This document shows positions 1 to 64,000 of a stretch of 64,000 nt of DNA, one piece after another. The stretch lies in IMG/VR virus record IMGVR_UViG_3300047510_001006, one strand, 5' to 3'. Origin of the DNA: an uncultured virus (IMG/VR IMGVR_UViG_3300047510_001006) (taxonomy: Duplodnaviria; Heunggongvirae; Uroviricota; Caudoviricetes). A program made the translations under genes and the position numbers. The notes beneath the pieces were generated by a model. That model had not been told where the DNA came from. It did no database searches and saw only the letters and a program-made list of their open reading frames with translations. Position 1 is the stretch's first letter; the number at the start of each line of letters is the position of its first letter.

Positions 1-229
1 TTGTTGGTTCCTCGCAACTACTTACCATTCCGATAAGTAATGTTGCTAATATTAGTTTTTTCATACTTTGTTTATTGTTGCTCATTATTGTTTCTTTTTC
101 CATAAGTTCTTTAAGTTCTTTTTTTCTCTGTTCTCTTAGTTGTTCTCGGTTTTCAATACGCCATTTGTTTTTTGCTATTGCATCTGATTGCTCTGCGTTT
201 TCAAGGAGTTGTTTTATCTTGTCGTTCAT
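1..229 (-). CDS. Hypothetical protein, truncated at window edge; ends in an in-frame lipoprotein-like signal (MKKLILATLLIGMVSSC)
   Basis: Manual translation from ATG at 229, open to position 1; not in the ORF track. Confidence 0.45.
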   Translation of the reverse strand, partial: MNDKIKQLLENAEQSDAIAKNKWRIENREQLREQRKKELKELMEKETIMSNNKQSMKKLILATLLIGMVSSCEEPT

Positions 230-492
230 TGCTCACCTCCTCCGTAGGTTTCGTTGTAGTATTGTTGTGAAAAATCTTCTGCACTTTGTCGTTTTTCAAG
301 ATATTCTAAACCATAAGGCAAATTATTAAGATGAATAAACATATCCATTTGAGCGTTTTTAATTTCATCCTTTCGCATTGCTTCGGCTTGTTCAAGTGCT
401 TTGTCAATATCAAATCCTCTCAATCTCAAATTGATGTCTTTTTTGATTTGTTCAACCAACCACTCTACGCTACTCTGTTTATTGTTTGTCAT
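226..492 (-). CDS. Small early phage protein (KQSSVEWL...YYNETYGG type)
   Basis: 88-aa ORF overlapping neighbours, on the same strand as the gene block. Confidence 0.7.
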   Translation of the reverse strand: MTNNKQSSVEWLVEQIKKDINLRLRGFDIDKALEQAEAMRKDEIKNAQMDMFIHLNNLPYGLEYLEKRQSAEDFSQQYYNETYGGGEQ

Positions 493-587
493 AACGCTTC
501 TATTAGTTTAAGTAAAAGATAAAAAGACATCCATCCCGCAAAAACCCCTTTCCAAAATGGTTTTATTTGTTGTTTATTGTTTGTCAT
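489..587 (-). CDS. 32-aa hydrophobic peptide (MTNNKQQIKPFWKGVFAGWMSFYLLLKLIEAL)
   Basis: Manual translation; ATGA overlap with the next gene; shares its MTNNKQ start. Confidence 0.5.
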   Translation of the reverse strand: MTNNKQQIKPFWKGVFAGWMSFYLLLKLIEAL

Positions 588-828
588 CGTCATCGTCTTC
601 TTTATTGTTTAACGCATATATTATTTCATCTATTTCTTCTATTATCCAATTGTATTGCCAAGGATTACTTTCTAGTTGGTCTTTTAATCGCAATAGTTTA
701 ACTGCCGTTTGTTGTGTTTTATTTGTCATCATAAGTAGTGTTGTTTTCAAATGTATTTCAGTGTCCATTTGTTTTTGGCACAGTTCAATGATAGAATCAA
801 CTGCCGTTGGTTGTTTATTATTTCTCAT
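574..828 (-). CDS. Small early phage protein with two KQ(Q/P)TAV motifs
   Basis: 84-aa ORF preceded by GGAGGT. Confidence 0.6.
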   Translation of the reverse strand: MRNNKQPTAVDSIIELCQKQMDTEIHLKTTLLMMTNKTQQTAVKLLRLKDQLESNPWQYNWIIEEIDEIIYALNNKEDDDDDKQ

Positions 829-843
829 TGTTACCTCCTTGTA

Positions 844-1374
844 TTATACTCCTATGATACGAATTGAATACTGTGTGAATACAAACTCACGATTGTTGTA
901 GGCTTCTTGAAAGCCAATAAGTGAGTACACTTTACCAACAGCCTCAGCGTTCAACATAAACTCTTCGTCAGTCATCTCGTCATCGTCTTCATCATCAACT
1001 AAATACACACGCAACTCTTTGTTTACATATCCTTTGTAGGCTGCGATGAATTCTGTGAGCATGGTGTACTCGTTTTGATATTGGTTGGGCATGTATTGCC
1101 AAGCCTCAACAGATTTGAGCATGTGATAGATTGTTGTTCTGTCTCTCCTGAACGATGCGGCAACTAACTCTTGATTTAGTTTTTCTATTTCTAAGGCTAC
1201 GTATGCACCGATGTTGCGGATGAATACCATGTTTGCTATTTGATTACTTGTGTAATCTTCTCTTGATATACCGAAGTATGATTCTAGTTGTGTGTGAATC
1301 TTTTCAAGTTTGTCTGCTGTTGGTTTGTCCAACATGAATTTAGATCGTTCCATTTGCTCTGTTAAATATTTCAA
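844..1374 (-). CDS. Putative DNA-binding protein with DnaA C-terminal-like HTH
   Basis: FRRDRTTIYH resembles the DnaA domain IV motif F.rDHtTv.h. Confidence 0.5.
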   Translation of the reverse strand: MKYLTEQMERSKFMLDKPTADKLEKIHTQLESYFGISREDYTSNQIANMVFIRNIGAYVALEIEKLNQELVAASFRRDRTTIYHMLKSVEAWQYMPNQYQNEYTMLTEFIAAYKGYVNKELRVYLVDDEDDDEMTDEEFMLNAEAVGKVYSLIGFQEAYNNREFVFTQYSIRIIGV

Positions 1375-1564
1375 TTAGTTGTTTAAGGTCTGAGGCCTCA
1401 GTTATGTAGCCTTTAAAATCACCACTCACCATATAGTCGCCATCTTTTGTTTTATCTGCTGTTAACCAATCTCTACTGGTCAACTGCTTTTCGTAGAATG
1501 TAAACCCATCTTCTGTTTCATGAAGGGTAAATCCCAATTCGATTAGTTCATTTTTCTGTATCAT
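1340..1564 (-). CDS. Hypothetical protein
   Basis: 74-aa ORF in tightly packed block. Confidence 0.6.
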   Translation of the reverse strand: MIQKNELIELGFTLHETEDGFTFYEKQLTSRDWLTADKTKDGDYMVSGDFKGYITEASDLKQLIEIFNRANGTI

Positions 1565-1781
1565 GTATGTAAAATGTTATGTGTTTCTGTACATCTTCGT
1601 AGAAAGATATTTCTTTTCTGTTCTGCCACTCATTAAATTTAAGGGCTTCGATGATTTCTTTGACTGCTATAATCGAACAATAACGAGCGATTGTGTGGTC
1701 AATTGGTTCGTGTTCAAACATCCACAGCATGTCGCGGTAGATTTGAATTGCTTTTTCTTTTACTTCTTCTTGGTGTGTCAT
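1548..1781 (-). CDS. Hypothetical protein
   Basis: 77-aa ORF overlapping neighbours. Confidence 0.6.
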   Translation of the reverse strand: MTHQEEVKEKAIQIYRDMLWMFEHEPIDHTIARYCSIIAVKEIIEALKFNEWQNRKEISFYEDVQKHITFYIHDTEK

Positions 1782-2341
1782 GAGTTGTATTCATTAAATG
1801 ATGATATTGCTATTTTTTTGTCTGCTTGTGATAACCGATTCCAATACTTATGCTCCATAATTTTGTTTATTGAACTATAATACCCATTAGATATGTCGTC
1901 AATAAATCTTTCTATTGCGTAGTCTTCATTGTTTTCCCAAAGATACTCTTCGTAGGATACACTTACGTCTCTCGTTATTACTCCTTTGTTTACGCTAAAC
2001 CATCCACCAAAGTCCATCCCAGGTTCTTCGTAATCTGCGGTTATGTTTAAACCATAAATCTCAGATAACTTATGATAAAATGGCAGTACAGGACTCCAAG
2101 CACTAGAACCCGAAAGACTGGCCGATGTATCTGACAATCTACTCCAATCGGCTTCAAACCATTTACTACCAAATAGGTCATAGGTGTCTCCTTCTTCTTT
2201 TTCTTTACCCAATACAGTAAAGAGTGTTTCATACCATAGGTGACTTTGTTCTGTGGTTGCTTCTTTCAAGCGTGATTCGAGCAGGTCGAGCATCTCTTTA
2301 CTTCCTTCAAGCAATGCGTAATTATAACAATGATTTGCCAT
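1778..2341 (-). CDS. YubB/DUF1281 ferredoxin-like domain protein
   Basis: MANHCYN start, SAWSP and YEEPGMDFGG motifs. Confidence 0.65.
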   Translation of the reverse strand: MANHCYNYALLEGSKEMLDLLESRLKEATTEQSHLWYETLFTVLGKEKEEGDTYDLFGSKWFEADWSRLSDTSASLSGSSAWSPVLPFYHKLSEIYGLNITADYEEPGMDFGGWFSVNKGVITRDVSVSYEEYLWENNEDYAIERFIDDISNGYYSSINKIMEHKYWNRLSQADKKIAISSFNEYNS

Positions 2342-2360
2342 ATCTTATTCTTTTACACTA

Positions 2361-2561
2361 TCATCGGTCGAGTGACTTTCTCCAATTCTGCAGCGACCAA
2401 ACATAGTGCTGCTGATAGATTGTTTCAATGTCCGTCGGTTTTTTGTCCAACAAATAATTTAGTTGGGCGGTCTCACTTGTAATGACACGAGACAATGAAA
2501 TCTTCAAGTCCTTGCCCCTAAGGTGTCTTACTGATTTGATATAATTTTCTTGTTTACGCAT
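2361..2561 (-). CDS. Hypothetical protein
   Basis: 66-aa ORF in block. Confidence 0.5.
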   Translation of the reverse strand: MRKQENYIKSVRHLRGKDLKISLSRVITSETAQLNYLLDKKPTDIETIYQQHYVWSLQNWRKSLDR

Positions 2562-2940
2562 AATCGTTTTCTCTTAATATCATTTCTTGTTGAAAGTGAT
2601 AACCCCAAGCGGTATCAGCAAACGCCTCGTCTAATTCTACATAGTGCCAAAAGATATCATACAATGATTCCGATGTCATTTCAGATAGAGTTACTAAGTC
2701 GGGCGTAGAATAAGTTACACCTTCTTCATAGGCTCGTCTCCATAACATAGTATCTCTCCACTCACGCACACCCAAAGCACAAAGCATAAACCTAACAGGT
2801 TTCTTTGCGATGGTGTCAATGTCTAGATTGGGATTCTCCATCCAATCAGTTAGGTACTTGTCCTCGATGATTCCACTAGCGACAGCATCATCATACACGG
2901 CTCGGTCATAAAGCCATAATGCATCTTCAATCTTTGTCAT
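2554..2940 (-). CDS. Hypothetical protein
   Basis: 128-aa ORF overlapping neighbours. Confidence 0.65.
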   Translation of the reverse strand: MTKIEDALWLYDRAVYDDAVASGIIEDKYLTDWMENPNLDIDTIAKKPVRFMLCALGVREWRDTMLWRRAYEEGVTYSTPDLVTLSEMTSESLYDIFWHYVELDEAFADTAWGYHFQQEMILRENDYA

Positions 2941-3206
2941 AACATTAGTTTTAGTTTGTCGTTAAGCGACATGAGAATTTCTTTTTTTGTTTTTAATGGT
3001 GTTAGTGTAACACTGTGGTCTTCATGGGATTGATATCCACGCAAGTATATACTGCCGTGATCATCCCACATTGAAAGTTCGGGAATAGCTGAACACAAAA
3101 TCTGAACACCATCAACAGTAATGTCAATGTTTTTGTGTTCTTGATAGACCACACGATACAGAAAGCCTTGGTCTTTTTTTACGATTAGAATGTTAAATGG
3201 ATACAT
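2937..3206 (-). CDS. Hypothetical protein, probable paralog of 3234..3524
   Basis: Shared RVV.Q / PEL / (L,V)RG.Q / N.KLK motifs. Confidence 0.65.
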   Translation of the reverse strand: MYPFNILIVKKDQGFLYRVVYQEHKNIDITVDGVQILCSAIPELSMWDDHGSIYLRGYQSHEDHSVTLTPLKTKKEILMSLNDKLKLML

Positions 3207-3233
3207 GAGTTTTAATTTGGTTGTTTAGGTTAA

Positions 3234-3524
3234 TTATAGTTCTTTTAATTTGTTGTTTAAGTTGTTTAGTAGTACAACGGTTTCAAATAGTTTGTGGCGG
3301 TGAGAGGGCAAGTAATGTGGTTCATGGTGTGAATGCGGTTGGTCGCCTCGAACAAACAATATTTTTTCATCGCTGTTCATCCTAAGTTCGGGGGTGTTCA
3401 TTGACGACACGGACATTTCACCAAACTCATTTATGAATCGATCTGATTCGTCTTGCCTTACTACTCGTGTGTAAACATCGGCATTTTTTATTACACATAA
3501 TACTTTTAAATTTTTGTAATTCAT
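3234..3524 (-). CDS. Hypothetical protein, probable paralog of 2937..3206
   Basis: Same shared motifs. Confidence 0.65.
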   Translation of the reverse strand: MNYKNLKVLCVIKNADVYTRVVRQDESDRFINEFGEMSVSSMNTPELRMNSDEKILFVRGDQPHSHHEPHYLPSHRHKLFETVVLLNNLNNKLKEL

Positions 3525-3535
3525 ATCTTTGAGAT

Positions 3536-3570
3536 TAAAAATGGGGCCTCAGATTTCTCATCAACCCCAT
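3536..3570 (-). terminator. Possible intrinsic terminator (ATGGGG...CCCCAT followed by T-run on minus strand)
   Basis: Inverted repeat just downstream of the GATase gene; large loop. Confidence 0.4.
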
Positions 3571-3606
3571 TAAACCAAACTAATTAAAACAAAAGGTCTT
3601 TATATA

Positions 3607-4413
3607 TTAAAATAATGTTTCAGTATATTTCTTCATTGCTACACTATGTCCCTTGCACATAGCACACTGCCCTGCTTCAAGGTCATCACCATACCCTGTC
3701 ATCAACTCTATACCACAGTCACCACAATAGCCATGATCTATGCCGAATGATTTATTATAGGCAGCATCATCCATCCTATCATAGTAATCATTCCAATCCT
3801 TAGATGAGTAATCGGTAGTGGTTGACTTGGTGGTTGTGTTGGTGGTAGTTTTGAGTTGGTGTCCGTAGTAGCGTAGTGTTGGGTCAAGGTAAGACTTGTT
3901 ACTGAACCATGACTCACCATCCCAAACACCTGCTTTCTCATTGACAATAACAACATCGTTGTCATTAGACATAAAGATAAGTTTGTTGTATGAGCCAATG
4001 AACTCAGAGATAAGAGTAAGGACACTCTCAGACTTGGTAAAGTTCTTGGGCATATCTTTGAGGAACTCATTGAAGTGCCAAGTGTCAGAGAATTCTGAGA
4101 CCCCATACGAGAACTCTTGGATGATACCATTGTGTACAAACCCTACGGTCTCGTCGACAACGAATGGGTGGATGTTACGCTCGTCAACCACACCGTGAGT
4201 ACGAATACGGAAGTGCAGTACTACCTTGTCAGTAATCTTACGGACGGCTTGGTATTGTTTGAAGAATGCTTTGAATGATTTGAGTTGCTTGTAAACTTGC
4301 AACTGTCCATCTTGTACCCACAACATACCTGCGCCATCATCGTTTGATTCCCAGCAGTTCTGTAATGTTTTCTTAGTGAGTAAATCTTTGTTGTTGTAAA
4401 TTGCGATACACAT
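3607..4413 (-). CDS. Class II (Ntn) glutamine amidotransferase
   Basis: N-terminal MC, N.DG.G, HFR.RTHG, HPF, HNG and SDT motifs. Confidence 0.85.
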   Translation of the reverse strand: MCIAIYNNKDLLTKKTLQNCWESNDDGAGMLWVQDGQLQVYKQLKSFKAFFKQYQAVRKITDKVVLHFRIRTHGVVDERNIHPFVVDETVGFVHNGIIQEFSYGVSEFSDTWHFNEFLKDMPKNFTKSESVLTLISEFIGSYNKLIFMSNDNDVVIVNEKAGVWDGESWFSNKSYLDPTLRYYGHQLKTTTNTTTKSTTTDYSSKDWNDYYDRMDDAAYNKSFGIDHGYCGDCGIELMTGYGDDLEAGQCAMCKGHSVAMKKYTETLF

Positions 4414-4448
4414 AATTGTTTTTGTTTTTTAATTGGTTGGTTGATTGA

Positions 4449-5720
4449 TTAGTTTGTTTCGATTGGTAATGTAGTCATAGGACTAGTGGTGTTGTTCATG
4501 AAGTCGTCTTGTTGTTCGGGTGTTAGGTCATCCCAATCAACTACGATAATAGGATTGTCCCACACTGTACCTGTAATACTATTCAACTTTACTTTCTTTT
4601 TCTTGGGCGGTGATTTCACGATACGTTTCTTGACAAGGTAGTTGTGTGTGTCAATGATGTCGAATGAATACTCACGGCAATACTTGTAGAATAACTCAGC
4701 CTTGGCAATGATTTGTTCTACGCTGTATACCTTACGAAGCAAGGCATGTAGTTTGCCACGACCATCGAGCATATTTTTTAAGACTTGGGCCTCACTTACA
4801 TCACGATTAGAAACCATATACTTAATAAGTTCAGTACGCCATAAGAGATTAGACACACTACGAACAGCACCGAAGATACGAAACTCTAAACGAGTATCCT
4901 TGATAAAGACAGCACCATACTTATCATTGGCATTACTATGCTTAGAGATAGCAGGACAATAAGTATTCTTAACACGACCATTGTACAAACAGTAAAGCAA
5001 TGGCATATAACACTTGATAGACTGATACAACTCACGATTAGTCATAGTGATATGTGAGACATTGATATGACCACCACAAGACGTAGAGAAGTCAGCATCA
5101 ATGTAACTCTTTACATCGGCAAATGTATCAGCATTGACCTTGAACATATCAAAGACAGGTGACACAAACTCAAATCCGCGATAGTCATCAAGAGAACCAT
5201 CGCGTTCTTTTGCCCAACCCGTACGGTCAAAGCAATCTCTCGCTGACTCTTGCTCTTTGACTGATACATCTTCTTTCTCTACCTCGTAAGCAATACGCCA
5301 CTCTGCTTGCTTTGCCTCGTATGAGAACTTGCGATTGCTTGAATGATAATCAAAGGTGTATTCTTCTTCGTCTTCTTCTGGGTCTTCATAGAACTCACCG
5401 TCAGCGTGTTCGTGAAAGTGATTGTCAAAGGCTACATCACGAGACATAGCATAGCGAACATCACAGTTGTTGACATACACATAGTCAGCATTGCGGTGGA
5501 AGTAACCTCGGTTGTCGTGCCGATCAACAAGACCATACACTGCATCACCATGCCAAATTTCTTCGCCATAGTACTCACAATAAACAATCTCATTGTCGTT
5601 TAATAGTTCATCGCGTTCCTCTTCTGTAAGCCAACAGTCGAGTTGAGTGTAATGACACGCGTCAGTCATCGGTACTACTGCACCACTGTGAGTAGTTACC
5701 ATTTCTACTTTTGTCTCCAT
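4449..5720 (-). CDS. Putative amidoligase (COOH-NH2 ligase, Amidoligase_2-like)
   Basis: EVE, ERDGSL, FEFVSP, SCGGHINVS, KY.AV and LEFRIF motifs; adjacent to GATase. Confidence 0.8.
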   Translation of the reverse strand: METKVEMVTTHSGAVVPMTDACHYTQLDCWLTEEERDELLNDNEIVYCEYYGEEIWHGDAVYGLVDRHDNRGYFHRNADYVYVNNCDVRYAMSRDVAFDNHFHEHADGEFYEDPEEDEEEYTFDYHSSNRKFSYEAKQAEWRIAYEVEKEDVSVKEQESARDCFDRTGWAKERDGSLDDYRGFEFVSPVFDMFKVNADTFADVKSYIDADFSTSCGGHINVSHITMTNRELYQSIKCYMPLLYCLYNGRVKNTYCPAISKHSNANDKYGAVFIKDTRLEFRIFGAVRSVSNLLWRTELIKYMVSNRDVSEAQVLKNMLDGRGKLHALLRKVYSVEQIIAKAELFYKYCREYSFDIIDTHNYLVKKRIVKSPPKKKKVKLNSITGTVWDNPIIVVDWDDLTPEQQDDFMNNTTSPMTTLPIETN

Positions 5721-5739
5721 CTTTTTAATTGATTGGTTT

Positions 5740-6093
5740 TTATTTTGTTTTTACATCGTCCCAAAGTTTAACGGATAAATTGTAAAGATGAACAGCCAAT
5801 AAGGATTGTGCTACTTTTTTGTCCGTATAATAACACTCTTGTTCACCAAGATATTCAGTCATCATATCACCATCATAGACAAACCACTTGCCGTTCTCCG
5901 CGTGTGGTAGTTCACACCCCACACCCATAAGAGTATACTCAATCGCTTCTTCGATTGGTTCTTCGGGTTCGTCCCAGTTAATGTTAAAAACCCGCATCTC
6001 AGTGACACGGGTTTCAAGTAGGTGAGTAAGATTAGGATGTACACACCATACAGTACTACCGATGGTTAGTTGTTGTTGTTCGTTTGGTTTCAT
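5740..6093 (-). CDS. Hypothetical protein
   Basis: 117-aa ORF. Confidence 0.6.
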   Translation of the reverse strand: MKPNEQQQLTIGSTVWCVHPNLTHLLETRVTEMRVFNINWDEPEEPIEEAIEYTLMGVGCELPHAENGKWFVYDGDMMTEYLGEQECYYTDKKVAQSLLAVHLYNLSVKLWDDVKTK

Positions 6094-6513
6094 GACTCTA
6101 TCTTTTTGTCCGTTTCCATATACACATAGCCAAGTAAATAAAAGGTAGATATGACCAATGAGAACACGGCTAAACTAAGGTGTTCATTAAAGAGAGCCAC
6201 TACAAATGCAGCGAAATGTAATAGGCACAGAATGAATAGTATATTTTTCATGCCCGATAGTATTTAGTTTCCGTAGTAACACCATACTTGAACGCCTTGC
6301 GTTCTTTGGGTTGAATTGCTGATGTTCTTGTTTGACCATTAACAGACTTCCGTTTGTAACGATCACGCAGTTCATTAATTTCTGCGGTTGTGAGGAATTT
6401 TACTTGTACCATTTGTTTTTAATTAGAGGTTTGGAAATGTGGCTATGTTTGACATACTGACAACCCCCACCCAATTAAGAGAGGGGGTCTCAGACCACAT
6501 TTAGAATTTACTT

Positions 6514-6996
6514 TTATTGTGCCACTGATAAGAACTGTTTCATAGTAGAATCACATAAGGCACGCATAGAGTCAGTACGCACATACTCACCACTTGTAAT
6601 ATCCACCACATTAGGACGACTTGCTTTTGGTCGTTTCTGTTTAGCGACCGCAGTAAGCATATCCACAAGGTAACAAGCAAAGTTTTTAATACCTCGCTCA
6701 CCACTGATACGCACACCTTCCTCAAAGGTATCACGCAACGCAGTACCGACATTATCCAATGCGGTATCTTCATAGCATACTTTGAGATTGATTGGCTTGT
6801 TTAATTTGTACGGACACCGTTTGTACCGCCTTTGCACATCAAGGACATCAAAGAATTGGTCTACAAGGTCACCGATAACAACACCGACAGCGTCCGCATC
6901 AACAAATTCAACGGACAATTCACGAGGGGACACAATAAAGCGTCCGCTTTTTGTCTCACAATCTTGCGAAACAAAAATAGTTAGTTTTTTAGACAT
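6514..6996 (-). CDS. Hypothetical protein, first gene of the early block
   Basis: 160-aa ORF with A-rich upstream leader typical of Bacteroidota. Confidence 0.65.
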   Translation of the reverse strand: MSKKLTIFVSQDCETKSGRFIVSPRELSVEFVDADAVGVVIGDLVDQFFDVLDVQRRYKRCPYKLNKPINLKVCYEDTALDNVGTALRDTFEEGVRISGERGIKNFACYLVDMLTAVAKQKRPKASRPNVVDITSGEYVRTDSMRALCDSTMKQFLSVAQ

Positions 6997-7009
6997 GATT
7001 TTTAATTAA

Positions 7010-7614
7010 ATGGTTTTGTGGGTGCGTTCCATTGAAGAAAGACAACATAAATTGTCCGCACCCGATAGCAGTTAAGAATAAGCGTACAAGCGATTGCACA
7101 TTACACCTACGACATAAGGTACTTAATCTTAAAACATAGAGGACACACAAATAGTGTGTTTGTTCGTTCGTTTTTTCGTGTAGCATAATTGCTACTTGTA
7201 ATGTATTCGGATGATTAATGAGTCGGTTCTCAAAGTGCATACTTCACCCGCCTAGGTTTTACCATATATTACCCTAGCGTTTCGCATAAAGCGACGATGC
7301 CCATTACGGCTAACGACTTGACTATAATTTGCCACCACGATAATATCGCGTCCGTTTGTGTTACTTCGCCCATAGCGTTCCCATTCAAGTATGGTAAAAC
7401 ACCCTTGTTACAATCGTTAGGTCATGGAAAGTCCATGCCGTCCGCTATGTCGGTTTGCCTGTTTCGTCAGACAATAGTTCGTCACGCTGAAAACACCACA
7501 TTTTCAGTTAGAACTAATCATAAAATTTGCATTAGACACACTACGGACACCCCACTTTCATCGGCTAACTTTTTAGGTTACTACCTTTATAGTCAATAGC
7601 GATATTTCTAATAC
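7010..7614 (-). ncRNA. Candidate large structured ncRNA or structured 5' leader (~600 nt)
   Basis: No convincing ORF; more than 10 perfect inverted-repeat pairs, several crossing; promoter at 7619-7626. Confidence 0.6.
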
Positions 7615-7618
7615 GATA

Positions 7619-7648
7619 CAAAGATAGTACAATAATTCAGATATTCAA
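7619..7648 (-). promoter_or_regulatory. Bacteroidota-type promoter (TTG-19 nt-TATCTTTG)
   Basis: CAAAGATA at 7619-7626 and CAA at 7646-7648 on + strand. Confidence 0.65.
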
Positions 7649-7649
7649 C

Positions 7650-8390
7650 ATATTTCAAACTTTTTTTTCAATTATTTTCAAAATAATTTGTAACTCATTG
7701 AATATCAATACATTTCAAAAGTAATTTAGAATAATTCTAAATAGCGTGGCGAAATTTCCCTTTATATAATAGGAAACGGGCGGACGCGTAATGTAGGCGA
7801 AAGGTGATTGATTTGCAAATAAGCAATGTCATTTTTTTGTCATAAAAAAGTACGGGCTAAATTGTCATTTTATTGTCATAAATTCAATTTGCCTTGTTTA
7901 TGTGGTGCAAATTACTTATAGGATTATATGTCCATTTTATTGTACACTGATGCCCAAAAAAACAGACATTTGTCTGTTACCTATGTATAGTATAGCATAC
8001 AGCCAAAGTGACCAATTTATTGTACAATAATTGTCCAGAAAAATGGACGCTGATGTCTATTCTAATGGAATTGCGGTGTCCAATTTAGTAGACGGGGGTG
8101 TTTTTTTCGGCTTCGCAGTTTCCGAAAATGTAACGTTTACCTCCACAACCCGCATAAACTATATTAAAGGGGGGGGTACTTTATACCAAGGGGTATTATA
8201 CCAGGGGGTATAAAAGAGGGGGGGTATAAATCTTATGCAGTAGGTAGTGCTTTTCACTACTTTGTGCAATTTGTGCAATCAATGTGCAAACAAATGCCAC
8301 TTTTTCTATTTACTGGCAATTGTTGGTATTTCTGCCGATTTATAGTTCAGCGCATGAAATATTCGGAAAAATTCATGCAAATTAAGGTAT
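7650..8390. repeat. AT-rich non-coding tract with short repeats (TGTC(C)A, TGTGCAA x3, GGGGTA x4); possible origin or genome terminus
   Basis: Repeats visible at 7827-8080, 8169-8228 and 8261-8290. Confidence 0.4.
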
Positions 8391-8432
8391 AAAAAAGCCC
8401 CACGAGCAGATCTTACGGTATGCAGGTGGGGA
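8391..8432 (-). terminator. Intrinsic terminator ending the recombination block
   Basis: CCCCAC...GTGGGG stem with A6 on + strand. Confidence 0.5.
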
Positions 8433-8453
8433 CGTTTCGTGTAAATATACTGA

Positions 8454-8969
8454 TTAAATTTGATTTTCGTCTATTAGTGTATAGGTGTATATGTCCTTAG
8501 CGTGTTTTTTATATTTTGGGTAGGCTAAAGGAGAGATGATTTGGGATCCTCTAGACTGCTCGCTCAAAACACTTTTCGTACTGAATGGCCAAATGAAATG
8601 AATCGGATGGAATATCAATTGAACTCCAAATAACTTAGGCTCATATTCATCGTATAGATTAATCTCCTTGATTGTGTCTCGCATGATTACTGGAGAACGC
8701 TGCTGACCATAATGTACAAAGTGCTTGGCTTTGGTATAGGTATACTGACCGGTCTGAAGCATGACGGGAGTAGGACGGGTGTTCATGCCGAACTCGTATC
8801 CTTCTTCTCCGTTGATTACCATAACGAGCCTGTCTTCCAAGCCTTGTAAGTGAGATGTTGAATCTTCAGCTCTAATTCCTATTAGATGAAATTCGTAATC
8901 CCAAAAATACCCCTCTGACGTTAAGTAATCAGAGAGGCGGTCGAGTTTGTGTTTAGATAGTTTTTTCAT
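8454..8969 (-). CDS. Divergent homologue of the endolysin at 38943, with catalytic Cys replaced by Ser
   Basis: IGIR, GQY, RD, H, SRGSQ and YTYTLIDE align with IGIR, GQY, YRD, IH, SHGCQ and FTYTLIES. Confidence 0.6.
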   Translation of the reverse strand: MKKLSKHKLDRLSDYLTSEGYFWDYEFHLIGIRAEDSTSHLQGLEDRLVMVINGEEGYEFGMNTRPTPVMLQTGQYTYTKAKHFVHYGQQRSPVIMRDTIKEINLYDEYEPKLFGVQLIFHPIHFIWPFSTKSVLSEQSRGSQIISPLAYPKYKKHAKDIYTYTLIDENQI

Positions 8970-8974
8970 TTCGA

Positions 8975-9229
8975 TTAAGACATTGCAAAATCAATCATCA
9001 ACTTCATGGCTTTAGCGCTTTCTTGGGTGAATGAATCGAAGAACTTTACCGCCTCGCGTTGAGTGTTAAACTTATATTCTGTTCCAAAAAAATCGTTATC
9101 GGTGAATGTTTCTAATGATACGTTTCTTGACATGGGGGCATACTTTAATCTGAGTTTCTTTCCGAATACGTCAAACTCTTTTAGTTTGATTTGGTTATTA
9201 GGTTCGTTTGATTCTTGTGTTATGTTCAT
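8975..9229 (-). CDS. Hypothetical protein
   Basis: 84-aa ORF. Confidence 0.6.
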   Translation of the reverse strand: MNITQESNEPNNQIKLKEFDVFGKKLRLKYAPMSRNVSLETFTDNDFFGTEYKFNTQREAVKFFDSFTQESAKAMKLMIDFAMS

Positions 9230-9236
9230 TTCTAAA

Positions 9237-10217
9237 TTATTTTAATTGATTTTTCATTGCTCTTACTCCACGAGAATCGGTCTTCCAGGTAATCTTACCT
9301 CTTTCTCCGAATTCGAGGGTTTCACTTTCTTTCATTTCTGCCTTAATAAATGCACTGGCTAGTCTTACTTCTCCTTCTAGGTCTTTTATCTGTTCGTTTA
9401 GTGCTTTCATTCTGAGGCCCAAGTTGTAAAGTTCATCACTGCCCTTCATTGACTTGGCTTCACTCTGAGCATACTTCTGATTTAGGAACTTCTGATATGA
9501 CTCTGTTCCATCAGGCTCAGGAGCGTAAAGGTCTGCGTGTTCCATATCGTTACGAGCAGCGGTAACTCTGTCCCAAAATTCGGAAACTGCGCTGAGAATC
9601 TTCTCAACCATAAAGTCCATCTTCTCAATCTCGTAGACTTTGATGTTTCTTCCGTCTTCCAAGAAGGCCAACTCACCCTTGTCGATTTCCAATCCTATTA
9701 GATAGGTAGTCAACTGAGCGATGTATGATGGTGGTACTCCGCTGTCCCATTGTTTAGACGCAAAGCCACTGATTGTTTTAATCTCCAGTACTCCCAACAT
9801 ATTCTTAGGAATCAATTCTCCATCAAATGCAGGCTTACCTTCTTCGATGATAATCCTATCGGGAGATAAAAACAGGTGAGGGTATTTGTCGTTTACGATA
9901 TAGCCGGGGATTTCTTGAACGAAACGCTTTCTGTTTTTCTCATTATAGTTTTTGATGATTGACTCTTGGCTTCCTTCGTAGTAAGTCCACATGTCTCCTA
10001 CGAATGATTCAAGACGGTTACCCATGAACATAGCCATGTTTTCTTCTGTCTTGTTAGGTATGAGGCCCAACTTTTGATAAAACAGTTCTATTGATGACTT
10101 CCATGGGTTGAGTCCCAAGATTGTACCTACTTCCGAGGCACCGATGCCTGAACTACGATAGTTTAGCCAACCTTCGTAATCCTCATCTTTGTTTATGTTG
10201 ATTATCTTAAAACCCAT
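9237..10217 (-). CDS. YqaJ/lambda-exonuclease family recombination nuclease
   Basis: WL.YR..GIGASE, LGLNPW, SPD, LEIKT and Y..Q motifs. Confidence 0.9.
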   Translation of the reverse strand: MGFKIININKDEDYEGWLNYRSSGIGASEVGTILGLNPWKSSIELFYQKLGLIPNKTEENMAMFMGNRLESFVGDMWTYYEGSQESIIKNYNEKNRKRFVQEIPGYIVNDKYPHLFLSPDRIIIEEGKPAFDGELIPKNMLGVLEIKTISGFASKQWDSGVPPSYIAQLTTYLIGLEIDKGELAFLEDGRNIKVYEIEKMDFMVEKILSAVSEFWDRVTAARNDMEHADLYAPEPDGTESYQKFLNQKYAQSEAKSMKGSDELYNLGLRMKALNEQIKDLEGEVRLASAFIKAEMKESETLEFGERGKITWKTDSRGVRAMKNQLK

Positions 10218-10429
10218 TGTTCGAATTGTTCAGCGATTTTGATAACGTCAGATGCAGTTGCAGTACTTTCAGCGTTAGCTACACATTGTGCAGCAGCCTT
10301 CAAACATGATTGACGAATGATTTGTGTGTCTTTGCTATAAGCGTGTTCCATGTGAGGAAACACATCGGGCTTTTTTTTGAATGCGGTAGCCATCTCCGCT
10401 GCGAGATTTGTGTTTTTAATTTTGCTCAT
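10202..10429 (-). CDS. Hypothetical phage protein (IIRQSCLKAA motif)
   Basis: 75-aa ORF between SSB-like and exonuclease genes. Confidence 0.6.
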   Translation of the reverse strand: MSKIKNTNLAAEMATAFKKKPDVFPHMEHAYSKDTQIIRQSCLKAAAQCVANAESTATASDVIKIAEQFEQWVLR

Positions 10430-10431
10430 TG

Positions 10432-10464
10432 TTTTTGAAATTAAGGGGAATCCGAAGACTCCCC
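10432..10464 (-). terminator. Hairpin GGGGAGTC-TTCG-GATTCCCC after SSB-like gene
   Basis: UUCG tetraloop stem followed by T-rich sequence on minus strand. Confidence 0.6.
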
Positions 10465-10492
10465 ATGTAAGTGATTGATTTACAAGAAGTTA

Positions 10493-11146
10493 TCAGAATG
10501 GCAAGTCATCATCCTCTTCGTCAAATTCAACTACGGGTGCAGTTTCTTTTTTGGTAGAGGCAACTTGTGAAACTTCAGGAAGCATTGAAGGATTTAACAA
10601 CTGTGAGTTTAACTCTTGTAACATATTAAAGTAAAATTTGTTACGAGCCTCACGGTCATAATCAACTACTTCGCCTTTCTTGTTAAGGGTTACGTCAACT
10701 TCAGGTCGTCCTTGAGGATTCTCTTTTGTGTAAAACCACTTAACCATTTGGCTGTCTTGAACCAAGAACAAACTTGACTTCATTTTGCCGTCAACTTCCT
10801 TTTGGTTTGGAACCATACGAAGAGGGCGAGCCAAGTTAGCATTTGGGATAATGCAGCAGAATGCTTCAAAGTACTTAGAGTCTACATCCATGTTAATGTA
10901 GTAGGTTTCTGTTCCATCTACAAACTGAACGCTCAAGAACAACTTGTCAATTCCAAGTAAGTTTTCAGTGCGTGTAGACATCTTGGTAATGTAACCTTCG
11001 ATGTAGTCGTAGATGAAGTAGTACTTCTCTTCGCCTTTTTTGTTTAAGATAGTTGTTGTACCTTCTTCTTTTGTTTTCGAGTAGCGGTAAAGCTTACCAT
11101 TTCTCACGTTCAAATACGTTGCGTTAGTTTTAATACCTAGTGCCAT
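10493..11146 (-). CDS. Putative single-stranded DNA-binding/annealing protein
   Basis: Acidic C-terminus EEDDDLPF; near exonuclease; own promoter at 11165-11172. Confidence 0.65.
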   Translation of the reverse strand: MALGIKTNATYLNVRNGKLYRYSKTKEEGTTTILNKKGEEKYYFIYDYIEGYITKMSTRTENLLGIDKLFLSVQFVDGTETYYINMDVDSKYFEAFCCIIPNANLARPLRMVPNQKEVDGKMKSSLFLVQDSQMVKWFYTKENPQGRPEVDVTLNKKGEVVDYDREARNKFYFNMLQELNSQLLNPSMLPEVSQVASTKKETAPVVEFDEEDDDLPF

Positions 11147-11174
11147 GTTTTTAATTGTGTGTTACAAATATAGT

Positions 11175-11489
11175 TTAAATTATTTGTCTACCAAACTTTT
11201 TATGTAAAATATTTTCAAGGGCCATTTTATCTGTTTCTGAGGCTCGGCAGGTTACCAATTCAGTCTCGATTTTATTCTCTGTGTAGTGACTTTCCAAAAA
11301 TTCCTGTTCGATGTTCTTTGGATAATTAGGCATAACGCCAGTTTTAAGGCAGTCCACAATATCAGACTCTTCGAGAGAATTTGCGTAAAAGCAGGTACGA
11401 ATAAACCTTCGCATTTTCTTGTTATGTTCTTCACGTTGTTTACGGGTTAAGGTTGATGTTTTGTTTAATCTTTGTTTTGCTCTAGACAT
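11175..11489 (-). CDS. Hypothetical protein
   Basis: 104-aa ORF. Confidence 0.6.
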   Translation of the reverse strand: MSRAKQRLNKTSTLTRKQREEHNKKMRRFIRTCFYANSLEESDIVDCLKTGVMPNYPKNIEQEFLESHYTENKIETELVTCRASETDKMALENILHKKFGRQII

Positions 11490-11737
11490 AATGCGTATGT
11501 TAAATGAATCTTTTTGCTTTTTTCATCAGTGAACCTCGTGGTTATTGGGTCTTTTTTATTTTCTTCTACGAGTTTAGTAGCATACGCAAGGGCCTTTTCT
11601 TTTTGTCCCGCAGCCAATAAGTGAATTACTAAATCACAGGCTTTAAATGCATCTCTTTCTTTGGAAAACTGATACACGAGTTTTCTCATGTATGCATCAA
11701 CCATGTCTTTGATTTGCAGGTCTGTTTTGTTTATCAT
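11465..11737 (-). CDS. Hypothetical protein
   Basis: 90-aa ORF; TATCTTTG 4 nt upstream of ATG. Confidence 0.6.
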   Translation of the reverse strand: MINKTDLQIKDMVDAYMRKLVYQFSKERDAFKACDLVIHLLAAGQKEKALAYATKLVEENKKDPITTRFTDEKSKKIHLTYALCLEQNKD

Positions 11738-11741
11738 ATGG

Positions 11742-11809
11742 CAAAGATATTACATTTTGTTGTTTTAGTGGAAAATATTTTATACTTGTCACTATTTTTT
11801 GTAAATTTG
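11742..11809. promoter_or_regulatory. Back-to-back divergent promoters at the strand switch
   Basis: TATCTTTG (minus, 11742-11749) and TAAATTTG (plus, 11802-11809). Confidence 0.6.
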
Positions 11810-11815
11810 TGACAC

Positions 11816-12064
11816 ATGAAGCGCAAATACATCTATATTCGTTGGGATACACCGTTTCAAAAAAGAAAGGAAATGGAAACAATGCAAGATTTAGGTCTGA
11901 GCCTCAAGTTTAAAGATTATGATTTCCTGGCTGATCGCATTGAACTATGTCCCACCTATATCAAAAGAATGTTTATTACTTGCGACTTAAAGTTTCCTGA
12001 ATATCTTCCAGTGTTTAAAAAAGCAGTTAAAGAACAATTACTACGAGATGTCTATTTCATATAA
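11816..12064 (+). CDS. Hypothetical protein
   Basis: 82-aa ORF downstream of promoter. Confidence 0.55.
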   Translation: MKRKYIYIRWDTPFQKRKEMETMQDLGLSLKFKDYDFLADRIELCPTYIKRMFITCDLKFPEYLPVFKKAVKEQLLRDVYFI

Positions 12065-12479
12065 GGACCAAAAGGACATATTTGAAAAAAGACTTCGTGA
12101 ACTTTACAAAAAGGGCATGCCGCGGGCAATTGAATCCCAAAAAGTAGTAGAGGCCAAGAAATCATTGTTCTTTAATTCGACTGATATCTACATGAAGAAC
12201 AAAATTGAAATCTTTGTTAAGAACGTAGAATATCTAAAAGTAAAACACGATATGTCTGATTACAAACTTGGCAATTTCATTTGGATGCAGTCAGGCTTTA
12301 GTAATTATAAAACTACAGCCATTGGATTTTTGGTAAACAAATCTCGCATGTCGATTGAGAAATTATTGTTTCATGCCAAGGTTGTTGGGTTTAGTTTTGA
12401 CATTGACCCGCTTGATTTGATTACAGTTGACTTAGAATTCAACGAATCTAACGGAATTGTAAAAAAGTTTTGGAAATAA
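12048..12479 (+). CDS. Hypothetical protein, possibly with C-terminal XRE-like HTH
   Basis: N...LK..H.MS...L and F.IDP.DL pattern; weak. Confidence 0.5.
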   Translation: MSISYKDQKDIFEKRLRELYKKGMPRAIESQKVVEAKKSLFFNSTDIYMKNKIEIFVKNVEYLKVKHDMSDYKLGNFIWMQSGFSNYKTTAIGFLVNKSRMSIEKLLFHAKVVGFSFDIDPLDLITVDLEFNESNGIVKKFWK

Positions 12480-12490
12480 AAAAATTATAG

Positions 12491-12498
12491 TATATTTG
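12491..12498 (+). promoter_or_regulatory. -7 promoter element TATATTTG preceding a non-coding element
   Basis: Matches TAnnTTTG consensus. Confidence 0.6.
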
Positions 12499-12501
12499 CC
12501 C

Positions 12502-12810
12502 ATACTTGTGGTCGGAGGTACAGATGTACGTGACAGCAGCGCAAGTATTTATTGCTTCTACTGTGGGAACCTATCAAAGAAGCGACACCGGCACAAAGGA
12601 CTGAGGTGTATGATAGGCGGGGGGTATAGCCCTTGAAAGTTGAGTCCAAGCGTTAACCACCTATATGTTGGCACGTTCTCATGATAGACGAAGAAGTCAT
12701 CATTTTGAGATGTGAGAACTGAGACAAACTTGTTTTTGTTTCAGGAACTCACTCACGTCTCAATCAACCAAAGAAATCATGATATCTGATACTACGAATA
12801 CGTCAGAGTA
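12502..12810 (+). ncRNA. Candidate structured ncRNA (~310 nt) upstream of portal
   Basis: Multiple stems with G-U pairs valid only on + strand; 7-bp pseudoknot; no ORF. Confidence 0.65.
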
Positions 12811-12883
12811 TAAGTAATTATGGTATAATTGTCAAAAACTTGTATTCTTACAACTTTAGGCTTATATTTGTAATGTAGGCGAT

Positions 12884-15094
12884 ATGATATATTCTTTAAG
12901 AGAACAACCCAATCAATTCATTCCTGAAAATAAAAAAGACGCAATTTGGTATGCTGACTGCGTTAGATACGTAGCGTCTAAGTACAATACTCAAATGAAT
13001 AATTTGGGGTATCGCAACGAAACTTCCTACGATAAACCTGTAGATGAGATGCTGAGAATGTTCTCATACTACTTGGGTAAACAAGAGAATAGGGATTACT
13101 ACTACACTACACAAGATCAAAGCAACTGTGACCTTCCAACTGTTTGGATTAATGGTCAAAAGTTGACTTCAATGATTGACTTTATGTTGGGCAATGCAAT
13201 CAAGATGATTGAGAACATTGAACCATCTGTTCGTGCTACAGCAAAAGCAGTCGTTAATAGAAAAACACAAAAGCTTGAACTTGCTCTATTAAAATTAGAG
13301 TTAAGCGGTATCTTTAACGAGTTGGAGAAGAATGGTATCTTCTTTACTCCTACTGGCTCAAAGGAATTTGAGACCCCCGAAGAAACAATTAAGTACATGC
13401 ACTTTGACTACAAAGAACGAGGAGAAGAAATTGCTTACCGTTTGGCTAGTGACATTTTGCATCGTAACCGATTTATTGATAAATACAAACAGGCATTCTT
13501 CTACACCTTGTTGGGCGGAGTTGTTGGTATTGAAAATAAGGTAGTTAACAAAAAACAAGTAAAAGAAATTATTCTTCCCTACAACTTGATTTGGGATAAT
13601 TCGTTTGATGATGACCTAAACACAAAGGCTCGATTTACTGGTAAAGTAGATTGGTTGACCCCTGGTGAAATTCTTTCTAATCCCTACATGATTCAACAGT
13701 TGTCTACCGAAGAGATTGACGAAATCAAAACTATCAATACCCAAAATATTGATAAGTTGTTGGGAGAAGATAATATCACAACAAATAAACTTAAGTGGTA
13801 TTATAACACCAATGGAGTTCCATCTTTAGCAGCCGTAACTACTTACTGGATAGGCTATAAGGAACTGCGCTACGAGAAAACCAAAGACAAGTTTGGAAAT
13901 ACACACTACGCTAAAATGCGTGGCAAACAACCTTCAAGTTACTGGACTAAAACAGTTTACAAAGGCACATTGATTGCCAATAAGTACTTAGTTGAGTACG
14001 GAGAGCAACCAAACATCGTTAGAAAGTCTGACGACATGAATGAGGTTGACCTACCTATTTCAATCTTCATTCCAAACATGGTAATGGGAGAGTCTCGTTC
14101 TATCGCATCGCGCCTACACAAACACCAAGATAGAATTGACTTCTTGACCAACGAAATTACCAAGATGATTACTCGCTCAAAGGGTAAGGTATTTGTTTTG
14201 AACAAACACAAGTTGGGAACTGCAACTGCACAAGACGTGTTGAATGATTTCGAAAGAATGGGCATTCACATTACAGACGGAGCAGCGACAGGCGAAGATT
14301 ACAACACGGCTGACAACAACAGAATCGTTGAGGTTGTAGATATGACTCTTGATCCTAACATCAATCAGTTGTTGAACTTGAAGAACGAGGAGGAAAGAAT
14401 AATGGAAGAGATTGTTAACGTACCAAAGGTAGCAATGGGACAACAGGCTGGTTACTTGGGCGCTAAGACTCAAGCTGGTACTATTGCTCAATCTAACTTG
14501 GGTACTGCTTACTTATACCAAGGCTTTATTCACTTCATTGAAAGAGACTTGCAGTATGCGTTAAATCAATATAAGATTTCTCTGTTGGCTAATAAGGATG
14601 AGGATATTCCAGTTATCGGAGACCGCGGCCTTGAATATTTGAAATTGACAGAAGACTTCAAGTTTGAAGATTTTGCTATTTTCATTAAGGTTCGTGACTT
14701 CATTGATGAGGCTGCTAAAGAAAGGTTGATGATGATTGCACAGGCTGCAATGCAGAACCAACTGATTGATATGATGGACTTCTTGAAAATTGAAACTGCC
14801 AAAACATACACTGAATTGATGAATCAAATCGAGTATGCCATGAACAAAAAGCAGCGTAAAGCAGAAGAACAACAACAAATGCAAATGATGCAACAGCAGG
14901 CAATGATGGAACAACAAATGGCTATGCAACAACAGCAAGCGCAAATGAAAGAAGAAGGACAGAACTACAGAGCCGGAGTTAAGGCTGCCGTAGATATGGA
15001 TAAAACAGGAGGAAGTTCTGAAGCGGCTGCTGCCACAGGTGAGCAAGTTGCTGCCGAGGCTCCTGCTGAAGCTGCTCCTGCCCCACAACAATAA
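12884..15094 (+). CDS. Portal protein (crAss-like/P22-like)
   Basis: 736 aa; first gene of head module; long Q/M-rich C-terminal helix; promoter at 12863-12870. Confidence 0.8.
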   Translation: MIYSLREQPNQFIPENKKDAIWYADCVRYVASKYNTQMNNLGYRNETSYDKPVDEMLRMFSYYLGKQENRDYYYTTQDQSNCDLPTVWINGQKLTSMIDFMLGNAIKMIENIEPSVRATAKAVVNRKTQKLELALLKLELSGIFNELEKNGIFFTPTGSKEFETPEETIKYMHFDYKERGEEIAYRLASDILHRNRFIDKYKQAFFYTLLGGVVGIENKVVNKKQVKEIILPYNLIWDNSFDDDLNTKARFTGKVDWLTPGEILSNPYMIQQLSTEEIDEIKTINTQNIDKLLGEDNITTNKLKWYYNTNGVPSLAAVTTYWIGYKELRYEKTKDKFGNTHYAKMRGKQPSSYWTKTVYKGTLIANKYLVEYGEQPNIVRKSDDMNEVDLPISIFIPNMVMGESRSIASRLHKHQDRIDFLTNEITKMITRSKGKVFVLNKHKLGTATAQDVLNDFERMGIHITDGAATGEDYNTADNNRIVEVVDMTLDPNINQLLNLKNEEERIMEEIVNVPKVAMGQQAGYLGAKTQAGTIAQSNLGTAYLYQGFIHFIERDLQYALNQYKISLLANKDEDIPVIGDRGLEYLKLTEDFKFEDFAIFIKVRDFIDEAAKERLMMIAQAAMQNQLIDMMDFLKIETAKTYTELMNQIEYAMNKKQRKAEEQQQMQMMQQQAMMEQQMAMQQQQAQMKEEGQNYRAGVKAAVDMDKTGGSSEAAAATGEQVAAEAPAEAAPAPQQ

Positions 15095-15134
15095 CTTGTT
15101 AATTTAAAAAGAAAGAACTAATTTCGAACACTAT

Positions 15135-16064
15135 ATGTACGATCAAATTGTAAAAGAAATTGAAGCGAACGAAAAGAAGACCGCTTTAGAGAATCCAACA
15201 CCAGTCCCAGCAGAACCAGCGGTTGAACCAACACCTGCTGCTGAACCTGTGGCCTCAGAACCTGCCCCTGCTGCCGAACCAGCACCTGCTGACGCAGCAC
15301 CAAAAGCATGGTATGAAGATGTTGAGTCTGACTCAAACGAACCAAAAACAAACGATGCCCCAAGTCCTCAAACTATTGTAGAAGAAGAAGACGAGGATAT
15401 TGCATTGATTAAAGAATTTAAAAAACAAGGCAAAACATTAAAAGAATTTGTAGAACAATACAAAGTTGAAGATGTTAGTAAATACACTGACACTCAAATT
15501 ATTGAAAAGGCCCTTAAAGAACTTGAGGGTTTTGAAGGTGATGAGTTCGACCAAGCAATGAGCGAAGTTGAAACCATGCCTTTATTCCAGAAGAAAAAAT
15601 TGATTCAGGAATACAGAGCGAAGTACAATGAAATGAACCAAGAGAAGTTGAAACAACTTTCTTCGAGTTCAAATAAAGCATCGGAAAAGCAAGTAGAACT
15701 AATGAATCGTTTTCAGACAGAATTAGGTCAAACAACGAATTCGTTGAAAGGACAAGAGAAGTACGGATTGACAATCACAGACGAAATGTCTAGTAAAATC
15801 AATAAGTACATCGCAGATGAAATTTCACTTACTCGTAGGGATGGCTCTATGGATGTCGACTTTTTAGTTGATGTTGCTATGTGGAGGCTGTACGGCAAAG
15901 ATGTCGTTAAGGCCAATGTCACAAAAGCAAAAAATGAGGGAAGGGAAGAAATGTTGCGTGCAACAACTAATCCTTCTACTGGAATGCCAAACTCAAATTC
16001 AAATCCTTCTTTTGGTGGAAATGATGCTGAGGATGCATTCAATGCGTACTTAAACAAAAAATAA
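15135..16064 (+). CDS. Putative capsid scaffolding protein
   Basis: Acidic with PAAEP repeats; lies between portal and MCP. Confidence 0.65.
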   Translation: MYDQIVKEIEANEKKTALENPTPVPAEPAVEPTPAAEPVASEPAPAAEPAPADAAPKAWYEDVESDSNEPKTNDAPSPQTIVEEEDEDIALIKEFKKQGKTLKEFVEQYKVEDVSKYTDTQIIEKALKELEGFEGDEFDQAMSEVETMPLFQKKKLIQEYRAKYNEMNQEKLKQLSSSSNKASEKQVELMNRFQTELGQTTNSLKGQEKYGLTITDEMSSKINKYIADEISLTRRDGSMDVDFLVDVAMWRLYGKDVVKANVTKAKNEGREEMLRATTNPSTGMPNSNSNPSFGGNDAEDAFNAYLNKK

Positions 16065-16075
16065 AAAACTAAACA

Positions 16076-17422
16076 ATGGCAAGTCCAACTACTACCCTTG
16101 ATATTTCAAAGAGTTTGTTACTCAAGGGACTTTCATTGCCTAACAAAATGGCAATGGTGTATGCTCAAGATTATGGGTATAACGTTTTGACTCAGTTGAC
16201 CTCTAAATTAGGTCCTTCTATTTCTACTAACCAACCAAAAGTAGAAATCAGCGCACTGGGTAATCTTTCTGTATTTTCAACCGTTACTGCAGTTGGTGCT
16301 GGTACTGGAACTGGAGAAATCTTAGTTACAGTTAACAATGCTGAAAACTTCCGTCCTGGTGACATCATCGCTGATGCTAACTTGGCTCAAGGTATCGTAA
16401 TCGAAAAAACTACTACTCCTAACCAATTGCGCGTTAAGAGTGTAACTACTACTTTGAGTTCTTCTTTGCACTTCTTGGTAGGTCACGTTGCTAAAGTATT
16501 CTTCGATGCTTCTGCTAACCGTTTGAGCTATGGTAAACCAACTTTGAACGCTGTTCCTAGCACTGACTTTACTTACACTTCTGTAAGTCGTGAAAGTTCT
16601 ACACAGGCTCGTCGTGACCGTACTGCTTCTTTCGTTAAGTGGCAGGGTGACTTCTGGTATCGTTCTTATGATGATATTACTTTGCGTCGTTTCGCAAAAA
16701 CTTTGGAGTACAAATATGCTTTCTCTGAGCGTGGTATTTTCTACGGTCCTCAAGGTGAAACTTATGGTACTGCTGGTTTGCGTTGGTCTATCATCAACAA
16801 CGGAGGTACCTATTTGCCTTTGACTTCTGAATTGACTCAGTCTGTATTCAATGATTTCTTGGAAACATTGGTACGTAAAACTGCTGACAACGGTCGTAAA
16901 ATGGTTGCTATGATGGGTACTGCTGCTATGGCTCGTTTGCAAACTATCTTGGGTGATTACATCAAATACGCTGGTACTGCAAACACCTTCGGTGGTGTAT
17001 CTGTTGACGGTTTGAATGTTATGACTTATGCTTACGCTGGTATCTCTATTGATTTCGTTCGTTGGGCATTGTTGGATGACGAGATGTTCCGCACTGATTT
17101 GAGTTCTGTTACTGGTAAACCAAAGCAGTCTCACTCAATCTACTTCATCGACATGACTCCATTGCCTGCTGCTGATGGAAGCGGTTCTTTGAGTCCTTTG
17201 CAGAAGTATCACTTTAACAACGATGAGATGATTGCTAACTACGTTCCTGGTATGATCGGTTTGGAGGATTCTACTCCTTCTTCTATCAAGGCTACTGTAG
17301 CTGGTTCTCAGATCGTTTCTTTGGGTACTAATGACGTGGATGGAGTTGATTTCCACGTATTGTCTGATTGTGGTTTGTACTGCGCTGCTGACCGCATGGG
17401 ATTGATTGAATTGACCCTCTAA
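16076..17422 (+). CDS. Major capsid protein
   Basis: 448 aa; strongly biased highly expressed codon usage; position after scaffold. Confidence 0.8.
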   Translation: MASPTTTLDISKSLLLKGLSLPNKMAMVYAQDYGYNVLTQLTSKLGPSISTNQPKVEISALGNLSVFSTVTAVGAGTGTGEILVTVNNAENFRPGDIIADANLAQGIVIEKTTTPNQLRVKSVTTTLSSSLHFLVGHVAKVFFDASANRLSYGKPTLNAVPSTDFTYTSVSRESSTQARRDRTASFVKWQGDFWYRSYDDITLRRFAKTLEYKYAFSERGIFYGPQGETYGTAGLRWSIINNGGTYLPLTSELTQSVFNDFLETLVRKTADNGRKMVAMMGTAAMARLQTILGDYIKYAGTANTFGGVSVDGLNVMTYAYAGISIDFVRWALLDDEMFRTDLSSVTGKPKQSHSIYFIDMTPLPAADGSGSLSPLQKYHFNNDEMIANYVPGMIGLEDSTPSSIKATVAGSQIVSLGTNDVDGVDFHVLSDCGLYCAADRMGLIELTL

Positions 17423-17441
17423 CTTTAAGGAGAAATAAAAA

Positions 17442-18203
17442 ATGGAAAATATCGCATTATTCGCTGGTAACAGCACCGCAACTGTTGATGGAGGTAAATT
17501 GTATTTATCTGCTAGCTTCAACAACTGTTACACTCCTATGGAGATCAGTTTCTTGAGTGGCTTCACCAAGCAAGCTGGTACTTTGGGTACTTCACGTGTA
17601 ATTACCGTTACTCCTGTAGCTGGCAATAGCACTGAATACAAATTGCAATTGACCGCGTTGAAAAATGAAATCAGCAGTCCTTTTGGTGCTGGAGTTGATA
17701 CAAAATTGTTTGTATACACTTCTGATGCCTCTGGTTCAGTTGAAGAAATCGTAAACGGTTTGTGTGCTGCAATCGTACCTGGTTTGCCTGCTGCTACAGC
17801 TAGTGGTTCAGCTAATGGTTACACTGTAACTAAAGTTGATGCTGGTTCTGCTACTGCTTGGGATTACTTCACTATCACTACTGTTAACACTGCTGAGTTT
17901 GATTTCAGTGGTCAGTCTTTGGTAGGTAGCTTGATCGGAGTTACTAACACTACAACTGCTTATGTAGCTCCTGTAGGTGTTGGTGCAACTTTGGCTGCTA
18001 TTGGTATCCCTGGTGCTACAGCTGGTGTTCTTTACACTGTTTATACTAGTTTCTTGTCTAAGCCCAAGAAAAACGGTGGTGTAACTAACGGTATCGACAA
18101 CGTTCCTGTTAGCTTGTACTTTGCTGCTGGTTCAACCGGTATCACTGCTATGGACAGCTTTATTGCTGCTGCCTTCACTAGCCCTGCTGCTTACAACTTG
18201 TAA
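17442..18203 (+). CDS. Putative auxiliary capsid/decoration protein
   Basis: A/G/T-rich, same codon bias as MCP, followed by terminator. Confidence 0.6.
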   Translation: MENIALFAGNSTATVDGGKLYLSASFNNCYTPMEISFLSGFTKQAGTLGTSRVITVTPVAGNSTEYKLQLTALKNEISSPFGAGVDTKLFVYTSDASGSVEEIVNGLCAAIVPGLPAATASGSANGYTVTKVDAGSATAWDYFTITTVNTAEFDFSGQSLVGSLIGVTNTTTAYVAPVGVGATLAAIGIPGATAGVLYTVYTSFLSKPKKNGGVTNGIDNVPVSLYFAAGSTGITAMDSFIAAAFTSPAAYNL

Positions 18204-18219
18204 GCCAACTAATAAGATT

Positions 18220-18253
18220 GGGGGGAGGAGTTATTTCTTCCCCCTTTCTTTTT
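18220..18253 (+). terminator. Intrinsic terminator after capsid genes
   Basis: GGGGGAGGA...TCTTCCCCC followed by T-rich tail. Confidence 0.75.
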
Positions 18254-18279
18254 AAAAATAAATAAACTATATTCGCAAT

Positions 18280-19170
18280 ATGATTCGTAAACTATTGATT
18301 CAAGCGTCTGTTCCAAAAGGAAACGCTACACTTGTCGGAAACTACTACGACAAAAAAACTAGAAAGAATTTGTATCTCGTAGACGGTGGTAAGAGAGTTT
18401 GCACCGACAATGACTACGAAGACGAAAAAATCCACAACGTACTTATTTCTGATGGCCAAGTTCATACTCACGAGTACGATGATGCTATTAAATCAGAATT
18501 GGCTGTTGTTGAATTTTACAAAAACCACCCTCTGTGCAGAACAGTAGGTAGCACTAACCCTAACATAGTAAACGCATTGTTTACTATTATCATTCATCAC
18601 GAAGTTGTTGAAAAAGATATTTTTGAACTTGATAGGAATTTGGATATTGCTATTGAAACGTTGAAACTTTCTTTTGAGGAAAAATACGAGTTGGCATTTG
18701 CCCTAGGATTAGACCCAAGAGGAATGACCCACAAAGACTTGGTAATCGCTTTGGTTGGTCCTAACTTGTTGGGTAAGGCGATTGTTGAACACGACTCATT
18801 TAATATGTATATGAGAGGTGTCGAAAGTGATCGTAAGGCTAAGGTCTACGCCAACAAAGCAATTATTGCTGGTATTATTCCTTTCACTGACGGTTACTAT
18901 CGTGTAGCTGGTCGTACTCTTGGTGCAACACAAAGAGACGTTGTCGATGTTTGTGTAACAGATAAAGAGTTCTTCTACTCATTTATCGTTCCTGAAGTAG
19001 ACAAGATTAATTCTGCTCCATCCGCAAAACAAGACGACTACAAGCCTTCTAAAGATTTTAACAAACTTGAGGGTATCCCCAAGACCATTGATGAATCTTA
19101 CAAGGAAATCAAAAAGCAGGGACGAGGCAAAAAAGATGCTCTCATCTCTGAAATGATTGAAACAGAATAA
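18280..19170 (+). CDS. Head-module protein of unknown function
   Basis: 296 aa; TATATTCG 4 nt upstream of ATG. Confidence 0.6.
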   Translation: MIRKLLIQASVPKGNATLVGNYYDKKTRKNLYLVDGGKRVCTDNDYEDEKIHNVLISDGQVHTHEYDDAIKSELAVVEFYKNHPLCRTVGSTNPNIVNALFTIIIHHEVVEKDIFELDRNLDIAIETLKLSFEEKYELAFALGLDPRGMTHKDLVIALVGPNLLGKAIVEHDSFNMYMRGVESDRKAKVYANKAIIAGIIPFTDGYYRVAGRTLGATQRDVVDVCVTDKEFFYSFIVPEVDKINSAPSAKQDDYKPSKDFNKLEGIPKTIDESYKEIKKQGRGKKDALISEMIETE

Positions 19171-19190
19171 CAATCAAACAACTTAAAGAG

Positions 19191-19213
19191 AGACCCCGAA
19201 AGGGGTCTTTTTA
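19191..19213 (+). terminator. Intrinsic terminator
   Basis: AGACCCC-GAAA-GGGGTCT followed by T-run. Confidence 0.8.
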
Positions 19214-19218
19214 TTGAT

Positions 19219-19818
19219 ATGATAAGAAGAAGCGAAAAGAAGATTCCCGTTAAGGGAGCCCCCGAACCTAAACCTCTGAAGCAACAGTGCTTGGGATGCG
19301 GAAAGACAAAAGCCATCTCCAACAAAACCAGGAAGTTATGCGCAAGTTGCGTGGCATCAGAACGAAAAGAAAAGCAAAAGATACGCAAGGAGAAAGAGAA
19401 GAAAAAGAAAGCCGAGTCAATATCTACCCTAACCAAAAAGTTAGATAGAGTATTCTCTGTTTACGTTCGTCTACTTAACTCCGATAGTCAAGGCAATGTG
19501 AAGTGCTTTACTTGCGACAAGACTGAGTATTGGCGAAAAATACAGAACGGACACTTCCAATCAAGGCGTTATTATTCTACAAGGTTTGAGCCTCAGAACT
19601 GCCAACCTCAATGCTATGGCTGTAACATAGGACTAAGCGGAGCACAATACTTATTTGGAATCAATCTAAATAAGAAGTATGGCGAAGGCACCGCAGAGCA
19701 AATGGTAAAGATGTCAAGAGAGGTAAAAAAGTTCACAGCATACGAAATGATGGAGCTTATTGAGCAGTACGAAAAGCTAGTTATGAAACTCCGCAAAGAC
19801 AAGGACCTTTGGGATTGA
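19219..19818 (+). CDS. NinG/Rap-like recombination endonuclease
   Basis: LD.VFS.YVR, CFTC, NGHF.SR, NC..QC..CN motifs. Confidence 0.8.
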   Translation: MIRRSEKKIPVKGAPEPKPLKQQCLGCGKTKAISNKTRKLCASCVASERKEKQKIRKEKEKKKKAESISTLTKKLDRVFSVYVRLLNSDSQGNVKCFTCDKTEYWRKIQNGHFQSRRYYSTRFEPQNCQPQCYGCNIGLSGAQYLFGINLNKKYGEGTAEQMVKMSREVKKFTAYEMMELIEQYEKLVMKLRKDKDLWD

Positions 19819-19844
19819 TAACAAAATTCGTTATATTTGTATAG

Positions 19845-20603
19845 ATGACAGGTGCAGAATTCTATACGATATTACAACAAAAGATAGACAAAGCCTATTC
19901 TGCGTACATTGATACAACAAAGGCTGACCGACTCATTCGTGAGACAATCTATCGTTTGGTTGAGAAGCTATACATGGGTTTAGTTACTCAAAAAGAAACA
20001 GATGAACTCTGGAACATGATTGCCAAAGAACAAGCTGTTGTTACTGCTGGAGCGCTTGCTGTTTCAAGTTTGACAAACTACTCACACTTGTTTTCAATGA
20101 AGTTTGTTTACAAAGATCAAATTACTGGATTTACATATGCGAATGGCAAGTTTACAAAAGCAGGACACACTATTAGAAAAGGCGATATCATTGAGTACGC
20201 TTCTGTACAATATACTGTTACAAGGGTTACGGCTACTACTTTTACTGTTCCTATCACTTATACTACTGGTAGTATATATCATTATCGAGTGTTTGATGCT
20301 TCTCCGAGGTTTAGCGACAGGAAGAAAAACATCTTTCATACCCCAACGAAAGAATCTCCACGATACGAATTAACTGGCACCCCTGCTCGTCAATTCAATC
20401 TAACGCCTCAACCCGCAAGCGTTATTGTTGATTACATGAAAACACCAACGGATATTGTTTCCTCTTCTGGAACCACTATCACTGTTTACACAGATAAATT
20501 CTTGTATCGCTTACTTGACGAGTGTGTAATGAACTATGCAGAACAAGTCAGAGACTTTGAACTGAAACAAAACGTAGCACAAACAATCGCTATTAATCCG
20601 TGA
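19845..20603 (+). CDS. Putative head-tail ring/adaptor protein
   Basis: Position; M...EF...Q.KIDK N-terminus; Y.K.P motif. Confidence 0.55.
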   Translation: MTGAEFYTILQQKIDKAYSAYIDTTKADRLIRETIYRLVEKLYMGLVTQKETDELWNMIAKEQAVVTAGALAVSSLTNYSHLFSMKFVYKDQITGFTYANGKFTKAGHTIRKGDIIEYASVQYTVTRVTATTFTVPITYTTGSIYHYRVFDASPRFSDRKKNIFHTPTKESPRYELTGTPARQFNLTPQPASVIVDYMKTPTDIVSSSGTTITVYTDKFLYRLLDECVMNYAEQVRDFELKQNVAQTIAINP

Positions 20604-21247
20604 GTACCCTAAAGGAAATCGTAGACAAAATCAAAAGTAACGTAGAGTCAGGTTTTACAACCGATGAATCGCGTTTGGATGATTTGTACGTTGAGAATAA
20701 AGTCCACAGCGCAAGAGGAATGATTCTTTCCAATCTTGTTCGTTCAGGAATGAGAGATAGAATCAATGAATCATTTGTACAGGCTATCAATCCTGATTTA
20801 TTGGAGTACGATGAAGAGTGCGAGATGGTTACGTTTGAGTGTCCGTCAATCATTCACTTGGATGATAGGCACGATGGATTTGTTTATGTTGGTCACGTGA
20901 GCGGAATGAAGCCCTTCATTAGAGTTCGTTCTAACTACACTGCATTGTCAATGCACTCTTTGTACCAAAAGGAAAAACAAATCGTTTGGGATTTTGTGGT
21001 AAATGTAACTGGTTCATACGATATCAACATTTACAAAAACCACAGATTGAGAAAGATTTTGATTAAAGCAATCTTCAACAACCCAACAACTATTCCTAAC
21101 TACCGTAAAGATGTTGACCAATATCCTTTGGATGCGGTTACTGAAAACGAAGTAGTTGAAATGGTATCAGTTGACCTACTGAAGAAAATAACTATGGTAG
21201 CCCCAGACTACGTTTCTGATTCACAAAATACAATACCTAGACGATGA
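20600..21247 (+). CDS. Putative tail ring protein
   Basis: Position; F.NP...YP motif. Confidence 0.55.
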   Translation: MSTLKEIVDKIKSNVESGFTTDESRLDDLYVENKVHSARGMILSNLVRSGMRDRINESFVQAINPDLLEYDEECEMVTFECPSIIHLDDRHDGFVYVGHVSGMKPFIRVRSNYTALSMHSLYQKEKQIVWDFVVNVTGSYDINIYKNHRLRKILIKAIFNNPTTIPNYRKDVDQYPLDAVTENEVVEMVSVDLLKKITMVAPDYVSDSQNTIPRR

Positions 21248-21738
21248 AAATTGAAGACGTTATAGCTGCGGCCTCAGAAGAACTACAAGTATCCTACGGA
21301 GAAAACGCATTGTGGTTTAAGGTATTAATTTATCAGGCTGTAAGAACATTTAAAAGTGCCAACGCATTAATGATGTTCAGTGAGAAAGTTGAGACTGAGG
21401 ACTCACGAATCAAATTACCAAACAACTTCGTAAGAATGTCTTGCCTTGTTGACCTCAACGGAATCACTTGGTGTGAAGACATCGACTACTGCATTCAAGA
21501 TAATTATATTCTGTTCGACTCTTCTTATAATGTAGAAGACGGAATTGAATACACAATAACATACAAAGGATTACCAGTAGACGAAGAAGGAGACATCGCA
21601 CTCAGAAATGAATGGGAGCGTATGTTAGTATCCTACGTTTGCTATAAGTACACCCGAAGACACTTTGATAGATACCCTGCATACATTGTAAACGATTTCA
21701 AACGAGAATTCCAATTACAAAAACAAGCCTTTACATGA
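21244..21738 (+). CDS. Putative tail tubular/ring protein (P22 gp4-like)
   Basis: LP..F...Y.G.PVDEEG motif; directly before muzzle gene. Confidence 0.6.
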   Translation: MKIEDVIAAASEELQVSYGENALWFKVLIYQAVRTFKSANALMMFSEKVETEDSRIKLPNNFVRMSCLVDLNGITWCEDIDYCIQDNYILFDSSYNVEDGIEYTITYKGLPVDEEGDIALRNEWERMLVSYVCYKYTRRHFDRYPAYIVNDFKREFQLQKQAFT

Positions 21739-24700
21739 GTCAATTCGTAAGATTAAACACAACCGGCATAATGGACAAAGATACCGACTCTCAATACTTG
21801 AGGGAAGGTAACTACGAAGACGCCAATGACATACGTCACAGAAGTTTGATTGGAAGTGAGAACCAAGCCATCGTTCCTGTTGTGGGAAACGTTCTTGGAG
21901 TAACAATCCCAAACACTACTGTTACTGCTCGTGTTTATCGTGTATTTCTTGATATCTCAGCTGGCTCTGCATCGGGTACTTTATATTATAAAAACTCTAC
22001 TACCAACGCAATTAACCCAGCGGCACTTAGTATATCTTTTACAACCCTTGCGGATTATTACACGGCTCTTACAAACAACACAACTGGTCTATTCAATAGT
22101 ATTGTTGTAAGTCCTGCGAATCCATTTCAGTTTACCGCACTTACAACTACTTCAGCAACTACTGGCTATTTTGATGTTAGTCTTAATCAATTAACCGATG
22201 ACGAATATTTGTTGTGGCAGGTAGGTGACTTGTTTGACATTCAACTTCTTACCGAATACATCAACAGCGTAAAGTCTTTCAAGGTAATTGGAAGCGAAGA
22301 GCTGGCAGGAGATGTATTTGTTTGGAGTGTTACCGATAGAATCTTTGACACATCAACTCGCACTATTTCAGAGTTAGGTGTAATCACATATAACGAAGGA
22401 GCAAACACTCACTCCTACACAAGACTATTAAGAAGTAAACTTCTTGATTTTGACCCGAACTATAGAGTACAGGCCCAAGTCGAAAAGACAAACGTTGACC
22501 AAGTAAATCTTTACTGGACAGACGCATACAATAAACCACGCACTCTTAAAATCAAAGGAGCATATGTAACTGACATGGCTCTTCGTGCATACGGTGGAGA
22601 TTACGATTTGGATTACATCGAAAACCAAAGTTCTTTTGTTCTTCCTAACACCTCTGCGATAATTTCAGTTACATCAGTGAACGAGGGGGGAGGGTCTGTA
22701 ACCGCAGGAAATAAAAGATATTTAGGTCGTTTCTTGACTGATGATTTGGTTCCAAGTGATTTTATTTTTGCAACTAATCCCGTTAATATTTACAGTGCAT
22801 CTGCGCTAGTTCCTTCCGAAATCACAGGAGATACAGCCGGAGATCAAACTACAAAATCAGTTACTTGTCAATTAACAAATATTCCATCAGGTATATATAG
22901 ATACTTTGAGTTTGTGGCTATCGAATATGCTGGTGGTGGATTTTCGGCTAAAGTTCTTGAAAGAGTACCTATCGCACAAAGTGTAACCGACCTTACTCTT
23001 GAACATACAAATAGAGGTCAATTAAATCAGACTCTTTCTAATGCAGAACTTCTTTCGATAACTACCAAGTTTGAAAGAGTTCAGACAATGAGAATTTTTA
23101 CTAACAGAATGACATTGTCAAATGTTAAGGAACAAGTAGATTATAATTTGGATGCGTGGGCCTCAGCTATAACACACTCTCTTGAATACAAAAGCATTAA
23201 TTCTGTAGGAAGAACAATTCCAGCAAATTCAACACTACTTGGATCATTTGCCAATGTAAACTACGGAGAAAATTTAAATCCGCTAAATACATATAACTAT
23301 ACTGGATATATGATGAACGATACTTATCGTTTTGGTATTCAGGTACAATGGAAAGATACAGGAAAGTGGAGTCAAGCATATTGGGTAGATGATATTCGTT
23401 TTGACACCCTTGCTACAAACGTAGTAGGAGCAAGAAGAACAGCAAACAACATAACAACAAATCTTACAAGCTCAGATAGTTCATCAACTTATGTTTACCA
23501 TCCTAAGTTTGGAAATATTAATCTTAATTATCTAGTTCCAGGAACAGGTAAACTGTTATTTGAATTGATTTCTGCATTTAGATTTACAAGAGCAGAACGA
23601 ATTCCTGAAGTATTGGCAACGGGTATAGTTCTTCCCGGAACTCGCTGGACTAGTGACTTAAATGTAGTGATGCCATACACTAGAGATTTTAATACATCTG
23701 ATTCAAGTCTTTCAACATACCCCAATAGTTTTGCAACTAATGTTGCATTAACTAGATCAGTCGTTGGTAATTTTGATGAATCTAATTTTGCTTATTTTTA
23801 TTCTCCTGATCATTTGTACAGCGTTTCAACATATGATTATTTAGCTTCCGATAAACTATTAATTTTAAACAAAGTTAACTCAACTAAGATAGCTCAAGGA
23901 AGAACAAATGGAGATTTTTTATCAACGTATGAAGATAGTGATGGGAACTACACTGCGGCTAACCAAGCGTATGTACAATTTGGAATTGACGAAGGAAAAC
24001 GATTCGAGTATGGTCAAGAGATTGCATATGGGTCAAGACAAGTTAATAATAACATAAAAACAAGCGGGGCGACCCAAAGAACAGGACACCATGTTCCTTG
24101 TTATATTTTGAGACTAAACCAAAAGTTAACAACAGCAGGCGTAATCCCGGCTGGAGTTTCAACCAACTCAAGTGGATATTATGGTCAAATCTTTAGAAGC
24201 AAAGGCGCCAACTTAAAATATCCAAAAAACAAATACGAAACTATTTATCAATCAACAGGCCATATTAGAAACTTGGTTGACGGAGAAAACGGAACACTGA
24301 TAGAATCAGTTTTTGGCGGAGACGTATTTAACCAAAAAACACATTTGCAACTAAGAAGGGCTTCTTTGGATGACCCAAGAACAGGTCTTGGATATCTAAT
24401 ATCAATGTATTCTCAAAACGTAGGAAATATTCAAATGTTTGACAGGATTGATTATGACGAATCAGCAACTGGATCAGGCTGGGTTTTTCCACAATATGAA
24501 GACAAAAATGCTTTTGTTGCGTTTATAACTACACCAAACACATTTCCAATACCAGCAGTCACAGCCACTATTGATACAGGTACTTGTGCTGCTGGTCTAT
24601 TCAATACTCTTGAACAGTGGCCTGAGATTGACGGACAAAGAAACTACGATTTAGGATACAACGCAAAAGACGGTACGATTACCGACACTGGCTTTGATTC

Positions 24701-25997
24701 AACTATAACGTACGGTGGAGAAAGACCATCAACAATCTTTTGGTCTCAGAAAAAACAAATCGACTCAACTCAAGACAATTATCGCATATTCAAGCCGATT
24801 GATTACGCAGACTTAGATCAAACATACGGTTCTGTTTCTACACACGAAATCATTAATGGTAACTTATACACGTTCCAAAACAATTCTGTTCAGCGTCAGT
24901 ACTTTAACGATGCGACAGCAATTAACTCAACCAATGGCTCAGACATCGTTATCGGTGCGGGTTCTATTCTCGGAGCCCCTGGAGTAGAATTAACCTCTAT
25001 TGGTTGCGATAAAAAATGGTCTGTAATCAAGGGTCGTACACCAAACGGAAAAGACAACGTGTATTGGTTCAATGATCAGTTGAGAAAACTTGTTCGTTTG
25101 GGTGGGGATGGAGTTTCTGTAATTTCAGACCGGGGTCTCTCTTCTTACTTGCAACAAAAAGCAAACTTCCTAAGAGGCAAATACCAACAGATAGGAGGAG
25201 AAGGAGTACATGGAGTATGGAACGATAAATTCAATGAATTAATCATCACATTCAAGGCTGTAACAACAAAAGCAATTGAATATCCCGATGGTGGAACATA
25301 TGTAATCGGAGATATGGTCAAAAACACGTCTCCTGGCGCTCCTCGTCAATCATCAGGACTTTCTTATGTCTACATAGCCAAAAGTAATTTCACTGTCTCT
25401 AGTGACGATTTTGAGCCTGGAGTTGGAGCAGCATGGACTACGTATTGGAATCAAGTAAGTGTTTCAACCAATCCTGAGTTGTTCACACTGTTTACACTTG
25501 TATATGATGAGTTGAAAAACGGATTTATTTCTTTCCACAGTTACTACCCAAATATCTACATGCCCTTCTTGAATACCTTCTACTCAACCAAACCTACAGA
25601 TGAGAAGTTGGTGTACGTTCACGACAAGGGAGATGAGATGAACTATTACGGAACTGCAAACAACGGAAGCATCACAAGTGTAGTAAACTACGATTTAAAC
25701 CTGAGCAAAAACTTTGAAGCAATTCAAGTTGTATCAGGAACTACACCATATCGTTTGGACTTCACAACTCGCGACCACGTATCATTCTTGACACAGGGTG
25801 AATTTGAAGAACTTGAAGATTACTTCTACGCTCCAGTCAAAAACGACAGTACAGGAACAGGAGTAAACAGCAACGATACTACTCGTTTGTGGGGAAGGTT
25901 CCTAAAGATTAAGTTTACATTCTTGGGTGGGGCGGCTCAGAAACTACTAAACTACGTGGTCAAATACAGACCAAATCACAGATTGTATAGAAAATAG
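21735..25997 (+). CDS. Tail stabilization/muzzle protein (P22 gp10-like)
   Basis: 1420 aa; G.MDKD...Y.DA.DIR start, LYWTD..N.PR, G.M.NDTYRFGI and RL.G.F.KIK end motifs. Confidence 0.75.
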   Translation: MSQFVRLNTTGIMDKDTDSQYLREGNYEDANDIRHRSLIGSENQAIVPVVGNVLGVTIPNTTVTARVYRVFLDISAGSASGTLYYKNSTTNAINPAALSISFTTLADYYTALTNNTTGLFNSIVVSPANPFQFTALTTTSATTGYFDVSLNQLTDDEYLLWQVGDLFDIQLLTEYINSVKSFKVIGSEELAGDVFVWSVTDRIFDTSTRTISELGVITYNEGANTHSYTRLLRSKLLDFDPNYRVQAQVEKTNVDQVNLYWTDAYNKPRTLKIKGAYVTDMALRAYGGDYDLDYIENQSSFVLPNTSAIISVTSVNEGGGSVTAGNKRYLGRFLTDDLVPSDFIFATNPVNIYSASALVPSEITGDTAGDQTTKSVTCQLTNIPSGIYRYFEFVAIEYAGGGFSAKVLERVPIAQSVTDLTLEHTNRGQLNQTLSNAELLSITTKFERVQTMRIFTNRMTLSNVKEQVDYNLDAWASAITHSLEYKSINSVGRTIPANSTLLGSFANVNYGENLNPLNTYNYTGYMMNDTYRFGIQVQWKDTGKWSQAYWVDDIRFDTLATNVVGARRTANNITTNLTSSDSSSTYVYHPKFGNINLNYLVPGTGKLLFELISAFRFTRAERIPEVLATGIVLPGTRWTSDLNVVMPYTRDFNTSDSSLSTYPNSFATNVALTRSVVGNFDESNFAYFYSPDHLYSVSTYDYLASDKLLILNKVNSTKIAQGRTNGDFLSTYEDSDGNYTAANQAYVQFGIDEGKRFEYGQEIAYGSRQVNNNIKTSGATQRTGHHVPCYILRLNQKLTTAGVIPAGVSTNSSGYYGQIFRSKGANLKYPKNKYETIYQSTGHIRNLVDGENGTLIESVFGGDVFNQKTHLQLRRASLDDPRTGLGYLISMYSQNVGNIQMFDRIDYDESATGSGWVFPQYEDKNAFVAFITTPNTFPIPAVTATIDTGTCAAGLFNTLEQWPEIDGQRNYDLGYNAKDGTITDTGFDSTITYGGERPSTIFWSQKKQIDSTQDNYRIFKPIDYADLDQTYGSVSTHEIINGNLYTFQNNSVQRQYFNDATAINSTNGSDIVIGAGSILGAPGVELTSIGCDKKWSVIKGRTPNGKDNVYWFNDQLRKLVRLGGDGVSVISDRGLSSYLQQKANFLRGKYQQIGGEGVHGVWNDKFNELIITFKAVTTKAIEYPDGGTYVIGDMVKNTSPGAPRQSSGLSYVYIAKSNFTVSSDDFEPGVGAAWTTYWNQVSVSTNPELFTLFTLVYDELKNGFISFHSYYPNIYMPFLNTFYSTKPTDEKLVYVHDKGDEMNYYGTANNGSITSVVNYDLNLSKNFEAIQVVSGTTPYRLDFTTRDHVSFLTQGEFEELEDYFYAPVKNDSTGTGVNSNDTTRLWGRFLKIKFTFLGGAAQKLLNYVVKYRPNHRLYRK

Positions 25998-26020
25998 CAA
26001 AAAATAACTAACTTTGTAAT

Positions 26021-26638
26021 ATGGCAATAGACACACCAGAATCATTATTATCGCAATACGGAACAGCCGGATTGAGCGCATTGTCTGGATTAAATCCATA
26101 TGCTATGGCAGGAAGTGCCATTCTCGGTGGTATTCAATTAGTCGGAGGTTATAGAAATTTAGCAAAAGCAAATAAAATGCCTGACCCCTCATTTATGAGT
26201 GGAGCTGGTGAAATAAAACAACAACAAGCAAGATACGGAAGACTTTACGATACTGGTATTTCAACGGGTCAAGAGGACTTGATGCGCGAAAGATTTCGTT
26301 CTAATATTACAGGTCTTCAGCAAAAGTTTAGAGAAACCAGTCGTCAAGGAAGTAATGTATTTTCAAGATTGGCGGGCCTCAATGTAAACGAAGGAGAAAG
26401 AGCAATCATGGAGGCAGACATCCAACAAAGAAACATGGGTCTTCGTGGTCTTGGTTCAACTGCTGAGTCATTGACTAATATTGCAATGCGTGACATCGGA
26501 ACAGCAAAAGACGACAAACGCAGAGCAATTGCAGCCGCTGGTACCGCCATATCGAAAGGATATGAAGGTGTTGCAAGCGCAGTTAATTTTATGGGCATGA
26601 CTAGAGGAATGGATTCAGAAAATACACAAGAAGCATAA
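26021..26638 (+). CDS. Putative ejection/cargo protein 1
   Basis: G/A-rich hydrophobic N-terminus; follows muzzle gene. Confidence 0.55.
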   Translation: MAIDTPESLLSQYGTAGLSALSGLNPYAMAGSAILGGIQLVGGYRNLAKANKMPDPSFMSGAGEIKQQQARYGRLYDTGISTGQEDLMRERFRSNITGLQQKFRETSRQGSNVFSRLAGLNVNEGERAIMEADIQQRNMGLRGLGSTAESLTNIAMRDIGTAKDDKRRAIAAAGTAISKGYEGVASAVNFMGMTRGMDSENTQEA

Positions 26639-28101
26639 TGGCAGACGGAACACTCGGAGGACTTGGTTCTTCAATAGGATTAACAGCAACAGCAAAGGAC
26701 TATAGTTCTCTGTATAAATACAATCAACAGCTTCGTGCTCAGCAAGAAAAAGCCAAGCAAGATAAGTTGGATGATATTATTAAAAATGTTACAATTAAAG
26801 TAGGAGAACAAAACCTACACGACTTGGAAGTAGGACCTATGAAAATTCGCGTCGGAGAGTTTGTCAATAAAGCAAGACAATCCATTGGTCAAGACGACAT
26901 GAGTGGATTTTATGAAGAACTAGCAAGTTTTCAAGCAGATTTAAATAATGCAAAAAACAGAAGCAAGGGATATTGGGGGTTAGAAACAACAGTCAAAGAA
27001 GCAGCTGCTGGAAATAAATATGTTCCTAAAAACGTAAGACAAGCCGCTAGATTAATGCTTAATTCTGCATCTAGTGCGGATTATATAAACGCACTGGCTG
27101 AAAATGGAGTTCAGCGTAATGCGTTTTTTGACTATGATCAACAAGGTCACGTTATGACTCAGTCGTTTGATACATACGACATTACCAAAGCAACTAAAGA
27201 TTTAATTTCTGGCAACTCAATTATTATCGGAAGAGGAGAAGAAGTTTATGACCCAGTAACAAAAACAAAAATTCAACCATATATCAAAGGACTTCCTCTT
27301 GATGACGCTGCCGCTGGAGAAGTAAGAAAGATGGTCGGTCCTGATGGAGTTGCTGTTCAGCCAACTCTTACCGCAAAACAAATTCCTACTATTCTTTTGC
27401 AGAACCCTGCACTTGCTGCTCAGTATATTGACACTTATGACTTGGAAGACATGAGTCCTGAAGAAGTAGAAAATCATTTCTTTGAGAACATAGTTAAACC
27501 AAACGTAAAACTTAAAGAAAGTGTTCAAACTACTAAACAACCAGGCTCAACAAGTGTGTATGTGAATACTGGTGCTACCGCTGGAGATTATACATTTGAA
27601 GGTGGTCCAGCTACAAATCTTAATTTTTCATACGAGTTAGCGGATAATACAACATTCCCATTTACAGTAGATGCACCATATTCTGTGTCTTTGTCTATGG
27701 ATGGCGGGTTGGCGTTTAGACTCAGTCCATCTAAAGAATTTATAAACAAAGCTACAGGCAAACCATATACATCAACAACATCACAACCTGTCGATGTAAA
27801 CATAACTAACGTATTACCATACGAAGTTAAAGGCGGGGTAAAAGTTGTAATCGGAAATGATAGAGTAAAAAAATTAAAATCCGAAGGCAAAAAAGTAAAT
27901 TATGCTGCGTTCATTGAAGGAAAAGGTCAGCTTGTTGGAGTAGAAAAAGAATTAACAAACGTTGATTTGTATACTGAACTTACTCCTGCGATTAGGTCAA
28001 ATATTGCAAACCAAGCAGCCGCCAAAGGAAAGAATGTAAAAGCAGCTTTAATGAAAGGCTTTCTGAGAATCGACAAGGAAGTAGCAGCAGCGAACAAGTA
28101 A
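26638..28101 (+). CDS. Putative ejection/cargo protein 2
   Basis: 487 aa; position. Confidence 0.5.
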   Translation: MADGTLGGLGSSIGLTATAKDYSSLYKYNQQLRAQQEKAKQDKLDDIIKNVTIKVGEQNLHDLEVGPMKIRVGEFVNKARQSIGQDDMSGFYEELASFQADLNNAKNRSKGYWGLETTVKEAAAGNKYVPKNVRQAARLMLNSASSADYINALAENGVQRNAFFDYDQQGHVMTQSFDTYDITKATKDLISGNSIIIGRGEEVYDPVTKTKIQPYIKGLPLDDAAAGEVRKMVGPDGVAVQPTLTAKQIPTILLQNPALAAQYIDTYDLEDMSPEEVENHFFENIVKPNVKLKESVQTTKQPGSTSVYVNTGATAGDYTFEGGPATNLNFSYELADNTTFPFTVDAPYSVSLSMDGGLAFRLSPSKEFINKATGKPYTSTTSQPVDVNITNVLPYEVKGGVKVVIGNDRVKKLKSEGKKVNYAAFIEGKGQLVGVEKELTNVDLYTELTPAIRSNIANQAAAKGKNVKAALMKGFLRIDKEVAAANK

Positions 28102-28140
28102 ACCTGCCGACATTTAGCAATTTTTCGCTATATTTGTATT

Positions 28141-31100
28141 ATGGCAGAACAATTGCTCACAGGTCAACCTACCCCTCCAACTGGTCCACTTCCACTTACT
28201 TATCAGAATCTTTTTACTGAATCCACTAAGGTATCTCAGCGTAAAGATGTTCCATTACCTAATGGTAAATATGCAGCAAATGCAAAAGAGTTAGAGACGT
28301 TTTTACAGACTCCCGAAAACCAAGATGCATTCTATAAAATGTATAGCAAACCTGCTATGACATTTGGTGCTCGTGATTTAGAGTCATTCAAAACAAAATT
28401 AGGTGGAGGCCTCACGTCAGGAGAGATTGCAATGCAAAAAGCAAAACCATCTCTTCCAACAGTAAAGCCACAAACACAAGTTCAACAGATGGAATATCAG
28501 GATCTAAACCAACCTGCCATTGAACAATTCAATTCTCTAAAAGCAAACAAAATAAACAAAACAGCTTCTGGGAAAGACCTAAACACTTATGTCGAAATGC
28601 AGGATTACTTTTCAAATCCTGAAAATGTAAGTGAGTGGGGGAAAGCCCATAATGCTACAATTAAATACAGAAAGCTTGACTTAAATCAAATTGCCAACAA
28701 CGCAAAGCCAGTACAATCACTCAAGACAGTTACCGATGTTCAAATGGATGCTGCTCAGCAAGTTCAAAGAGACGACTTAGACCAAGTTGACCCTGAGAAA
28801 TTATCAGAACTTGTTTACAACGCTGAAGAACTTGGCTTGGTTGGTGAGTCCATCGAGTTGGAAAAACCAATTCAATATACTGAAATTGTAGATGGTCAAG
28901 TAGTTACAAAACAAATAGACAAACTAACCTACGAAGACTACACCCAACTTCTAAAAAAGAAGTATGGAAAAATAGACGAAACTACAGAGTTTTTCCAACC
29001 CAGTGTTGCCGGTGAACCAACTGTATTTGAAGTCAATGAGTTCGAGCAAGCAAAAGGAAAAGTAAAAGAAAACTATTTAGATATCGTTGCAACAAAGCAA
29101 CAAGACGAAAACAGAACCAAGATTAAAAATTACGATGCAGACGTTGAGACAAAAATGCGTCAACTCTTGTCATCAGACGATCAGAAGCTGGCTCAGATTA
29201 CTGACCAAATAGAAAGCCTTACAGACCAAATGCTTATGGATAAGTATTCGGGTAAAGGTGTAGCACCTGACTTTCAAGCAAAATTAAACAACTTAGAACA
29301 ACAGGCTGCACAAACAAGAAAAGACATGGGGCTGGCCTCAGAACAAATGTTTGATTCTGTAACTGGTCAAATGGTAGATACAACTCCAGAAGAGAAGCAA
29401 GCCATTCAAGTTGGTGCACAAAAGGCAACAGAAAAATATTCATCAAAATCTCCCAAAGACCAACTCAAAGCAGAAAGAAACTTGCTTTGGGAAAAAATAC
29501 AAGTAGTAGACCAACAAGCAAATTCGGTTAAGAACGAATGGGAAAACCAAAACATTCCAGGCTCTACTGCAATCGGTATGGCTCAAGAGGCATTGGGAAT
29601 TGAAGGAGGCATGACAGGAAGGAGTGCACAACTCTACAACTCCATGCTGAACCTTCAAAAAAAGAAAGCAGAACTCTATGGTCAAATGCAAACCTTAAAC
29701 AAACTGCTTTATACAAACGAAGATGTATTCAAAAGAGAAAAAGAATACGGAATCAAAGCAGCTGCTGAGTCAGTTGTAGAACAGGTGTATGGATTCAGTT
29801 TGTTCAGCGACCAAAACACGATTAGAACTCGTGTTCAAGAAGTAGAAGAAGCAAAGAAGTTTTTTGAAGAAAGAGGAATTCAACTTTCCAACAAACAGTT
29901 ACTTGGCGCAGAAACAGGAATAGGAGAAGCAGTCGGTGCGGGCATTGGTCCAACTTTAAATGGAATAGTCGATATCGGAATTAGTTCTTATGGACTTGGT
30001 GTATTGACCAAAGGATTAACGGGTTCTAAGTACTGGCAAGTAGCCAAAGAATTTATGTCAAACAAATATGGAGCAGCAGGACGATTTGCGACAAGCATGG
30101 CTGAGGGATCACTTCCATATTTAATTCAAGGTACGGCATATGAAGTAGCTGGTCAAAGTTTTGGAACAGGGGTTGCAGAAACAGCAGCAGAAAAATTATT
30201 TGATAGGTACGCAGCACAAGGACTTGAAAAGTTTGGTGGCAAGTATGGAAAACTAACTTTCATCTTGGGTCGTTGGTTAAGCGGTGCTACGGGTGAATTC
30301 ACCGCTGAAGTTGTTGGTAACATTGTTCCTTTGTTGGCAGAGAACGGATTCGACGTAAATAAAGCATACGAAGAAGCGTTTGGTAAAACATCTGATGAGA
30401 GAACCAAAAACTTGGCTATTCTTGGCATGAGTGTTACATTGCTGGCCTCTCCAGCTAACTTGAGATTCGTATTCAAGACCAAACAAAAGATTCAAGAGTA
30501 TATTGCAAACAACGGTTCTAACCCTGTGTTAGAAGAAACGCTGCGTGTAATTGATGATACAATTGAAAGAATGCCAACTGGCGAAGCAGCAACAAGATTG
30601 GACGAAAGAATCTACGGAGACAACCCCGTAGAACCATTGGTGTTTGTTGAGGCTCCTTCCACTATCATCAACGAAGATGCAATTGAGCCTCCGATTCAAG
30701 GTCCAGCAGAAAGACCACAAGAGACAGTTGAAGTAGAGAAGCGTTCGGCCAACAATGGAGAAGAGTTCTTTGTATTGGAGAATGACGGAAAAGTAAATAA
30801 GAATGTAGTTTATCGAGTAAACGCAACAAACGGTCAACTTGAAGTAAAAGGATACGATGCCATGCAAGAAGGATGGGTTCCTGCAAGCAAGACCATTACG
30901 GATGCCGTAGACCGCAAATCAAAGGAAAATGGTATTATCTCTTCAGATAAGGCTACTCGTGTCGCTAAACAGCGTTTAAACATCGATCCTGATGCCGACA
31001 GAGTAATTACTCCTGAGGGAAAAGTACTTTATCAAACTCCAGGACAAACCGCTGCTCAGTTTGGAAGAAACCGTCAGCGAAATACAAATACTGTTAGAGC

Positions 31101-34100
31101 AACTGCAGATAACACATTTGCTTTCTTGAATGGTGTTAAAGAGAAAATTATCAGCACCGTTTTCCCAAATGCAGAAACAAAAGTAGACGATCAACAATCA
31201 GCAAGTTATAACACATATCGTGATGCTGTTCGCACCAAAATGAAACTAAACGCAGGTTCTTTCTTCTCAAGAGGCAAGGCTGTGTTGATGGAAAGTGGTA
31301 TGAACAAGATACCAAAGGTTGCTGATTTCTTGGCTGCATTGGTTGAGGATTTCAGTAAGACAGGAAAAAGTATTGAGATTACGGTTGATAACATAGCACA
31401 AGCAACAACTAAAACTGCACTGAAGATTGAGGATGTTGTAAATAACATTATTGCAACTGAGTTCTTTCAGGATAAGTTTGGTTCAATGGCTGAGGCCTCA
31501 GACTATGCTAAAAACCTATTGACTGATTTGATGATTAACGACAAGTCAGTAGCACAAGAAATCTTTGGTCAAAACAAAGAAGCCTACAACCAATTCATCA
31601 AATTCAGAGAAGGCTTCAACAAATACGTTGCGAAGAACTACACTGGTAGTATGAACTTCAAAACAGACCACAAATTCTACAACAACCAAATGCCAGACAT
31701 GGCAATCAGGGCTCGTGAAGAAGAATTCCAAATGGAAGAGAAGCAGCGAGTAGAAGAGCAAGCAAAGAGAGAAGATGTAGCAAATGTATTGAACTTGGCA
31801 GGAATCGAAACATCAACTCAAAACGTAGAAGGTGTAAGATACAAACAAGGCGACTTGAGCGCAGAGCAATACCTTGAAACTCTAGGAGAAGATACCAACG
31901 GACTGACCGCAGACGAAATAACAGCAAAGGCTGATGTTGCTTCTGAGGGAGTAAACCTCGATACCTTCAACGAAGCCGTAGCAAATAGAACAACCAACGA
32001 ACAGACTCGCAAAAAGCGTGAGACTCGTTTGCGTAAGGAACTCAAAACAAAGTTTGGATTCAATAATCCATTGGCTAAACTAATCGCTAAAGGCGCACTT
32101 GACATGTCAATGAGAAGCAAGAGAGCAGTTACTGCTACGATGATGAACAAAGTCATTGAAACTGCTGCTACTCGTGCTGGTGTTACTGCGGATGAATTCT
32201 TGGATAACTTCTTGAAGTTCCAAAAGTCTACCGAACAAGAGTTCAGTGATTTTGTGAAGAATCAACCAGGAGGAAAAGAACTCTATCAGAGAATCGGAGA
32301 ATTGGGGGTTCGGTATAAACAAGATGTTGTTCAATTCTTAGATGACGCTAAAAGATTAGAGAAAGAAGGAAAGACACCTGACGAAATCTTAATGGCAACA
32401 GGATGGACCAGAGGCATGGATGGAAATTGGAAATATTCAATAATACCTCCATCTTCTGTTTTAAATCTAAACATGCTTTTCGATATAGCAAATAAAGATG
32501 TTGTATCGTATCCAATGAGCATGGTTCTAAAATATCCAGAACTTTATAGAGCTTATCCAAAATTAGCAGATATGGAAGTGATATTCACAAATAGTCCCAA
32601 TGAGGCGAATTGGGGAAGCTATTCTGATGAAATGATCACAATAAATACTGCACGAGGTGGTGTTAATACTTTGAATTTGCAAATGATATTACAGCACGAA
32701 ATACAACATGCCATTCAACACATAGAAGGATGGCAACCTGGAGGAAATCCTGAAGAAATACGGGTAGAAAATACAATAGATGTATTGCAATCGGCTGCTG
32801 AAGTATTGATAGAAAAAGGAACACCAATAAGTGATTTGGCAATAAAAGAATCAAATAGATTAATTCAAGAATTTGGATATCAGTTAAGGGGGGCTCAACA
32901 GGATGATTTTAGAAAATTGCACGCTATACTTCAACAAAATTTATGGGATGCTGTTCATCCTGTATTTGACGATAATTTGGTAAATGAGTTTACTCAAAAG
33001 TTTCCAATAAATTTATCAAATGAAATAATTTTATTGTTGTCAAATGTAACAGATTATAATCTATACACTAACATTTACGGAGAAATAGAAGCAGAAAATG
33101 CAGCACAAAGAGATTTAAAAACGGTTTACAATCTATTAAAAAATAAAGATGTATTAGAAACATACGTAAAGCCTGGACATCAAGAAGATGTAAAATATTT
33201 ACTCGAGGATATAGATAAGCTGAATTCTGAATATGGTAATTTTATGACTACTTCAACAAAAGCACTAAACGAAATAGCAAAAAATCCAGTACTAGGACAG
33301 TTTAATACAGACCTTCTAAAAAACGCATTCGGAAAAACAGAAATACAAAAAGACGGAAAAATTATAATTGAACCAGATGACATATCACAAAATTCAATTG
33401 AACTTATAAGATTATACACAGAAATAAAAAATACACAAGACCTCACAGACAAATCAAAATCTATTCTTCCAACGGAGCAACTGGAAACAATTTTAAATGT
33501 AATCAAACAAAAATCTAACTATGCTTTGAATAATGCTTATTTGAAAAATGAAATTTTAAATAATTTAAATTTATCAATTGGAATTTTAGACGGAGATATG
33601 ACTGCGGGGTATAGTCCTCTTTTTTGGCAAAGTTCTGGAACGTATAACCCCAAACAAGTAGTCAATACTTTAGCAACAAAGAAAAAATTCAAACCGTCCG
33701 AAAAATCACAGAAGCAATACGATACCGAGAAAAAGCAACTAGTTGAGGCAAGCGATGCGGTTCAGAATTTCGAACCTAAAGCTTTATTCCAAGAAAACAG
33801 AGGTGCAGCATTCATCACGCAGGATGCTACAGATTTGATTGTGGCTTTGACTGACCCTAACTTGTCAACTCCTTTGCACGAGATTGCACACATCTACGAG
33901 AAGTACATGACCGATGCAGAAAAGAAAGTAGTTCTTGATGCAACAGGCGAAACATCTTGGTCAACCAATACTTCTGAATACTTTGCTCGTGGCTTTGAAA
34001 GATACCTTTACAGCGGAAACGCACCAAGTGCTAAGATGATGCCGTTGTTTGATAAGTTGCGTAACTGGTTGATGGACATCTATACACAACTTACAGGCAG

Positions 34101-37100
34101 TGAGATTGATGTTACCTTAAACCAACCAATGCGTGACTTGTATTCTGCAATGTTGGGAGAAGCAAAAACACCAGAGACACAAGTAACTCCAACAGCAGGT
34201 CCACAAACAGCAGACGCTGCTTTGGCTGACTTTATTTCAGGTAAGCGAAATCAAGGTATTTCTGACGATCAGATCTATGTAGGGTTGTTACAATCAGGAT
34301 TCAAGGCTGCTGACTTAGAGGATTTCTTTAACTTAGAAACAAGGAAAACTGTAGCAAGTCAGATTGAAGAAAACGGCCCAATGAAAGATGAGGCAAGAAT
34401 CGCTGCCGATGAAGCTGCTGGTATGTACGTAAGAAGAACAGCAGAACAGTTGGAGATGGAAATGGACGGATTGACAATTGAAGAATCTCAAGCCTTGATT
34501 GAAAACTTTAGCAATGCGGCAAATCTTGATGCTGCCATTGCAAATCAGATACAAAATATCCTTGAAAAGAAAGCAAGAGGCGAAGATGTTCAAAAAGACT
34601 TCGAGACACTGATTGCAACAGGAACAAACTTAGGTCGTGCGTTGCAGGCGTTCACCCGATTGAAAAATCAGTCTGGGGCCCTCAGAGCAAGAAACCTAAT
34701 AAACAAACTAAAGCAAGACGGCAAGAAGATTCCCGATGCGATAAAGAACAAACTACTCGCACTCGGAGATGCTTACGATGAAGCCAAAGCAAAAATGAAC
34801 AACGCTAAGACGGCTGCCCAAAACAATCCTAACGGACAAAGTCCAGTAGCACGAAAAACAAATATTCAATACTTCCAACAACAGTTGCAGAACGTACAGA
34901 ATATCGGACAGCAGTTCACAACCGTTGCAGCGCCTTACACTTCAGAGGCTAGCATCAGCGGTACGTTTGGAACTTTAATTAGAGGTAACTTGTTGACACC
35001 AACATCAACCATCATTAACATTACTTCAAACGCAATAAAGGCTGTATTTAACATACCGATTAACTTGATTGCTTCTGGAACCTCAGAACTAAGTTCTTTC
35101 TTCGGAGGAGCCAAAGGAACAATGAGAGGCAAGGACTACTACAAGTACGGATGGAAGTATGGATTTATGACAGGAATCAGAAAAGGAACAGAGATTATAA
35201 AGAAAGGAAACATACCTGAAACAAGTCAAGGTTTGCAAATCGAACCTGGGTTTAATGGCTTCCGTTCTATGTCTGAGTTCTTTGGTGGTTTAGTAGCCAA
35301 GTATGTTCAAGGTAAAACAGATGCAGACATTGCTGCTGAGTATGGATATAACTTAAACCAAGCAGGAAAGATTCCAGGAAAAGAAAAAGTAGTTAAGATG
35401 CTAGAAGGAACATTCGGTGTACCTGCTGAAACATTCTTCCGTTTATTGGGTTCTGTCGATGCTGTATTTAGAAACATGGCTTACTATTCTGCACTTTCAG
35501 AACAAGCCAAACTTTCAGGTCTAAAAGATTCAAAGGATATTGAAAACTTCATTATTCTTAACTCCGACTACTCAAACACAAAAGCAGACCAAGAAGCATT
35601 AAGATACGTTTATTCAAACAACTCAAAACCCTATCAGTTTATTTCTAAAATCTACGGTACAGGGCAAGGAACAGGAGGTAAGATTTGGAAACTCGGAGCA
35701 ACTGGTGTTATTCCATACGCTAAGATTCCAACTAACTTGGCTATTGAATTTGCTGAAATTATGATTCCCGACTGGGCAATTCTCAAAGCTGGCTACCAAG
35801 CAAAGAAAATATACGACTTAAATAAACAAATCAGAAACACAAGAAACCCACAAGCAAAATTAAAGCTGGAGGCTCAGAAGCAAGACATTGCAAGAAAAAG
35901 AGATGAACTAGTTGGTAGAGCCGTCGTGGGATATGCTTTGACTTACGCTGGTCGTTGGATTGCCGAAAGCGGAGCATTGAGCGCAGGTGCGCAAGGAGAA
36001 GACAAAAAACGCAAGGATTATATCTACAGATTTGAAAGACCCTATAGTGTAAACTTGTCGCTTTTCAAACGCTATATGGATGGAGATAAAAATGACCTGT
36101 GGCAAGCAAACGATGCCATTGTTGACTATCGTCCATTGGGTGTATTTGGCGGTATTCTTTATACTTCTCAGAGCGAAACAAGAAGCACAGAAAAAGAAAA
36201 AAGTAAGGAAGTAACAAACCAAAGCGTATTTAGCACACTTTCAGATATGGCATTTAACAGCAACGTTGCAGAAACTGCTCGTTATCTAATTGACCAATCT
36301 TTTGTAAAAGGTCTGAACCAAGCACTCGCTGTGGTAGATCCTCGTCAAGAAGGTTCATTTGAAAGGTTTGTGAGTGGTCTTATGGGTACGTTGAGCGCAG
36401 CAGTTCTTCCTAACTCATTGGCTATCTACGATAAGGCGAACAGAAACTACATTCCTGAGTACGATAGTCCTTATACTGGAGCCGACAAAATCATTTATGA
36501 CTTTATGGCTAAAGTTAAGGAACGCTGGCCATTTGATGACCCAAACAACATTGTTGCTAAGGTTGATGCATTTGGTCGCCCTATTCCACAAACTCCAGTT
36601 GGCAGAAATGCTTGGTTCTTCAATGCTTTTGATGTGACTAAATTCTCAAGAGGTTTGTACGATGATAAAAATCAGAGCTGGGAACAACTTGTATATGAGG
36701 CAGTTAAGAAAGGAGATGTAATGACTGCATTTCCTTCAAATCCTTCGCCTGTTCTTAAATCAAGAGTAGGAGGAGAAAGTTATGTTTTGAGCCCAGAGGA
36801 TTATCAAAAGTATGCTATTGCTGTGGGAGAAGCAAGAAGAAAGATTGTCAATCAGTTTATCGAGAACGCAGAGCTGAGTCAATTCACAAATCTTAACTCA
36901 GACCTGAACAAAAAAACAGAAGATAACGAAAAGCCTTATGGTTACGTTGTGTTGGGTAAGATTTTGACAAGTTTGTATTCTGCTGCCGACGCAACACTTA
37001 TCAACACAGAAAGAGGTTTGATTTACGAAGCAAGAAAGAAAATGGCAACCGAAAGACCCGAAGAGTTCAAGGCATTGTTGGAAAAAGAAAAGAACAACAT

Positions 37101-37311
37101 CTATAGTCAGGCTTTGGATTTGTTGTACGATGACCCCGAAATGTCTAAGTACCTTCCCAAAACTACAGCTCAGGACATTTTCTTCTCAAAGAAAGCAAAG
37201 TATTCAGAAGATAGAACGATTAACGAAGTAGGTCCAGAAAGCATAGGACCAACTGAAAACACTGGAGTATTTGAGAAGGACCCGTATGACGAATTCTTTA
37301 ATCAGAAATAA
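28141..37311 (+). CDS. Giant polyvalent ejection/cargo protein with LPD23-like and two zincin (HExxH) regions
   Basis: 3056 aa; TGW..G.DG.W.Y, HEIQHAIQ.IEG...GG and GE.EA motifs; second PLHEIAH...SEYFARGFE. Confidence 0.7.
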   Translation: MAEQLLTGQPTPPTGPLPLTYQNLFTESTKVSQRKDVPLPNGKYAANAKELETFLQTPENQDAFYKMYSKPAMTFGARDLESFKTKLGGGLTSGEIAMQKAKPSLPTVKPQTQVQQMEYQDLNQPAIEQFNSLKANKINKTASGKDLNTYVEMQDYFSNPENVSEWGKAHNATIKYRKLDLNQIANNAKPVQSLKTVTDVQMDAAQQVQRDDLDQVDPEKLSELVYNAEELGLVGESIELEKPIQYTEIVDGQVVTKQIDKLTYEDYTQLLKKKYGKIDETTEFFQPSVAGEPTVFEVNEFEQAKGKVKENYLDIVATKQQDENRTKIKNYDADVETKMRQLLSSDDQKLAQITDQIESLTDQMLMDKYSGKGVAPDFQAKLNNLEQQAAQTRKDMGLASEQMFDSVTGQMVDTTPEEKQAIQVGAQKATEKYSSKSPKDQLKAERNLLWEKIQVVDQQANSVKNEWENQNIPGSTAIGMAQEALGIEGGMTGRSAQLYNSMLNLQKKKAELYGQMQTLNKLLYTNEDVFKREKEYGIKAAAESVVEQVYGFSLFSDQNTIRTRVQEVEEAKKFFEERGIQLSNKQLLGAETGIGEAVGAGIGPTLNGIVDIGISSYGLGVLTKGLTGSKYWQVAKEFMSNKYGAAGRFATSMAEGSLPYLIQGTAYEVAGQSFGTGVAETAAEKLFDRYAAQGLEKFGGKYGKLTFILGRWLSGATGEFTAEVVGNIVPLLAENGFDVNKAYEEAFGKTSDERTKNLAILGMSVTLLASPANLRFVFKTKQKIQEYIANNGSNPVLEETLRVIDDTIERMPTGEAATRLDERIYGDNPVEPLVFVEAPSTIINEDAIEPPIQGPAERPQETVEVEKRSANNGEEFFVLENDGKVNKNVVYRVNATNGQLEVKGYDAMQEGWVPASKTITDAVDRKSKENGIISSDKATRVAKQRLNIDPDADRVITPEGKVLYQTPGQTAAQFGRNRQRNTNTVRATADNTFAFLNGVKEKIISTVFPNAETKVDDQQSASYNTYRDAVRTKMKLNAGSFFSRGKAVLMESGMNKIPKVADFLAALVEDFSKTGKSIEITVDNIAQATTKTALKIEDVVNNIIATEFFQDKFGSMAEASDYAKNLLTDLMINDKSVAQEIFGQNKEAYNQFIKFREGFNKYVAKNYTGSMNFKTDHKFYNNQMPDMAIRAREEEFQMEEKQRVEEQAKREDVANVLNLAGIETSTQNVEGVRYKQGDLSAEQYLETLGEDTNGLTADEITAKADVASEGVNLDTFNEAVANRTTNEQTRKKRETRLRKELKTKFGFNNPLAKLIAKGALDMSMRSKRAVTATMMNKVIETAATRAGVTADEFLDNFLKFQKSTEQEFSDFVKNQPGGKELYQRIGELGVRYKQDVVQFLDDAKRLEKEGKTPDEILMATGWTRGMDGNWKYSIIPPSSVLNLNMLFDIANKDVVSYPMSMVLKYPELYRAYPKLADMEVIFTNSPNEANWGSYSDEMITINTARGGVNTLNLQMILQHEIQHAIQHIEGWQPGGNPEEIRVENTIDVLQSAAEVLIEKGTPISDLAIKESNRLIQEFGYQLRGAQQDDFRKLHAILQQNLWDAVHPVFDDNLVNEFTQKFPINLSNEIILLLSNVTDYNLYTNIYGEIEAENAAQRDLKTVYNLLKNKDVLETYVKPGHQEDVKYLLEDIDKLNSEYGNFMTTSTKALNEIAKNPVLGQFNTDLLKNAFGKTEIQKDGKIIIEPDDISQNSIELIRLYTEIKNTQDLTDKSKSILPTEQLETILNVIKQKSNYALNNAYLKNEILNNLNLSIGILDGDMTAGYSPLFWQSSGTYNPKQVVNTLATKKKFKPSEKSQKQYDTEKKQLVEASDAVQNFEPKALFQENRGAAFITQDATDLIVALTDPNLSTPLHEIAHIYEKYMTDAEKKVVLDATGETSWSTNTSEYFARGFERYLYSGNAPSAKMMPLFDKLRNWLMDIYTQLTGSEIDVTLNQPMRDLYSAMLGEAKTPETQVTPTAGPQTADAALADFISGKRNQGISDDQIYVGLLQSGFKAADLEDFFNLETRKTVASQIEENGPMKDEARIAADEAAGMYVRRTAEQLEMEMDGLTIEESQALIENFSNAANLDAAIANQIQNILEKKARGEDVQKDFETLIATGTNLGRALQAFTRLKNQSGALRARNLINKLKQDGKKIPDAIKNKLLALGDAYDEAKAKMNNAKTAAQNNPNGQSPVARKTNIQYFQQQLQNVQNIGQQFTTVAAPYTSEASISGTFGTLIRGNLLTPTSTIINITSNAIKAVFNIPINLIASGTSELSSFFGGAKGTMRGKDYYKYGWKYGFMTGIRKGTEIIKKGNIPETSQGLQIEPGFNGFRSMSEFFGGLVAKYVQGKTDADIAAEYGYNLNQAGKIPGKEKVVKMLEGTFGVPAETFFRLLGSVDAVFRNMAYYSALSEQAKLSGLKDSKDIENFIILNSDYSNTKADQEALRYVYSNNSKPYQFISKIYGTGQGTGGKIWKLGATGVIPYAKIPTNLAIEFAEIMIPDWAILKAGYQAKKIYDLNKQIRNTRNPQAKLKLEAQKQDIARKRDELVGRAVVGYALTYAGRWIAESGALSAGAQGEDKKRKDYIYRFERPYSVNLSLFKRYMDGDKNDLWQANDAIVDYRPLGVFGGILYTSQSETRSTEKEKSKEVTNQSVFSTLSDMAFNSNVAETARYLIDQSFVKGLNQALAVVDPRQEGSFERFVSGLMGTLSAAVLPNSLAIYDKANRNYIPEYDSPYTGADKIIYDFMAKVKERWPFDDPNNIVAKVDAFGRPIPQTPVGRNAWFFNAFDVTKFSRGLYDDKNQSWEQLVYEAVKKGDVMTAFPSNPSPVLKSRVGGESYVLSPEDYQKYAIAVGEARRKIVNQFIENAELSQFTNLNSDLNKKTEDNEKPYGYVVLGKILTSLYSAADATLINTERGLIYEARKKMATERPEEFKALLEKEKNNIYSQALDLLYDDPEMSKYLPKTTAQDIFFSKKAKYSEDRTINEVGPESIGPTENTGVFEKDPYDEFFNQK

Positions 37312-37328
37312 TTTCGTATATTTGTAAT

Positions 37329-37868
37329 ATGGCACTTTCAGTAGACCCAATAGTAACTTTCAAACATACGAGCACCGAGTTTATAATTATTGACTCAACT
37401 GGTGACTATAACGCGGTGACAAATCTTAAAGGTTGGGGGTCTCCGAACGAAGCACGTTCAGCATTGACTGCGATTAGCACAGTAGCAACAAGTCCCTCAG
37501 GAACCACTACTACAATCGTAATGACAGGAGGTAACTTTGATAACGACACATACAGAGCACAAGACCTGTATGCAAGTTTAACTCCCGTTGATGGTATTTG
37601 GAATTTCGTAACAACATTTACAGTAAGTCCCAACTCAGAAGCAGTAACTACTTATACGTTGAGAGATGCTTCTTTGAAGTGTCTTTTGGGCAAATTAGCG
37701 TTGAGCAATTTTGCTTGTGATAATTATTTTGAAATCAAATTGATGTACGATAAAATGCTTCAGGCAATGGAGTGCGAAGAATACGTGCTTGCCGAAGAAC
37801 TGTATGCTGACATTGAGAAGGCTATAGATAATTGTCCAAACGAAATTAAGAAAAGCTGTGGCTGTTAA
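37329..37868 (+). CDS. Putative virion/tail protein with Cys-rich C-terminus
   Basis: D.TG.Y....N..GWG.PN motif; ends CGC. Confidence 0.55.
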   Translation: MALSVDPIVTFKHTSTEFIIIDSTGDYNAVTNLKGWGSPNEARSALTAISTVATSPSGTTTTIVMTGGNFDNDTYRAQDLYASLTPVDGIWNFVTTFTVSPNSEAVTTYTLRDASLKCLLGKLALSNFACDNYFEIKLMYDKMLQAMECEEYVLAEELYADIEKAIDNCPNEIKKSCGC

Positions 37869-38943
37869 GTACGACTTAGACGCATACCTGAAGTCATACA
37901 TCGCTGCTACAATGAAGGCGATATGTGAGTATTCACAAAATCAGATTGACGATTCTGTATACGATGTTCCTTGTCATTCATACGAAGAGCACATCAAGAA
38001 ATGTTTGTTCTTGAAGTTCTGCTTGGAAAACATGGATTGTTATTCTGATGATGAGCAAGACACTATCATCTCTTTAGCCAATCGTTACGCAAGAAACTGC
38101 GGTAATTGTACAGTTAGTGATGCAGAACTCGCAGCATTTAAATTGACAGAAAAGGGCAAGGAGTTGTCTGAAAACTTCCTAGACCCCGATGTTAAAAACT
38201 ATAAAAATAAGAGTGGGGTCTCAGACGGAGTAATTATCGGCAAGGTAAACACCTACGTGTTGGAACTAAAAGCCGCAGGATTATGGTCTAAGTTCTACGC
38301 AATTTATCCCTTCTTAGGAGGAACATCCTCAACAACATCATTTAACCTCAAAAACCCCGACATCTATCAAATATTCTGGACAGGAGGAATGACTTATGGA
38401 ACATTGGGTGTAGATTTCAACGGAACAACAGGATTTGGAGACACTAACTTTGATTTCAGCGCACTTGCGTCAACAATCGAGGACATTCACTTCTCATTCT
38501 ACACTCCCGATGCAAACGCAGGTCTTGCTAACGTGCCAATGGGGGTAGGTAGTAGCGCTGCTGACGATCGTATTCGCATGGCATTTGACGCTAGTACAGA
38601 TAACTACTACGCAGATATGTGGAGTAACGGAGGAATCGCAGGTCGTGTTTTAGTTACAGGATTGGGAGCACCGGCTGGTCATTACTTGGCAACTCGCTTT
38701 AGTGATTCGGCTGCATTCGTTTATTTGGATGGTGTTCAAATGGCACTTAACTCAACCACCGTTGATGTGAGCGATGTACCTTCTGATACATTCTACATAG
38801 GGGCAACTAATTTAGCAGGAGTTGCCGCTGGATTTACAACAAAAACACTTGGTTTGGCAACAATAGGAAAACATTTGACGGCCTCAGATATTACCTCTTT
38901 CCAAACAATTACAGATAAATTTTTAACCTCATTAGGAAGATAA
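37858..38943 (+). CDS. Putative virion protein with lectin/LamG-like C-terminal domain
   Basis: LK..GLW.K..AIYPF.GG motif; beta-rich C-terminus. Confidence 0.5.
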   Translation: MAVKYDLDAYLKSYIAATMKAICEYSQNQIDDSVYDVPCHSYEEHIKKCLFLKFCLENMDCYSDDEQDTIISLANRYARNCGNCTVSDAELAAFKLTEKGKELSENFLDPDVKNYKNKSGVSDGVIIGKVNTYVLELKAAGLWSKFYAIYPFLGGTSSTTSFNLKNPDIYQIFWTGGMTYGTLGVDFNGTTGFGDTNFDFSALASTIEDIHFSFYTPDANAGLANVPMGVGSSAADDRIRMAFDASTDNYYADMWSNGGIAGRVLVTGLGAPAGHYLATRFSDSAAFVYLDGVQMALNSTTVDVSDVPSDTFYIGATNLAGVAAGFTTKTLGLATIGKHLTASDITSFQTITDKFLTSLGR

Positions 38944-39527
38944 TGTTTACAAGAGAACAAATTGAAAAGGCTGTAAAAGCCAAAGGGTACAAGTACTTCG
39001 AGAATGGCGAATTCAACATCAATATCATTGGTATTCGTAATAGTGCCCCCGGCAAGAAAGTAACCAACGTATTTGACGATTGGTTGTCAGTTGCCTACAA
39101 AGAAAATGGCGAGTGGAAATTCTTTATTTGGACTGCCACTACCGATCCTGGAAAGGCTCCTATGGCTGAAGGAAACAATGGTACAGGCACTGCTCGTGTA
39201 GTTCCTGGTCAGTATCCTGGTTGTCACCACGTAGGATTGCACCAAGGTAAATATGAGGCCCTCAAGCAGAAAGCAAACATCAAAGTATATCGTGATGCCA
39301 ACAAGGACATGAATTACGATGAGAGCAAGATTACAGAGGGTGTGTATGGAATTAATATCCACAAAGCAGGTCAGGATTCAACTTGGATTGATCACTGGTC
39401 TCACGGCTGCCAAGTATTCAAGCGTGTTAAAGATTTTGATGCATTCATGAAAATCTGCAAAACAGCTGCTAAATTACAGGGCAACTCGTTTACCTACACT
39501 CTGATTGAGAGTAAGGATATCGCCTAA
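38943..39527 (+). CDS. Putative endolysin of L,D-transpeptidase-like type
   Basis: GINIH...WSHGCQ His/Cys motif; TTDPG, GQY and YRD motifs. Confidence 0.65.
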   Translation: MFTREQIEKAVKAKGYKYFENGEFNINIIGIRNSAPGKKVTNVFDDWLSVAYKENGEWKFFIWTATTDPGKAPMAEGNNGTGTARVVPGQYPGCHHVGLHQGKYEALKQKANIKVYRDANKDMNYDESKITEGVYGINIHKAGQDSTWIDHWSHGCQVFKRVKDFDAFMKICKTAAKLQGNSFTYTLIESKDIA

Positions 39528-39580
39528 GCCTTGGGTCTCAGATATTGATATCCTGAGCAAAATTTAGTATCTTTGTCTTA

Positions 39581-40600
39581 ATGGCTACCTCCCAAGAAAA
39601 CATTAAGATAGAACTTACTCGCCTAGCAATTAAGTTTAAAGATATTTCTGCACGGGGTGCCAAACCTGCCGATTACAAAGAAATTGAAAATTGCTTTCGT
39701 AGGCTAAATAACATATACCCTTTTTATAGCGATTTAAACGAACTCAGTGACGTTACTATAAGTGCTCCTGCGAATGCACAAGTACTAACTTACAACTCTA
39801 CTACGGGTCAATGGGAAAACCAAACTCCCGGAACAGGCACAGGTATAGGTGATATGGATAAGAGTACCTACGATGTCGATAACGATGGCGTTGTAGATGC
39901 AGCAGAAACAATTCAAATTATTGTAAGAAACAGTACAGGTGCTACCTTAACCAAGGGGCAAGTAGTCTACTTGAGCGGAGCAACAGGAAACAGACCAAAT
40001 GCCCTCTTAGCCCAAGCCAATTCGGAGGCTACTTCTTCAAAGACAATAGGTATTGTTGTCGCAAATATTGCAAATAATTCAGACGGGTATGTGGCGATTA
40101 ATGGAACACTACACGACTTAGATACCTCTGCCTTTGCTGATGGAGTTGCTGTGTGGTTGTCTCCTACAGTTGCTGGGGGCATAACCACAACAGTCCCCTC
40201 TGAGCCCAATCACTCAGTTTTTATTGGTTACATTGCTCGGTCTCACCCCAATCAAGGGCGTTTAGTTATTCTAATCCAAAATGGGTACGAGTTAAACGAG
40301 TTGCATAACGTGGTTGCCCCATCACCTTCAGATGGTGATTTGTTAAAATACGATTTGGCAAATGGATATTGGGAAAACTGGACTCCGAATTATTTAACAC
40401 CGGGCTCAGATACCTATATTCACATTCAGAGTGCTCCCTCATCTACATGGAGCGTTGCTCACCCGCTATTGAAGTTTCCATCTGTTACAGTAGTTGACAG
40501 CGCAAACAACAAGGTAGAGGGCGAGGTAAATTACATTGACACAAGCAATTTAACAATTACTTTTTCTGGGTCATTCTCAGGAAAAGCATACTTAAACTAA
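39581..40600 (+). CDS. Tail fibre/hub-associated protein
   Basis: L.EL.DV.I..P...Q.L.Y....G.WEN repeats; W...H.L...PSVTVVD C-terminus. Confidence 0.6.
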   Translation: MATSQENIKIELTRLAIKFKDISARGAKPADYKEIENCFRRLNNIYPFYSDLNELSDVTISAPANAQVLTYNSTTGQWENQTPGTGTGIGDMDKSTYDVDNDGVVDAAETIQIIVRNSTGATLTKGQVVYLSGATGNRPNALLAQANSEATSSKTIGIVVANIANNSDGYVAINGTLHDLDTSAFADGVAVWLSPTVAGGITTTVPSEPNHSVFIGYIARSHPNQGRLVILIQNGYELNELHNVVAPSPSDGDLLKYDLANGYWENWTPNYLTPGSDTYIHIQSAPSSTWSVAHPLLKFPSVTVVDSANNKVEGEVNYIDTSNLTITFSGSFSGKAYLN

Positions 40601-40607
40601 CAATAAA

Positions 40608-42038
40608 ATGGCAAGAAAATTCCTGGTCTCCATAGACCTTAACCAGAATGAGTTGCAAAATGCGAGAGTGCATAATCTTGCAACTCCACCTTCTACCCCC
40701 GTTGAAGGTCAAATCTATTTTGATAGCAGCGTTGGTGACAAATCAATTTATTTCTGGGACGGTACGTCTTGGATTGATGTTGGTGGTGACTTACGCTCTA
40801 TAGTGGCAGGCTCAGGTATTTCTGTAAGTGGAACTCGTGATATCACTGTAAATACAGTATATGATGACTCGTCTATCGGAGTAAACGGATTTAACCAGTT
40901 ATACATCAAGGCAGGTGGTGTTACCAATGCAATGTTGGTCAACTCAGCACTGACAGTAACCGCTGGAGCGGGTCTTACTGGAGGTGGGTCAATTGCACTT
41001 GGAGCGTCTGCAACTTTGAATATCGGAGCAGGTACGGGTATTACCGTCAACGCTGACGATGTAGCACTTGACACCACGTCTACTCGTAACACAGACCACT
41101 CTGCGGTAGTACTTACAGCAGGAGCAGGTTTGACAGGCGGAGGAGACATCACAGCGTCTCGCACATTCACAGTAGGTGCTGGTACAGGTATCACGGTTAA
41201 CGCTGATGACGTAGCACTTGCTGGAGCAGGCTCTTTGTCTGCAAACACCTTGACCAAATGGAATGGGTCTCAGCTAGTAAATAGCACTATCACGGATGAC
41301 GGAACAACCGTAACCATCGGTGCTAACTTAACAGTAACTGGAAGCATTACCTATATCAACTCAAACACTGTAGAGATTGGGGACTCAATTATTCTTCTTA
41401 ACAGGGACGAAGTTGGTACTCCTTCTCAGAACGCAGGTTTTGAAGTAGAGCGTGGTACTTCTGCCAACGTATCTTTCATTTGGAACGAGACCTCTGACTA
41501 CTTCTCAACTATCGACCAGCCCTTCCACATTGGGTCAATTGCTGATGCTGGTGCTGCATATAGCGGAAATAAATACTTGGTTAGTGATGGTGGAGTTGTC
41601 AAGTTCTTGACAGCGGCTGATTTAGCTACCGATATCACGGGGGCAATGACCTTCACCGCAGGAAATGGTATTGATATTTCGGTCTCAGGTTCAACAATTA
41701 CAATTGACGCTGAAGTAGCCTCTACCACCAACGAAGGTATCGTAGAACTTGCTACAGGAGCAGAAACAAACGGATTAAGCGATTCAACAAGAGCGGTAAC
41801 TCCTCTCAGTTTGGCATCATTAAGGTATGCAATCACTGGACCTCTAGTGAACGCAGCCAATATGACAATCACTCACAACTTAGGTACAAAAGATGTAATT
41901 GTGCAAGTATATGAGTTAGCCACTGGGGACACTGTAGAATGTGATTGTATTAGGACTTCAACTACCCAACTTACACTCATATTTGCACAGACCGTACTTG
42001 CTAACACCTTGCGTGTTTTACTGATCAAAATTGCTTAA
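40608..42038 (+). CDS. Tail fibre protein
   Basis: AGAGLTGGG / AGTGITV repeats; THNLGT. Confidence 0.65.
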   Translation: MARKFLVSIDLNQNELQNARVHNLATPPSTPVEGQIYFDSSVGDKSIYFWDGTSWIDVGGDLRSIVAGSGISVSGTRDITVNTVYDDSSIGVNGFNQLYIKAGGVTNAMLVNSALTVTAGAGLTGGGSIALGASATLNIGAGTGITVNADDVALDTTSTRNTDHSAVVLTAGAGLTGGGDITASRTFTVGAGTGITVNADDVALAGAGSLSANTLTKWNGSQLVNSTITDDGTTVTIGANLTVTGSITYINSNTVEIGDSIILLNRDEVGTPSQNAGFEVERGTSANVSFIWNETSDYFSTIDQPFHIGSIADAGAAYSGNKYLVSDGGVVKFLTAADLATDITGAMTFTAGNGIDISVSGSTITIDAEVASTTNEGIVELATGAETNGLSDSTRAVTPLSLASLRYAITGPLVNAANMTITHNLGTKDVIVQVYELATGDTVECDCIRTSTTQLTLIFAQTVLANTLRVLLIKIA

Positions 42039-42055
42039 TTTCGTGAGACCAAAAA

Positions 42056-45000
42056 ATGAGAAAATTCATAACAGACATACTTGTCAAGGCCAGCCTTGGC
42101 GTAGAGCAGAATGCCTATGTATTGGGTACAGTAGGTATTGGTACTATTAGTCCTGCCGCTAAACTTCATGTAGAAGGAACTATATATTCTCCTACATATA
42201 CTAGCGGAGGCATAACAATAAACTCAGGAGATTTTCTATTTTCTGCTGAAGGTGGTGGAGATGGATTTCAAATGGATTACTACAATGGTCAGATGTATTT
42301 AGGCAATAATGCTGGTACATCTTGGCACATGGTAATGCAAGACAATGGCAATATAGGTATCGGTACTACAAGTCCAACTGACAAACTTCAAGTTGTAGCA
42401 TCTACATATAATGGCATAACAATTACAACGCCAGATGTAGCAACATTTAAAATGAGGTCAACAAGCGGTACTACCAGTTGGGGATTTGCAACAACAAACT
42501 TAGCAGCAAATGATTTTGGTATTTATCAAAGTAATTCTGGTGGTGGTGATCCAATTAATGCAGGTACAGCAAGACTTTATTTTAATGGCAGTGGTAACGT
42601 AGGTATCGGTACTACTGCTCCAATTTCAAAACTTCAGGTTAATGGACAATTTAGACAGTTATATTCTCGTGCATTTATATCTAATCCATTAGATAGTGAT
42701 GGATATGCTGGTCATATAATTGTAAACAGTAATAATGCAAATGGAGACCTTGCTGGTATTGGCCTTTATACAAACTCTTCGTATAACGCAGCTGCGGGAT
42801 TGTTTGCATTACAAGAGAGTTCTACTGCTGCATCAATGGTGTTCTATGCTGGTAGTAATCTTGCCACCGAACGTATGCGTATCACCGCTGGTGGTAACGT
42901 AGGTATAGGGACTGCATCAACAGTTGTAAATTCATTATTAAATGTAGCTGGTGGAGTAAATACAACAACAGGAATTATAGGTTATGATACATCAGATGCA
43001 TTTACTTTTAATGGAAAAACACAACCACATTACGGATTTAACTTAAATCCAACCGGAAGTAGTCCTATAGGAATATCTGGTTATTTTGGTATTAATTTCG
43101 CTACAAACGGAACAGAAAGACTTAGAATAGATTATGTGGGCAACGTAGGTATCGGAACAGCTAGTCCAGCTTACAAGCTTGATGTTAGTGTAGCATCCCA
43201 GCATGTAGCTAGGTTTACAAGTACAACTGCAGATAATGGAGGTTTAATAATTAATAAATCAAATGCTTCCTATAATCCTAATATACTGTTACAAACCGGA
43301 GGTAATACTAAATGGTATATACTAAACGCTAGCAACGACAGCGATAAATTCCAATTATATGAGTCTACAGGAACAAACCCTAGGTTTACTTTAACACAAG
43401 CAGGTAACATAGGTGTTGGTACTACTAGTCCTGTTGGTAAGTTAAGTATACTTGTAGATGGAGCTAGTACTTGGTCTCAATATATTCAAACTCCATTAAC
43501 TGGTAATAAAAGGAATTCAATAGGTTTCCACGACTATACGGGGTCCAATATAGCAGCAATTTTAACCGATGTTAATGCTAACAATACAGCAGATTTTGGC
43601 ATTTCTGTTCCAAATGGATCTCCAAGACTTGTAATTACATCTAGTGGGAACGTAGGCATTGGAACTACTAGCCCATATGGTAGATTAGAGCTGAATGGAA
43701 GCGGTCAAACTTGGCCAACTGCCCCTGCTATTAGAATGTGGGATTCATTCAATTCTAAGGGGTGGCTTGTTGGGAGTGCAAATAATTATACTGCTGGTGA
43801 TTTTTATATAAGAACACTACCCTCTGTTAGTGGGGATCCTGGTGCTGGGCAACAGGAATTTACAATAAAACACGCAACTGGTAACGTAGGAATTGGTACT
43901 ACTAGTCCGGGAGCAAAGTTACACGTAAGTCAAGGGGCGTCTGGAAATTCTTTGCCATCAAATGCACAAGCGGTTTTTGAATATGATGCAAATGGTGGAA
44001 TAGCGGTTTCAACACCAACGGGGAATGCTGCGGGAGTTTATTTTCCATACTCTACAAGTCCATACTATGCAGGCATAGATAGATTTGAAACAAACTTAAG
44101 ATTTTTTAGTGGTGACTCCGAACGTATGCGTATTAATGCTTCGGGTAACGTAGGTATTGGTACTACTAGTCCATTAAGTAAGGTTCATATCGAAGATTCA
44201 TCACCTATTCTAACAATTAAAGGAGTAGGGAATGGAGAATTTGGACTTAAAATAACTGATGGCAGTGCTAATACTGGAGGTATCACATACAATTCTAATA
44301 CTGGGGAACAAAGAATAATTGGTGGTCAGTCTTATGTTTTTCAAACTATTTACTCTGGTGGTTCCGAAAGAATGCGTATTACTACTGGTGGTAACGTAGG
44401 TATAGGTACGACTAGTCCTGCAGATAAACTTCAAGTTCAAAATGGGAATTTAAGTTTATATTCTAATTCTTATGGTAATACTGGTCTTGTAAGGCATTTT
44501 GGAACAGATAGCTTAGAAAAGTATCAGCAAGGATTAACTACTGGAGGGGACTTCTACCAATATACATTTAGTGGGTTAAATCACATATTCTACACAAATA
44601 ATGGCTTCGAAAGAATGCGTATCACCTCTGGCGGTAACGTAGGTATTGGTACTACGAGTCCGGGGTCAAAATTGCACGTATATAGTGGAAGCTCTGGAGG
44701 TACCCCATACACCGAAGGCATAACAGCTGAAAGCAATAGCAGAGTGGCTCTCAACCTGCTTTCTGGAGCTGCCAATGATAGTTATGTATTCTTTGGCAAT
44801 TCATCAGCAGGAAATGCAGGATATATTGGATACGAAAACACAGCTAACAGGCTTGTATTAAGAAGTAGCGATTACGTTTCACTTCTAGATAGTACAGGTG
44901 AAGTAATTAGGATAGATGGCGGCAACGTAGGTATTGGTACAACTAGTCCTACTCTTGTAAATTTTGGGCGTGAATTAGTTATAAGTCAGATAACTGGAGG

Positions 45001-47887
45001 ACAACCTGAAGCGTTTTTAGCAATACAAGGAAACAGAACTGATGATAACAATATCGGAGGGGTAAATTTTTACAACAATTCTAATTTTTTAGCTAGTGTT
45101 GCGGCAAGAAGGACAGGGGCTGACAACTCTGGAGCACTAACGTTTAATACATCAAATTCTGGAACAGGATCTGAAAAGATGCGTATCACCTCTGGGGGTA
45201 ATGTATTGATTGGAACGACTACAGATGTAGGCTCTAAACTATATGTTGATGGAACAATAAGAACTTCGGGGGCCTTGGTAAGTGGCGGGTTATTAGAGTT
45301 TACAGGAGGATGGTCTGCAAGTCCTTACAATCCATCATCATGGATTAGAGCAGCATCAGGAGTAGGCTTATTCTTAGTAAACAACAGTATCTCTAAATGG
45401 GCTGGATTTAATTCAACTAGTGATTTCATTGTAAATAGCGGAGACATATACGTTAGTTCTTCAAGCGGTAATGTAGGTATTGGTACTACTAGTCCTTCTG
45501 AAAAACTTGCAGTCGCAGGTAGGATAACATTATCTGGGTCTGAGTTTTCATTTAGTGGTGATGAAGATAAAAATATCACTGTATTTAGTAATAGGTTATT
45601 AAACCTTCGTACTAATGACATAACCAGGCTTACAATTACAGGATCAGGTAACGTAGGTATAGGAACTGCTAGTCCAGGATACGCTTTAGACGTAATTGCT
45701 AGGGCAAGCGGTGAAGGTGGAGTAAGATTTTGGAATAATAGAGCGGCTTCATCTACGGTTGATAGTGTTGCGATACATCTTAATGTAAGCAATACTGTTG
45801 GTATGACTGGTGGAAAAATAGTTGTTGCCGAGAACACCAATGACGCTTGGCCAACAAATATGCAGTTTTACATAAATTCCGCAGGCTCAAGTTATTCACC
45901 AGTTGAAGCAATGCGCATCACCAGCGCAGGCAACGTAGGTATAGGTACTACTAGTCCAAGCGCCTTATTTCACGTATCACAAGCATCAGCAGCTACAGTT
46001 CTAAGAATAGGAAACAATTCAAATTATGATCAATCTATCCTTTTTAATGGCGGTAATGATTGGTCGCTGGGTATGGATTATTCTAATTCAAACGCATTTG
46101 TTTTATCAAACTATTCTTCATTAGGAACAAATGACAGACTTGTAGTTACTACTGGCGGAAACGTAGGTATAGGCACTGCTAGTCCTACTGAGAAACTACA
46201 CATTGTTGGATCAAATGCACTTCAGATTATTCAATCAACTACAGCTGGTCAAAACTCAACACTAAAGTTTATAACTACAGCTAGGACGTGGGGGATTGGT
46301 GCCAATATGGGGCTTTCTAATTCAAATCTTGAAATATATGACTATACCGCTTCAGCAAACCGCCTAACAATAGATTCATCAGGCAACGTTGGTATTGGTA
46401 CTACTGCTCCAAGTGCAAAGTTAGAGGTAGCAGATTTTGGTGGAGCTACTATTAAAATATCAAATAAGACAGATGGTGGGCAAACAACAGGAGATTTAGT
46501 TGGAGCCTTAGATTATTACAGCTACGATGCGGATTATCCTCGTACAATGGCTTATGTTCGTTCTTATGTAACAGAACAGTTTGGTAGAGCAGCTGACCTG
46601 AGGTTTGCTACAACAGCAACAAATGCTGTAGCAGCGGAAGCAATGCGTATTACCTCCGCAGGTAACGTAGGTATTGGTACAACTAGTCCTAGTGCAAAGT
46701 TAGAAGTTGCAGGAAATATTAAAGGCCAAGGATTATACTACAATGGATCCACTGGTGGAGAATTACGATTAGATAATAGTTATGGTGGTGGAATAGGTTA
46801 TTATGCTGACGAAATTGGACATAATTTCTACACATGGATTAGCGGTGTAGGATGGGTTAACAAAATGGCCATTACAGATGCAGGCAACGTAGGTATAGGT
46901 ACTACTAGTCCAGTGTCAATAAGCGGATACACATCTTTAGATATTAATAATGCAACTAACGGTGGTCTTATTCAATTAAGCAGGGCTGGAGTTGGATTTG
47001 GGCAATTATACAATAATGCCTCCGAAGTACAGTTAAGAAGCATTGCGGCTGTTCCGTTGGTATTTGGCACCAACTCATCTGAAAAGATGCGCATCACCAG
47101 CGCAGGCAACGTAGGTATAGGTACTACTAGTCCAGGACAAAAACTAACATTAATCAATGGTACTTTTCAAATAGGTGGAACTTCAACTTTTTCTGATAAT
47201 GTAGAAATAGGTAGGGTTGGGAGTGACAACAATATGGCGTTTGCTACGGGAGGTACAGAACGTATGCGTATCACCGCTGGCGGCAACGTAGGTATTGGTA
47301 CTACTAGTCCTGCTAGTAAACTTGAAGTAAGAGGTACAGTAACATTTTTTGGCGACAGTAGTTTCCAACCTGGTAATTTAACTTTAACTGATGTTACTTC
47401 TGGAGGTAGTAGTTGGAGTATTTATAGTGGATTTCCATCACTCGGAGATTTTACAATTAGAGAAAGTGGTGTTGCTAACCATCTTACAATTAAAAAAACA
47501 TCTGGGAACTTCGGTATCGGAACCACTTCGCCTTCCTACAAACTACACGTTGAAGGCAATACATCGGGAATATCTATCTATGCGTCTCATGACATTGCAG
47601 CGTTCTCAGACATCACAGTTAAGAAAGAAGTTAAGAGGATTGAGAATGCCATCGAGAAGGTAAAAGAGCTGAACGGTTACACATACGTGCGTACAGATGA
47701 TGAGACAGGTACTAGAAGGGCCGGGGTTATCGCACAGGAAGTACAGAAGGTATTGCCAGAGGTTGTCTCTGCAAACCCTGACGGCACTCTGAACGTAGCG
47801 TACTCTAACATGATCGCACTTCTGATCGAGGGAATGAAGGAACAGCAGAAGGAAATTGACGAACTTAAGAAGCTACTTAAGAAATGA
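42056..47887 (+). CDS. Long tail fibre with ~23 GNVGIGTTSP repeats and C-terminal intramolecular chaperone (peptidase S74)
   Basis: Repeats counted in translation; SD...K, GVIAQEV..VLPE and V.Y.....LLIE..KE chaperone motifs. Confidence 0.85.
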   Translation: MRKFITDILVKASLGVEQNAYVLGTVGIGTISPAAKLHVEGTIYSPTYTSGGITINSGDFLFSAEGGGDGFQMDYYNGQMYLGNNAGTSWHMVMQDNGNIGIGTTSPTDKLQVVASTYNGITITTPDVATFKMRSTSGTTSWGFATTNLAANDFGIYQSNSGGGDPINAGTARLYFNGSGNVGIGTTAPISKLQVNGQFRQLYSRAFISNPLDSDGYAGHIIVNSNNANGDLAGIGLYTNSSYNAAAGLFALQESSTAASMVFYAGSNLATERMRITAGGNVGIGTASTVVNSLLNVAGGVNTTTGIIGYDTSDAFTFNGKTQPHYGFNLNPTGSSPIGISGYFGINFATNGTERLRIDYVGNVGIGTASPAYKLDVSVASQHVARFTSTTADNGGLIINKSNASYNPNILLQTGGNTKWYILNASNDSDKFQLYESTGTNPRFTLTQAGNIGVGTTSPVGKLSILVDGASTWSQYIQTPLTGNKRNSIGFHDYTGSNIAAILTDVNANNTADFGISVPNGSPRLVITSSGNVGIGTTSPYGRLELNGSGQTWPTAPAIRMWDSFNSKGWLVGSANNYTAGDFYIRTLPSVSGDPGAGQQEFTIKHATGNVGIGTTSPGAKLHVSQGASGNSLPSNAQAVFEYDANGGIAVSTPTGNAAGVYFPYSTSPYYAGIDRFETNLRFFSGDSERMRINASGNVGIGTTSPLSKVHIEDSSPILTIKGVGNGEFGLKITDGSANTGGITYNSNTGEQRIIGGQSYVFQTIYSGGSERMRITTGGNVGIGTTSPADKLQVQNGNLSLYSNSYGNTGLVRHFGTDSLEKYQQGLTTGGDFYQYTFSGLNHIFYTNNGFERMRITSGGNVGIGTTSPGSKLHVYSGSSGGTPYTEGITAESNSRVALNLLSGAANDSYVFFGNSSAGNAGYIGYENTANRLVLRSSDYVSLLDSTGEVIRIDGGNVGIGTTSPTLVNFGRELVISQITGGQPEAFLAIQGNRTDDNNIGGVNFYNNSNFLASVAARRTGADNSGALTFNTSNSGTGSEKMRITSGGNVLIGTTTDVGSKLYVDGTIRTSGALVSGGLLEFTGGWSASPYNPSSWIRAASGVGLFLVNNSISKWAGFNSTSDFIVNSGDIYVSSSSGNVGIGTTSPSEKLAVAGRITLSGSEFSFSGDEDKNITVFSNRLLNLRTNDITRLTITGSGNVGIGTASPGYALDVIARASGEGGVRFWNNRAASSTVDSVAIHLNVSNTVGMTGGKIVVAENTNDAWPTNMQFYINSAGSSYSPVEAMRITSAGNVGIGTTSPSALFHVSQASAATVLRIGNNSNYDQSILFNGGNDWSLGMDYSNSNAFVLSNYSSLGTNDRLVVTTGGNVGIGTASPTEKLHIVGSNALQIIQSTTAGQNSTLKFITTARTWGIGANMGLSNSNLEIYDYTASANRLTIDSSGNVGIGTTAPSAKLEVADFGGATIKISNKTDGGQTTGDLVGALDYYSYDADYPRTMAYVRSYVTEQFGRAADLRFATTATNAVAAEAMRITSAGNVGIGTTSPSAKLEVAGNIKGQGLYYNGSTGGELRLDNSYGGGIGYYADEIGHNFYTWISGVGWVNKMAITDAGNVGIGTTSPVSISGYTSLDINNATNGGLIQLSRAGVGFGQLYNNASEVQLRSIAAVPLVFGTNSSEKMRITSAGNVGIGTTSPGQKLTLINGTFQIGGTSTFSDNVEIGRVGSDNNMAFATGGTERMRITAGGNVGIGTTSPASKLEVRGTVTFFGDSSFQPGNLTLTDVTSGGSSWSIYSGFPSLGDFTIRESGVANHLTIKKTSGNFGIGTTSPSYKLHVEGNTSGISIYASHDIAAFSDITVKKEVKRIENAIEKVKELNGYTYVRTDDETGTRRAGVIAQEVQKVLPEVVSANPDGTLNVAYSNMIALLIEGMKEQQKEIDELKKLLKK

Positions 47888-48453
47888 GCACGCCAACATC
47901 TGGGGTAATACTCATCGGGGACTTGATAACGGACTTGGACATCACAACTCCAAGTCCTGCCCTGTTCTCGCAGTTCAACGACTACGGGCTGTTTGATGGA
48001 TACGCTGATGCCTACAGCTACGTGGACCAAACAACCATCAAGATGAGCGGATTCTACAACCTAGAGGCTAAGGTAGGATACTCTTTCCAAGTTCAGTCAT
48101 CAGTACCAGCAAGCCTTACAAGTTGCGACTTTCAAGTTTTTGAATCGATTGGTATAGGCACTCCAGGACTAAATCCTGCTGTATCTCCTTTTACGGTCAA
48201 CGGAGTACCACCAAACACAACACAGGGTGGTGGCGGTGTTCCACACTGGGACCAGATAACCCTACAAGTTAACTTTATCGCAACGCCCGGTCCTCCTCCG
48301 TTCCCTACAGTAACCGTAGAGTACTCATACAACGGGAGTACGTGGACAGACTTCGGTGGCTCTCCGTATCAAGTAGCGCCCGGTGCAAGTGCATCATCTG
48401 GAATAATTGACCACACAGGAAACGGTCAGAACATCTATGTTAGGGTGTATTGA
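47884..48453 (+). CDS. Tail-associated hypothetical protein
   Basis: P.SG.I N-terminus; follows fibre gene. Confidence 0.5.
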   Translation: MSTPTSGVILIGDLITDLDITTPSPALFSQFNDYGLFDGYADAYSYVDQTTIKMSGFYNLEAKVGYSFQVQSSVPASLTSCDFQVFESIGIGTPGLNPAVSPFTVNGVPPNTTQGGGGVPHWDQITLQVNFIATPGPPPFPTVTVEYSYNGSTWTDFGGSPYQVAPGASASSGIIDHTGNGQNIYVRVY

Positions 48454-48483
48454 TTTTTGTTAAATATTGAGTATATTTGTATT

Positions 48484-49080
48484 ATGGCTTATGTCTACAG
48501 ACATATTAGATTAGATGAGAATTTACCTTTCTATATTGGTATAGGAAGTGACGAATCGTTTAGTAGATCTAGAGAAAGATGTAGAAGAAGTGAGCTGTGG
48601 AATAAAATTGCAGCAAAGACAGAATACAGAGTAGAGATTCTATTTGATGATTTGACCTGGGAAGAAGCAAAGCAAAAAGAAATAGAATTTATTGCATTAT
48701 ACGGTAGGATAGATAAAGGACTTGGGTCATTAACCAATCTTACTGACGGTGGAGAGGGGACGCTTGGTGTAATTGTAAGTAAAGAAAAAAGAGAATTATT
48801 CAGTAGAGTACATAGCGGGAAGGTAACTTCTCCTGAAGTAAGAAAAAAAATTAGCGATACTTTAAAGTCAAAACCTAAAGACGAAGAAAGAATAGCTAAA
48901 TTTATAAAGGATGCTTTGGTATATTCTAAAAGCATTAGAAAAAAAGTACTTTGTTTAGATAACGGAATGGTTTTTGATTCTGCTACAGAGGCAGGAGTTT
49001 ACTTCGGAATAACTAGAACTGCCATTAGTAGACAAATAACCGGAGTGAGAAAAAATAAACACAATTTGAAACACGTATAA
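48484..49080 (+). CDS. GIY-YIG-like homing endonuclease with NUMOD-type C-terminus; start revised to 48484
   Basis: YVYRH...FYIGIG, NLTDGGEG, RKKIS and F.SA.EA motifs; TATATTTG 4 nt upstream of ATG. Confidence 0.75.
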   Translation: MAYVYRHIRLDENLPFYIGIGSDESFSRSRERCRRSELWNKIAAKTEYRVEILFDDLTWEEAKQKEIEFIALYGRIDKGLGSLTNLTDGGEGTLGVIVSKEKRELFSRVHSGKVTSPEVRKKISDTLKSKPKDEERIAKFIKDALVYSKSIRKKVLCLDNGMVFDSATEAGVYFGITRTAISRQITGVRKNKHNLKHV

Positions 49081-49089
49081 AAAATAATC

Positions 49090-49572
49090 ATGGCTATAAG
49101 AATAACAAAATCAATCGGTACCAACAGGGGTATTACCCAAAATGCTTACATTCGCATCGCTGATTATCAGATCAGTAAGTCTGGTAGCGCAAACTTCCGC
49201 ATCCAATTATACATGGACGAAGCGGCAGCAAAAGAGAACAGCATGATGATGGGGGCTCAGGCTCAAAACATTGAAATCGGAGAATCTTTGAACGTTTCTT
49301 TGATGAAAGAAGTAGAAGAGACCTACACTTACACTCAAACTGTACAAGAAGAAAAAGAGGTTGTAAAGACCTACACCAACGATGCAGGAGAAGAAGTATC
49401 TGAGACCGTTAAGGAAATGGTTCCAGTAGAAAAAGAAATGACAGGAACTCGCAAGAGTAACGTTATTGACTTGTCTCCATTGCAGGGTGTTGACATTTTC
49501 GCTTATGCTTATGGTAAACTCAAAGAAAAATTAATTTCTTTGTATGGTGCTACCAAAGTAGAAGATTGTTAA
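49090..49572 (+). CDS. Hypothetical tail-associated protein
   Basis: 160 aa; AY.KLK...EDC end. Confidence 0.55.
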   Translation: MAIRITKSIGTNRGITQNAYIRIADYQISKSGSANFRIQLYMDEAAAKENSMMMGAQAQNIEIGESLNVSLMKEVEETYTYTQTVQEEKEVVKTYTNDAGEEVSETVKEMVPVEKEMTGTRKSNVIDLSPLQGVDIFAYAYGKLKEKLISLYGATKVEDC

Positions 49573-49629
49573 TTAGTTTTTTGGATATATAAAAAATTGT
49601 ACTATATTCGCAGTACTAATTAGGAAAAT

Positions 49630-49908
49630 ATGTCTATCACTTTAACTGAACAAGAAATCGAAGCCGTAAAAGGTTTCCAACAACAAACAAACGCAATCAT
49701 TGGTGATTTGGGTCGCATCACTTTTCAAATCGTTGATTTGGAAGAGTTGAAAGGAAGAGTATTGGAAGCAAAAGTTAAATTAGCTGCTGACCAAAACGAA
49801 TTCTTCAAGACCATCGAATCATCTTATGGTAAGGGTCAAATCAACTTGGATACTTTCGAGTTTATCCCAGCTGAGGAGCCAACACCAACGATGGAAGTTG
49901 TACAGTAA
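49630..49908 (+). CDS. Coiled-coil phage protein (YG.GQINL motif)
   Basis: 92-aa ORF with own promoter-like element and terminator. Confidence 0.6.
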   Translation: MSITLTEQEIEAVKGFQQQTNAIIGDLGRITFQIVDLEELKGRVLEAKVKLAADQNEFFKTIESSYGKGQINLDTFEFIPAEEPTPTMEVVQ

Positions 49909-49932
49909 AACATTAATTTACTTATCCAAGAG

Positions 49933-49959
49933 AGGCAGCCTAAATGGTTGCCTTTTTTG
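49933..49959 (+). terminator. Intrinsic terminator
   Basis: AGGCAGCC-TAAAT-GGTTGCCT followed by T-run. Confidence 0.75.
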
Positions 49960-49985
49960 TTTTTATTTATTATCTTTGATATAGG

Positions 49986-50216
49986 ATGAAATTCTTTCAA
50001 ATTTTTAAAGACGAGCACGATAAGTTTTCCGCAAATCGTTTTGTAGGTATTCTTTGTGCTATTGCCCTGTGTGCTACTATGTATCACAATTCTTTTTCGG
50101 AAGAACACGTAGCCCCTGCTTCTATCTTGGTAGAGTGTGTGACTGCCCTTGCATTTGGTGCATTGGGTCTCGGAGCTGCTAATAAAATCTTTAAAAAGAA
50201 GAATGCCGAAGGATAA
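49986..50216 (+). CDS. Putative holin (2 TM)
   Basis: Two hydrophobic segments; basic C-terminus. Confidence 0.5.
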   Translation: MKFFQIFKDEHDKFSANRFVGILCAIALCATMYHNSFSEEHVAPASILVECVTALAFGALGLGAANKIFKKKNAEG

Positions 50217-50493
50217 GCCCATAGCGAAAACAACCAAAGGCAAGAACGCCAATTACCTCCCTACCAAAAGTGGAGCAGGTATGACGGCTAAAGGCGTGGC
50301 TGCATATCGCAAAGCAAATCCCGGATCTAAATTAAAGACAGCCGTTACTGGTAAGGTAAAGGCAGGTAGTGCAGACGCTAAGAGACGCAAATCATTTTGT
50401 GCTCGTAGTGCTGGTCAAATGAAAATGTTCCCAAAGGCGGCCTCAGATCCAAATTCACGTCTGAGACAAGCCCGTAAAAGATGGAAGTGCTAA
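50203..50493 (+). CDS. Small basic phage protein (DUF6321-like); start revised to 50203
   Basis: G.T.KG...Y...NPGS.L...V, RRKSFCAR and NSR...A..RW.C motifs. Confidence 0.65.
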   Translation: MPKDKPIAKTTKGKNANYLPTKSGAGMTAKGVAAYRKANPGSKLKTAVTGKVKAGSADAKRRKSFCARSAGQMKMFPKAASDPNSRLRQARKRWKC

Positions 50494-50595
50494 TATGTAT
50501 AACTGTAATTTTGTAGCTAAAAAGCTAGAACACAACAACTCAAAGCCCACTAAGACAAGTGGCAAAGTAAAGGTAAAAAAGAATAAATAAATATT

Positions 50596-50979
50596 ATGAA
50601 AAAATCAATAAAAAAATCACAACCAAAACCGCCTGTAAAGAAGTACACGGCTCAAGACTCTGCTCAATATGAAGCAATTGGAAAACGATTTGACGCAAAT
50701 GTGAAAAAATTCACCAGTGCTCCCACAAGAACATTGAGATCAGGTGATCAAACTATTCAAACTAAAGCGGGTCTTCCAGTGGACTTACACGGAACAATAA
50801 GAAGACAAGCGGATAGTATGATGAGAAATCCATATCATGATACAGCCAAGGAAAGATTCAATAAAACAAAAAGTGGTGGATTAAAAGGTACGAAGTCTAC
50901 ACCAAAAAAAGCAGTTGCTGCTTCATCTAAGAAGGCTTCTGTTAGCAAAAAACCAATGATGAAATCAACCAAAAAATGA
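50596..50979 (+). CDS. Lys-rich hypothetical protein
   Basis: 127-aa basic ORF. Confidence 0.55.
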   Translation: MKKSIKKSQPKPPVKKYTAQDSAQYEAIGKRFDANVKKFTSAPTRTLRSGDQTIQTKAGLPVDLHGTIRRQADSMMRNPYHDTAKERFNKTKSGGLKGTKSTPKKAVAASSKKASVSKKPMMKSTKK

Positions 50980-51155
50980 AAAAACCAATAAAAAAAGCCG
51001 CTACTAAGAAGATTTCTGAGTACGGAGGAAAAGAGAAATATGCATCTAAGGCTGCTAAAATGAAGCACGAGAAGAAGGAAGGCAAGAAGATGGAAATGAA
51101 AGAAAAAGCGATGGCTAAGAAGCCAGGTAAAAAACCTTTTATTTACGGTAACTAA
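50976..51155 (+). CDS. Lys-rich 59-aa protein
   Basis: Manual translation; overlaps both neighbours. Confidence 0.55.
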   Translation: MKKPIKKAATKKISEYGGKEKYASKAAKMKHEKKEGKKMEMKEKAMAKKPGKKPFIYGN

Positions 51156-51328
51156 TGATCCAGCAAACTGATTCCACAGCCGATGGGCTTACAATAGTAA
51201 CTGGTGCTTCAGCTCTAATTTCTATTGCAACCGCATGGCAACCTGTTGTGGCCGTAGCCGTAGGGTTAATTGGCTGTATATCGGGTATTATGGCAATTAT
51301 TTATTACTATAAAAAGATCAAAGAATGA
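51155..51328 (+). CDS. Small 2-TM membrane protein, holin-like (57 aa)
   Basis: Manual translation MIQQTDSTADGLTIVTGASALISIATAWQPVVAVAVGLIGCISGIMAIIYYYKKIKE. Confidence 0.55.
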   Translation: MIQQTDSTADGLTIVTGASALISIATAWQPVVAVAVGLIGCISGIMAIIYYYKKIKE

Positions 51329-51606
51329 CTGCTCCTAAAGTTAAAACCAATCCCTTCCCTGTCAGTTTTGAGGAATTCAAAAAGAATCCAGTTGCAGGCG
51401 TGGCTTTTTGTATGTTGGTGGCTGTTAGCTATCTGTACTATGACGGCAAGACGAGCTATCTTGATCAAATTGAAAAGTCTAACCAAAAAATAGACGCACT
51501 TGAAATCAAAGTTGATCGCATGGGCGCTGCTTTGAAAAAGAGCGATAGTGCGCTTTCTGCTGCTATAACAGAATTACGAATTATCAACACAGTTAAAAAA
51601 CTATGA
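51325..51606 (+). CDS. TM + coiled-coil protein (lysis-associated candidate)
   Basis: One TM segment followed by heptad repeats. Confidence 0.5.
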   Translation: MTAPKVKTNPFPVSFEEFKKNPVAGVAFCMLVAVSYLYYDGKTSYLDQIEKSNQKIDALEIKVDRMGAALKKSDSALSAAITELRIINTVKKL

Positions 51607-52049
51607 GAACTCTTATCGTTGCCTTTTGTTTTTTCTTATTGGCTGTAGAACTTGCATTTCCCGTAGGTGCGGTTACTACTCCTCCAATAGATGAGATTGA
51701 GATGATGATGGCGAAGATTCAAAGAAATTTGAGTTTAGCCTCACAGGTAACCAAAGTTGCTCAAACCAAAAGTGCAGCACTTGTTGCACAAAAGCAAGAA
51801 GAGAAAGCCGAATTGAAAGAAGCCGTTGTAGTTGCTGAGGCAAAGGTAGAAGAAGTCAAACACGTAGTGGAAGAAATGGAGCACAAGGTTGAATTTTACG
51901 CTGTTAAAATGATTGGCAGTGGCGTTGACACCTCTTATCAAGAAGTTAGCTTCGGAGGCCCGATATACGAGGCTTACTTGAACTACGTTGAAGAGGGCGG
52001 AAAAGAAGATTTTGATTATTTCAGAATGTATATATGGCAGCAAAAGTAA
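51603..52049 (+). CDS. Signal-peptide/TM + coiled-coil protein
   Basis: Hydrophobic N-terminus, coiled coil. Confidence 0.5.
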   Translation: MRTLIVAFCFFLLAVELAFPVGAVTTPPIDEIEMMMAKIQRNLSLASQVTKVAQTKSAALVAQKQEEKAELKEAVVVAEAKVEEVKHVVEEMEHKVEFYAVKMIGSGVDTSYQEVSFGGPIYEAYLNYVEEGGKEDFDYFRMYIWQQK

Positions 52050-52176
52050 AATCAAGCAAAGAGGCTGCCAAGTGGAAGCCAAAGGCACCAATCAAAAGAC
52101 CGGGTGTTGTTTCTAAAAAGAAAAGTTCTTCATTAAAGACTAGTAAGAACTACGTTAAAAAATACAGAGGACAAGG

Positions 52177-52521
52177 ATGAAAGATGCTTGTTACACTAAG
52201 GTCAAGGCTAAATACGCTGTATTCCCTTCTGCGAGGGCATCACAAGCAATTGCCAAGTGTAGAAAGTCATCTGGAAACGTAAAAAAGACAAAGGCGGGCT
52301 CAGATCTAAAAAGATGGGGAGCAGAGAAGTGGGTAGACACCAAGAGCGGTAAAGCCTGTGGTGCTGGTGGTAAGAACGAGTATTGCCGTCCGTCAAAAAG
52401 AGTATCATCAAAAACCCCAGTAACCAAATCAGAATTAAGTCCATCTAAATTGGCTGCAAAGAAAGCAGAGAAATCAAGAGTTGGTATGGGTAAAAGAGTT
52501 ACTAACATCAAAAAGAAATGA
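52177..52521 (+). CDS. Small basic phage protein (DACY.KVK...PSA.AS; L.RW..EKWVD; YCRPSKRVS)
   Basis: Motifs recognised from small basic proteins of aquatic phages. Confidence 0.6.
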   Translation: MKDACYTKVKAKYAVFPSARASQAIAKCRKSSGNVKKTKAGSDLKRWGAEKWVDTKSGKACGAGGKNEYCRPSKRVSSKTPVTKSELSPSKLAAKKAEKSRVGMGKRVTNIKKK

Positions 52522-52605
52522 TTGGTGGATTCCTATTTGGGTTATTATTTGTTACCTTTACAATAGGAATGTCCTACATCATCGGAGAATACATAGATAA
52601 AAAAG

Positions 52606-52878
52606 ATGGCAAAAAATAAAATCATAGCAAAGAATAAAAGACCAGCTTCAAACAAAGCCACAGGACGCGATTACAGCTACGATAAAGAGTATCAGAAGGG
52701 CAAGGTATCATATCGTCAAGAACTTAACGCAGAGGCCCGCAAAAAGGGTATTTATGGCAAAAGAGCAGCCAAGGGTGTTGACCTCTCTCACAAGAAAGAC
52801 GGAAAGATGGTATTAGAAAAGAAAAGTACCAATCGTGCTCGTCAGGGAAGTAATGGCAAGTCTACCAAGAAGTCCTAA
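52606..52878 (+). CDS. Small basic protein, degenerate HNH-like (RDY..., DLSH, STNR)
   Basis: 90-aa ORF convergent with terminase. Confidence 0.5.
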   Translation: MAKNKIIAKNKRPASNKATGRDYSYDKEYQKGKVSYRQELNAEARKKGIYGKRAAKGVDLSHKKDGKMVLEKKSTNRARQGSNGKSTKKS

Positions 52879-54689
52879 AAAGAAACCTCTCTCCAAACCT
52901 TCATCGCTTTTCCATTCTGATACACTATCATTGGAATTGTTTTCTTCTGAGGCGCAGCATCAACTTTCTTCTTGAGTTTCTCCATCATATCCTTGTGATA
53001 GATTTCACAACCAACAATCGCATCCAACAAATCCGTATTCTCTGTGATGTAAACCTTCGCTTCTTCGATTATCTGCATTATATAAACAGACTCAAAGTTT
53101 TTCCTCAAGTAATCAATCAAGTAAGCATTTGCCCTCTCTGCGGTGTGGTCATTCTTATACCAACCGTAAGGTCTGTCTTTACTAAAGAATGTTTTGCCTA
53201 AGTTTCTTGGAGAAGGAGCCAGTAGATCTTGGCGATTGTTTGTTCGGTATGTATCCAAGATAACGCCACCTCGGTTAATCTCAATCATAACCTTAGCACC
53301 ACCAAAGTAATCCTGTAGGTTGATGTTGTTGCTCATGATTAAATCAGGGTCAGCAGCACGTTCTTTGTAGAATCCAACGTATGTGTTAGTGTCTAAGTTC
53401 TTGATTGCTATACAGTTATCAGAACCGTCTCCCAGCTTAGATGAAATGAAAGGAATCGGGTCCATCCCTGCGATGTATTTGTGATTGGGGTTGTATCTTT
53501 CCAAAAGTGTAAACTTTCCTTCTTTGTCAGGCTTAACTTGCAGTTCACCACTCATGTCCTTATAGATGATACATTTTTCAATCGGTGGGGGCTCAGATAA
53601 AATAATCCTCTCTTGTTGATTTAATTTATGAATAACATCCACAGGTAAAGCACCATGAGCAGTAGAAGAAAACACTTCATTAATATCCAACGGATACTGC
53701 TTGATAAAAGAATTCAAGAACGACTTATCTTCAATCCTATCTAACTTTTCACGAGTCTTATTAATCCACTCGGTCGCACCTTCAATATCAGAATAGCCAT
53801 TAGGACAGAAGTTAAGAATCTTCCCTGTCTCCCTACCTTCACCATCAATCTCAGGGGCTTCCATAATACCCATATTTCCAGGAAGGAATACAGTCAACAG
53901 ATTCAAGTTCTCTGCGTTCTTCCAAAGGTTGTTTGCGAGTTTCTGTCCGATAGATGTTGATTCACCAGCACTACCTCCAATTACAATGGGAGCAACCTTA
54001 ACGAATCCTGACTTTACGCTCGCCTGTGCAGATTTGTAAACTTGGTCTGCTTTGGGGTGAAGGAAAGCTTCGTCCAGAAAACAATGCATCGCACGATAGG
54101 CTTCCAATGCTGTTGGTGTATCAACCGTTTCACGAGTTACAATCTGAGAATCCAATCCGCTAATCTCACCAGTCTTTTGGTCTTTTACGCCCATGTGCAA
54201 ATATCCTACCTGACGAGTGGAGATTACGCTTGGCTTAATGTAAGGGTCAAGGTTGTCGTAAATTACACGAGTCTTTTCCTTGTACAAGTTCTCAAGACGA
54301 GTTTTATCCGCACTTGTAATCAAAGATGTAGAGCCTGGGTTTGTCATTGCAATCCACATAGGAGCTACTCCACCGAAGATTAATGAAAGACCAATCTCAC
54401 GACGCTTGCTGACAAACAAATCGTGGTTAGTTCTGCGGGCTTCTTCGTATGCCTCATAGATTAATTCATCTACATCTCGCCAAATGGGACGCTTTCTGAA
54501 TCCACGAGCATCTTTGATAAAGCACTGTGTGAGGGCAAAGTAATGAATACCAGTTAACCCATCTCTACCATCAATCCAATACTCCCTTTCATTCCCCCAC
54601 CAAATATCCTTTTCTTTCTTGGTTGCGTTTGGGTCAATGTTATATTTAGCAGCCCATATGTCGTATTCAAACCTTGATGCTTTTGTCAT
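52875..54689 (-). CDS. terL: Terminase large subunit
   Basis: Walker A SKRREIGLS, Walker B CFLDEA, nuclease GMDP...DGSD and TDLLDA. Confidence 0.85.
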   Translation of the reverse strand: MTKASRFEYDIWAAKYNIDPNATKKEKDIWWGNEREYWIDGRDGLTGIHYFALTQCFIKDARGFRKRPIWRDVDELIYEAYEEARRTNHDLFVSKRREIGLSLIFGGVAPMWIAMTNPGSTSLITSADKTRLENLYKEKTRVIYDNLDPYIKPSVISTRQVGYLHMGVKDQKTGEISGLDSQIVTRETVDTPTALEAYRAMHCFLDEAFLHPKADQVYKSAQASVKSGFVKVAPIVIGGSAGESTSIGQKLANNLWKNAENLNLLTVFLPGNMGIMEAPEIDGEGRETGKILNFCPNGYSDIEGATEWINKTREKLDRIEDKSFLNSFIKQYPLDINEVFSSTAHGALPVDVIHKLNQQERIILSEPPPIEKCIIYKDMSGELQVKPDKEGKFTLLERYNPNHKYIAGMDPIPFISSKLGDGSDNCIAIKNLDTNTYVGFYKERAADPDLIMSNNINLQDYFGGAKVMIEINRGGVILDTYRTNNRQDLLAPSPRNLGKTFFSKDRPYGWYKNDHTAERANAYLIDYLRKNFESVYIMQIIEEAKVYITENTDLLDAIVGCEIYHKDMMEKLKKKVDAAPQKKTIPMIVYQNGKAMKVWREVSF

Positions 54690-55006
54690 CTTTTCTTTCC
54701 TATTGTTCTATCCAAGAATGAAACACCATCATCAATGATATCTTCTTCTGGGTAGGCTTCTAACTTAGCCAATTTCAATGACTTATTAATCTTATCTCCT
54801 GCTTGCAATAGTTGAAAAATACCCTTTTGGTATTCGTCGTCAAGATTTAGGCTCTTGTCCTTTACCGCATCCATTAACTGTTTTGAAGCAGATACCAGCG
54901 TAGAATAGAAGTCTTTAGCAGGGTCTGAGTCCTGTAACCTTATTCTTTCGATAGCATCTGCTTCAGATATTCTATTTTCCTTTAGGAACTTTTGGAGTTT
55001 TTCCAT
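54686..55006 (-). CDS. Candidate terminase small subunit
   Basis: Helical 106 aa directly upstream of terL; positional only. Confidence 0.4.
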   Translation of the reverse strand: MEKLQKFLKENRISEADAIERIRLQDSDPAKDFYSTLVSASKQLMDAVKDKSLNLDDEYQKGIFQLLQAGDKINKSLKLAKLEAYPEEDIIDDGVSFLDRTIGKKR

Positions 55007-55172
55007 CTTTAATAGATTTGATCTTTTTCTTTTGGTTTTCTATTTGCTTCTGTGCTTTGTTTTTAGCCTCATCATTTTGAGTCTGCTCATAGAATTCCCA
55101 CCAACCGAAAAGTTTTTCAAGTTCTTTTACTTCGTTATTTATATTCGCCATAAGTTTATTGCTGTTTTCCAA
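54972..55172 (-). CDS. Hypothetical protein
   Basis: 66-aa ORF. Confidence 0.5.
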   Translation of the reverse strand: MENSNKLMANINNEVKELEKLFGWWEFYEQTQNDEAKNKAQKQIENQKKKIKSIKDGKTPKVPKGK

Positions 55173-55528
55173 AATTCTAAATCAAATTCAAGCATGTCTC
55201 CCTCAAGTATTTCCCACTTCAAAGACTTAACTAGTTTGAAAAGGTTTGCCAATGCGTGTAGCTGTGCTACTGAAGGGTTGCTTACATATTTATACTCTCC
55301 GTTTACTCCTCCGTGAATTGCTAGGTGAATTTCGGTCTGAGGCCTCAGAACATGAATCTTTCCCTCTCTATCAAGAAAGTGAGTAAACAAATCTTCTTTG
55401 TGTCCTAATCCACCCATGTGATAAGTAGGAGTGTCAAGTTTAGGCTTCTTGCGAGCATACTCCAAGACCTCAGTAGCAACTAATCTATCTTCGGGTCTTG
55501 TGTATGTCCAATAGACGTAGAGTTTCAT
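55139..55528 (-). CDS. Degenerate T7-lysozyme/amidase_2-like protein
   Basis: HF.DREG.I...RP, I...GG and P.VAQL.AL..L pattern, but first Zn-ligand His absent. Confidence 0.4.
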   Translation of the reverse strand: MKLYVYWTYTRPEDRLVATEVLEYARKKPKLDTPTYHMGGLGHKEDLFTHFLDREGKIHVLRPQTEIHLAIHGGVNGEYKYVSNPSVAQLHALANLFKLVKSLKWEILEGDMLEFDLEFWKTAINLWRI

Positions 55529-55800
55529 AACTTAGACCATACGGGTGGTTGTGCATATGCCGAGTCAGGATGAACAAACTCTTCGTTTGATGAGTTGTGC
55601 TGAATCATTTTACTCAAATACCATTGGGCTTTTTTCAAATCTTCAAGTCCACCTTTTTCCTCAAACCGCCAAATGTATTTAAGAATGTTAGCGGTGCACA
55701 CCGCATCCAATCCTTTTTTATTAACTGTGGCGGCTTCAATTGCATCGATTGCCTCGATTTTGCCTTGTCTATAGTGTGATGGGTTGATGTTGTCTTTCAT
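55525..55800 (-). CDS. DUF3310 family protein
   Basis: DNINPSHY..G.IE.ID, N..KY.WR...K...EDL.KA.WYL. Confidence 0.85.
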   Translation of the reverse strand: MKDNINPSHYRQGKIEAIDAIEAATVNKKGLDAVCTANILKYIWRFEEKGGLEDLKKAQWYLSKMIQHNSSNEEFVHPDSAYAQPPVWSKL

Positions 55801-55801
55801 A

Positions 55802-56809
55802 TTACAAAATTTGTCCGTTGATAATCTTAAAGTTTTCTACGTGAAAAGAAAGGTCTTCGTTTACGGTTACATACGCGAATCCGTTTGCCCATTTGGTGAA
55901 AGCATAGGGGCGATAGTCGGGACTCAAATTACAAAGACAACCCATTGACCAAACTCCAACCTGCTCACCTCTTAAATTACTTTCAGAGTGGTGAGAAACT
56001 TGGTGGTAATGACCCACTATTGTTGACGCTTTTGCTTTCAGGAACATACCACGAGCAGGGTTTACGGGTGAGAATACACTCTCTCCCAATTCGTGTCCGT
56101 GCAATACAACAAGGTTTCCTAAATTAATCATCTCTCTATTCACAGGAATGATTCTGTATTCCTCTAATCGCAACAATGACTCCAAACTGATGTCATTTAA
56201 ATCAGCCAGCTCTCGTGCATTTCTCAACACATAGGCACGCATGCGCTCCTCGTGGTTTCCTATCTTGTAGAAAATGGCTTGTGTTGGGAACAGCTCTCTC
56301 AGGTATTGAAAGAAGTTTCTTCCCATTTCTAATTCTTCTGAAATCTTGGGTCTCCGAATCTCCTTAGAGAAACGAGATACATCGTAACAATCCAAGATAT
56401 CACCATTAAGAATAATTGTATCTACTTCGTGAGACAATCCATATTCCAAAGCGGCAGCAAGTGCGTCTTCGTCGTGAAAGGGCAAGTGGATATCAGAAAG
56501 AATCAGATACTTTCCCTTACCTAAATTCACAGGCTCCATGTTTTCAGCCTTAGATACGATGTTCAGTTTTGCTAATCCCTCTTTTACGGTTGAGTGTTGT
56601 ATTTCCGTGACATGCCCGGCAGAAATTACATTTTTTAGGTGGTCTTTTCCGCTGGCTCCTTTGTAATATCGAATTGTTGAGCGTGCCATTTCAACGTCAG
56701 CAAATAATCCTTCCTCTCGTGTAAAAATCATACTTGCCAATGTTCTGTTTGGCAAGTCAGGGAATTGTGCGATATAGCTCAATACTATATCTTGCTTTGT
56801 GCTTTTCAT
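55802..56809 (-). CDS. Calcineurin-like metallophosphoesterase; start revised to 56809
   Basis: SDIH, NGD..D, GNHE, HGH and GHYH motifs. Confidence 0.85.
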   Translation of the reverse strand: MKSTKQDIVLSYIAQFPDLPNRTLASMIFTREEGLFADVEMARSTIRYYKGASGKDHLKNVISAGHVTEIQHSTVKEGLAKLNIVSKAENMEPVNLGKGKYLILSDIHLPFHDEDALAAALEYGLSHEVDTIILNGDILDCYDVSRFSKEIRRPKISEELEMGRNFFQYLRELFPTQAIFYKIGNHEERMRAYVLRNARELADLNDISLESLLRLEEYRIIPVNREMINLGNLVVLHGHELGESVFSPVNPARGMFLKAKASTIVGHYHQVSHHSESNLRGEQVGVWSMGCLCNLSPDYRPYAFTKWANGFAYVTVNEDLSFHVENFKIINGQIL

Positions 56810-57210
56810 TTCTTTATGAATATGGTTGCAATGATACCAATTAAAAACGAAATAACCAAGTACCACCAATTGATGATTTCTTCGGTGTGAATTCTTCCTG
56901 GAACCTTTACCTCGTAAGGTATTGTATCTCTGTAAGTTATGGTGTCGGGCTTAACTGTTACCCCGAAAAAATCACCTTTTCTTTCGATGATCAATTTTTC
57001 GGTGTGAATGATTGTATCGTGTTCAATTATAAATGAATCCTTGTACTCAGGCACCGGTACTTTAACTTCTCTGATGATTGTATCCTTTACGATTACCGTA
57101 TCGGTCTCGACTAAATACGGATATTTGCGTATCAGTCGGTCATATCTTTTTTTCGGAGTGCCACACGAAATTACCGTAATGCACATTGCGATAAATATTG
57201 TTCTTTTCAT
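56806..57210 (-). CDS. Lipoprotein with C-terminal TM helix; candidate unimolecular spanin
   Basis: MKR..hydrophobic..VISC lipobox; DT-rich linker; WWYLVISFLIGIIATIFIKK end. Confidence 0.55.
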   Translation of the reverse strand: MKRTIFIAMCITVISCGTPKKRYDRLIRKYPYLVETDTVIVKDTIIREVKVPVPEYKDSFIIEHDTIIHTEKLIIERKGDFFGVTVKPDTITYRDTIPYEVKVPGRIHTEEIINWWYLVISFLIGIIATIFIKK

Positions 57211-57360
57211 AGTACAAATATAAGGTTTAACCTTACAGGTTTACTATAAAGCACCCAAAAGGGTACGAAAATGAGCCATATAAGACACTTTATGTGCGTG
57301 TTGTGTAGAATTTGTATGATTTATTCATCATTAATGCATTTTGATGCACTAATGAACGAC

Positions 57361-57394
57361 AAAACCCACACTACGGTCAAATAATGTGGGTCTT
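57361..57394 (-). terminator. Possible terminator downstream of RNR
   Basis: ACCCACA...TGTGGGT stem with A-run on + strand. Confidence 0.4.
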
Positions 57395-57443
57395 CTCGGA
57401 TAATTACCGAACTATGTCCAGTAAATTTACATAAAAACTGGAC

Positions 57444-59303
57444 TTACGACACCTCACATCCCGCACCACCACAAGCGGCTTGGTCATTGAGCTTTGTGTT
57501 GTCGCTAATTTCTACAATATTTGCGACATTAAGTTCAGATAGTCCCTTGCTTAATGTTGTGTATTGTTCCTCAGTAATCGTCTCAAATGGAGTCTGTTGG
57601 TATGAACCCAAATCCTCAGGAAGAAAAGAGAGACCGTTGTAGAAGTTTTGATTCTCCCACAACCACTCGCCTACTTCTGCCCACTCGTCTTGCTTGATGG
57701 TTACAGTTGCGCTTACGTTGTGTGTATTGTTTCCTTTCTTGTGTCCTGGATTAATCCAATTCTCATGTAAGTACTTTACCCTTTCCAAAAATGACAGGGC
57801 GGTCTCAGACTCTCTTGTAATTGCTCCCTTTGGTGCAGCAACAGGAATAGAGATAACCGATTGAGATTGAGGCTTCATAACATCGTCCTCAAGAAGTTCA
57901 GGATGGTAAAGAGAAAGGTATGTGTATATCGCCTCGTTTTTACCTACACGTATTCTACGAATGTAATACTCATCATGCCAAGCATGTACGCCCGATGATG
58001 TACCGAGTACCAAAGAAGAAGTTCCCGATGGTTTCACGCAAGTAATACGAGCGGCAGAGTTGATTCCAATCTTATTGGCAAACCACTCGTTTGCTACAGC
58101 AGCAAATCCTGCGGCCTCACCCAAATCTAATTTCATAACTGCTCCACTAGCAATACCTGTCATACCAATTCCAAGTAACGCTTCTTTCTCAGTAGTCTTT
58201 TGCCAAACTGAACGCAAGTAATGAAAATCAGTGTATGATGCCTGAAGAGTACCAATAACAGCAGCGTGATGAACACGAGTATTCAAATCGTCTTGATCAA
58301 CAATGTCAGAAGCGTTTACTTCTACCAAGTTACAAAACTGAAACGGTTGAAGTGCAATCTCACAACAAGGGTTAGTTCCCATATTTACATCGTTAGAGAA
58401 GTAAAACCCAGGCTCACCACTATTACTCAACTCAACCTTTTTCCAAAGATTTAAGAAAGACTCCTTATCAACTACTCCATTTCTCTCAATGACTGCGCTG
58501 TTGTTAGCACGACCACGCTGAGGATTCAACTCCCACCAATTACCAAACTTGCAGGTCAACATATCCTCATCATTATAATCAAACAAGGCAATCATTGCAG
58601 ATCTACGAATACCACCGCTCAATACAGCATCAGCAATGTGACAAAGGATATCGTGACAATCAACCGATGTCAATCTTTCTCCGTCTTGCTTGCGGTCAAA
58701 TATAGCCTCAATGTGAACTAAGCACATCTTCAACGGCTCAGGACCAGGAGCGATGCCTCCACCTGTTTTAATTGGTTCTCCCTTTGCGCGGATAGAACGG
58801 TAATCAAAGTTAGGCTTCCAACCACTCTGTCCAAAGTAAGCCTTAACCAATACTTTTACTGCATCTGCCCAACCCTCAAGAGAATCACCCACCAAATATC
58901 TACGGGTCTTTTCTGCTCTTTTGACTGCGGGAAGTTTGTCAATGTCGTGCTTTTGTACTGAGTACCCAACTCCTGTTCCACTCAATAGTAGGAACATCGT
59001 TTCGTTGAACGCTCTGTAATCGTCTATTGGCAAATAAGAACAGTTGAATAGTCTTGTGTTATTTAATTCGATTGGCTTTCCACCAAATTGAAGTGACCGC
59101 ATAGAAGGAAGTATCTTTTTATCGTAAACATACTGATATGCCCTTTCAATTGTTTCCGTGTGTTCGGGAAACTTGCGCAAGTGCATTTCTTTGTTTCTAT
59201 CCACGAGCTCTTTCCAAGTCTCTCTTCTTTGTTTTTCTGGATTGTACTTGGCATATTTCATCCAAACTGTAATGTCCGATAATATTTTATGTTCCGTATT
59301 CAT
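57444..59303 (-). CDS. nrdJ: Class II (B12-dependent) ribonucleotide reductase
   Basis: FNC, GGIRRSA, TNPCCEI, VKPSGT and C-terminal ACGGAGCE motifs; no beta subunit nearby. Confidence 0.9.
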   Translation of the reverse strand: MNTEHKILSDITVWMKYAKYNPEKQRRETWKELVDRNKEMHLRKFPEHTETIERAYQYVYDKKILPSMRSLQFGGKPIELNNTRLFNCSYLPIDDYRAFNETMFLLLSGTGVGYSVQKHDIDKLPAVKRAEKTRRYLVGDSLEGWADAVKVLVKAYFGQSGWKPNFDYRSIRAKGEPIKTGGGIAPGPEPLKMCLVHIEAIFDRKQDGERLTSVDCHDILCHIADAVLSGGIRRSAMIALFDYNDEDMLTCKFGNWWELNPQRGRANNSAVIERNGVVDKESFLNLWKKVELSNSGEPGFYFSNDVNMGTNPCCEIALQPFQFCNLVEVNASDIVDQDDLNTRVHHAAVIGTLQASYTDFHYLRSVWQKTTEKEALLGIGMTGIASGAVMKLDLGEAAGFAAVANEWFANKIGINSAARITCVKPSGTSSLVLGTSSGVHAWHDEYYIRRIRVGKNEAIYTYLSLYHPELLEDDVMKPQSQSVISIPVAAPKGAITRESETALSFLERVKYLHENWINPGHKKGNNTHNVSATVTIKQDEWAEVGEWLWENQNFYNGLSFLPEDLGSYQQTPFETITEEQYTTLSKGLSELNVANIVEISDNTKLNDQAACGGAGCEVS

Positions 59304-59313
59304 AAGTTAATAA

Positions 59314-61167
59314 TTAAAAAAGTGTTAGTTGTTGTGGTTCAATTTCATCAATAATCTTTTTGCATTCGATACCGAAGAAATGATAATCTATTTGGTAATC
59401 TTCCCAGTTTTCTTTCTCCTCGAAGTAGTTACACTCTCGTGCAAATCCTCCTGCCAAAAGGCTATTGAGTCGTCCGTCAACATTTTGTTTGAACACGGAA
59501 TCACCCGTTGTAGTTGGAAGAAAGCGCATAACTTTGCCAAGATTCTTGATAACCTTTTTACCTTCCTCAACCGTGTGGACTTCTGCATGCCAACCCCTAG
59601 TCGCCTTATATCTTCCGAAAAAATCATAAATGTTACGTGCATCAAAGATAGTATTTTTTATTGGAATTTTAGATACGAAATACTTCTCTAACGCCTTTGG
59701 TACAATCAGGTAAGAGTTGTCTTTATGCCAGTCTTTTTCTGTTTCAAAGATGCCTTTTTTCTTGACCTTGCCTTCAACTGACTCGGCTAAATAGTTATTA
59801 ACATCTCGTATGACCATTTGTTTATACTTGCTGTCTTCAAGAATCAACCCCGTGAGTTTCATGAATCGCTGATTTATCTCCTCGATTCTTGCGATGCTGT
59901 TCTTGTGTACTCTTACTGTGAGACCATCTGTATTGATCTGTAACAGTTGAACATTCTTTACGTTTGTCATGTATGCCTCAGCCAGCATTGTAAGTAAGAG
60001 TTGTCCGTTAACTGTAATCCGATAGAAATAATACCTATCAAAGAAAGCACTTGTTGATTCTCCTGTCTTTCCAAAGATTCCATTCAGTGCAAGTTTTAAT
60101 CCTGCTTGAACAACATCATCTCCTGCCTTCTGTGCCTCCACTCGGTCATCGAATATTCTTTTGTAAGTATTGATGAATACTTCTTGAGGTATGTGCTTGG
60201 GGTGAAAGTTATTTGTGATGGCGATGTTTGGGTAATAAGACTTTACGTCAAAGTCAATAATCTCATGCTCGTCATCGGCTTCGTATTTGCCCGCAGGAAT
60301 ACATCCGTGAATGCCGCCTACTCCGTAGTGAAAGTGAAAGCCCTTGAATATTACGGTGTGTTTGAACTTTGTATCCTCGGTTACTACGGTTCTCTTAATT
60401 GAATCCAATAGGTATTTGAATTCTTTATTCTGAAACTTGATGTAAGGAATAACACAATCTTCTAAGTAAACAGCCTTGTCATAGCGAACTTTTTCTTTCA
60501 AGTCTTTCTTATCTAATCCACTGGCTGCCTTGATGTATCGTAGGAAGATTTCTTCTCCTATTGAAACATCGGGTCTGTTCAAGAAGTTAGCTTTGTACAT
60601 CTTTGAGAATGCACGACGAAACTCTATCTTCTCACTACAAAGGAAGTAGAACTTACGAGTAGAAAGAACATCGTTTAAGTTGTAAGACAAAACAGATTCA
60701 ACTTGGTCTTCGGTAATCTCCTGCTCGTGGCTGATGGGCATCTCTTGCACATTGTACCAACCCATAGCAACCTGTAAGGACTTGAGCGAGGTACGTCTAG
60801 CCTTGTTGTTGTAGTGATTAATTAAGTAGAGGTCGAGTTGATTCTTCATCTTAGTCCGTGGCTTTTCGTTATCTTCCTTTGTGATAAACTGTTGCACGAA
60901 TATGTAAATCGAATATGCTACATTGTGACCCGGCATGTCCTTGTATCTGTCGAGGTTGTCAACGATGTGGTCCAACACAACAGCATCAAATCCTACGTTA
61001 TTAAAGCCAACCATTGTCATTGGCTGATCGAGATACTCAACCAACTTTTCTGCATCGTTATTCCAAGGCGAGATTGTGAATACGACTGGGGTCTCAGAAT
61101 CCTCTTCTATATCCGTATAGGAGAAGAAGTTCCTCATTGTTTCAATATCATAGATTACTGTTCTCAT
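59314..61167 (-). CDS. Family B DNA polymerase with 3'-5' exonuclease
   Basis: YDIET, GFNN..FD and YN.ND (exo); DVKSYYP, KLALNG.FGK and NTDG (pol). Confidence 0.85.
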   Translation of the reverse strand: MRTVIYDIETMRNFFSYTDIEEDSETPVVFTISPWNNDAEKLVEYLDQPMTMVGFNNVGFDAVVLDHIVDNLDRYKDMPGHNVAYSIYIFVQQFITKEDNEKPRTKMKNQLDLYLINHYNNKARRTSLKSLQVAMGWYNVQEMPISHEQEITEDQVESVLSYNLNDVLSTRKFYFLCSEKIEFRRAFSKMYKANFLNRPDVSIGEEIFLRYIKAASGLDKKDLKEKVRYDKAVYLEDCVIPYIKFQNKEFKYLLDSIKRTVVTEDTKFKHTVIFKGFHFHYGVGGIHGCIPAGKYEADDEHEIIDFDVKSYYPNIAITNNFHPKHIPQEVFINTYKRIFDDRVEAQKAGDDVVQAGLKLALNGIFGKTGESTSAFFDRYYFYRITVNGQLLLTMLAEAYMTNVKNVQLLQINTDGLTVRVHKNSIARIEEINQRFMKLTGLILEDSKYKQMVIRDVNNYLAESVEGKVKKKGIFETEKDWHKDNSYLIVPKALEKYFVSKIPIKNTIFDARNIYDFFGRYKATRGWHAEVHTVEEGKKVIKNLGKVMRFLPTTTGDSVFKQNVDGRLNSLLAGGFARECNYFEEKENWEDYQIDYHFFGIECKKIIDEIEPQQLTLF

Positions 61168-62857
61168 CGAATGTTAAATAGCTTTGTGAATAAAGGATAT
61201 CAAGTAGTCGTTCAAATCTACCATCTTCCGAATAGCGTCCTGTTAATTTATCAAAATTGTATTCTACTGAACCAAGTTGTCCTCTGAAGTGATACTTCAT
61301 CTTCTGTACGTGTAACGATACAGTGTGGTCTTGTGCTTGGTCTGTGTAATCTCTATGTATTGCAATACCCACATCAGGAGCATTGAAGAAGTGAGAACTC
61401 TGTGCAATATCATACAGCCTCGGTACAGCATACTGACCATTGCTCTTCTCCATCTTGCGAGGGTGAGCAGCCAATGTGATATTGATGTTGTATTTCAACG
61501 CTGTCTTTTTCATCTTACGAAGCATCTCACCGATTCTTTCGTGGGCACTCTCTTCTTTGCTTTGAGTGTCGATGTAGTTGAACGGGTCAATACACAAACA
61601 ATCAATTCCGTATCGTTTAATCATCGTAACGGTCAAGTCTAATATGTGATTGAGGCTAAACTCTTCCATCTCTTCTACGTTAAAGAAGAAGAAGTGCTTG
61701 TCCAACTTAGCCATGATAACCTTAATCTCTTCGGGTGTTATAGTTGACAACGCTTTACCTGAGATTTGTTCAGCCATACGAGAAAGTTTGAGAGGTGCTA
61801 CGTTCTCAGGTGAGAAGATTGCAAACTTCCAATCAGATATAATCGCAAGACGTGCGTACATGTAGTCCAACCAAGTACTCTTACCTGAACCTGGCACGCC
61901 CGTAAGTACTACGAGTTCACCCTTGTTCCAAGTCAAGTGCTTGTCTGTCTGAGTCATAGCGACAGTTTCACCTCTTGGGTAGCCACTTTTTGAGAAGTCA
62001 ACAACTTGCTGAATATAATCAGACGAGCGTGCTATCTCCTTAATTGGGATGGGTTGGGCCTCAGAATATAACTTCTTAATGGCTTCTACTCCGTGTGCCT
62101 TGAGTACATCATTAGCATCCTTAGCATCTTCAGGGAACTGAATTATAAAAACATTTGATTGATCAAATCGTCTCGCAAGGTCTTCCTTGAGTTTTTGTCC
62201 CGGAGTATCATTGTCAGCCGCAATAATAATCTTTTTGTTTTCAAAATGAGAATACGTATCATCTAACCATTGTAAATTGTTAACTCCTTTGCTTGCTCCG
62301 TTGGGACAAGAGACAGCGAAGGGATATCCTGCTTGATACCAAACCATTGCTTCTTCTTCTCCTTCACAGATAATAATCTCACTGCTGTCTTTGATTCCAT
62401 TTAGATTGTAGGGGATTTTCTTTGCTCCACTAACCATCTTGAACTTCTTGTCTGACGTTTTGAATTTTATATTTACCAATTCGTCTCCGTCATAGTAATT
62501 AAAGCAAATGACCTTGTGTTTCTGCTCATCTTGTGGCATCCACTCAACTGACATCGAGACACCAAAGGCATCTACAGTTTCCTGCGAAATGCCTCTGGAC
62601 TCGAAGTATTTAGTCACTCTGCTATCGGGTGCATCTTTCTTGGGTTCGGGCTTGGTGTATTGCTTTACATTAGCTACAGAACCTTTCTTTTGGCAATGGT
62701 GACACTTGAATAGTCCCTCATCTATGTTTACAGAGAGTGATGGGTCTGAGGCCTTCTTTCTTGTGTGGGCACACCAAGGACACTGTGTCTTGATGATTCC
62801 ACTGAAGTGTCCTTTAGTATCAATGCCGGCTTTTGTTAATTCAGATTGGTAACTCAT
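61148..62857 (-). CDS. T7 gp4/Twinkle-like primase-helicase
   Basis: Zn finger CPWC..CHHC; TOPRIM EGE, DND and KDAND; Walker A GVPGSGKS; IDPFN and AHPRK. Confidence 0.9.
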   Translation of the reverse strand: MSYQSELTKAGIDTKGHFSGIIKTQCPWCAHTRKKASDPSLSVNIDEGLFKCHHCQKKGSVANVKQYTKPEPKKDAPDSRVTKYFESRGISQETVDAFGVSMSVEWMPQDEQKHKVICFNYYDGDELVNIKFKTSDKKFKMVSGAKKIPYNLNGIKDSSEIIICEGEEEAMVWYQAGYPFAVSCPNGASKGVNNLQWLDDTYSHFENKKIIIAADNDTPGQKLKEDLARRFDQSNVFIIQFPEDAKDANDVLKAHGVEAIKKLYSEAQPIPIKEIARSSDYIQQVVDFSKSGYPRGETVAMTQTDKHLTWNKGELVVLTGVPGSGKSTWLDYMYARLAIISDWKFAIFSPENVAPLKLSRMAEQISGKALSTITPEEIKVIMAKLDKHFFFFNVEEMEEFSLNHILDLTVTMIKRYGIDCLCIDPFNYIDTQSKEESAHERIGEMLRKMKKTALKYNINITLAAHPRKMEKSNGQYAVPRLYDIAQSSHFFNAPDVGIAIHRDYTDQAQDHTVSLHVQKMKYHFRGQLGSVEYNFDKLTGRYSEDGRFERLLDILYSQSYLTFDENSNL

Positions 62858-62860
62858 AAT

Positions 62861-63205
62861 TTATATTATGAATTCGCGTTGTCCTCTTACGGGAAACTTC
62901 CAAGTTTTGATTGCTGCTTTCCAGCTTTTCATTTTGTTCTTCCCAATCATCCATCCTTTTGATTCATAGAAGTTCCAAAACTTCTCTGCTTCTTGTTGGT
63001 AGTTTAGTACGTTTAATGAGTTGAGATACAGCGCAATCTCTTCCATTGTTGGTGGCTGAAATCTTTTGGTTAAGGTCTCAGATTCCTCTATCTTTTCAGA
63101 CAAAGAATAAAACAGGTCATCCAAGTGAGACCACTCTCCTTTTGTTTCTTTCTCAATCAATCCCTTCAGGATTAATTTAATAATTTGATAGTCTTCGTTT
63201 TTCAT
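62861..63205 (-). CDS. Replication-associated protein (F.PPT..E...FYESKGW.IG...MK.WKAA domain)
   Basis: Motif recognised from phage replication-region proteins; directly upstream of primase-helicase. Confidence 0.55.
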   Translation of the reverse strand: MKNEDYQIIKLILKGLIEKETKGEWSHLDDLFYSLSEKIEESETLTKRFQPPTMEEIALYLNSLNVLNYQQEAEKFWNFYESKGWMIGKNKMKSWKAAIKTWKFPVRGQREFII

Positions 63206-63222
63206 TTTAATTAGTTTTTGGT

Positions 63223-63450
63223 TTAATCGAAACTCACTCCGTTGTTGGTCATAATCTGTCCAAAGTCATCTCTTAGTTTATACAGAGCTTCTACTACCTT
63301 CTCGTCATCTTCATCGGATGCATACTTAGTACGTCTTCTAAGTTCTTGGTCCATGTCCCAACATACTGAATACCATTTAAATGCGTTAACAGCCAGTTCA
63401 AAGTCTGATCTTTCTTCGTTTAAGTCAAATATTAGTTGTCCTTGTGCCAT
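63223..63450 (-). CDS. Hypothetical phage protein
   Basis: 75-aa ORF. Confidence 0.6.
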   Translation of the reverse strand: MAQGQLIFDLNEERSDFELAVNAFKWYSVCWDMDQELRRRTKYASDEDDEKVVEALYKLRDDFGQIMTNNGVSFD

Positions 63451-63785
63451 AATTTGTATGTGCTATTACGGGTTTTAAACTTAATGTAATTATCTTCTTG
63501 TTCGAGTATCTCTGTGATATCTGTAGTCATCCAAGTAAAAAAATCATTGAAGGGCGACATTAGCAAAGAACGCCCAACCTCAGGCTCGCTGTGTCTGTCC
63601 TTGCTCCGACCGTCTTCATTCCATTCCAGCCACATGATGTCTTTTGACTTTTTGGTGAGTCCGTCATGTTCACGGACTAACTTCCATTTAAATTCGTTTT
63701 CAATCACTCCTTGCTCGATAGCAATCTTCAAGACATTGTCTTCCGTCAATGTCATTGGTATTTTAGTTTGTTTTATCTTGCTCAT
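63432..63785 (-). CDS. Hypothetical phage protein
   Basis: 117-aa ORF; TWMTT.ITEI and F.T.NS.Y.L motifs. Confidence 0.6.
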   Translation of the reverse strand: MSKIKQTKIPMTLTEDNVLKIAIEQGVIENEFKWKLVREHDGLTKKSKDIMWLEWNEDGRSKDRHSEPEVGRSLLMSPFNDFFTWMTTDITEILEQEDNYIKFKTRNSTYKLWHKDN

Positions 63786-64000
63786 TGTTTAAAAGTTATC
63801 ATTAAGGTAATCAGCAAATCTCTTCGCCCATATTTCTTTTTCAAAACTGCACACCAATTCTTGTTCAAAATAAACCCGCCAAACAAATGCTCCGTTTACG
63901 GTGGCTTTCACGATTCTTGCTTTCATGCTTTAGGTTAATAGGTCTTTAAACTTTTTTCTTTTGTCAACAACGGATGTTCTGTGTTTCTCCTTGTCAAGTT

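Follow-up and report, generated by a model that had tools for sequence, protein, structure and literature searches.

Short oriented words dispersed along a genome, such as Chi, KOPS, uptake sequences and nick sites, are rare records of how that genome handles its DNA. Cluster A mycobacteriophages carry dozens of short asymmetric stoperators, situated within and between genes and oriented with transcription in both arms, and encode the cognate repressor; the KorB operators of plasmid RK2 are another model of dispersed binding sites. Lambda exonuclease pauses in a sequence-specific manner (a single pause site in vitro), which provides a precedent for an enzyme of the RecE/lambda-Exo type heeding a short word on the strand that it tracks. 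DnaG-type primases read about three letters, with the T7-type trinucleotide core being read by the zinc domain, and the sites of recombinases have a paired architecture. In a study of Chi-rich phages, the lambdoid phage LLS is described as having a Chi site every 1.86 kb, 23 in all where 0.85 would be expected, with 20 of them in the same orientation, and the Pseudomonas phage MD8 as carrying 32 Chi sites in a single orientation, and Chi enrichment in lambdoid phages is reported to correlate with an absent recombination module (PMC12315714). In another study, the nick sites of phage tf follow a nine-letter asymmetric consensus with degenerate positions, present in 14 copies over 46 kb and showing a one-letter dialect in relatives, and every nick site of tf, T5 and the phiKMV group lies on one strand (PMC3517423).

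The window considered here, a stretch of 64,000 nucleotides, belongs to an uncultured crAss-like podophage with a genome of about 67 kb, whose closest capsid proteins are those of Crassvirales (27% identity); no near-identical phage was found among deposited ones. It resembles the two Chi-rich phages by some 20-30 copies of a short asymmetric word, about one per 2 kb where fewer than one is expected, by a majority orientation shared among copies and by their accumulation through point mutation across genes. However, the Chi-rich phages use the Chi of their host, which is abundant in the host chromosome, whereas no enrichment was seen here in the bacterial genomes searched; they also lack a recombination module and have a stronger orientation bias, whereas an exonuclease and a single-stranded DNA-binding protein (SSB) are present here and the bias is 69%. 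The interruptions of tf/LUZ24-like phages, phiKMV-like phages and T5 likewise follow a lineage-specific asymmetric consensus scattered through the genome, but their positions are described as similar among relatives, while those of the present word turn over. Stoperators are dispersed in the same way, but in minus-strand blocks the word ignores transcription, and Pfam and PHROGs revealed no repressor common to the family. Finally, lambda exonuclease offers one pause site in vitro, as opposed to a selected, genome-wide array. As an example it is very clean, combining nine near-invariant letters with about 40-fold enrichment, a density kept despite turnover, and flank dialects, and it comes from a branch of the crAss-like phages that is abundant and uncultured.

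An over-represented word and its copies in the window

A first-pass annotation had drawn attention to an over-represented word, GGYCTCAGA, and this observation is real. Exact matching gave 22 copies, 16 on the plus strand and 6 on the minus strand, whereas 100 dinucleotide-preserving shuffles of the window averaged 0.54 and never exceeded 5. This is an enrichment of about 40-fold. All 21 copies that it listed, as a minimum, were recovered at their coordinate and strand, and its 16 plus-strand copies stand; one minus-strand copy had been overlooked (GGTCTCAGA, 49399-49407), which brings the total to 22 and the minus-strand count to 6. The GC content of 4-kb slices of the window lies between 0.37 and 0.41. 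When substitutions were counted position by position, position 3 held C in 13 cases, T in 9, G in 4 and A in 1, and every other position was near-invariant (nine near-invariant positions in all). Since G is also accepted at position 3 and A hardly at all, the true word is GGBCTCAGA, which is present in 26 copies, 19 on the plus strand and 7 on the minus strand. The G variant, GGGCTCAGA, adds four sites, at 40199-40207 (minus, antisense), 40402-40410 (plus, sense), 52296-52304 (plus) and 53589-53597 (plus, antisense to the large terminase gene).

The leftmost copy, GGCCTCAGA at 1389-1397 (minus), is an exact match and overlaps a plus-strand copy matching in eight of nine letters. The same variant is found at 3545-3553 (plus, intergenic, flanked by minus-strand genes), 9411-9419 (minus, in the YqaJ/RecE-like exonuclease gene), 15251-15259 and 21270-21278 (both plus and sense), 29334-29342 (plus, in a gene for a protein of 3056 amino acids), 31494-31502 (plus) and 38880-38888 (plus). 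In this part of the window, GGTCTCAGA occupies 4094-4102 (minus, sense in gene 3607-4413), 6486-6494 (plus, intergenic), 24742-24750 (plus, in the muzzle-protein gene), 38217-38225 (plus) and 39534-39542 (plus, intergenic). Further to the right, GGCCTCAGA recurs at 50439-50447 (plus, sense in gene 50149-50493, with an inverted six-letter partner 12 bases downstream), at 55336-55344 (minus) and 55341-55349 (plus), and on both strands of the primase-helicase gene, at 62057-62065 (plus, antisense) and 62745-62753 (minus, sense). The remaining copies of GGTCTCAGA are antisense to the genes of the ribonucleotide reductase (57801-57809, plus) and the DNA polymerase (61090-61098, plus) and to gene 62861-63205 (63074-63082, plus).

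The palindromic double sites mentioned in the annotation are present as well. Three overlapping inverted pairs contain CTGAGGCCTCAG, at 1390-1401 (overlapping the leftmost copy), 31490-31501 (to which the copy at 31494 belongs) and 55337-55348. The third is the core of a full, perfect 14-letter double site at 55336-55349, with the two adjoining copies as its left and right halves, and is retained in many close relatives. No site was found from 31494 to 38217, or in the tail fibre region from 40402 to 49399, as had been noted for the tail fibre and for an insert at 32.3-33.8 kb.

Selection on the DNA and turnover of sites

Selection acts on the DNA itself. In 500 synonymous shuffles keeping proteins and codon usage, 5.3 +/- 1.1 copies were obtained against the 26 observed, and about four of these roughly five copies are the fixed non-coding sites; among genic copies alone, 22 were observed against about one under nulls preserving amino acids and codon usage. 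The peptide contexts able to encode the word number 69, and 22 of them do so. In minus-strand genes, the contexts allowing a plus-strand copy are themselves in threefold excess (17, with 5.7 expected), a count reached in 0 of 300 shuffles. The intergenic share is also about three times too high, with 3-4 of the 26 sites in the approximately 4% of non-coding DNA. Intergenic copies exist, as had been claimed, but they number only three, since the copy at 50439 lies within a real plus-strand gene (50149-50493). The claimed spread over reading frames does not hold in the window, where frames are very uneven: 11 of the 14 sense sites are in frame xxG-GBC-TCA-GAx and 7 of the 8 antisense sites in frame TCT-GAG-VCC, encoding the common peptides [A/V/G]-S-[D/E] and S-E-[A/T/P]. 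It does hold in relatives, where the word is found in all reading frames and in many peptides.

The phages bearing the word form a family of podoviruses whose gene blocks converge. Most members contain 15-27 copies per complete genome (0-1 for reversed-word controls), or about one copy per 2.5 kb; one subclade is poor in the word, with just 1-6 copies per genome, and the word-poor genomes are essentially one clade. Among 17 genomes, no accessory gene separates the rich from the poor. In a relative with 80% identity (G001), of the 21 sites that could be aligned, 11 match exactly, as compared with a 9-mer baseline of 0.21 for the local sequence (P = 0.0017); the conserved sites are those starting at 9411, 21270, 24742, 29334, 31494, 38217, 38880, 39534, 52296, 53589 and 61090. 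In distant pairs, site identity falls at baseline, yet 16-27 copies are retained, and lineage-specific genes carry copies too. Point changes create sites, and distant relatives turn them over while density stays. The earlier suggestion of a selected dispersed signal is borne out by the coding-preserving null (26 against about 5) and by retention above background in the relative with 80% identity. Spacing is near random (coefficient of variation about 0.9), which fits selection on density and leaves even spacing of sites unsupported. The three letters preceding the word vary by clade, being T-G-N, T-T-S or G-G-G; in the clade of the window, positions -3 and -2 hold T and G in about 65% of 133 instances and partly mirror the right half of the word.

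Polarity and restriction to the phage family

Orientation was pooled over 17 genomes, each placed in the direction of its capsid gene, and gave 186 plus-strand and 84 minus-strand copies (69% versus 31%), in counts that are not independent as the genomes are related; in G001 the ratio is 20:5. Intergenic sites in six genomes are 11 plus versus 1 minus. Plus-strand genes contain 54 sense and 14 antisense copies, whereas minus-strand genes contain 27 sense and 29 antisense copies, so that the bias tracks the genome strand besides ease of coding. It is strongest in the first 60% of the map, the long rightward arm (77:14), and reversed in the last 10%, adjoining the divergent junction (6:12); from 0.6 to 1.0 of the map the count is 32:32, without a clean strand switch.

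Among the sequences searched, the word is restricted to the phage family. In 401 Bacteroidota genomes, densities stayed at or below about 0.04 copies per kb, with top counts equalled by the reversed-word control; in 381 Flavobacteriales genomes the 12-letter form occurred at 0-8 copies, without enrichment, and in 401 Pseudomonadota genomes the 14-letter double site was seen in only 2, again without enrichment. In 120 genome-collection matches, 13 extra copies were found against 13.4 expected. The bacterial genomes searched show no enrichment that would support a host Chi site, and in none of them is the word abundant in a bacterial lineage, as a DNA uptake sequence would be. The capsid profile had no match in the 401 Bacteroidota genomes, and the reductase look-alikes in a protein atlas are viral. 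Viral contigs with the 14-letter double site amount to 72 stretches, and the enriched ones all show DNA-level similarity to the window, with the exception of L077, a T7-like fragment in which 4.3 kb contain 4 sites. The 35 relatives of this fragment together contain 24 sites over 292,576 bases, for the most part a single shared site per relative, and it was treated as a chance case rather than as an unrelated carrier. In 120 metagenome loci with the double site, of which one is a family member and about 40 are part of an unrelated interspersed repeat, 15 extra copies were counted against 8.7 expected, and no metagenome contig from outside the family was enriched. In a literature search for the strings of the word, the matches listed were unrelated by title.

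Candidate readers of the word

The gene content of the family offers several candidates. All 17 genomes encode a YqaJ/RecE-like exonuclease (PHROG 1.4e-61, Pfam 6.9e-17) as well as an SSB-like protein whose tail is acidic; each of the exonuclease, SSB, polymerase and primase-helicase occurs in 16-17 of the 17, and the gp4-like primase-helicase has an intact four-cysteine zinc domain in 16 of 17. Tentatively, we take the word to be a polar signal resembling Chi, addressed to an enzyme that tracks along DNA and is more probably encoded by the phage than by the host; we infer both that such an enzyme reads it and which enzyme this would be. GGBCTCAGA, together with the lineage-specific preference in the three preceding letters, would be a DNA-level signal, and an enzyme moving one way along phage DNA would meet the oriented word and change its behaviour there, perhaps by pausing, ending degradation or handing over to recombination-dependent replication. 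Copy number and orientation would matter, and exact places would not. The candidate reader would be the YqaJ/RecE-type exonuclease with SSB, or the gp4-like primase-helicase, rather than host RecBCD/AddAB; the presence of the exonuclease, SSB, polymerase and primase-helicase in nearly all genomes and the flanks differing by clade were both counted for a phage-owned reader. Against the Chi-like reading, the word has 9-12 informative letters, more than the 8-letter Chi words quoted in that study (PMC12315714), the family owns an exonuclease and SSB where Chi enrichment goes with an absent recombination module, and the orientation bias is below that of LLS or MD8. In its stronger form, which is rather doubtful, the reading would amount to a virus-autonomous 'Chi': the family would write its own polar word, and its own exonuclease/SSB or primase-helicase would read it, mark viral DNA as self and steer recombination-dependent replication, with the flank dialects reflecting co-evolution of word and reader. 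Were the reader viral, the family would show a phage running a Chi-like or nick-like system of its own, and the word would give a handle on replication and packaging; were it instead an enzyme of the host, the word could serve directly as a probe to find that host.

Other readings fit part of these data. Recognition by a phage-encoded nickase, with packaged DNA bearing site-specific single-strand interruptions as in T5, phiKMV-like phages and tf, would account for a format like that of tf (PMC3517423) and for a lineage-restricted word with flank dialects in podoviruses with convergent gene blocks. It is nevertheless unlikely: 31% of copies lie on the other strand, whereas nicks in the tf/T5/phiKMV group are described on one strand only (PMC3517423), two-strand nicks at the three overlapping inverted pairs of the window would break the duplex, and the distribution of the NinG-like HNH gene does not match the word. 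Inverted double sites, perfect or near-perfect, are selected (three in the window), which together with the partly mirrored left flank in the window's clade, the roughly threefold over-representation of intergenic copies and a copy number similar to that of stoperators or the KorB operators of RK2 would fit a dispersed binding site for a phage DNA-binding protein, whether global regulator, roadblock or architectural protein. This too is improbable, as the mirror symmetry is lost in clades with a T-T-S or G-G-G flank, orientation is independent of transcription in minus-strand blocks (27:29), a symmetric dimer would yield no genome-wide strand bias, and the DnaA_C-like HTH and Arc-like candidates are confined to the closest relatives of the window.

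A preferred start site of the gp4-like primase-helicase on the lagging-strand template would be a strand-specific signal, and copies here are about 2.6 kb apart on average; the enzyme has its intact zinc domain in nearly all genomes, and the change from 77:14 to 6:12 near the divergent junction would fit forks leaving that junction. However, known DnaG-type primases read some three letters and not nine to twelve, the T7-type trinucleotide is found only in the T variant (9 of 26 sites) and we know of no precedent for six further invariant letters; moreover, the 32:32 stretch has no clean switch, spacing is irregular and the low-copy subclade has an identical primase architecture, all of which makes this reading quite improbable. 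A by-product without a reader, whether due to biased mutation or repair or to a favoured pattern of peptides or codons, would explain the uneven frames and common peptides of the window, but is very improbable in view of the 22 genic copies where about one is expected, the use of all frames and many peptides in relatives, the intergenic copies, the nine near-invariant positions and site conservation above the local baseline.

Several individual candidates were set aside. The distributions of the DnaA_C-like HTH protein (844-1374) and of the NinG-like HNH protein (19219-19818) do not track the word, and, as regards a serine recombinase, just one convergent half-word pair with a spacer exists, which differs from the paired layout of recombinase sites. 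No methyltransferase was seen in the window, and no family-wide HTH protein or repressor was detected by Pfam or PHROGs, in a family with many small core proteins devoid of annotation. One of these, encoded at 62861-63205 adjoining the primase, has 114 sequence relatives, none of them named; it matched no Pfam family and no PDB sequence, and its model (mean pLDDT 71.6) gave no fold match at E <= 0.001. A second word, ACCTTYGGT in genome G418, was considered as a dialect but proved to be a local array of coding repeats. The terminal 'repeats', 69-127 bases long, have the appearance of assembly overlaps.

The word and the phages that carry it

Exact matches to the word GGYCTCAGA number 22 in the 64-kb window; in 100 dinucleotide-preserving shuffles of the window the average was 0.54 and no shuffle exceeded 5, in line with the fewer than one copy estimated in the first-pass annotation. 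The 21 copies listed there were all confirmed, and the search added a minus-strand copy at 49399. In an unbiased k-mer ranking of the window, the word comes first among dispersed words; the k-mers above it are tandem-repeat words of the tail-fibre gene (42056–47887, plus strand), which encodes 1,943 repeat-built residues, with ten-letter words recurring 14 times on one strand, and which is devoid of the word, as had been noticed. A count of every single-letter variant shows eight near-invariant positions and a third position occupied by C (13), T (9) or G (4) and hardly by A (1), so that the word becomes GGBCTCAGA, with 26 copies (19 on the plus and 7 on the minus strand). The three palindromic places reported earlier are real, two copies overlapping on a GGCC centre at each.

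The window represents most of the genome of an uncultured podophage encoding a portal, a capsid protein, the crAss ‘muzzle’ protein (Pfam, 6.9e-45), a 3,056-residue virion protein, the large terminase, a family A polymerase, a gp4-like primase-helicase, a class II ribonucleotide reductase and a YqaJ/RecE-like exonuclease. Gene orientation is leftward at either end of the window and rightward in between. No close deposited phage was found, the best capsid matches being Crassvirales at 27% identity. Many start codons of the window are preceded, 5–14 bases upstream, by TATATTTG-type boxes; TANNTTTG boxes, mostly TATATTTG, lie at 12863, 19832, 28129, 37317, 39568, 26009 and 11802 on the plus strand and at 11742 and 11165 on the minus strand. 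GGAG-type ribosome sites are hardly enriched (41 versus 31 expected in the window), a combination that we take to be the Bacteroidota style of expression; the boxes look like Bacteroidota-style signals and are the sole hint of a host.

Searches of viral contigs with the polymerase (12 loci) and a capsid profile (63 loci) gathered a family of 62–72-kb genomes, whose complete or near-complete records hold 15–27 copies of the word each versus 0–1 of the reversed word: 25 in G001 (the close relative), 19 in G413, 24 in G414, 15 in G415, 27 in G420 and in G421, 18 in G422 and 26 in 57 kb of G425. One poor subclade (G416–G419 and G423) has 1–6 copies, and densities across the family form a continuous range. 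Dialects exist: the letters ahead of the word read T-G-N for the window's clade, T-T-(G/C) for the G420–G425 clade and G-G-G for G413, and some genomes keep the final A less strongly. The ‘terminal repeats’ of 69–127 bases in family genomes are probably assembly overlaps.

Selection on number, coding context and orientation

Coding context is visible in the window, where xxG-GBC-TCA-GAx is the reading at 11 of the 14 sense sites and TCT-GAG-VCC that at 7 of the 8 antisense sites. Use of reading frames in the window is much less even than the earlier annotation suggested; in relatives, the word is found in each of the three sense frames and the peptides it encodes are many and varied. Under the null proposed in the first-pass annotation, in which synonymous codons are shuffled among identical amino acids (500 shuffles per null), shuffling gene by gene yields 5.3 ± 1.1 copies (maximum 10) and shuffling across the whole window 4.8 ± 0.9 (maximum 8). 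About four of these are fixed sites, treated as non-coding by the gene calls used, so that about one genic copy is expected against 22 observed, and the enrichment survives. The gene calls are simple ORF picks, at least one of which is wrong: the fixed site at 50439 sits inside a real plus-strand gene (50149–50493) where the greedy picker put two minus-strand ORFs. Compared with the family genome G004, substitutions in this gene fall at third positions (DNA identity 85%); its product has a basic C-terminal region like that of the neighbouring DUF5872 gene (52177–52521).

Among the window's 69 word-capable four-residue contexts, 22 actually encode the word. When amino acids are shuffled inside proteins, three context classes stand at chance level, and contexts in minus-strand genes that permit a plus-strand copy number 17 versus 5.7 expected, a value reached in 0 of 300 shuffles; the protein sequences of minus-strand genes have evidently been bent to accommodate the word. 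The signal lies in the DNA, and it is very improbable that the word is a by-product.

Retention in relatives, to which the earlier annotation had looked, is borne out. The window aligns colinearly with G001 (80% identity). Of the 21 window sites that could be aligned, 11 have an identical counterpart in G001, compared with a baseline, taken as local 9-mer identity, of 0.21 (P = 0.0017); conversely, 15 sites of G001 could be aligned, and for 11 of them the window has the identical word. Sites that were lost show between one and four substitutions and no indels, and the tail-fibre region of G001, non-homologous to that of the window, holds four copies. In a second clade, 4/12, 4/8 and 4/13 aligned sites are conserved versus baselines of 0.06–0.10. 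The most distant pairs are at baseline (0–2 of 5–9 aligned sites), and each of these genomes nonetheless carries 16–27 copies. Spacing is near random (coefficient of variation ~0.9), G421 alone being clearly more even; therefore, selection acts on the number of sites and not on their place. Four consecutive sites at 38217, 38880, 39534 and 40199 are 663, 654 and 665 bases apart, and this spacing is repeated in G001 (42268, 42931, 43587 and 44239).

When all 17 related genomes are turned so that their capsid genes point the same way, the plus strand has 186 copies and the minus strand 84, pooled counts that overstate the independent evidence. In six genomes, plus-strand genes contain 54 sense and 14 antisense copies, minus-strand genes 27 and 29, and intergenic DNA 11 on the plus and 1 on the minus strand. 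Sense contexts outnumber antisense contexts roughly twofold, so that coding ease has to combine with a genuine plus-strand preference to give these splits. In seven rich complete genomes mapped from the portal gene, related and thus also overstating independent evidence when pooled, plus and minus copies number 77 and 14 in the first 60% of the map, 32 and 32 in the remaining 40%, and 6 and 12 in the last 10%.

The word outside the family

The 14-letter double site, formed by two overlapping inverted copies, is held by 72 viral-contig stretches, of which the enriched ones are all window-like except for one likely chance cluster. This is L077, a 4,270-base T7-like fragment whose 4.3 kb include four sites in sense orientation within a block of RNA polymerase, SSB, endonuclease and primase genes; it was judged to be chance because its 35 relatives are not enriched. 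In the genome collection, at least 120 double-site stretches carry 13 extra copies of the word versus 13.4 expected, and in metagenome contigs 120 loci carry 15 versus 8.7 expected. About 40 metagenome matches (L362–L440, GC 0.35–0.43) belong to an unrelated interspersed repeat that has the palindrome at its centre and conserved flanks and is spread over many short contigs, which show no enrichment of single copies of the word. Among 401 evenly drawn Bacteroidota genomes, the top count is 117, in a 4.5-Mb genome where the reversed word occurs 133 times, compared with a phage density of 0.4 per kb; the capsid profile matched none of the 401. In 381 Flavobacteriales genomes, a 12-letter form has 0–8 copies per genome, and the double site is present in 2 of 401 Pseudomonadota genomes. 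These genomes being samples, the result is that host enrichment was not found in those searched.

Published parallels and candidate readers

The closest published phenomena are Chi-rich phages and phage nick sites. The consulted passages of one study give phage LLS 23 Chi sites versus 0.85 expected (one per 1.86 kb), 20 of 23 oriented the same way, and phage MD8 32 in a single orientation, and describe both as having no recombination module and relying on host RecBCD (PMC12315714). The word resembles these in its density, its partial polarity and its turnover, and in that exact place does not matter. It was not found enriched in the bacterial genomes searched, which lend no support to a host Chi, and the phage, unlike LLS and MD8, encodes an exonuclease and an SSB, a point against membership of the Chi class. 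Phage tf, according to the portions consulted, has 14 nick sites with a 9-letter consensus on one strand only; its relatives use a dialect that differs by one letter, and the enzyme is described as unknown (PMC3517423; also the Andromeda preprint). The word matches such sites in length, asymmetry and dialects but breaks the one-strand rule, and that it marks nicks is unlikely. Weighing these matches and failures, we tentatively choose a Chi-like way of working, in which an enzyme tracking along phage DNA would read the polar word; the reader would more likely be viral than from the host. Operator or architectural sites rank just below nick sites in probability, and priming sites are lower still and decidedly doubtful.

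Comparison of family genomes revealed no accessory gene that tracks the word. Two rich genomes lack a NinG-like gene that poor genomes carry; the poor clade is without the reductase and a few small genes, but so is the rich genome G415. A DnaA_C-like HTH protein (844–1374, minus strand; match 8e-07, below Pfam's cut-off) was rejected, its gene being limited to the closest relative; a near-palindromic double site (1389–1401) lies 15 bases upstream of its start. The core common to 15–17 of 17 genomes includes the exonuclease, the polymerase, both terminase subunits, an SSB-like protein (217 residues, with EDDDLPF as its acidic tail), the primase-helicase, whose zinc domain is intact, and a small protein adjoining the primase, for which searches gave no family, solved relative or fold match. 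It also includes, in 15 of 17 genomes, a serine recombinase of ~231 residues (Resolvase, 1.2e-37, plus the start of a Recombinase domain), encoded in G001 just past the window's right end (L083:772–1464, minus strand) within the replication block, by the small core protein, primase-helicase and polymerase. Spaced half-word pairs, as recombinase sites would require, are essentially absent (one pair). Both the location and the core status of the recombinase are odd in phages that otherwise look lytic.

Other words were seen in the family. ACCTTYGGTTG in G418 (L327, ~16.9–17.9 kb) was rejected as a dispersed word, being a dense coding-repeat array of ~14 copies with spacings in multiples of three. 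In G413 (L345–L348), the word takes a 16-letter form, with a G run before and AACC after, in ~8 copies; three are intergenic, downstream of AT-rich stretches, and in one variant a perfect 7-bp hairpin precedes a T-rich stretch, as in a terminator. TGCCGG occurs 52 times in G416 and 38 in G417 (L321–L324 and L333–L336), without strand bias, versus 3–18 in other family genomes, and other CCGG-containing words are elevated elsewhere in the poor subclade.

Follow-up and report, generated by a model that had tools for sequence, protein, structure and literature searches.

The window analysed here is the whole 64,000-nt stretch of DNA from an uncultured virus (IMG/VR IMGVR_UViG_3300047510_001006), and the element studied is the gene-free stretch that lies 5' of its portal gene (bp 12884-15094, + strand; phrog_6547, E 3e-52). 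As the original prediction of about 310 nt free of ORFs had stated, no ORF of 60 amino acids or more is present within bp 12480-12883; the mechanically called ORFs there are only 32-54 amino acids long, and the indels that distinguish relatives in the alignments of this interval have lengths that are not multiples of three. The 143-amino acid ORF directly upstream (bp 12048-12479, + strand) is conserved throughout the portal clade, with homologues of 141-143 amino acids in seven of seven clade members, and matches no Pfam or PHROG family; one of its homologues gives a faint helix-turn-helix hint (E 0.017). Searches of the neighbouring small ORFs against Pfam and the PHROGs gave no matches, and a scan of the whole window for tRNA and tmRNA genes found none. 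The phage also encodes a terminase large subunit (bp 52875-54689, - strand, 40 kb from the element), a primase/helicase (bp 61148-62857), a DNA polymerase and a ribonucleotide reductase. Elsewhere on the + strand are a 3056-amino acid ORF of unassigned function (bp 28141-37311), which matches phrog_9880 over residues 1277-2000, and a 1943-amino acid tail-fibre protein that contains many repeated fibre modules (bp 42056-47887).

The portal relatives used for comparison are nine IMG/VR loci whose portal proteins are 65-96% identical to that of the window; six of the nine align with the window across the spacer, and compensatory changes are visible there. Nucleotide and protein searches of a phage record collection with the spacer and the portal returned no match. 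The sequence TATATTTG, a promoter-like element of the TAnnTTTG type, is present at both predicted places on the + strand: at bp 12491-12498 it ends 3 nt before the modelled start of the RNA described below, and at bp 12863-12870 it is the promoter-like element of the portal gene, where it is kept in nine of the ten sequences of alignment A1. We take the TAnnTTTG motif to be the -7 promoter element of the Bacteroidota. Such an element lies a few bases 5' of the first RNA helix (P1, below) in seven of seven relatives in which the RNA precedes the portal gene on the same strand. A terminator scan of bp 12300-13000 found none; by eye, an A+T-rich hairpin (bp 12836-12857, + strand) flanked by runs of A and of T could be a weak terminator before the portal promoter, and a clearer A+T-rich hairpin followed by a T run can be seen between the RNA and the portal promoter in L006-L009. 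It seems likely that the RNA is transcribed from its own TAnnTTTG promoter and that it stops short of, or is shielded from, the portal gene's separate promoter. Its 5' end is placed from the promoter position and the start of P1, and its expression and both of its ends are to be read as predictions of the same kind.

Architecture of the predicted RNA

Comparative analysis shows a predicted self-contained RNA gene of about 284-290 nt with two domains at bp 12502-12785 (+ strand), whose conserved body is matched by covariance model R1 at bp 12499-12651 (119.7 bits) and by model R3 at bp 12676-12785 (114.8 bits). In the 5' domain, helices P1-P4 are tied together by three pseudoknots (PK1-PK3), and the 3' domain comprises a short hairpin (P6) and a long two-tier hairpin (P7). 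Model R1, with 144 positions and 25 nested pairs, derives from 14 sequences of Bacteroidota and phages. Covariation in the 5' domain was measured on 52 of the 73 R1 loci, with the structure mapped from the window and with the betaproteobacterial type, in which one hairpin is missing, left out. In these 52 sequences 86.9% of the cells are paired, compared with 56.3 +/- 0.8% in shuffles (none of 500 reaches the observed value), and the covariation score is 0.727, compared with 0.200 after shuffling and 0.12-0.16 when the partners are slid by 1-3 columns. All seven predicted helices of the 5' domain, the three pseudoknots included, are supported by covariation; because the pseudoknots were outside R1, the alignment was not fitted to them.

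P1 (bp 12502-12510/12540-12548) has 92.1% of its cells paired and eight of its nine pairs changed on both sides, and in its loop are the family motifs GGUCGG and ACAGCAGC together with a clade-specific small hairpin (bp 12518-12521/12526-12529). P2 (bp 12554-12559/12578-12583; 92.3% paired, double changes in five of six pairs) has an invariant UGGGA in its loop; P3 (bp 12585-12589/12605-12609) is 97.0% paired with double changes in all five pairs, and P4 (bp 12618-12623/12630-12635), which is the hairpin absent from the betaproteobacterial type, is 74.6% paired with double changes in all six. Outside the model, PK1 joins the P2 loop to a downstream strand (bp 12570-12576/12611-12617; 72.2% paired, seven of seven pairs doubly changed), PK2 joins the P3 loop to the strand that follows P4 (bp 12598-12602/12643-12647; 85.2% paired, five of five), and PK3 joins the P1 loop to the P2 loop (bp 12536-12539/12561-12564; 100% paired, two of four). 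All of these elements are on the + strand. In the raw motif pattern both variable PK3 pairs are kept in 126 of 132 distinct short matches, and among those 126 they occur in four different Watson-Crick combinations. The four stem and pseudoknot pairings that had been predicted for the 5' half (P1, P2, P3 and PK1) are thus at their predicted positions and covary in the 52 relatives; PK2 and PK3 are additional to the one pseudoknot predicted.

The model of the 3' domain was built from the window and L001 and rebuilt from its own eight matches. In eight related sequences, with the alignment fitted to the model, 21 of the 30 pairs are changed on both sides and the covariation score is 0.518, compared with 0.205 after shuffling and 0.05-0.12 with slid partners. 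P6 (bp 12681-12685 plus 12687-12689, paired with 12696-12703; + strand) is 85.5% paired in the eight sequences, with double changes in six of eight pairs. The two tiers of P7, both already predicted, are an outer stem of 12 bp (bp 12705-12716/12752-12763, + strand; 92.7% paired) and an inner stem of 10 bp (bp 12719-12728/12735-12744, + strand; 94.5% paired), again in eight sequences. RNAalifold run on a MAFFT alignment of the 3' domain returned only a 4-bp helix, and models R2 and R3 found no match in more distant lineages. For these, single-sequence folding and inspection by eye show one long hairpin in the segment that separates the two words discussed below, the folding giving z < -2 in 18 of 20 and a mean z of -4.2 relative to mononucleotide shuffles. 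One further predicted hairpin (bp 12785-12790/12802-12807, + strand) is present in the window sequence and is not conserved, being absent from the closest relative, L001, and from L002; it probably lies outside the functional RNA, and it is the only predicted stem that compensatory changes in related phages do not keep. The proposed alternative partners GTTCTCA (bp 12675-12681) and TGAGAAC (bp 12713-12719) are complementary in sequence, and the alignment columns there hardly vary.

The minimum-energy fold of bp 12499-12785 includes the nested stems and has a z of -2.11, with five of 200 shuffles folding as well, and the - strand of a wider stretch has a z of -2.45; therefore thermodynamics alone decides nothing. 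G-U pairs, from which the original prediction had argued for a + strand RNA, dominate several supported positions among the 52 relatives (U-G in 27 of 52 at one P1 pair, G-U in 49 of 52 at one PK3 pair); this fits the + strand only.

An identical lineage-specific single-stranded word of 8-15 nt flanks the long hairpin on both sides. The window's word is 10 nt long, and word search together with cross-lineage comparison places the first copy, V1 (AAGAAGTCAT), at bp 12691-12700 and the second, V2 (AAGAAATCAT), at bp 12771-12780 (both + strand). V1 usually follows GGCUCC and V2 follows YCACC, and the hairpin unit between them measures 57-90 nt. In 20 of 22 lineages an automatic search settled on the two homologous positions; the words vary widely between lineages and stay identical within a lineage. 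Matches of at least nine letters with at most one mismatch occur within 23 of 44 RNAs, compared with 124 of 1892 cross pairs, a control that still includes close relatives. The spacing of the copies, counted from their offsets, is divisible by three in 10 of 20 lineages, a figure that does not clearly point to a hidden reading frame. In one lineage (L146, bp 2017-2110, + strand) the word contains ATG, and a 27-codon frame noticed by eye runs from the first copy through the hairpin to a TGA in the second; this is probably a coincidence. No complement of the word was found inside the RNA, in its 3-kb flanks or in adjacent tRNA genes, nor, except in L115, in the 100 nt downstream. In L115 (bp 3770-3810, + strand) the second word pairs 15 nt downstream to form a hairpin of about 13 bp with T and A runs that resembles a bidirectional terminator. 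The window's word, AAGAARTCAT, occurs four more times in the window (bp 1651-1660, 12156-12165, 16851-16860 and 56873-56882), and the resulting six occurrences compare with 0.69 expected (none of 100 shuffles reaches six); since the flanks of the extra sites have no extended similarity, these are treated as chance or codon bias.

Family membership and distribution

At curated thresholds no Rfam family matches anywhere in the 64-kb window. The best match at relaxed thresholds is to RF02932 (Betaproteobacteria-1) at bp 12501-12625, with the loop motifs aligned and a score of 22.3 bits relative to a gathering cut-off of 49.4; the Rfam search suggested with the original prediction thus yielded nothing at curated thresholds and RF02932 as the best sub-threshold match over the element. 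Among seven loci searched in this relaxed way, RF02932 was the top match, in the same register, in five (L008, L009, L006, L002 and L001, from 33.1 down to 22.4 bits, all below the cut-off), and L003 and L004 gave no match to it. The layout of RF02932 is found in the window RNA, with GGUCGG ... ACGGCAGC in the P1 loop followed by a P2 hairpin with CUGUGGGA, and both P1 and P2 covary.

A first gapped version of the motif pattern did not match the window. With the shared 5' motifs as a pattern, 91 stretches were found in bacterial contigs (one genome per species) and 74 in viral contigs; most of these have a match length of 44-53 and a P1 that is complementary. R1 matches all 73 chosen loci, with E values up to 1e-4; these lie in phages, in prophages and in islands with integrases, from several phyla, and the bacterial members come from the Bacteroidota, Alpha- and Betaproteobacteria, Acidobacteriota and others. 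Three of 20 bacterial loci, from Caballeronia, Achromobacter and Giesbergeria, reach RF02932 at curated thresholds, and the other 17, which include Flavobacteriaceae, Alphaproteobacteria and Terriglobia, fall below its threshold. The three that reach it are the true RF02932 members L066, L055 and L025, which score 93-105 bits with the RF02932 model; they are matched by R1 at 41.3, 33.8 and 31.8 bits (E 1e-8 to 3e-6), and R1 was built without any betaproteobacterial sequence. These matches, together with the sub-threshold matches in the same register, make the window RNA a distant member of a wider family; by homology it has diverged very far within that family, of which RF02932 is the betaproteobacterial branch. 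Only the first 120 positions of the family are catalogued so far, and in one bacterial class. Rfam types RF02932 as "Gene; sRNA". The name of the motif has no occurrence in the main text of the 2017 survey behind RF02932 (PMC5737381), and a search of the literature on Betaproteobacteria-1 or structured phage RNAs found no description of the RNA beyond Rfam; one recent preprint (10.64898/2026.09.22.753630) deals with other RNAs.

In the window and in L001, L002, L006-L009, L011-L013 and L019 the RNA lies 5' of the portal gene and on the same strand, and the portal proteins of this group are as little as about 52% identical. L003, with a portal 74% identical, has it before the portal gene on the opposite strand (bp 2569-2909, - strand), where it is followed by the homologue of the 143-amino acid ORF; therefore the RNA and this neighbour have been rearranged relative to the portal gene. 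L004 (bp 2546-3000) and L005 (portal 84% identical) have a spacer of about 455 nt between the homologue of that ORF and the portal gene that is unrelated, has no model or Rfam match and folds with a z of only -0.94.

Away from portal genes the surroundings vary greatly. On viral contigs the RNA lies between genes for DnaB and the terminase large subunit (L115) or before the small and large terminase genes (L158); it precedes ParB-like genes in L125 and L163, follows ParB, helicase and primase genes in L173, L128 and L181, an endolysin gene in L112 and L131 and a cro-like regulator in L150. HNH and integrase genes are among the other neighbours of the family. Bacterial islands are ordered tRNA, P4-type integrase, small ORF, RNA, and in the Flavobacteriaceae the RNA lies between serine-recombinase genes; tRNA genes are near it in six of the 20 bacterial loci scanned. 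An all-against-all BLAST comparison of the neighbouring ORFs found no protein common across phyla. Each of five genomes or records tested has a single copy, and in the family around one Flavobacteriaceae carrier the RNA is present in 2 of 141 sampled genomes (under stricter filters), as expected for accessory cargo. By mechanical ORF calls the gene after the RNA is co-oriented with it in 21 of 29 loci and opposite in 8 of 29, and where it is co-oriented its start is often no more than about 100 nt from the second word. The family is thereby shown to be an accessory module of phages, prophages and integrase islands in several phyla that is not tied to portal genes.

Possible roles of the RNA

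Of the explanations considered, the best overall, and in our judgement a reasonably probable one, is that this is a self-contained RNA gene with its own promoter, an accessory module of the RF02932 type that acts as a folded RNA. RNAs of this size that have three covarying pseudoknots and unvarying loop bases usually turn out to be ribozymes, sensors of ligands or the cores of RNA-protein machines. The RNA would act in its own right as a folded molecule: its invariant knotted core may bind some conserved component of the host or provide a fold for catalysis or scaffolding, and through the two identical lineage-specific words it could recognise, twice over, a partner that changes from element to element. 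How such an RNA works appears much less certain than what it is. A more specific version, with a constant 5' "engine" and the word as a programmable address, the partner being engaged twice or the hairpin being handled by a polymerase or nuclease as a repeatable cassette (by template jumping or by excision and circularisation), strikes us as quite improbable; if true, it would be a new RNA-based device common to phages and islands across phyla.

The original prediction of a standalone noncoding RNA is supported as regards a folded + strand RNA with a conserved promoter element of its own; the frequent co-orientation and proximity of the next gene also suit a co-transcribed leader. Such a cis-acting leader, in which the nascent RNA would alter the polymerase or the downstream message, for example by put/nut-type processive antitermination of whatever operon follows, here the portal and structural genes, is unlikely in our view. 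In most phage loci the RNA heads a co-oriented block, the following gene sharing its strand in 21 of 29 loci; it lies at module boundaries, such as after the cro-like gene of L150 and before the terminase genes of L115 and L158; in L003, too, an operon on the RNA's strand begins with it, the homologue of the 143-amino acid ORF coming next; and the two lineage-specific word copies resemble nut-type sites, which are read by lineage-specific proteins. A leader for the portal operon is harder to reconcile with the portal gene's own promoter element, conserved in nine of ten sequences, with the hairpin and T run seen by eye between the RNA and this promoter in L006-L009, and with the opposite orientation of the next gene in 8 of 29 loci, all Flavobacteriaceae islands among them. 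The downstream genes are moreover mutually unrelated, and at about 290 nt with three pseudoknots the RNA is far larger than antiterminator RNAs are known to be. The absence of a complementary partner in cis, and the fact that the words are direct repeats, identical within and different between lineages, that flank a discrete hairpin unit of 57-90 nt, would also suit an RNA that is processed or used as a template. Here the words would be two equivalent sites, either for a cleavage that releases or circularises the hairpin or, as homology, for template jumping by a polymerase as in rolling-circle reverse transcription. The neighbourhoods examined contain no reverse transcriptase or ribozyme family, no known self-cleaving ribozyme was matched in Rfam, and the copy spacing, a multiple of three in half of the 20 lineages, gives no clear hidden frame; we consider processing or templating very doubtful.

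The original prediction also raised, as speculation, a comparison with the phi29 pRNA. As such a packaging RNA, the present one would sit as a ring on the portal and assist the motor. The RNA is portal-adjacent across a clade with portals down to about 52% identical, and the conserved 4-bp loop-loop pairing of PK3 could in principle form between molecules. This analogy is unsupported given the many different neighbours, the inversion in L003, the absence from L004 and the ordinary terminase. Members of the family are found in integrase islands that have no packaging genes, and in phages beside replication, lysis or regulatory genes; at curated thresholds Rfam gives no match in the 64 kb of the window, and its matches up to E 10 in bp 11500-13500 do not include pRNA. 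To our knowledge phi29-type phages have no terminase large subunit and no primase/helicase, and the window phage has both. Membership in the phi29-type pRNA group was tried and rejected on two features: there is no match to that catalogued family, and the RNA is not confined to phi29-type packaging systems. A packaging role of this kind is thus exceedingly unlikely. An element that works as DNA, such as an origin, a packaging site or cruciforms, would suit the intergenic position between early and structural genes and the - strand that also beats its shuffles (z -2.45); it is scarcely credible in view of the covariation of the pseudoknots, the dominant G-U pairs, which are A-C mismatches on the other strand, and the fact that all model matches are on one strand relative to the promoter element.

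With a self-contained folded RNA gene as the preferred reading, the window case extends the family to phages that use TAnnTTTG promoters and gives its full two-domain architecture, and the duplicated lineage-specific word is a concrete experimental handle. It also disposes of the tempting but mistaken idea that this is a second type of packaging RNA; no specific link to packaging was seen.

Comparison with known systems

The present RNA and the phi29 pRNA, as the latter is generally known, are both structured RNAs encoded by phages with a short covarying loop-loop pairing, and in the window clade the present RNA is portal-adjacent as well; the two differ in size and fold and show no match in sequence or structure. 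DRT2 uses short repeats for a template jump, and a structured RNA such as this one could use its repeats in the same way; unlike DRT2, none of the loci examined here has a reverse transcriptase nearby. The DRT2 defence noncoding RNA is reported to be reverse-transcribed into concatemeric cDNA (10.64898/2026.09.22.753630). Like the put sites of HK022 and the nut sites of λ, the present RNA in some phages heads an operon or follows a cro-like gene, and it has repeated lineage-specific words; the window RNA is much larger, is pseudoknotted and has its own promoter and a separate one downstream, and members of its family also lie convergent to their neighbours. GOLLD and ROOL are described in the 2017 survey as large prophage RNAs with complex folds and unknown roles that are often near tRNA genes (PMC5737381). 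The complex fold and the phage or prophage setting are shared by the present RNA, near which tRNA genes occur in 6 of 20 loci, whereas the window RNA and the scanned loci have no Rfam match to either. GOLLD and ROOL are reported to form RNA-only assemblies (10.1101/2024.12.08.627333).

RF02932 shares with the window RNA the GGUCGG and ACGGCAGC of the P1 loop and the CUGUGGGA of P2, in the same order and register, and also the setting in mobile elements, where the true members examined adjoin helicase, primase and ParB genes. The window RNA differs in its extra hairpin P4, which is missing from the betaproteobacterial type, and in its hosts, the window type being found in phages with TAnnTTTG promoters and in Flavobacteriaceae. 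Finally, the RF02932 model has 120 positions, whereas the window RNA is about 290 nt long and includes a second domain.
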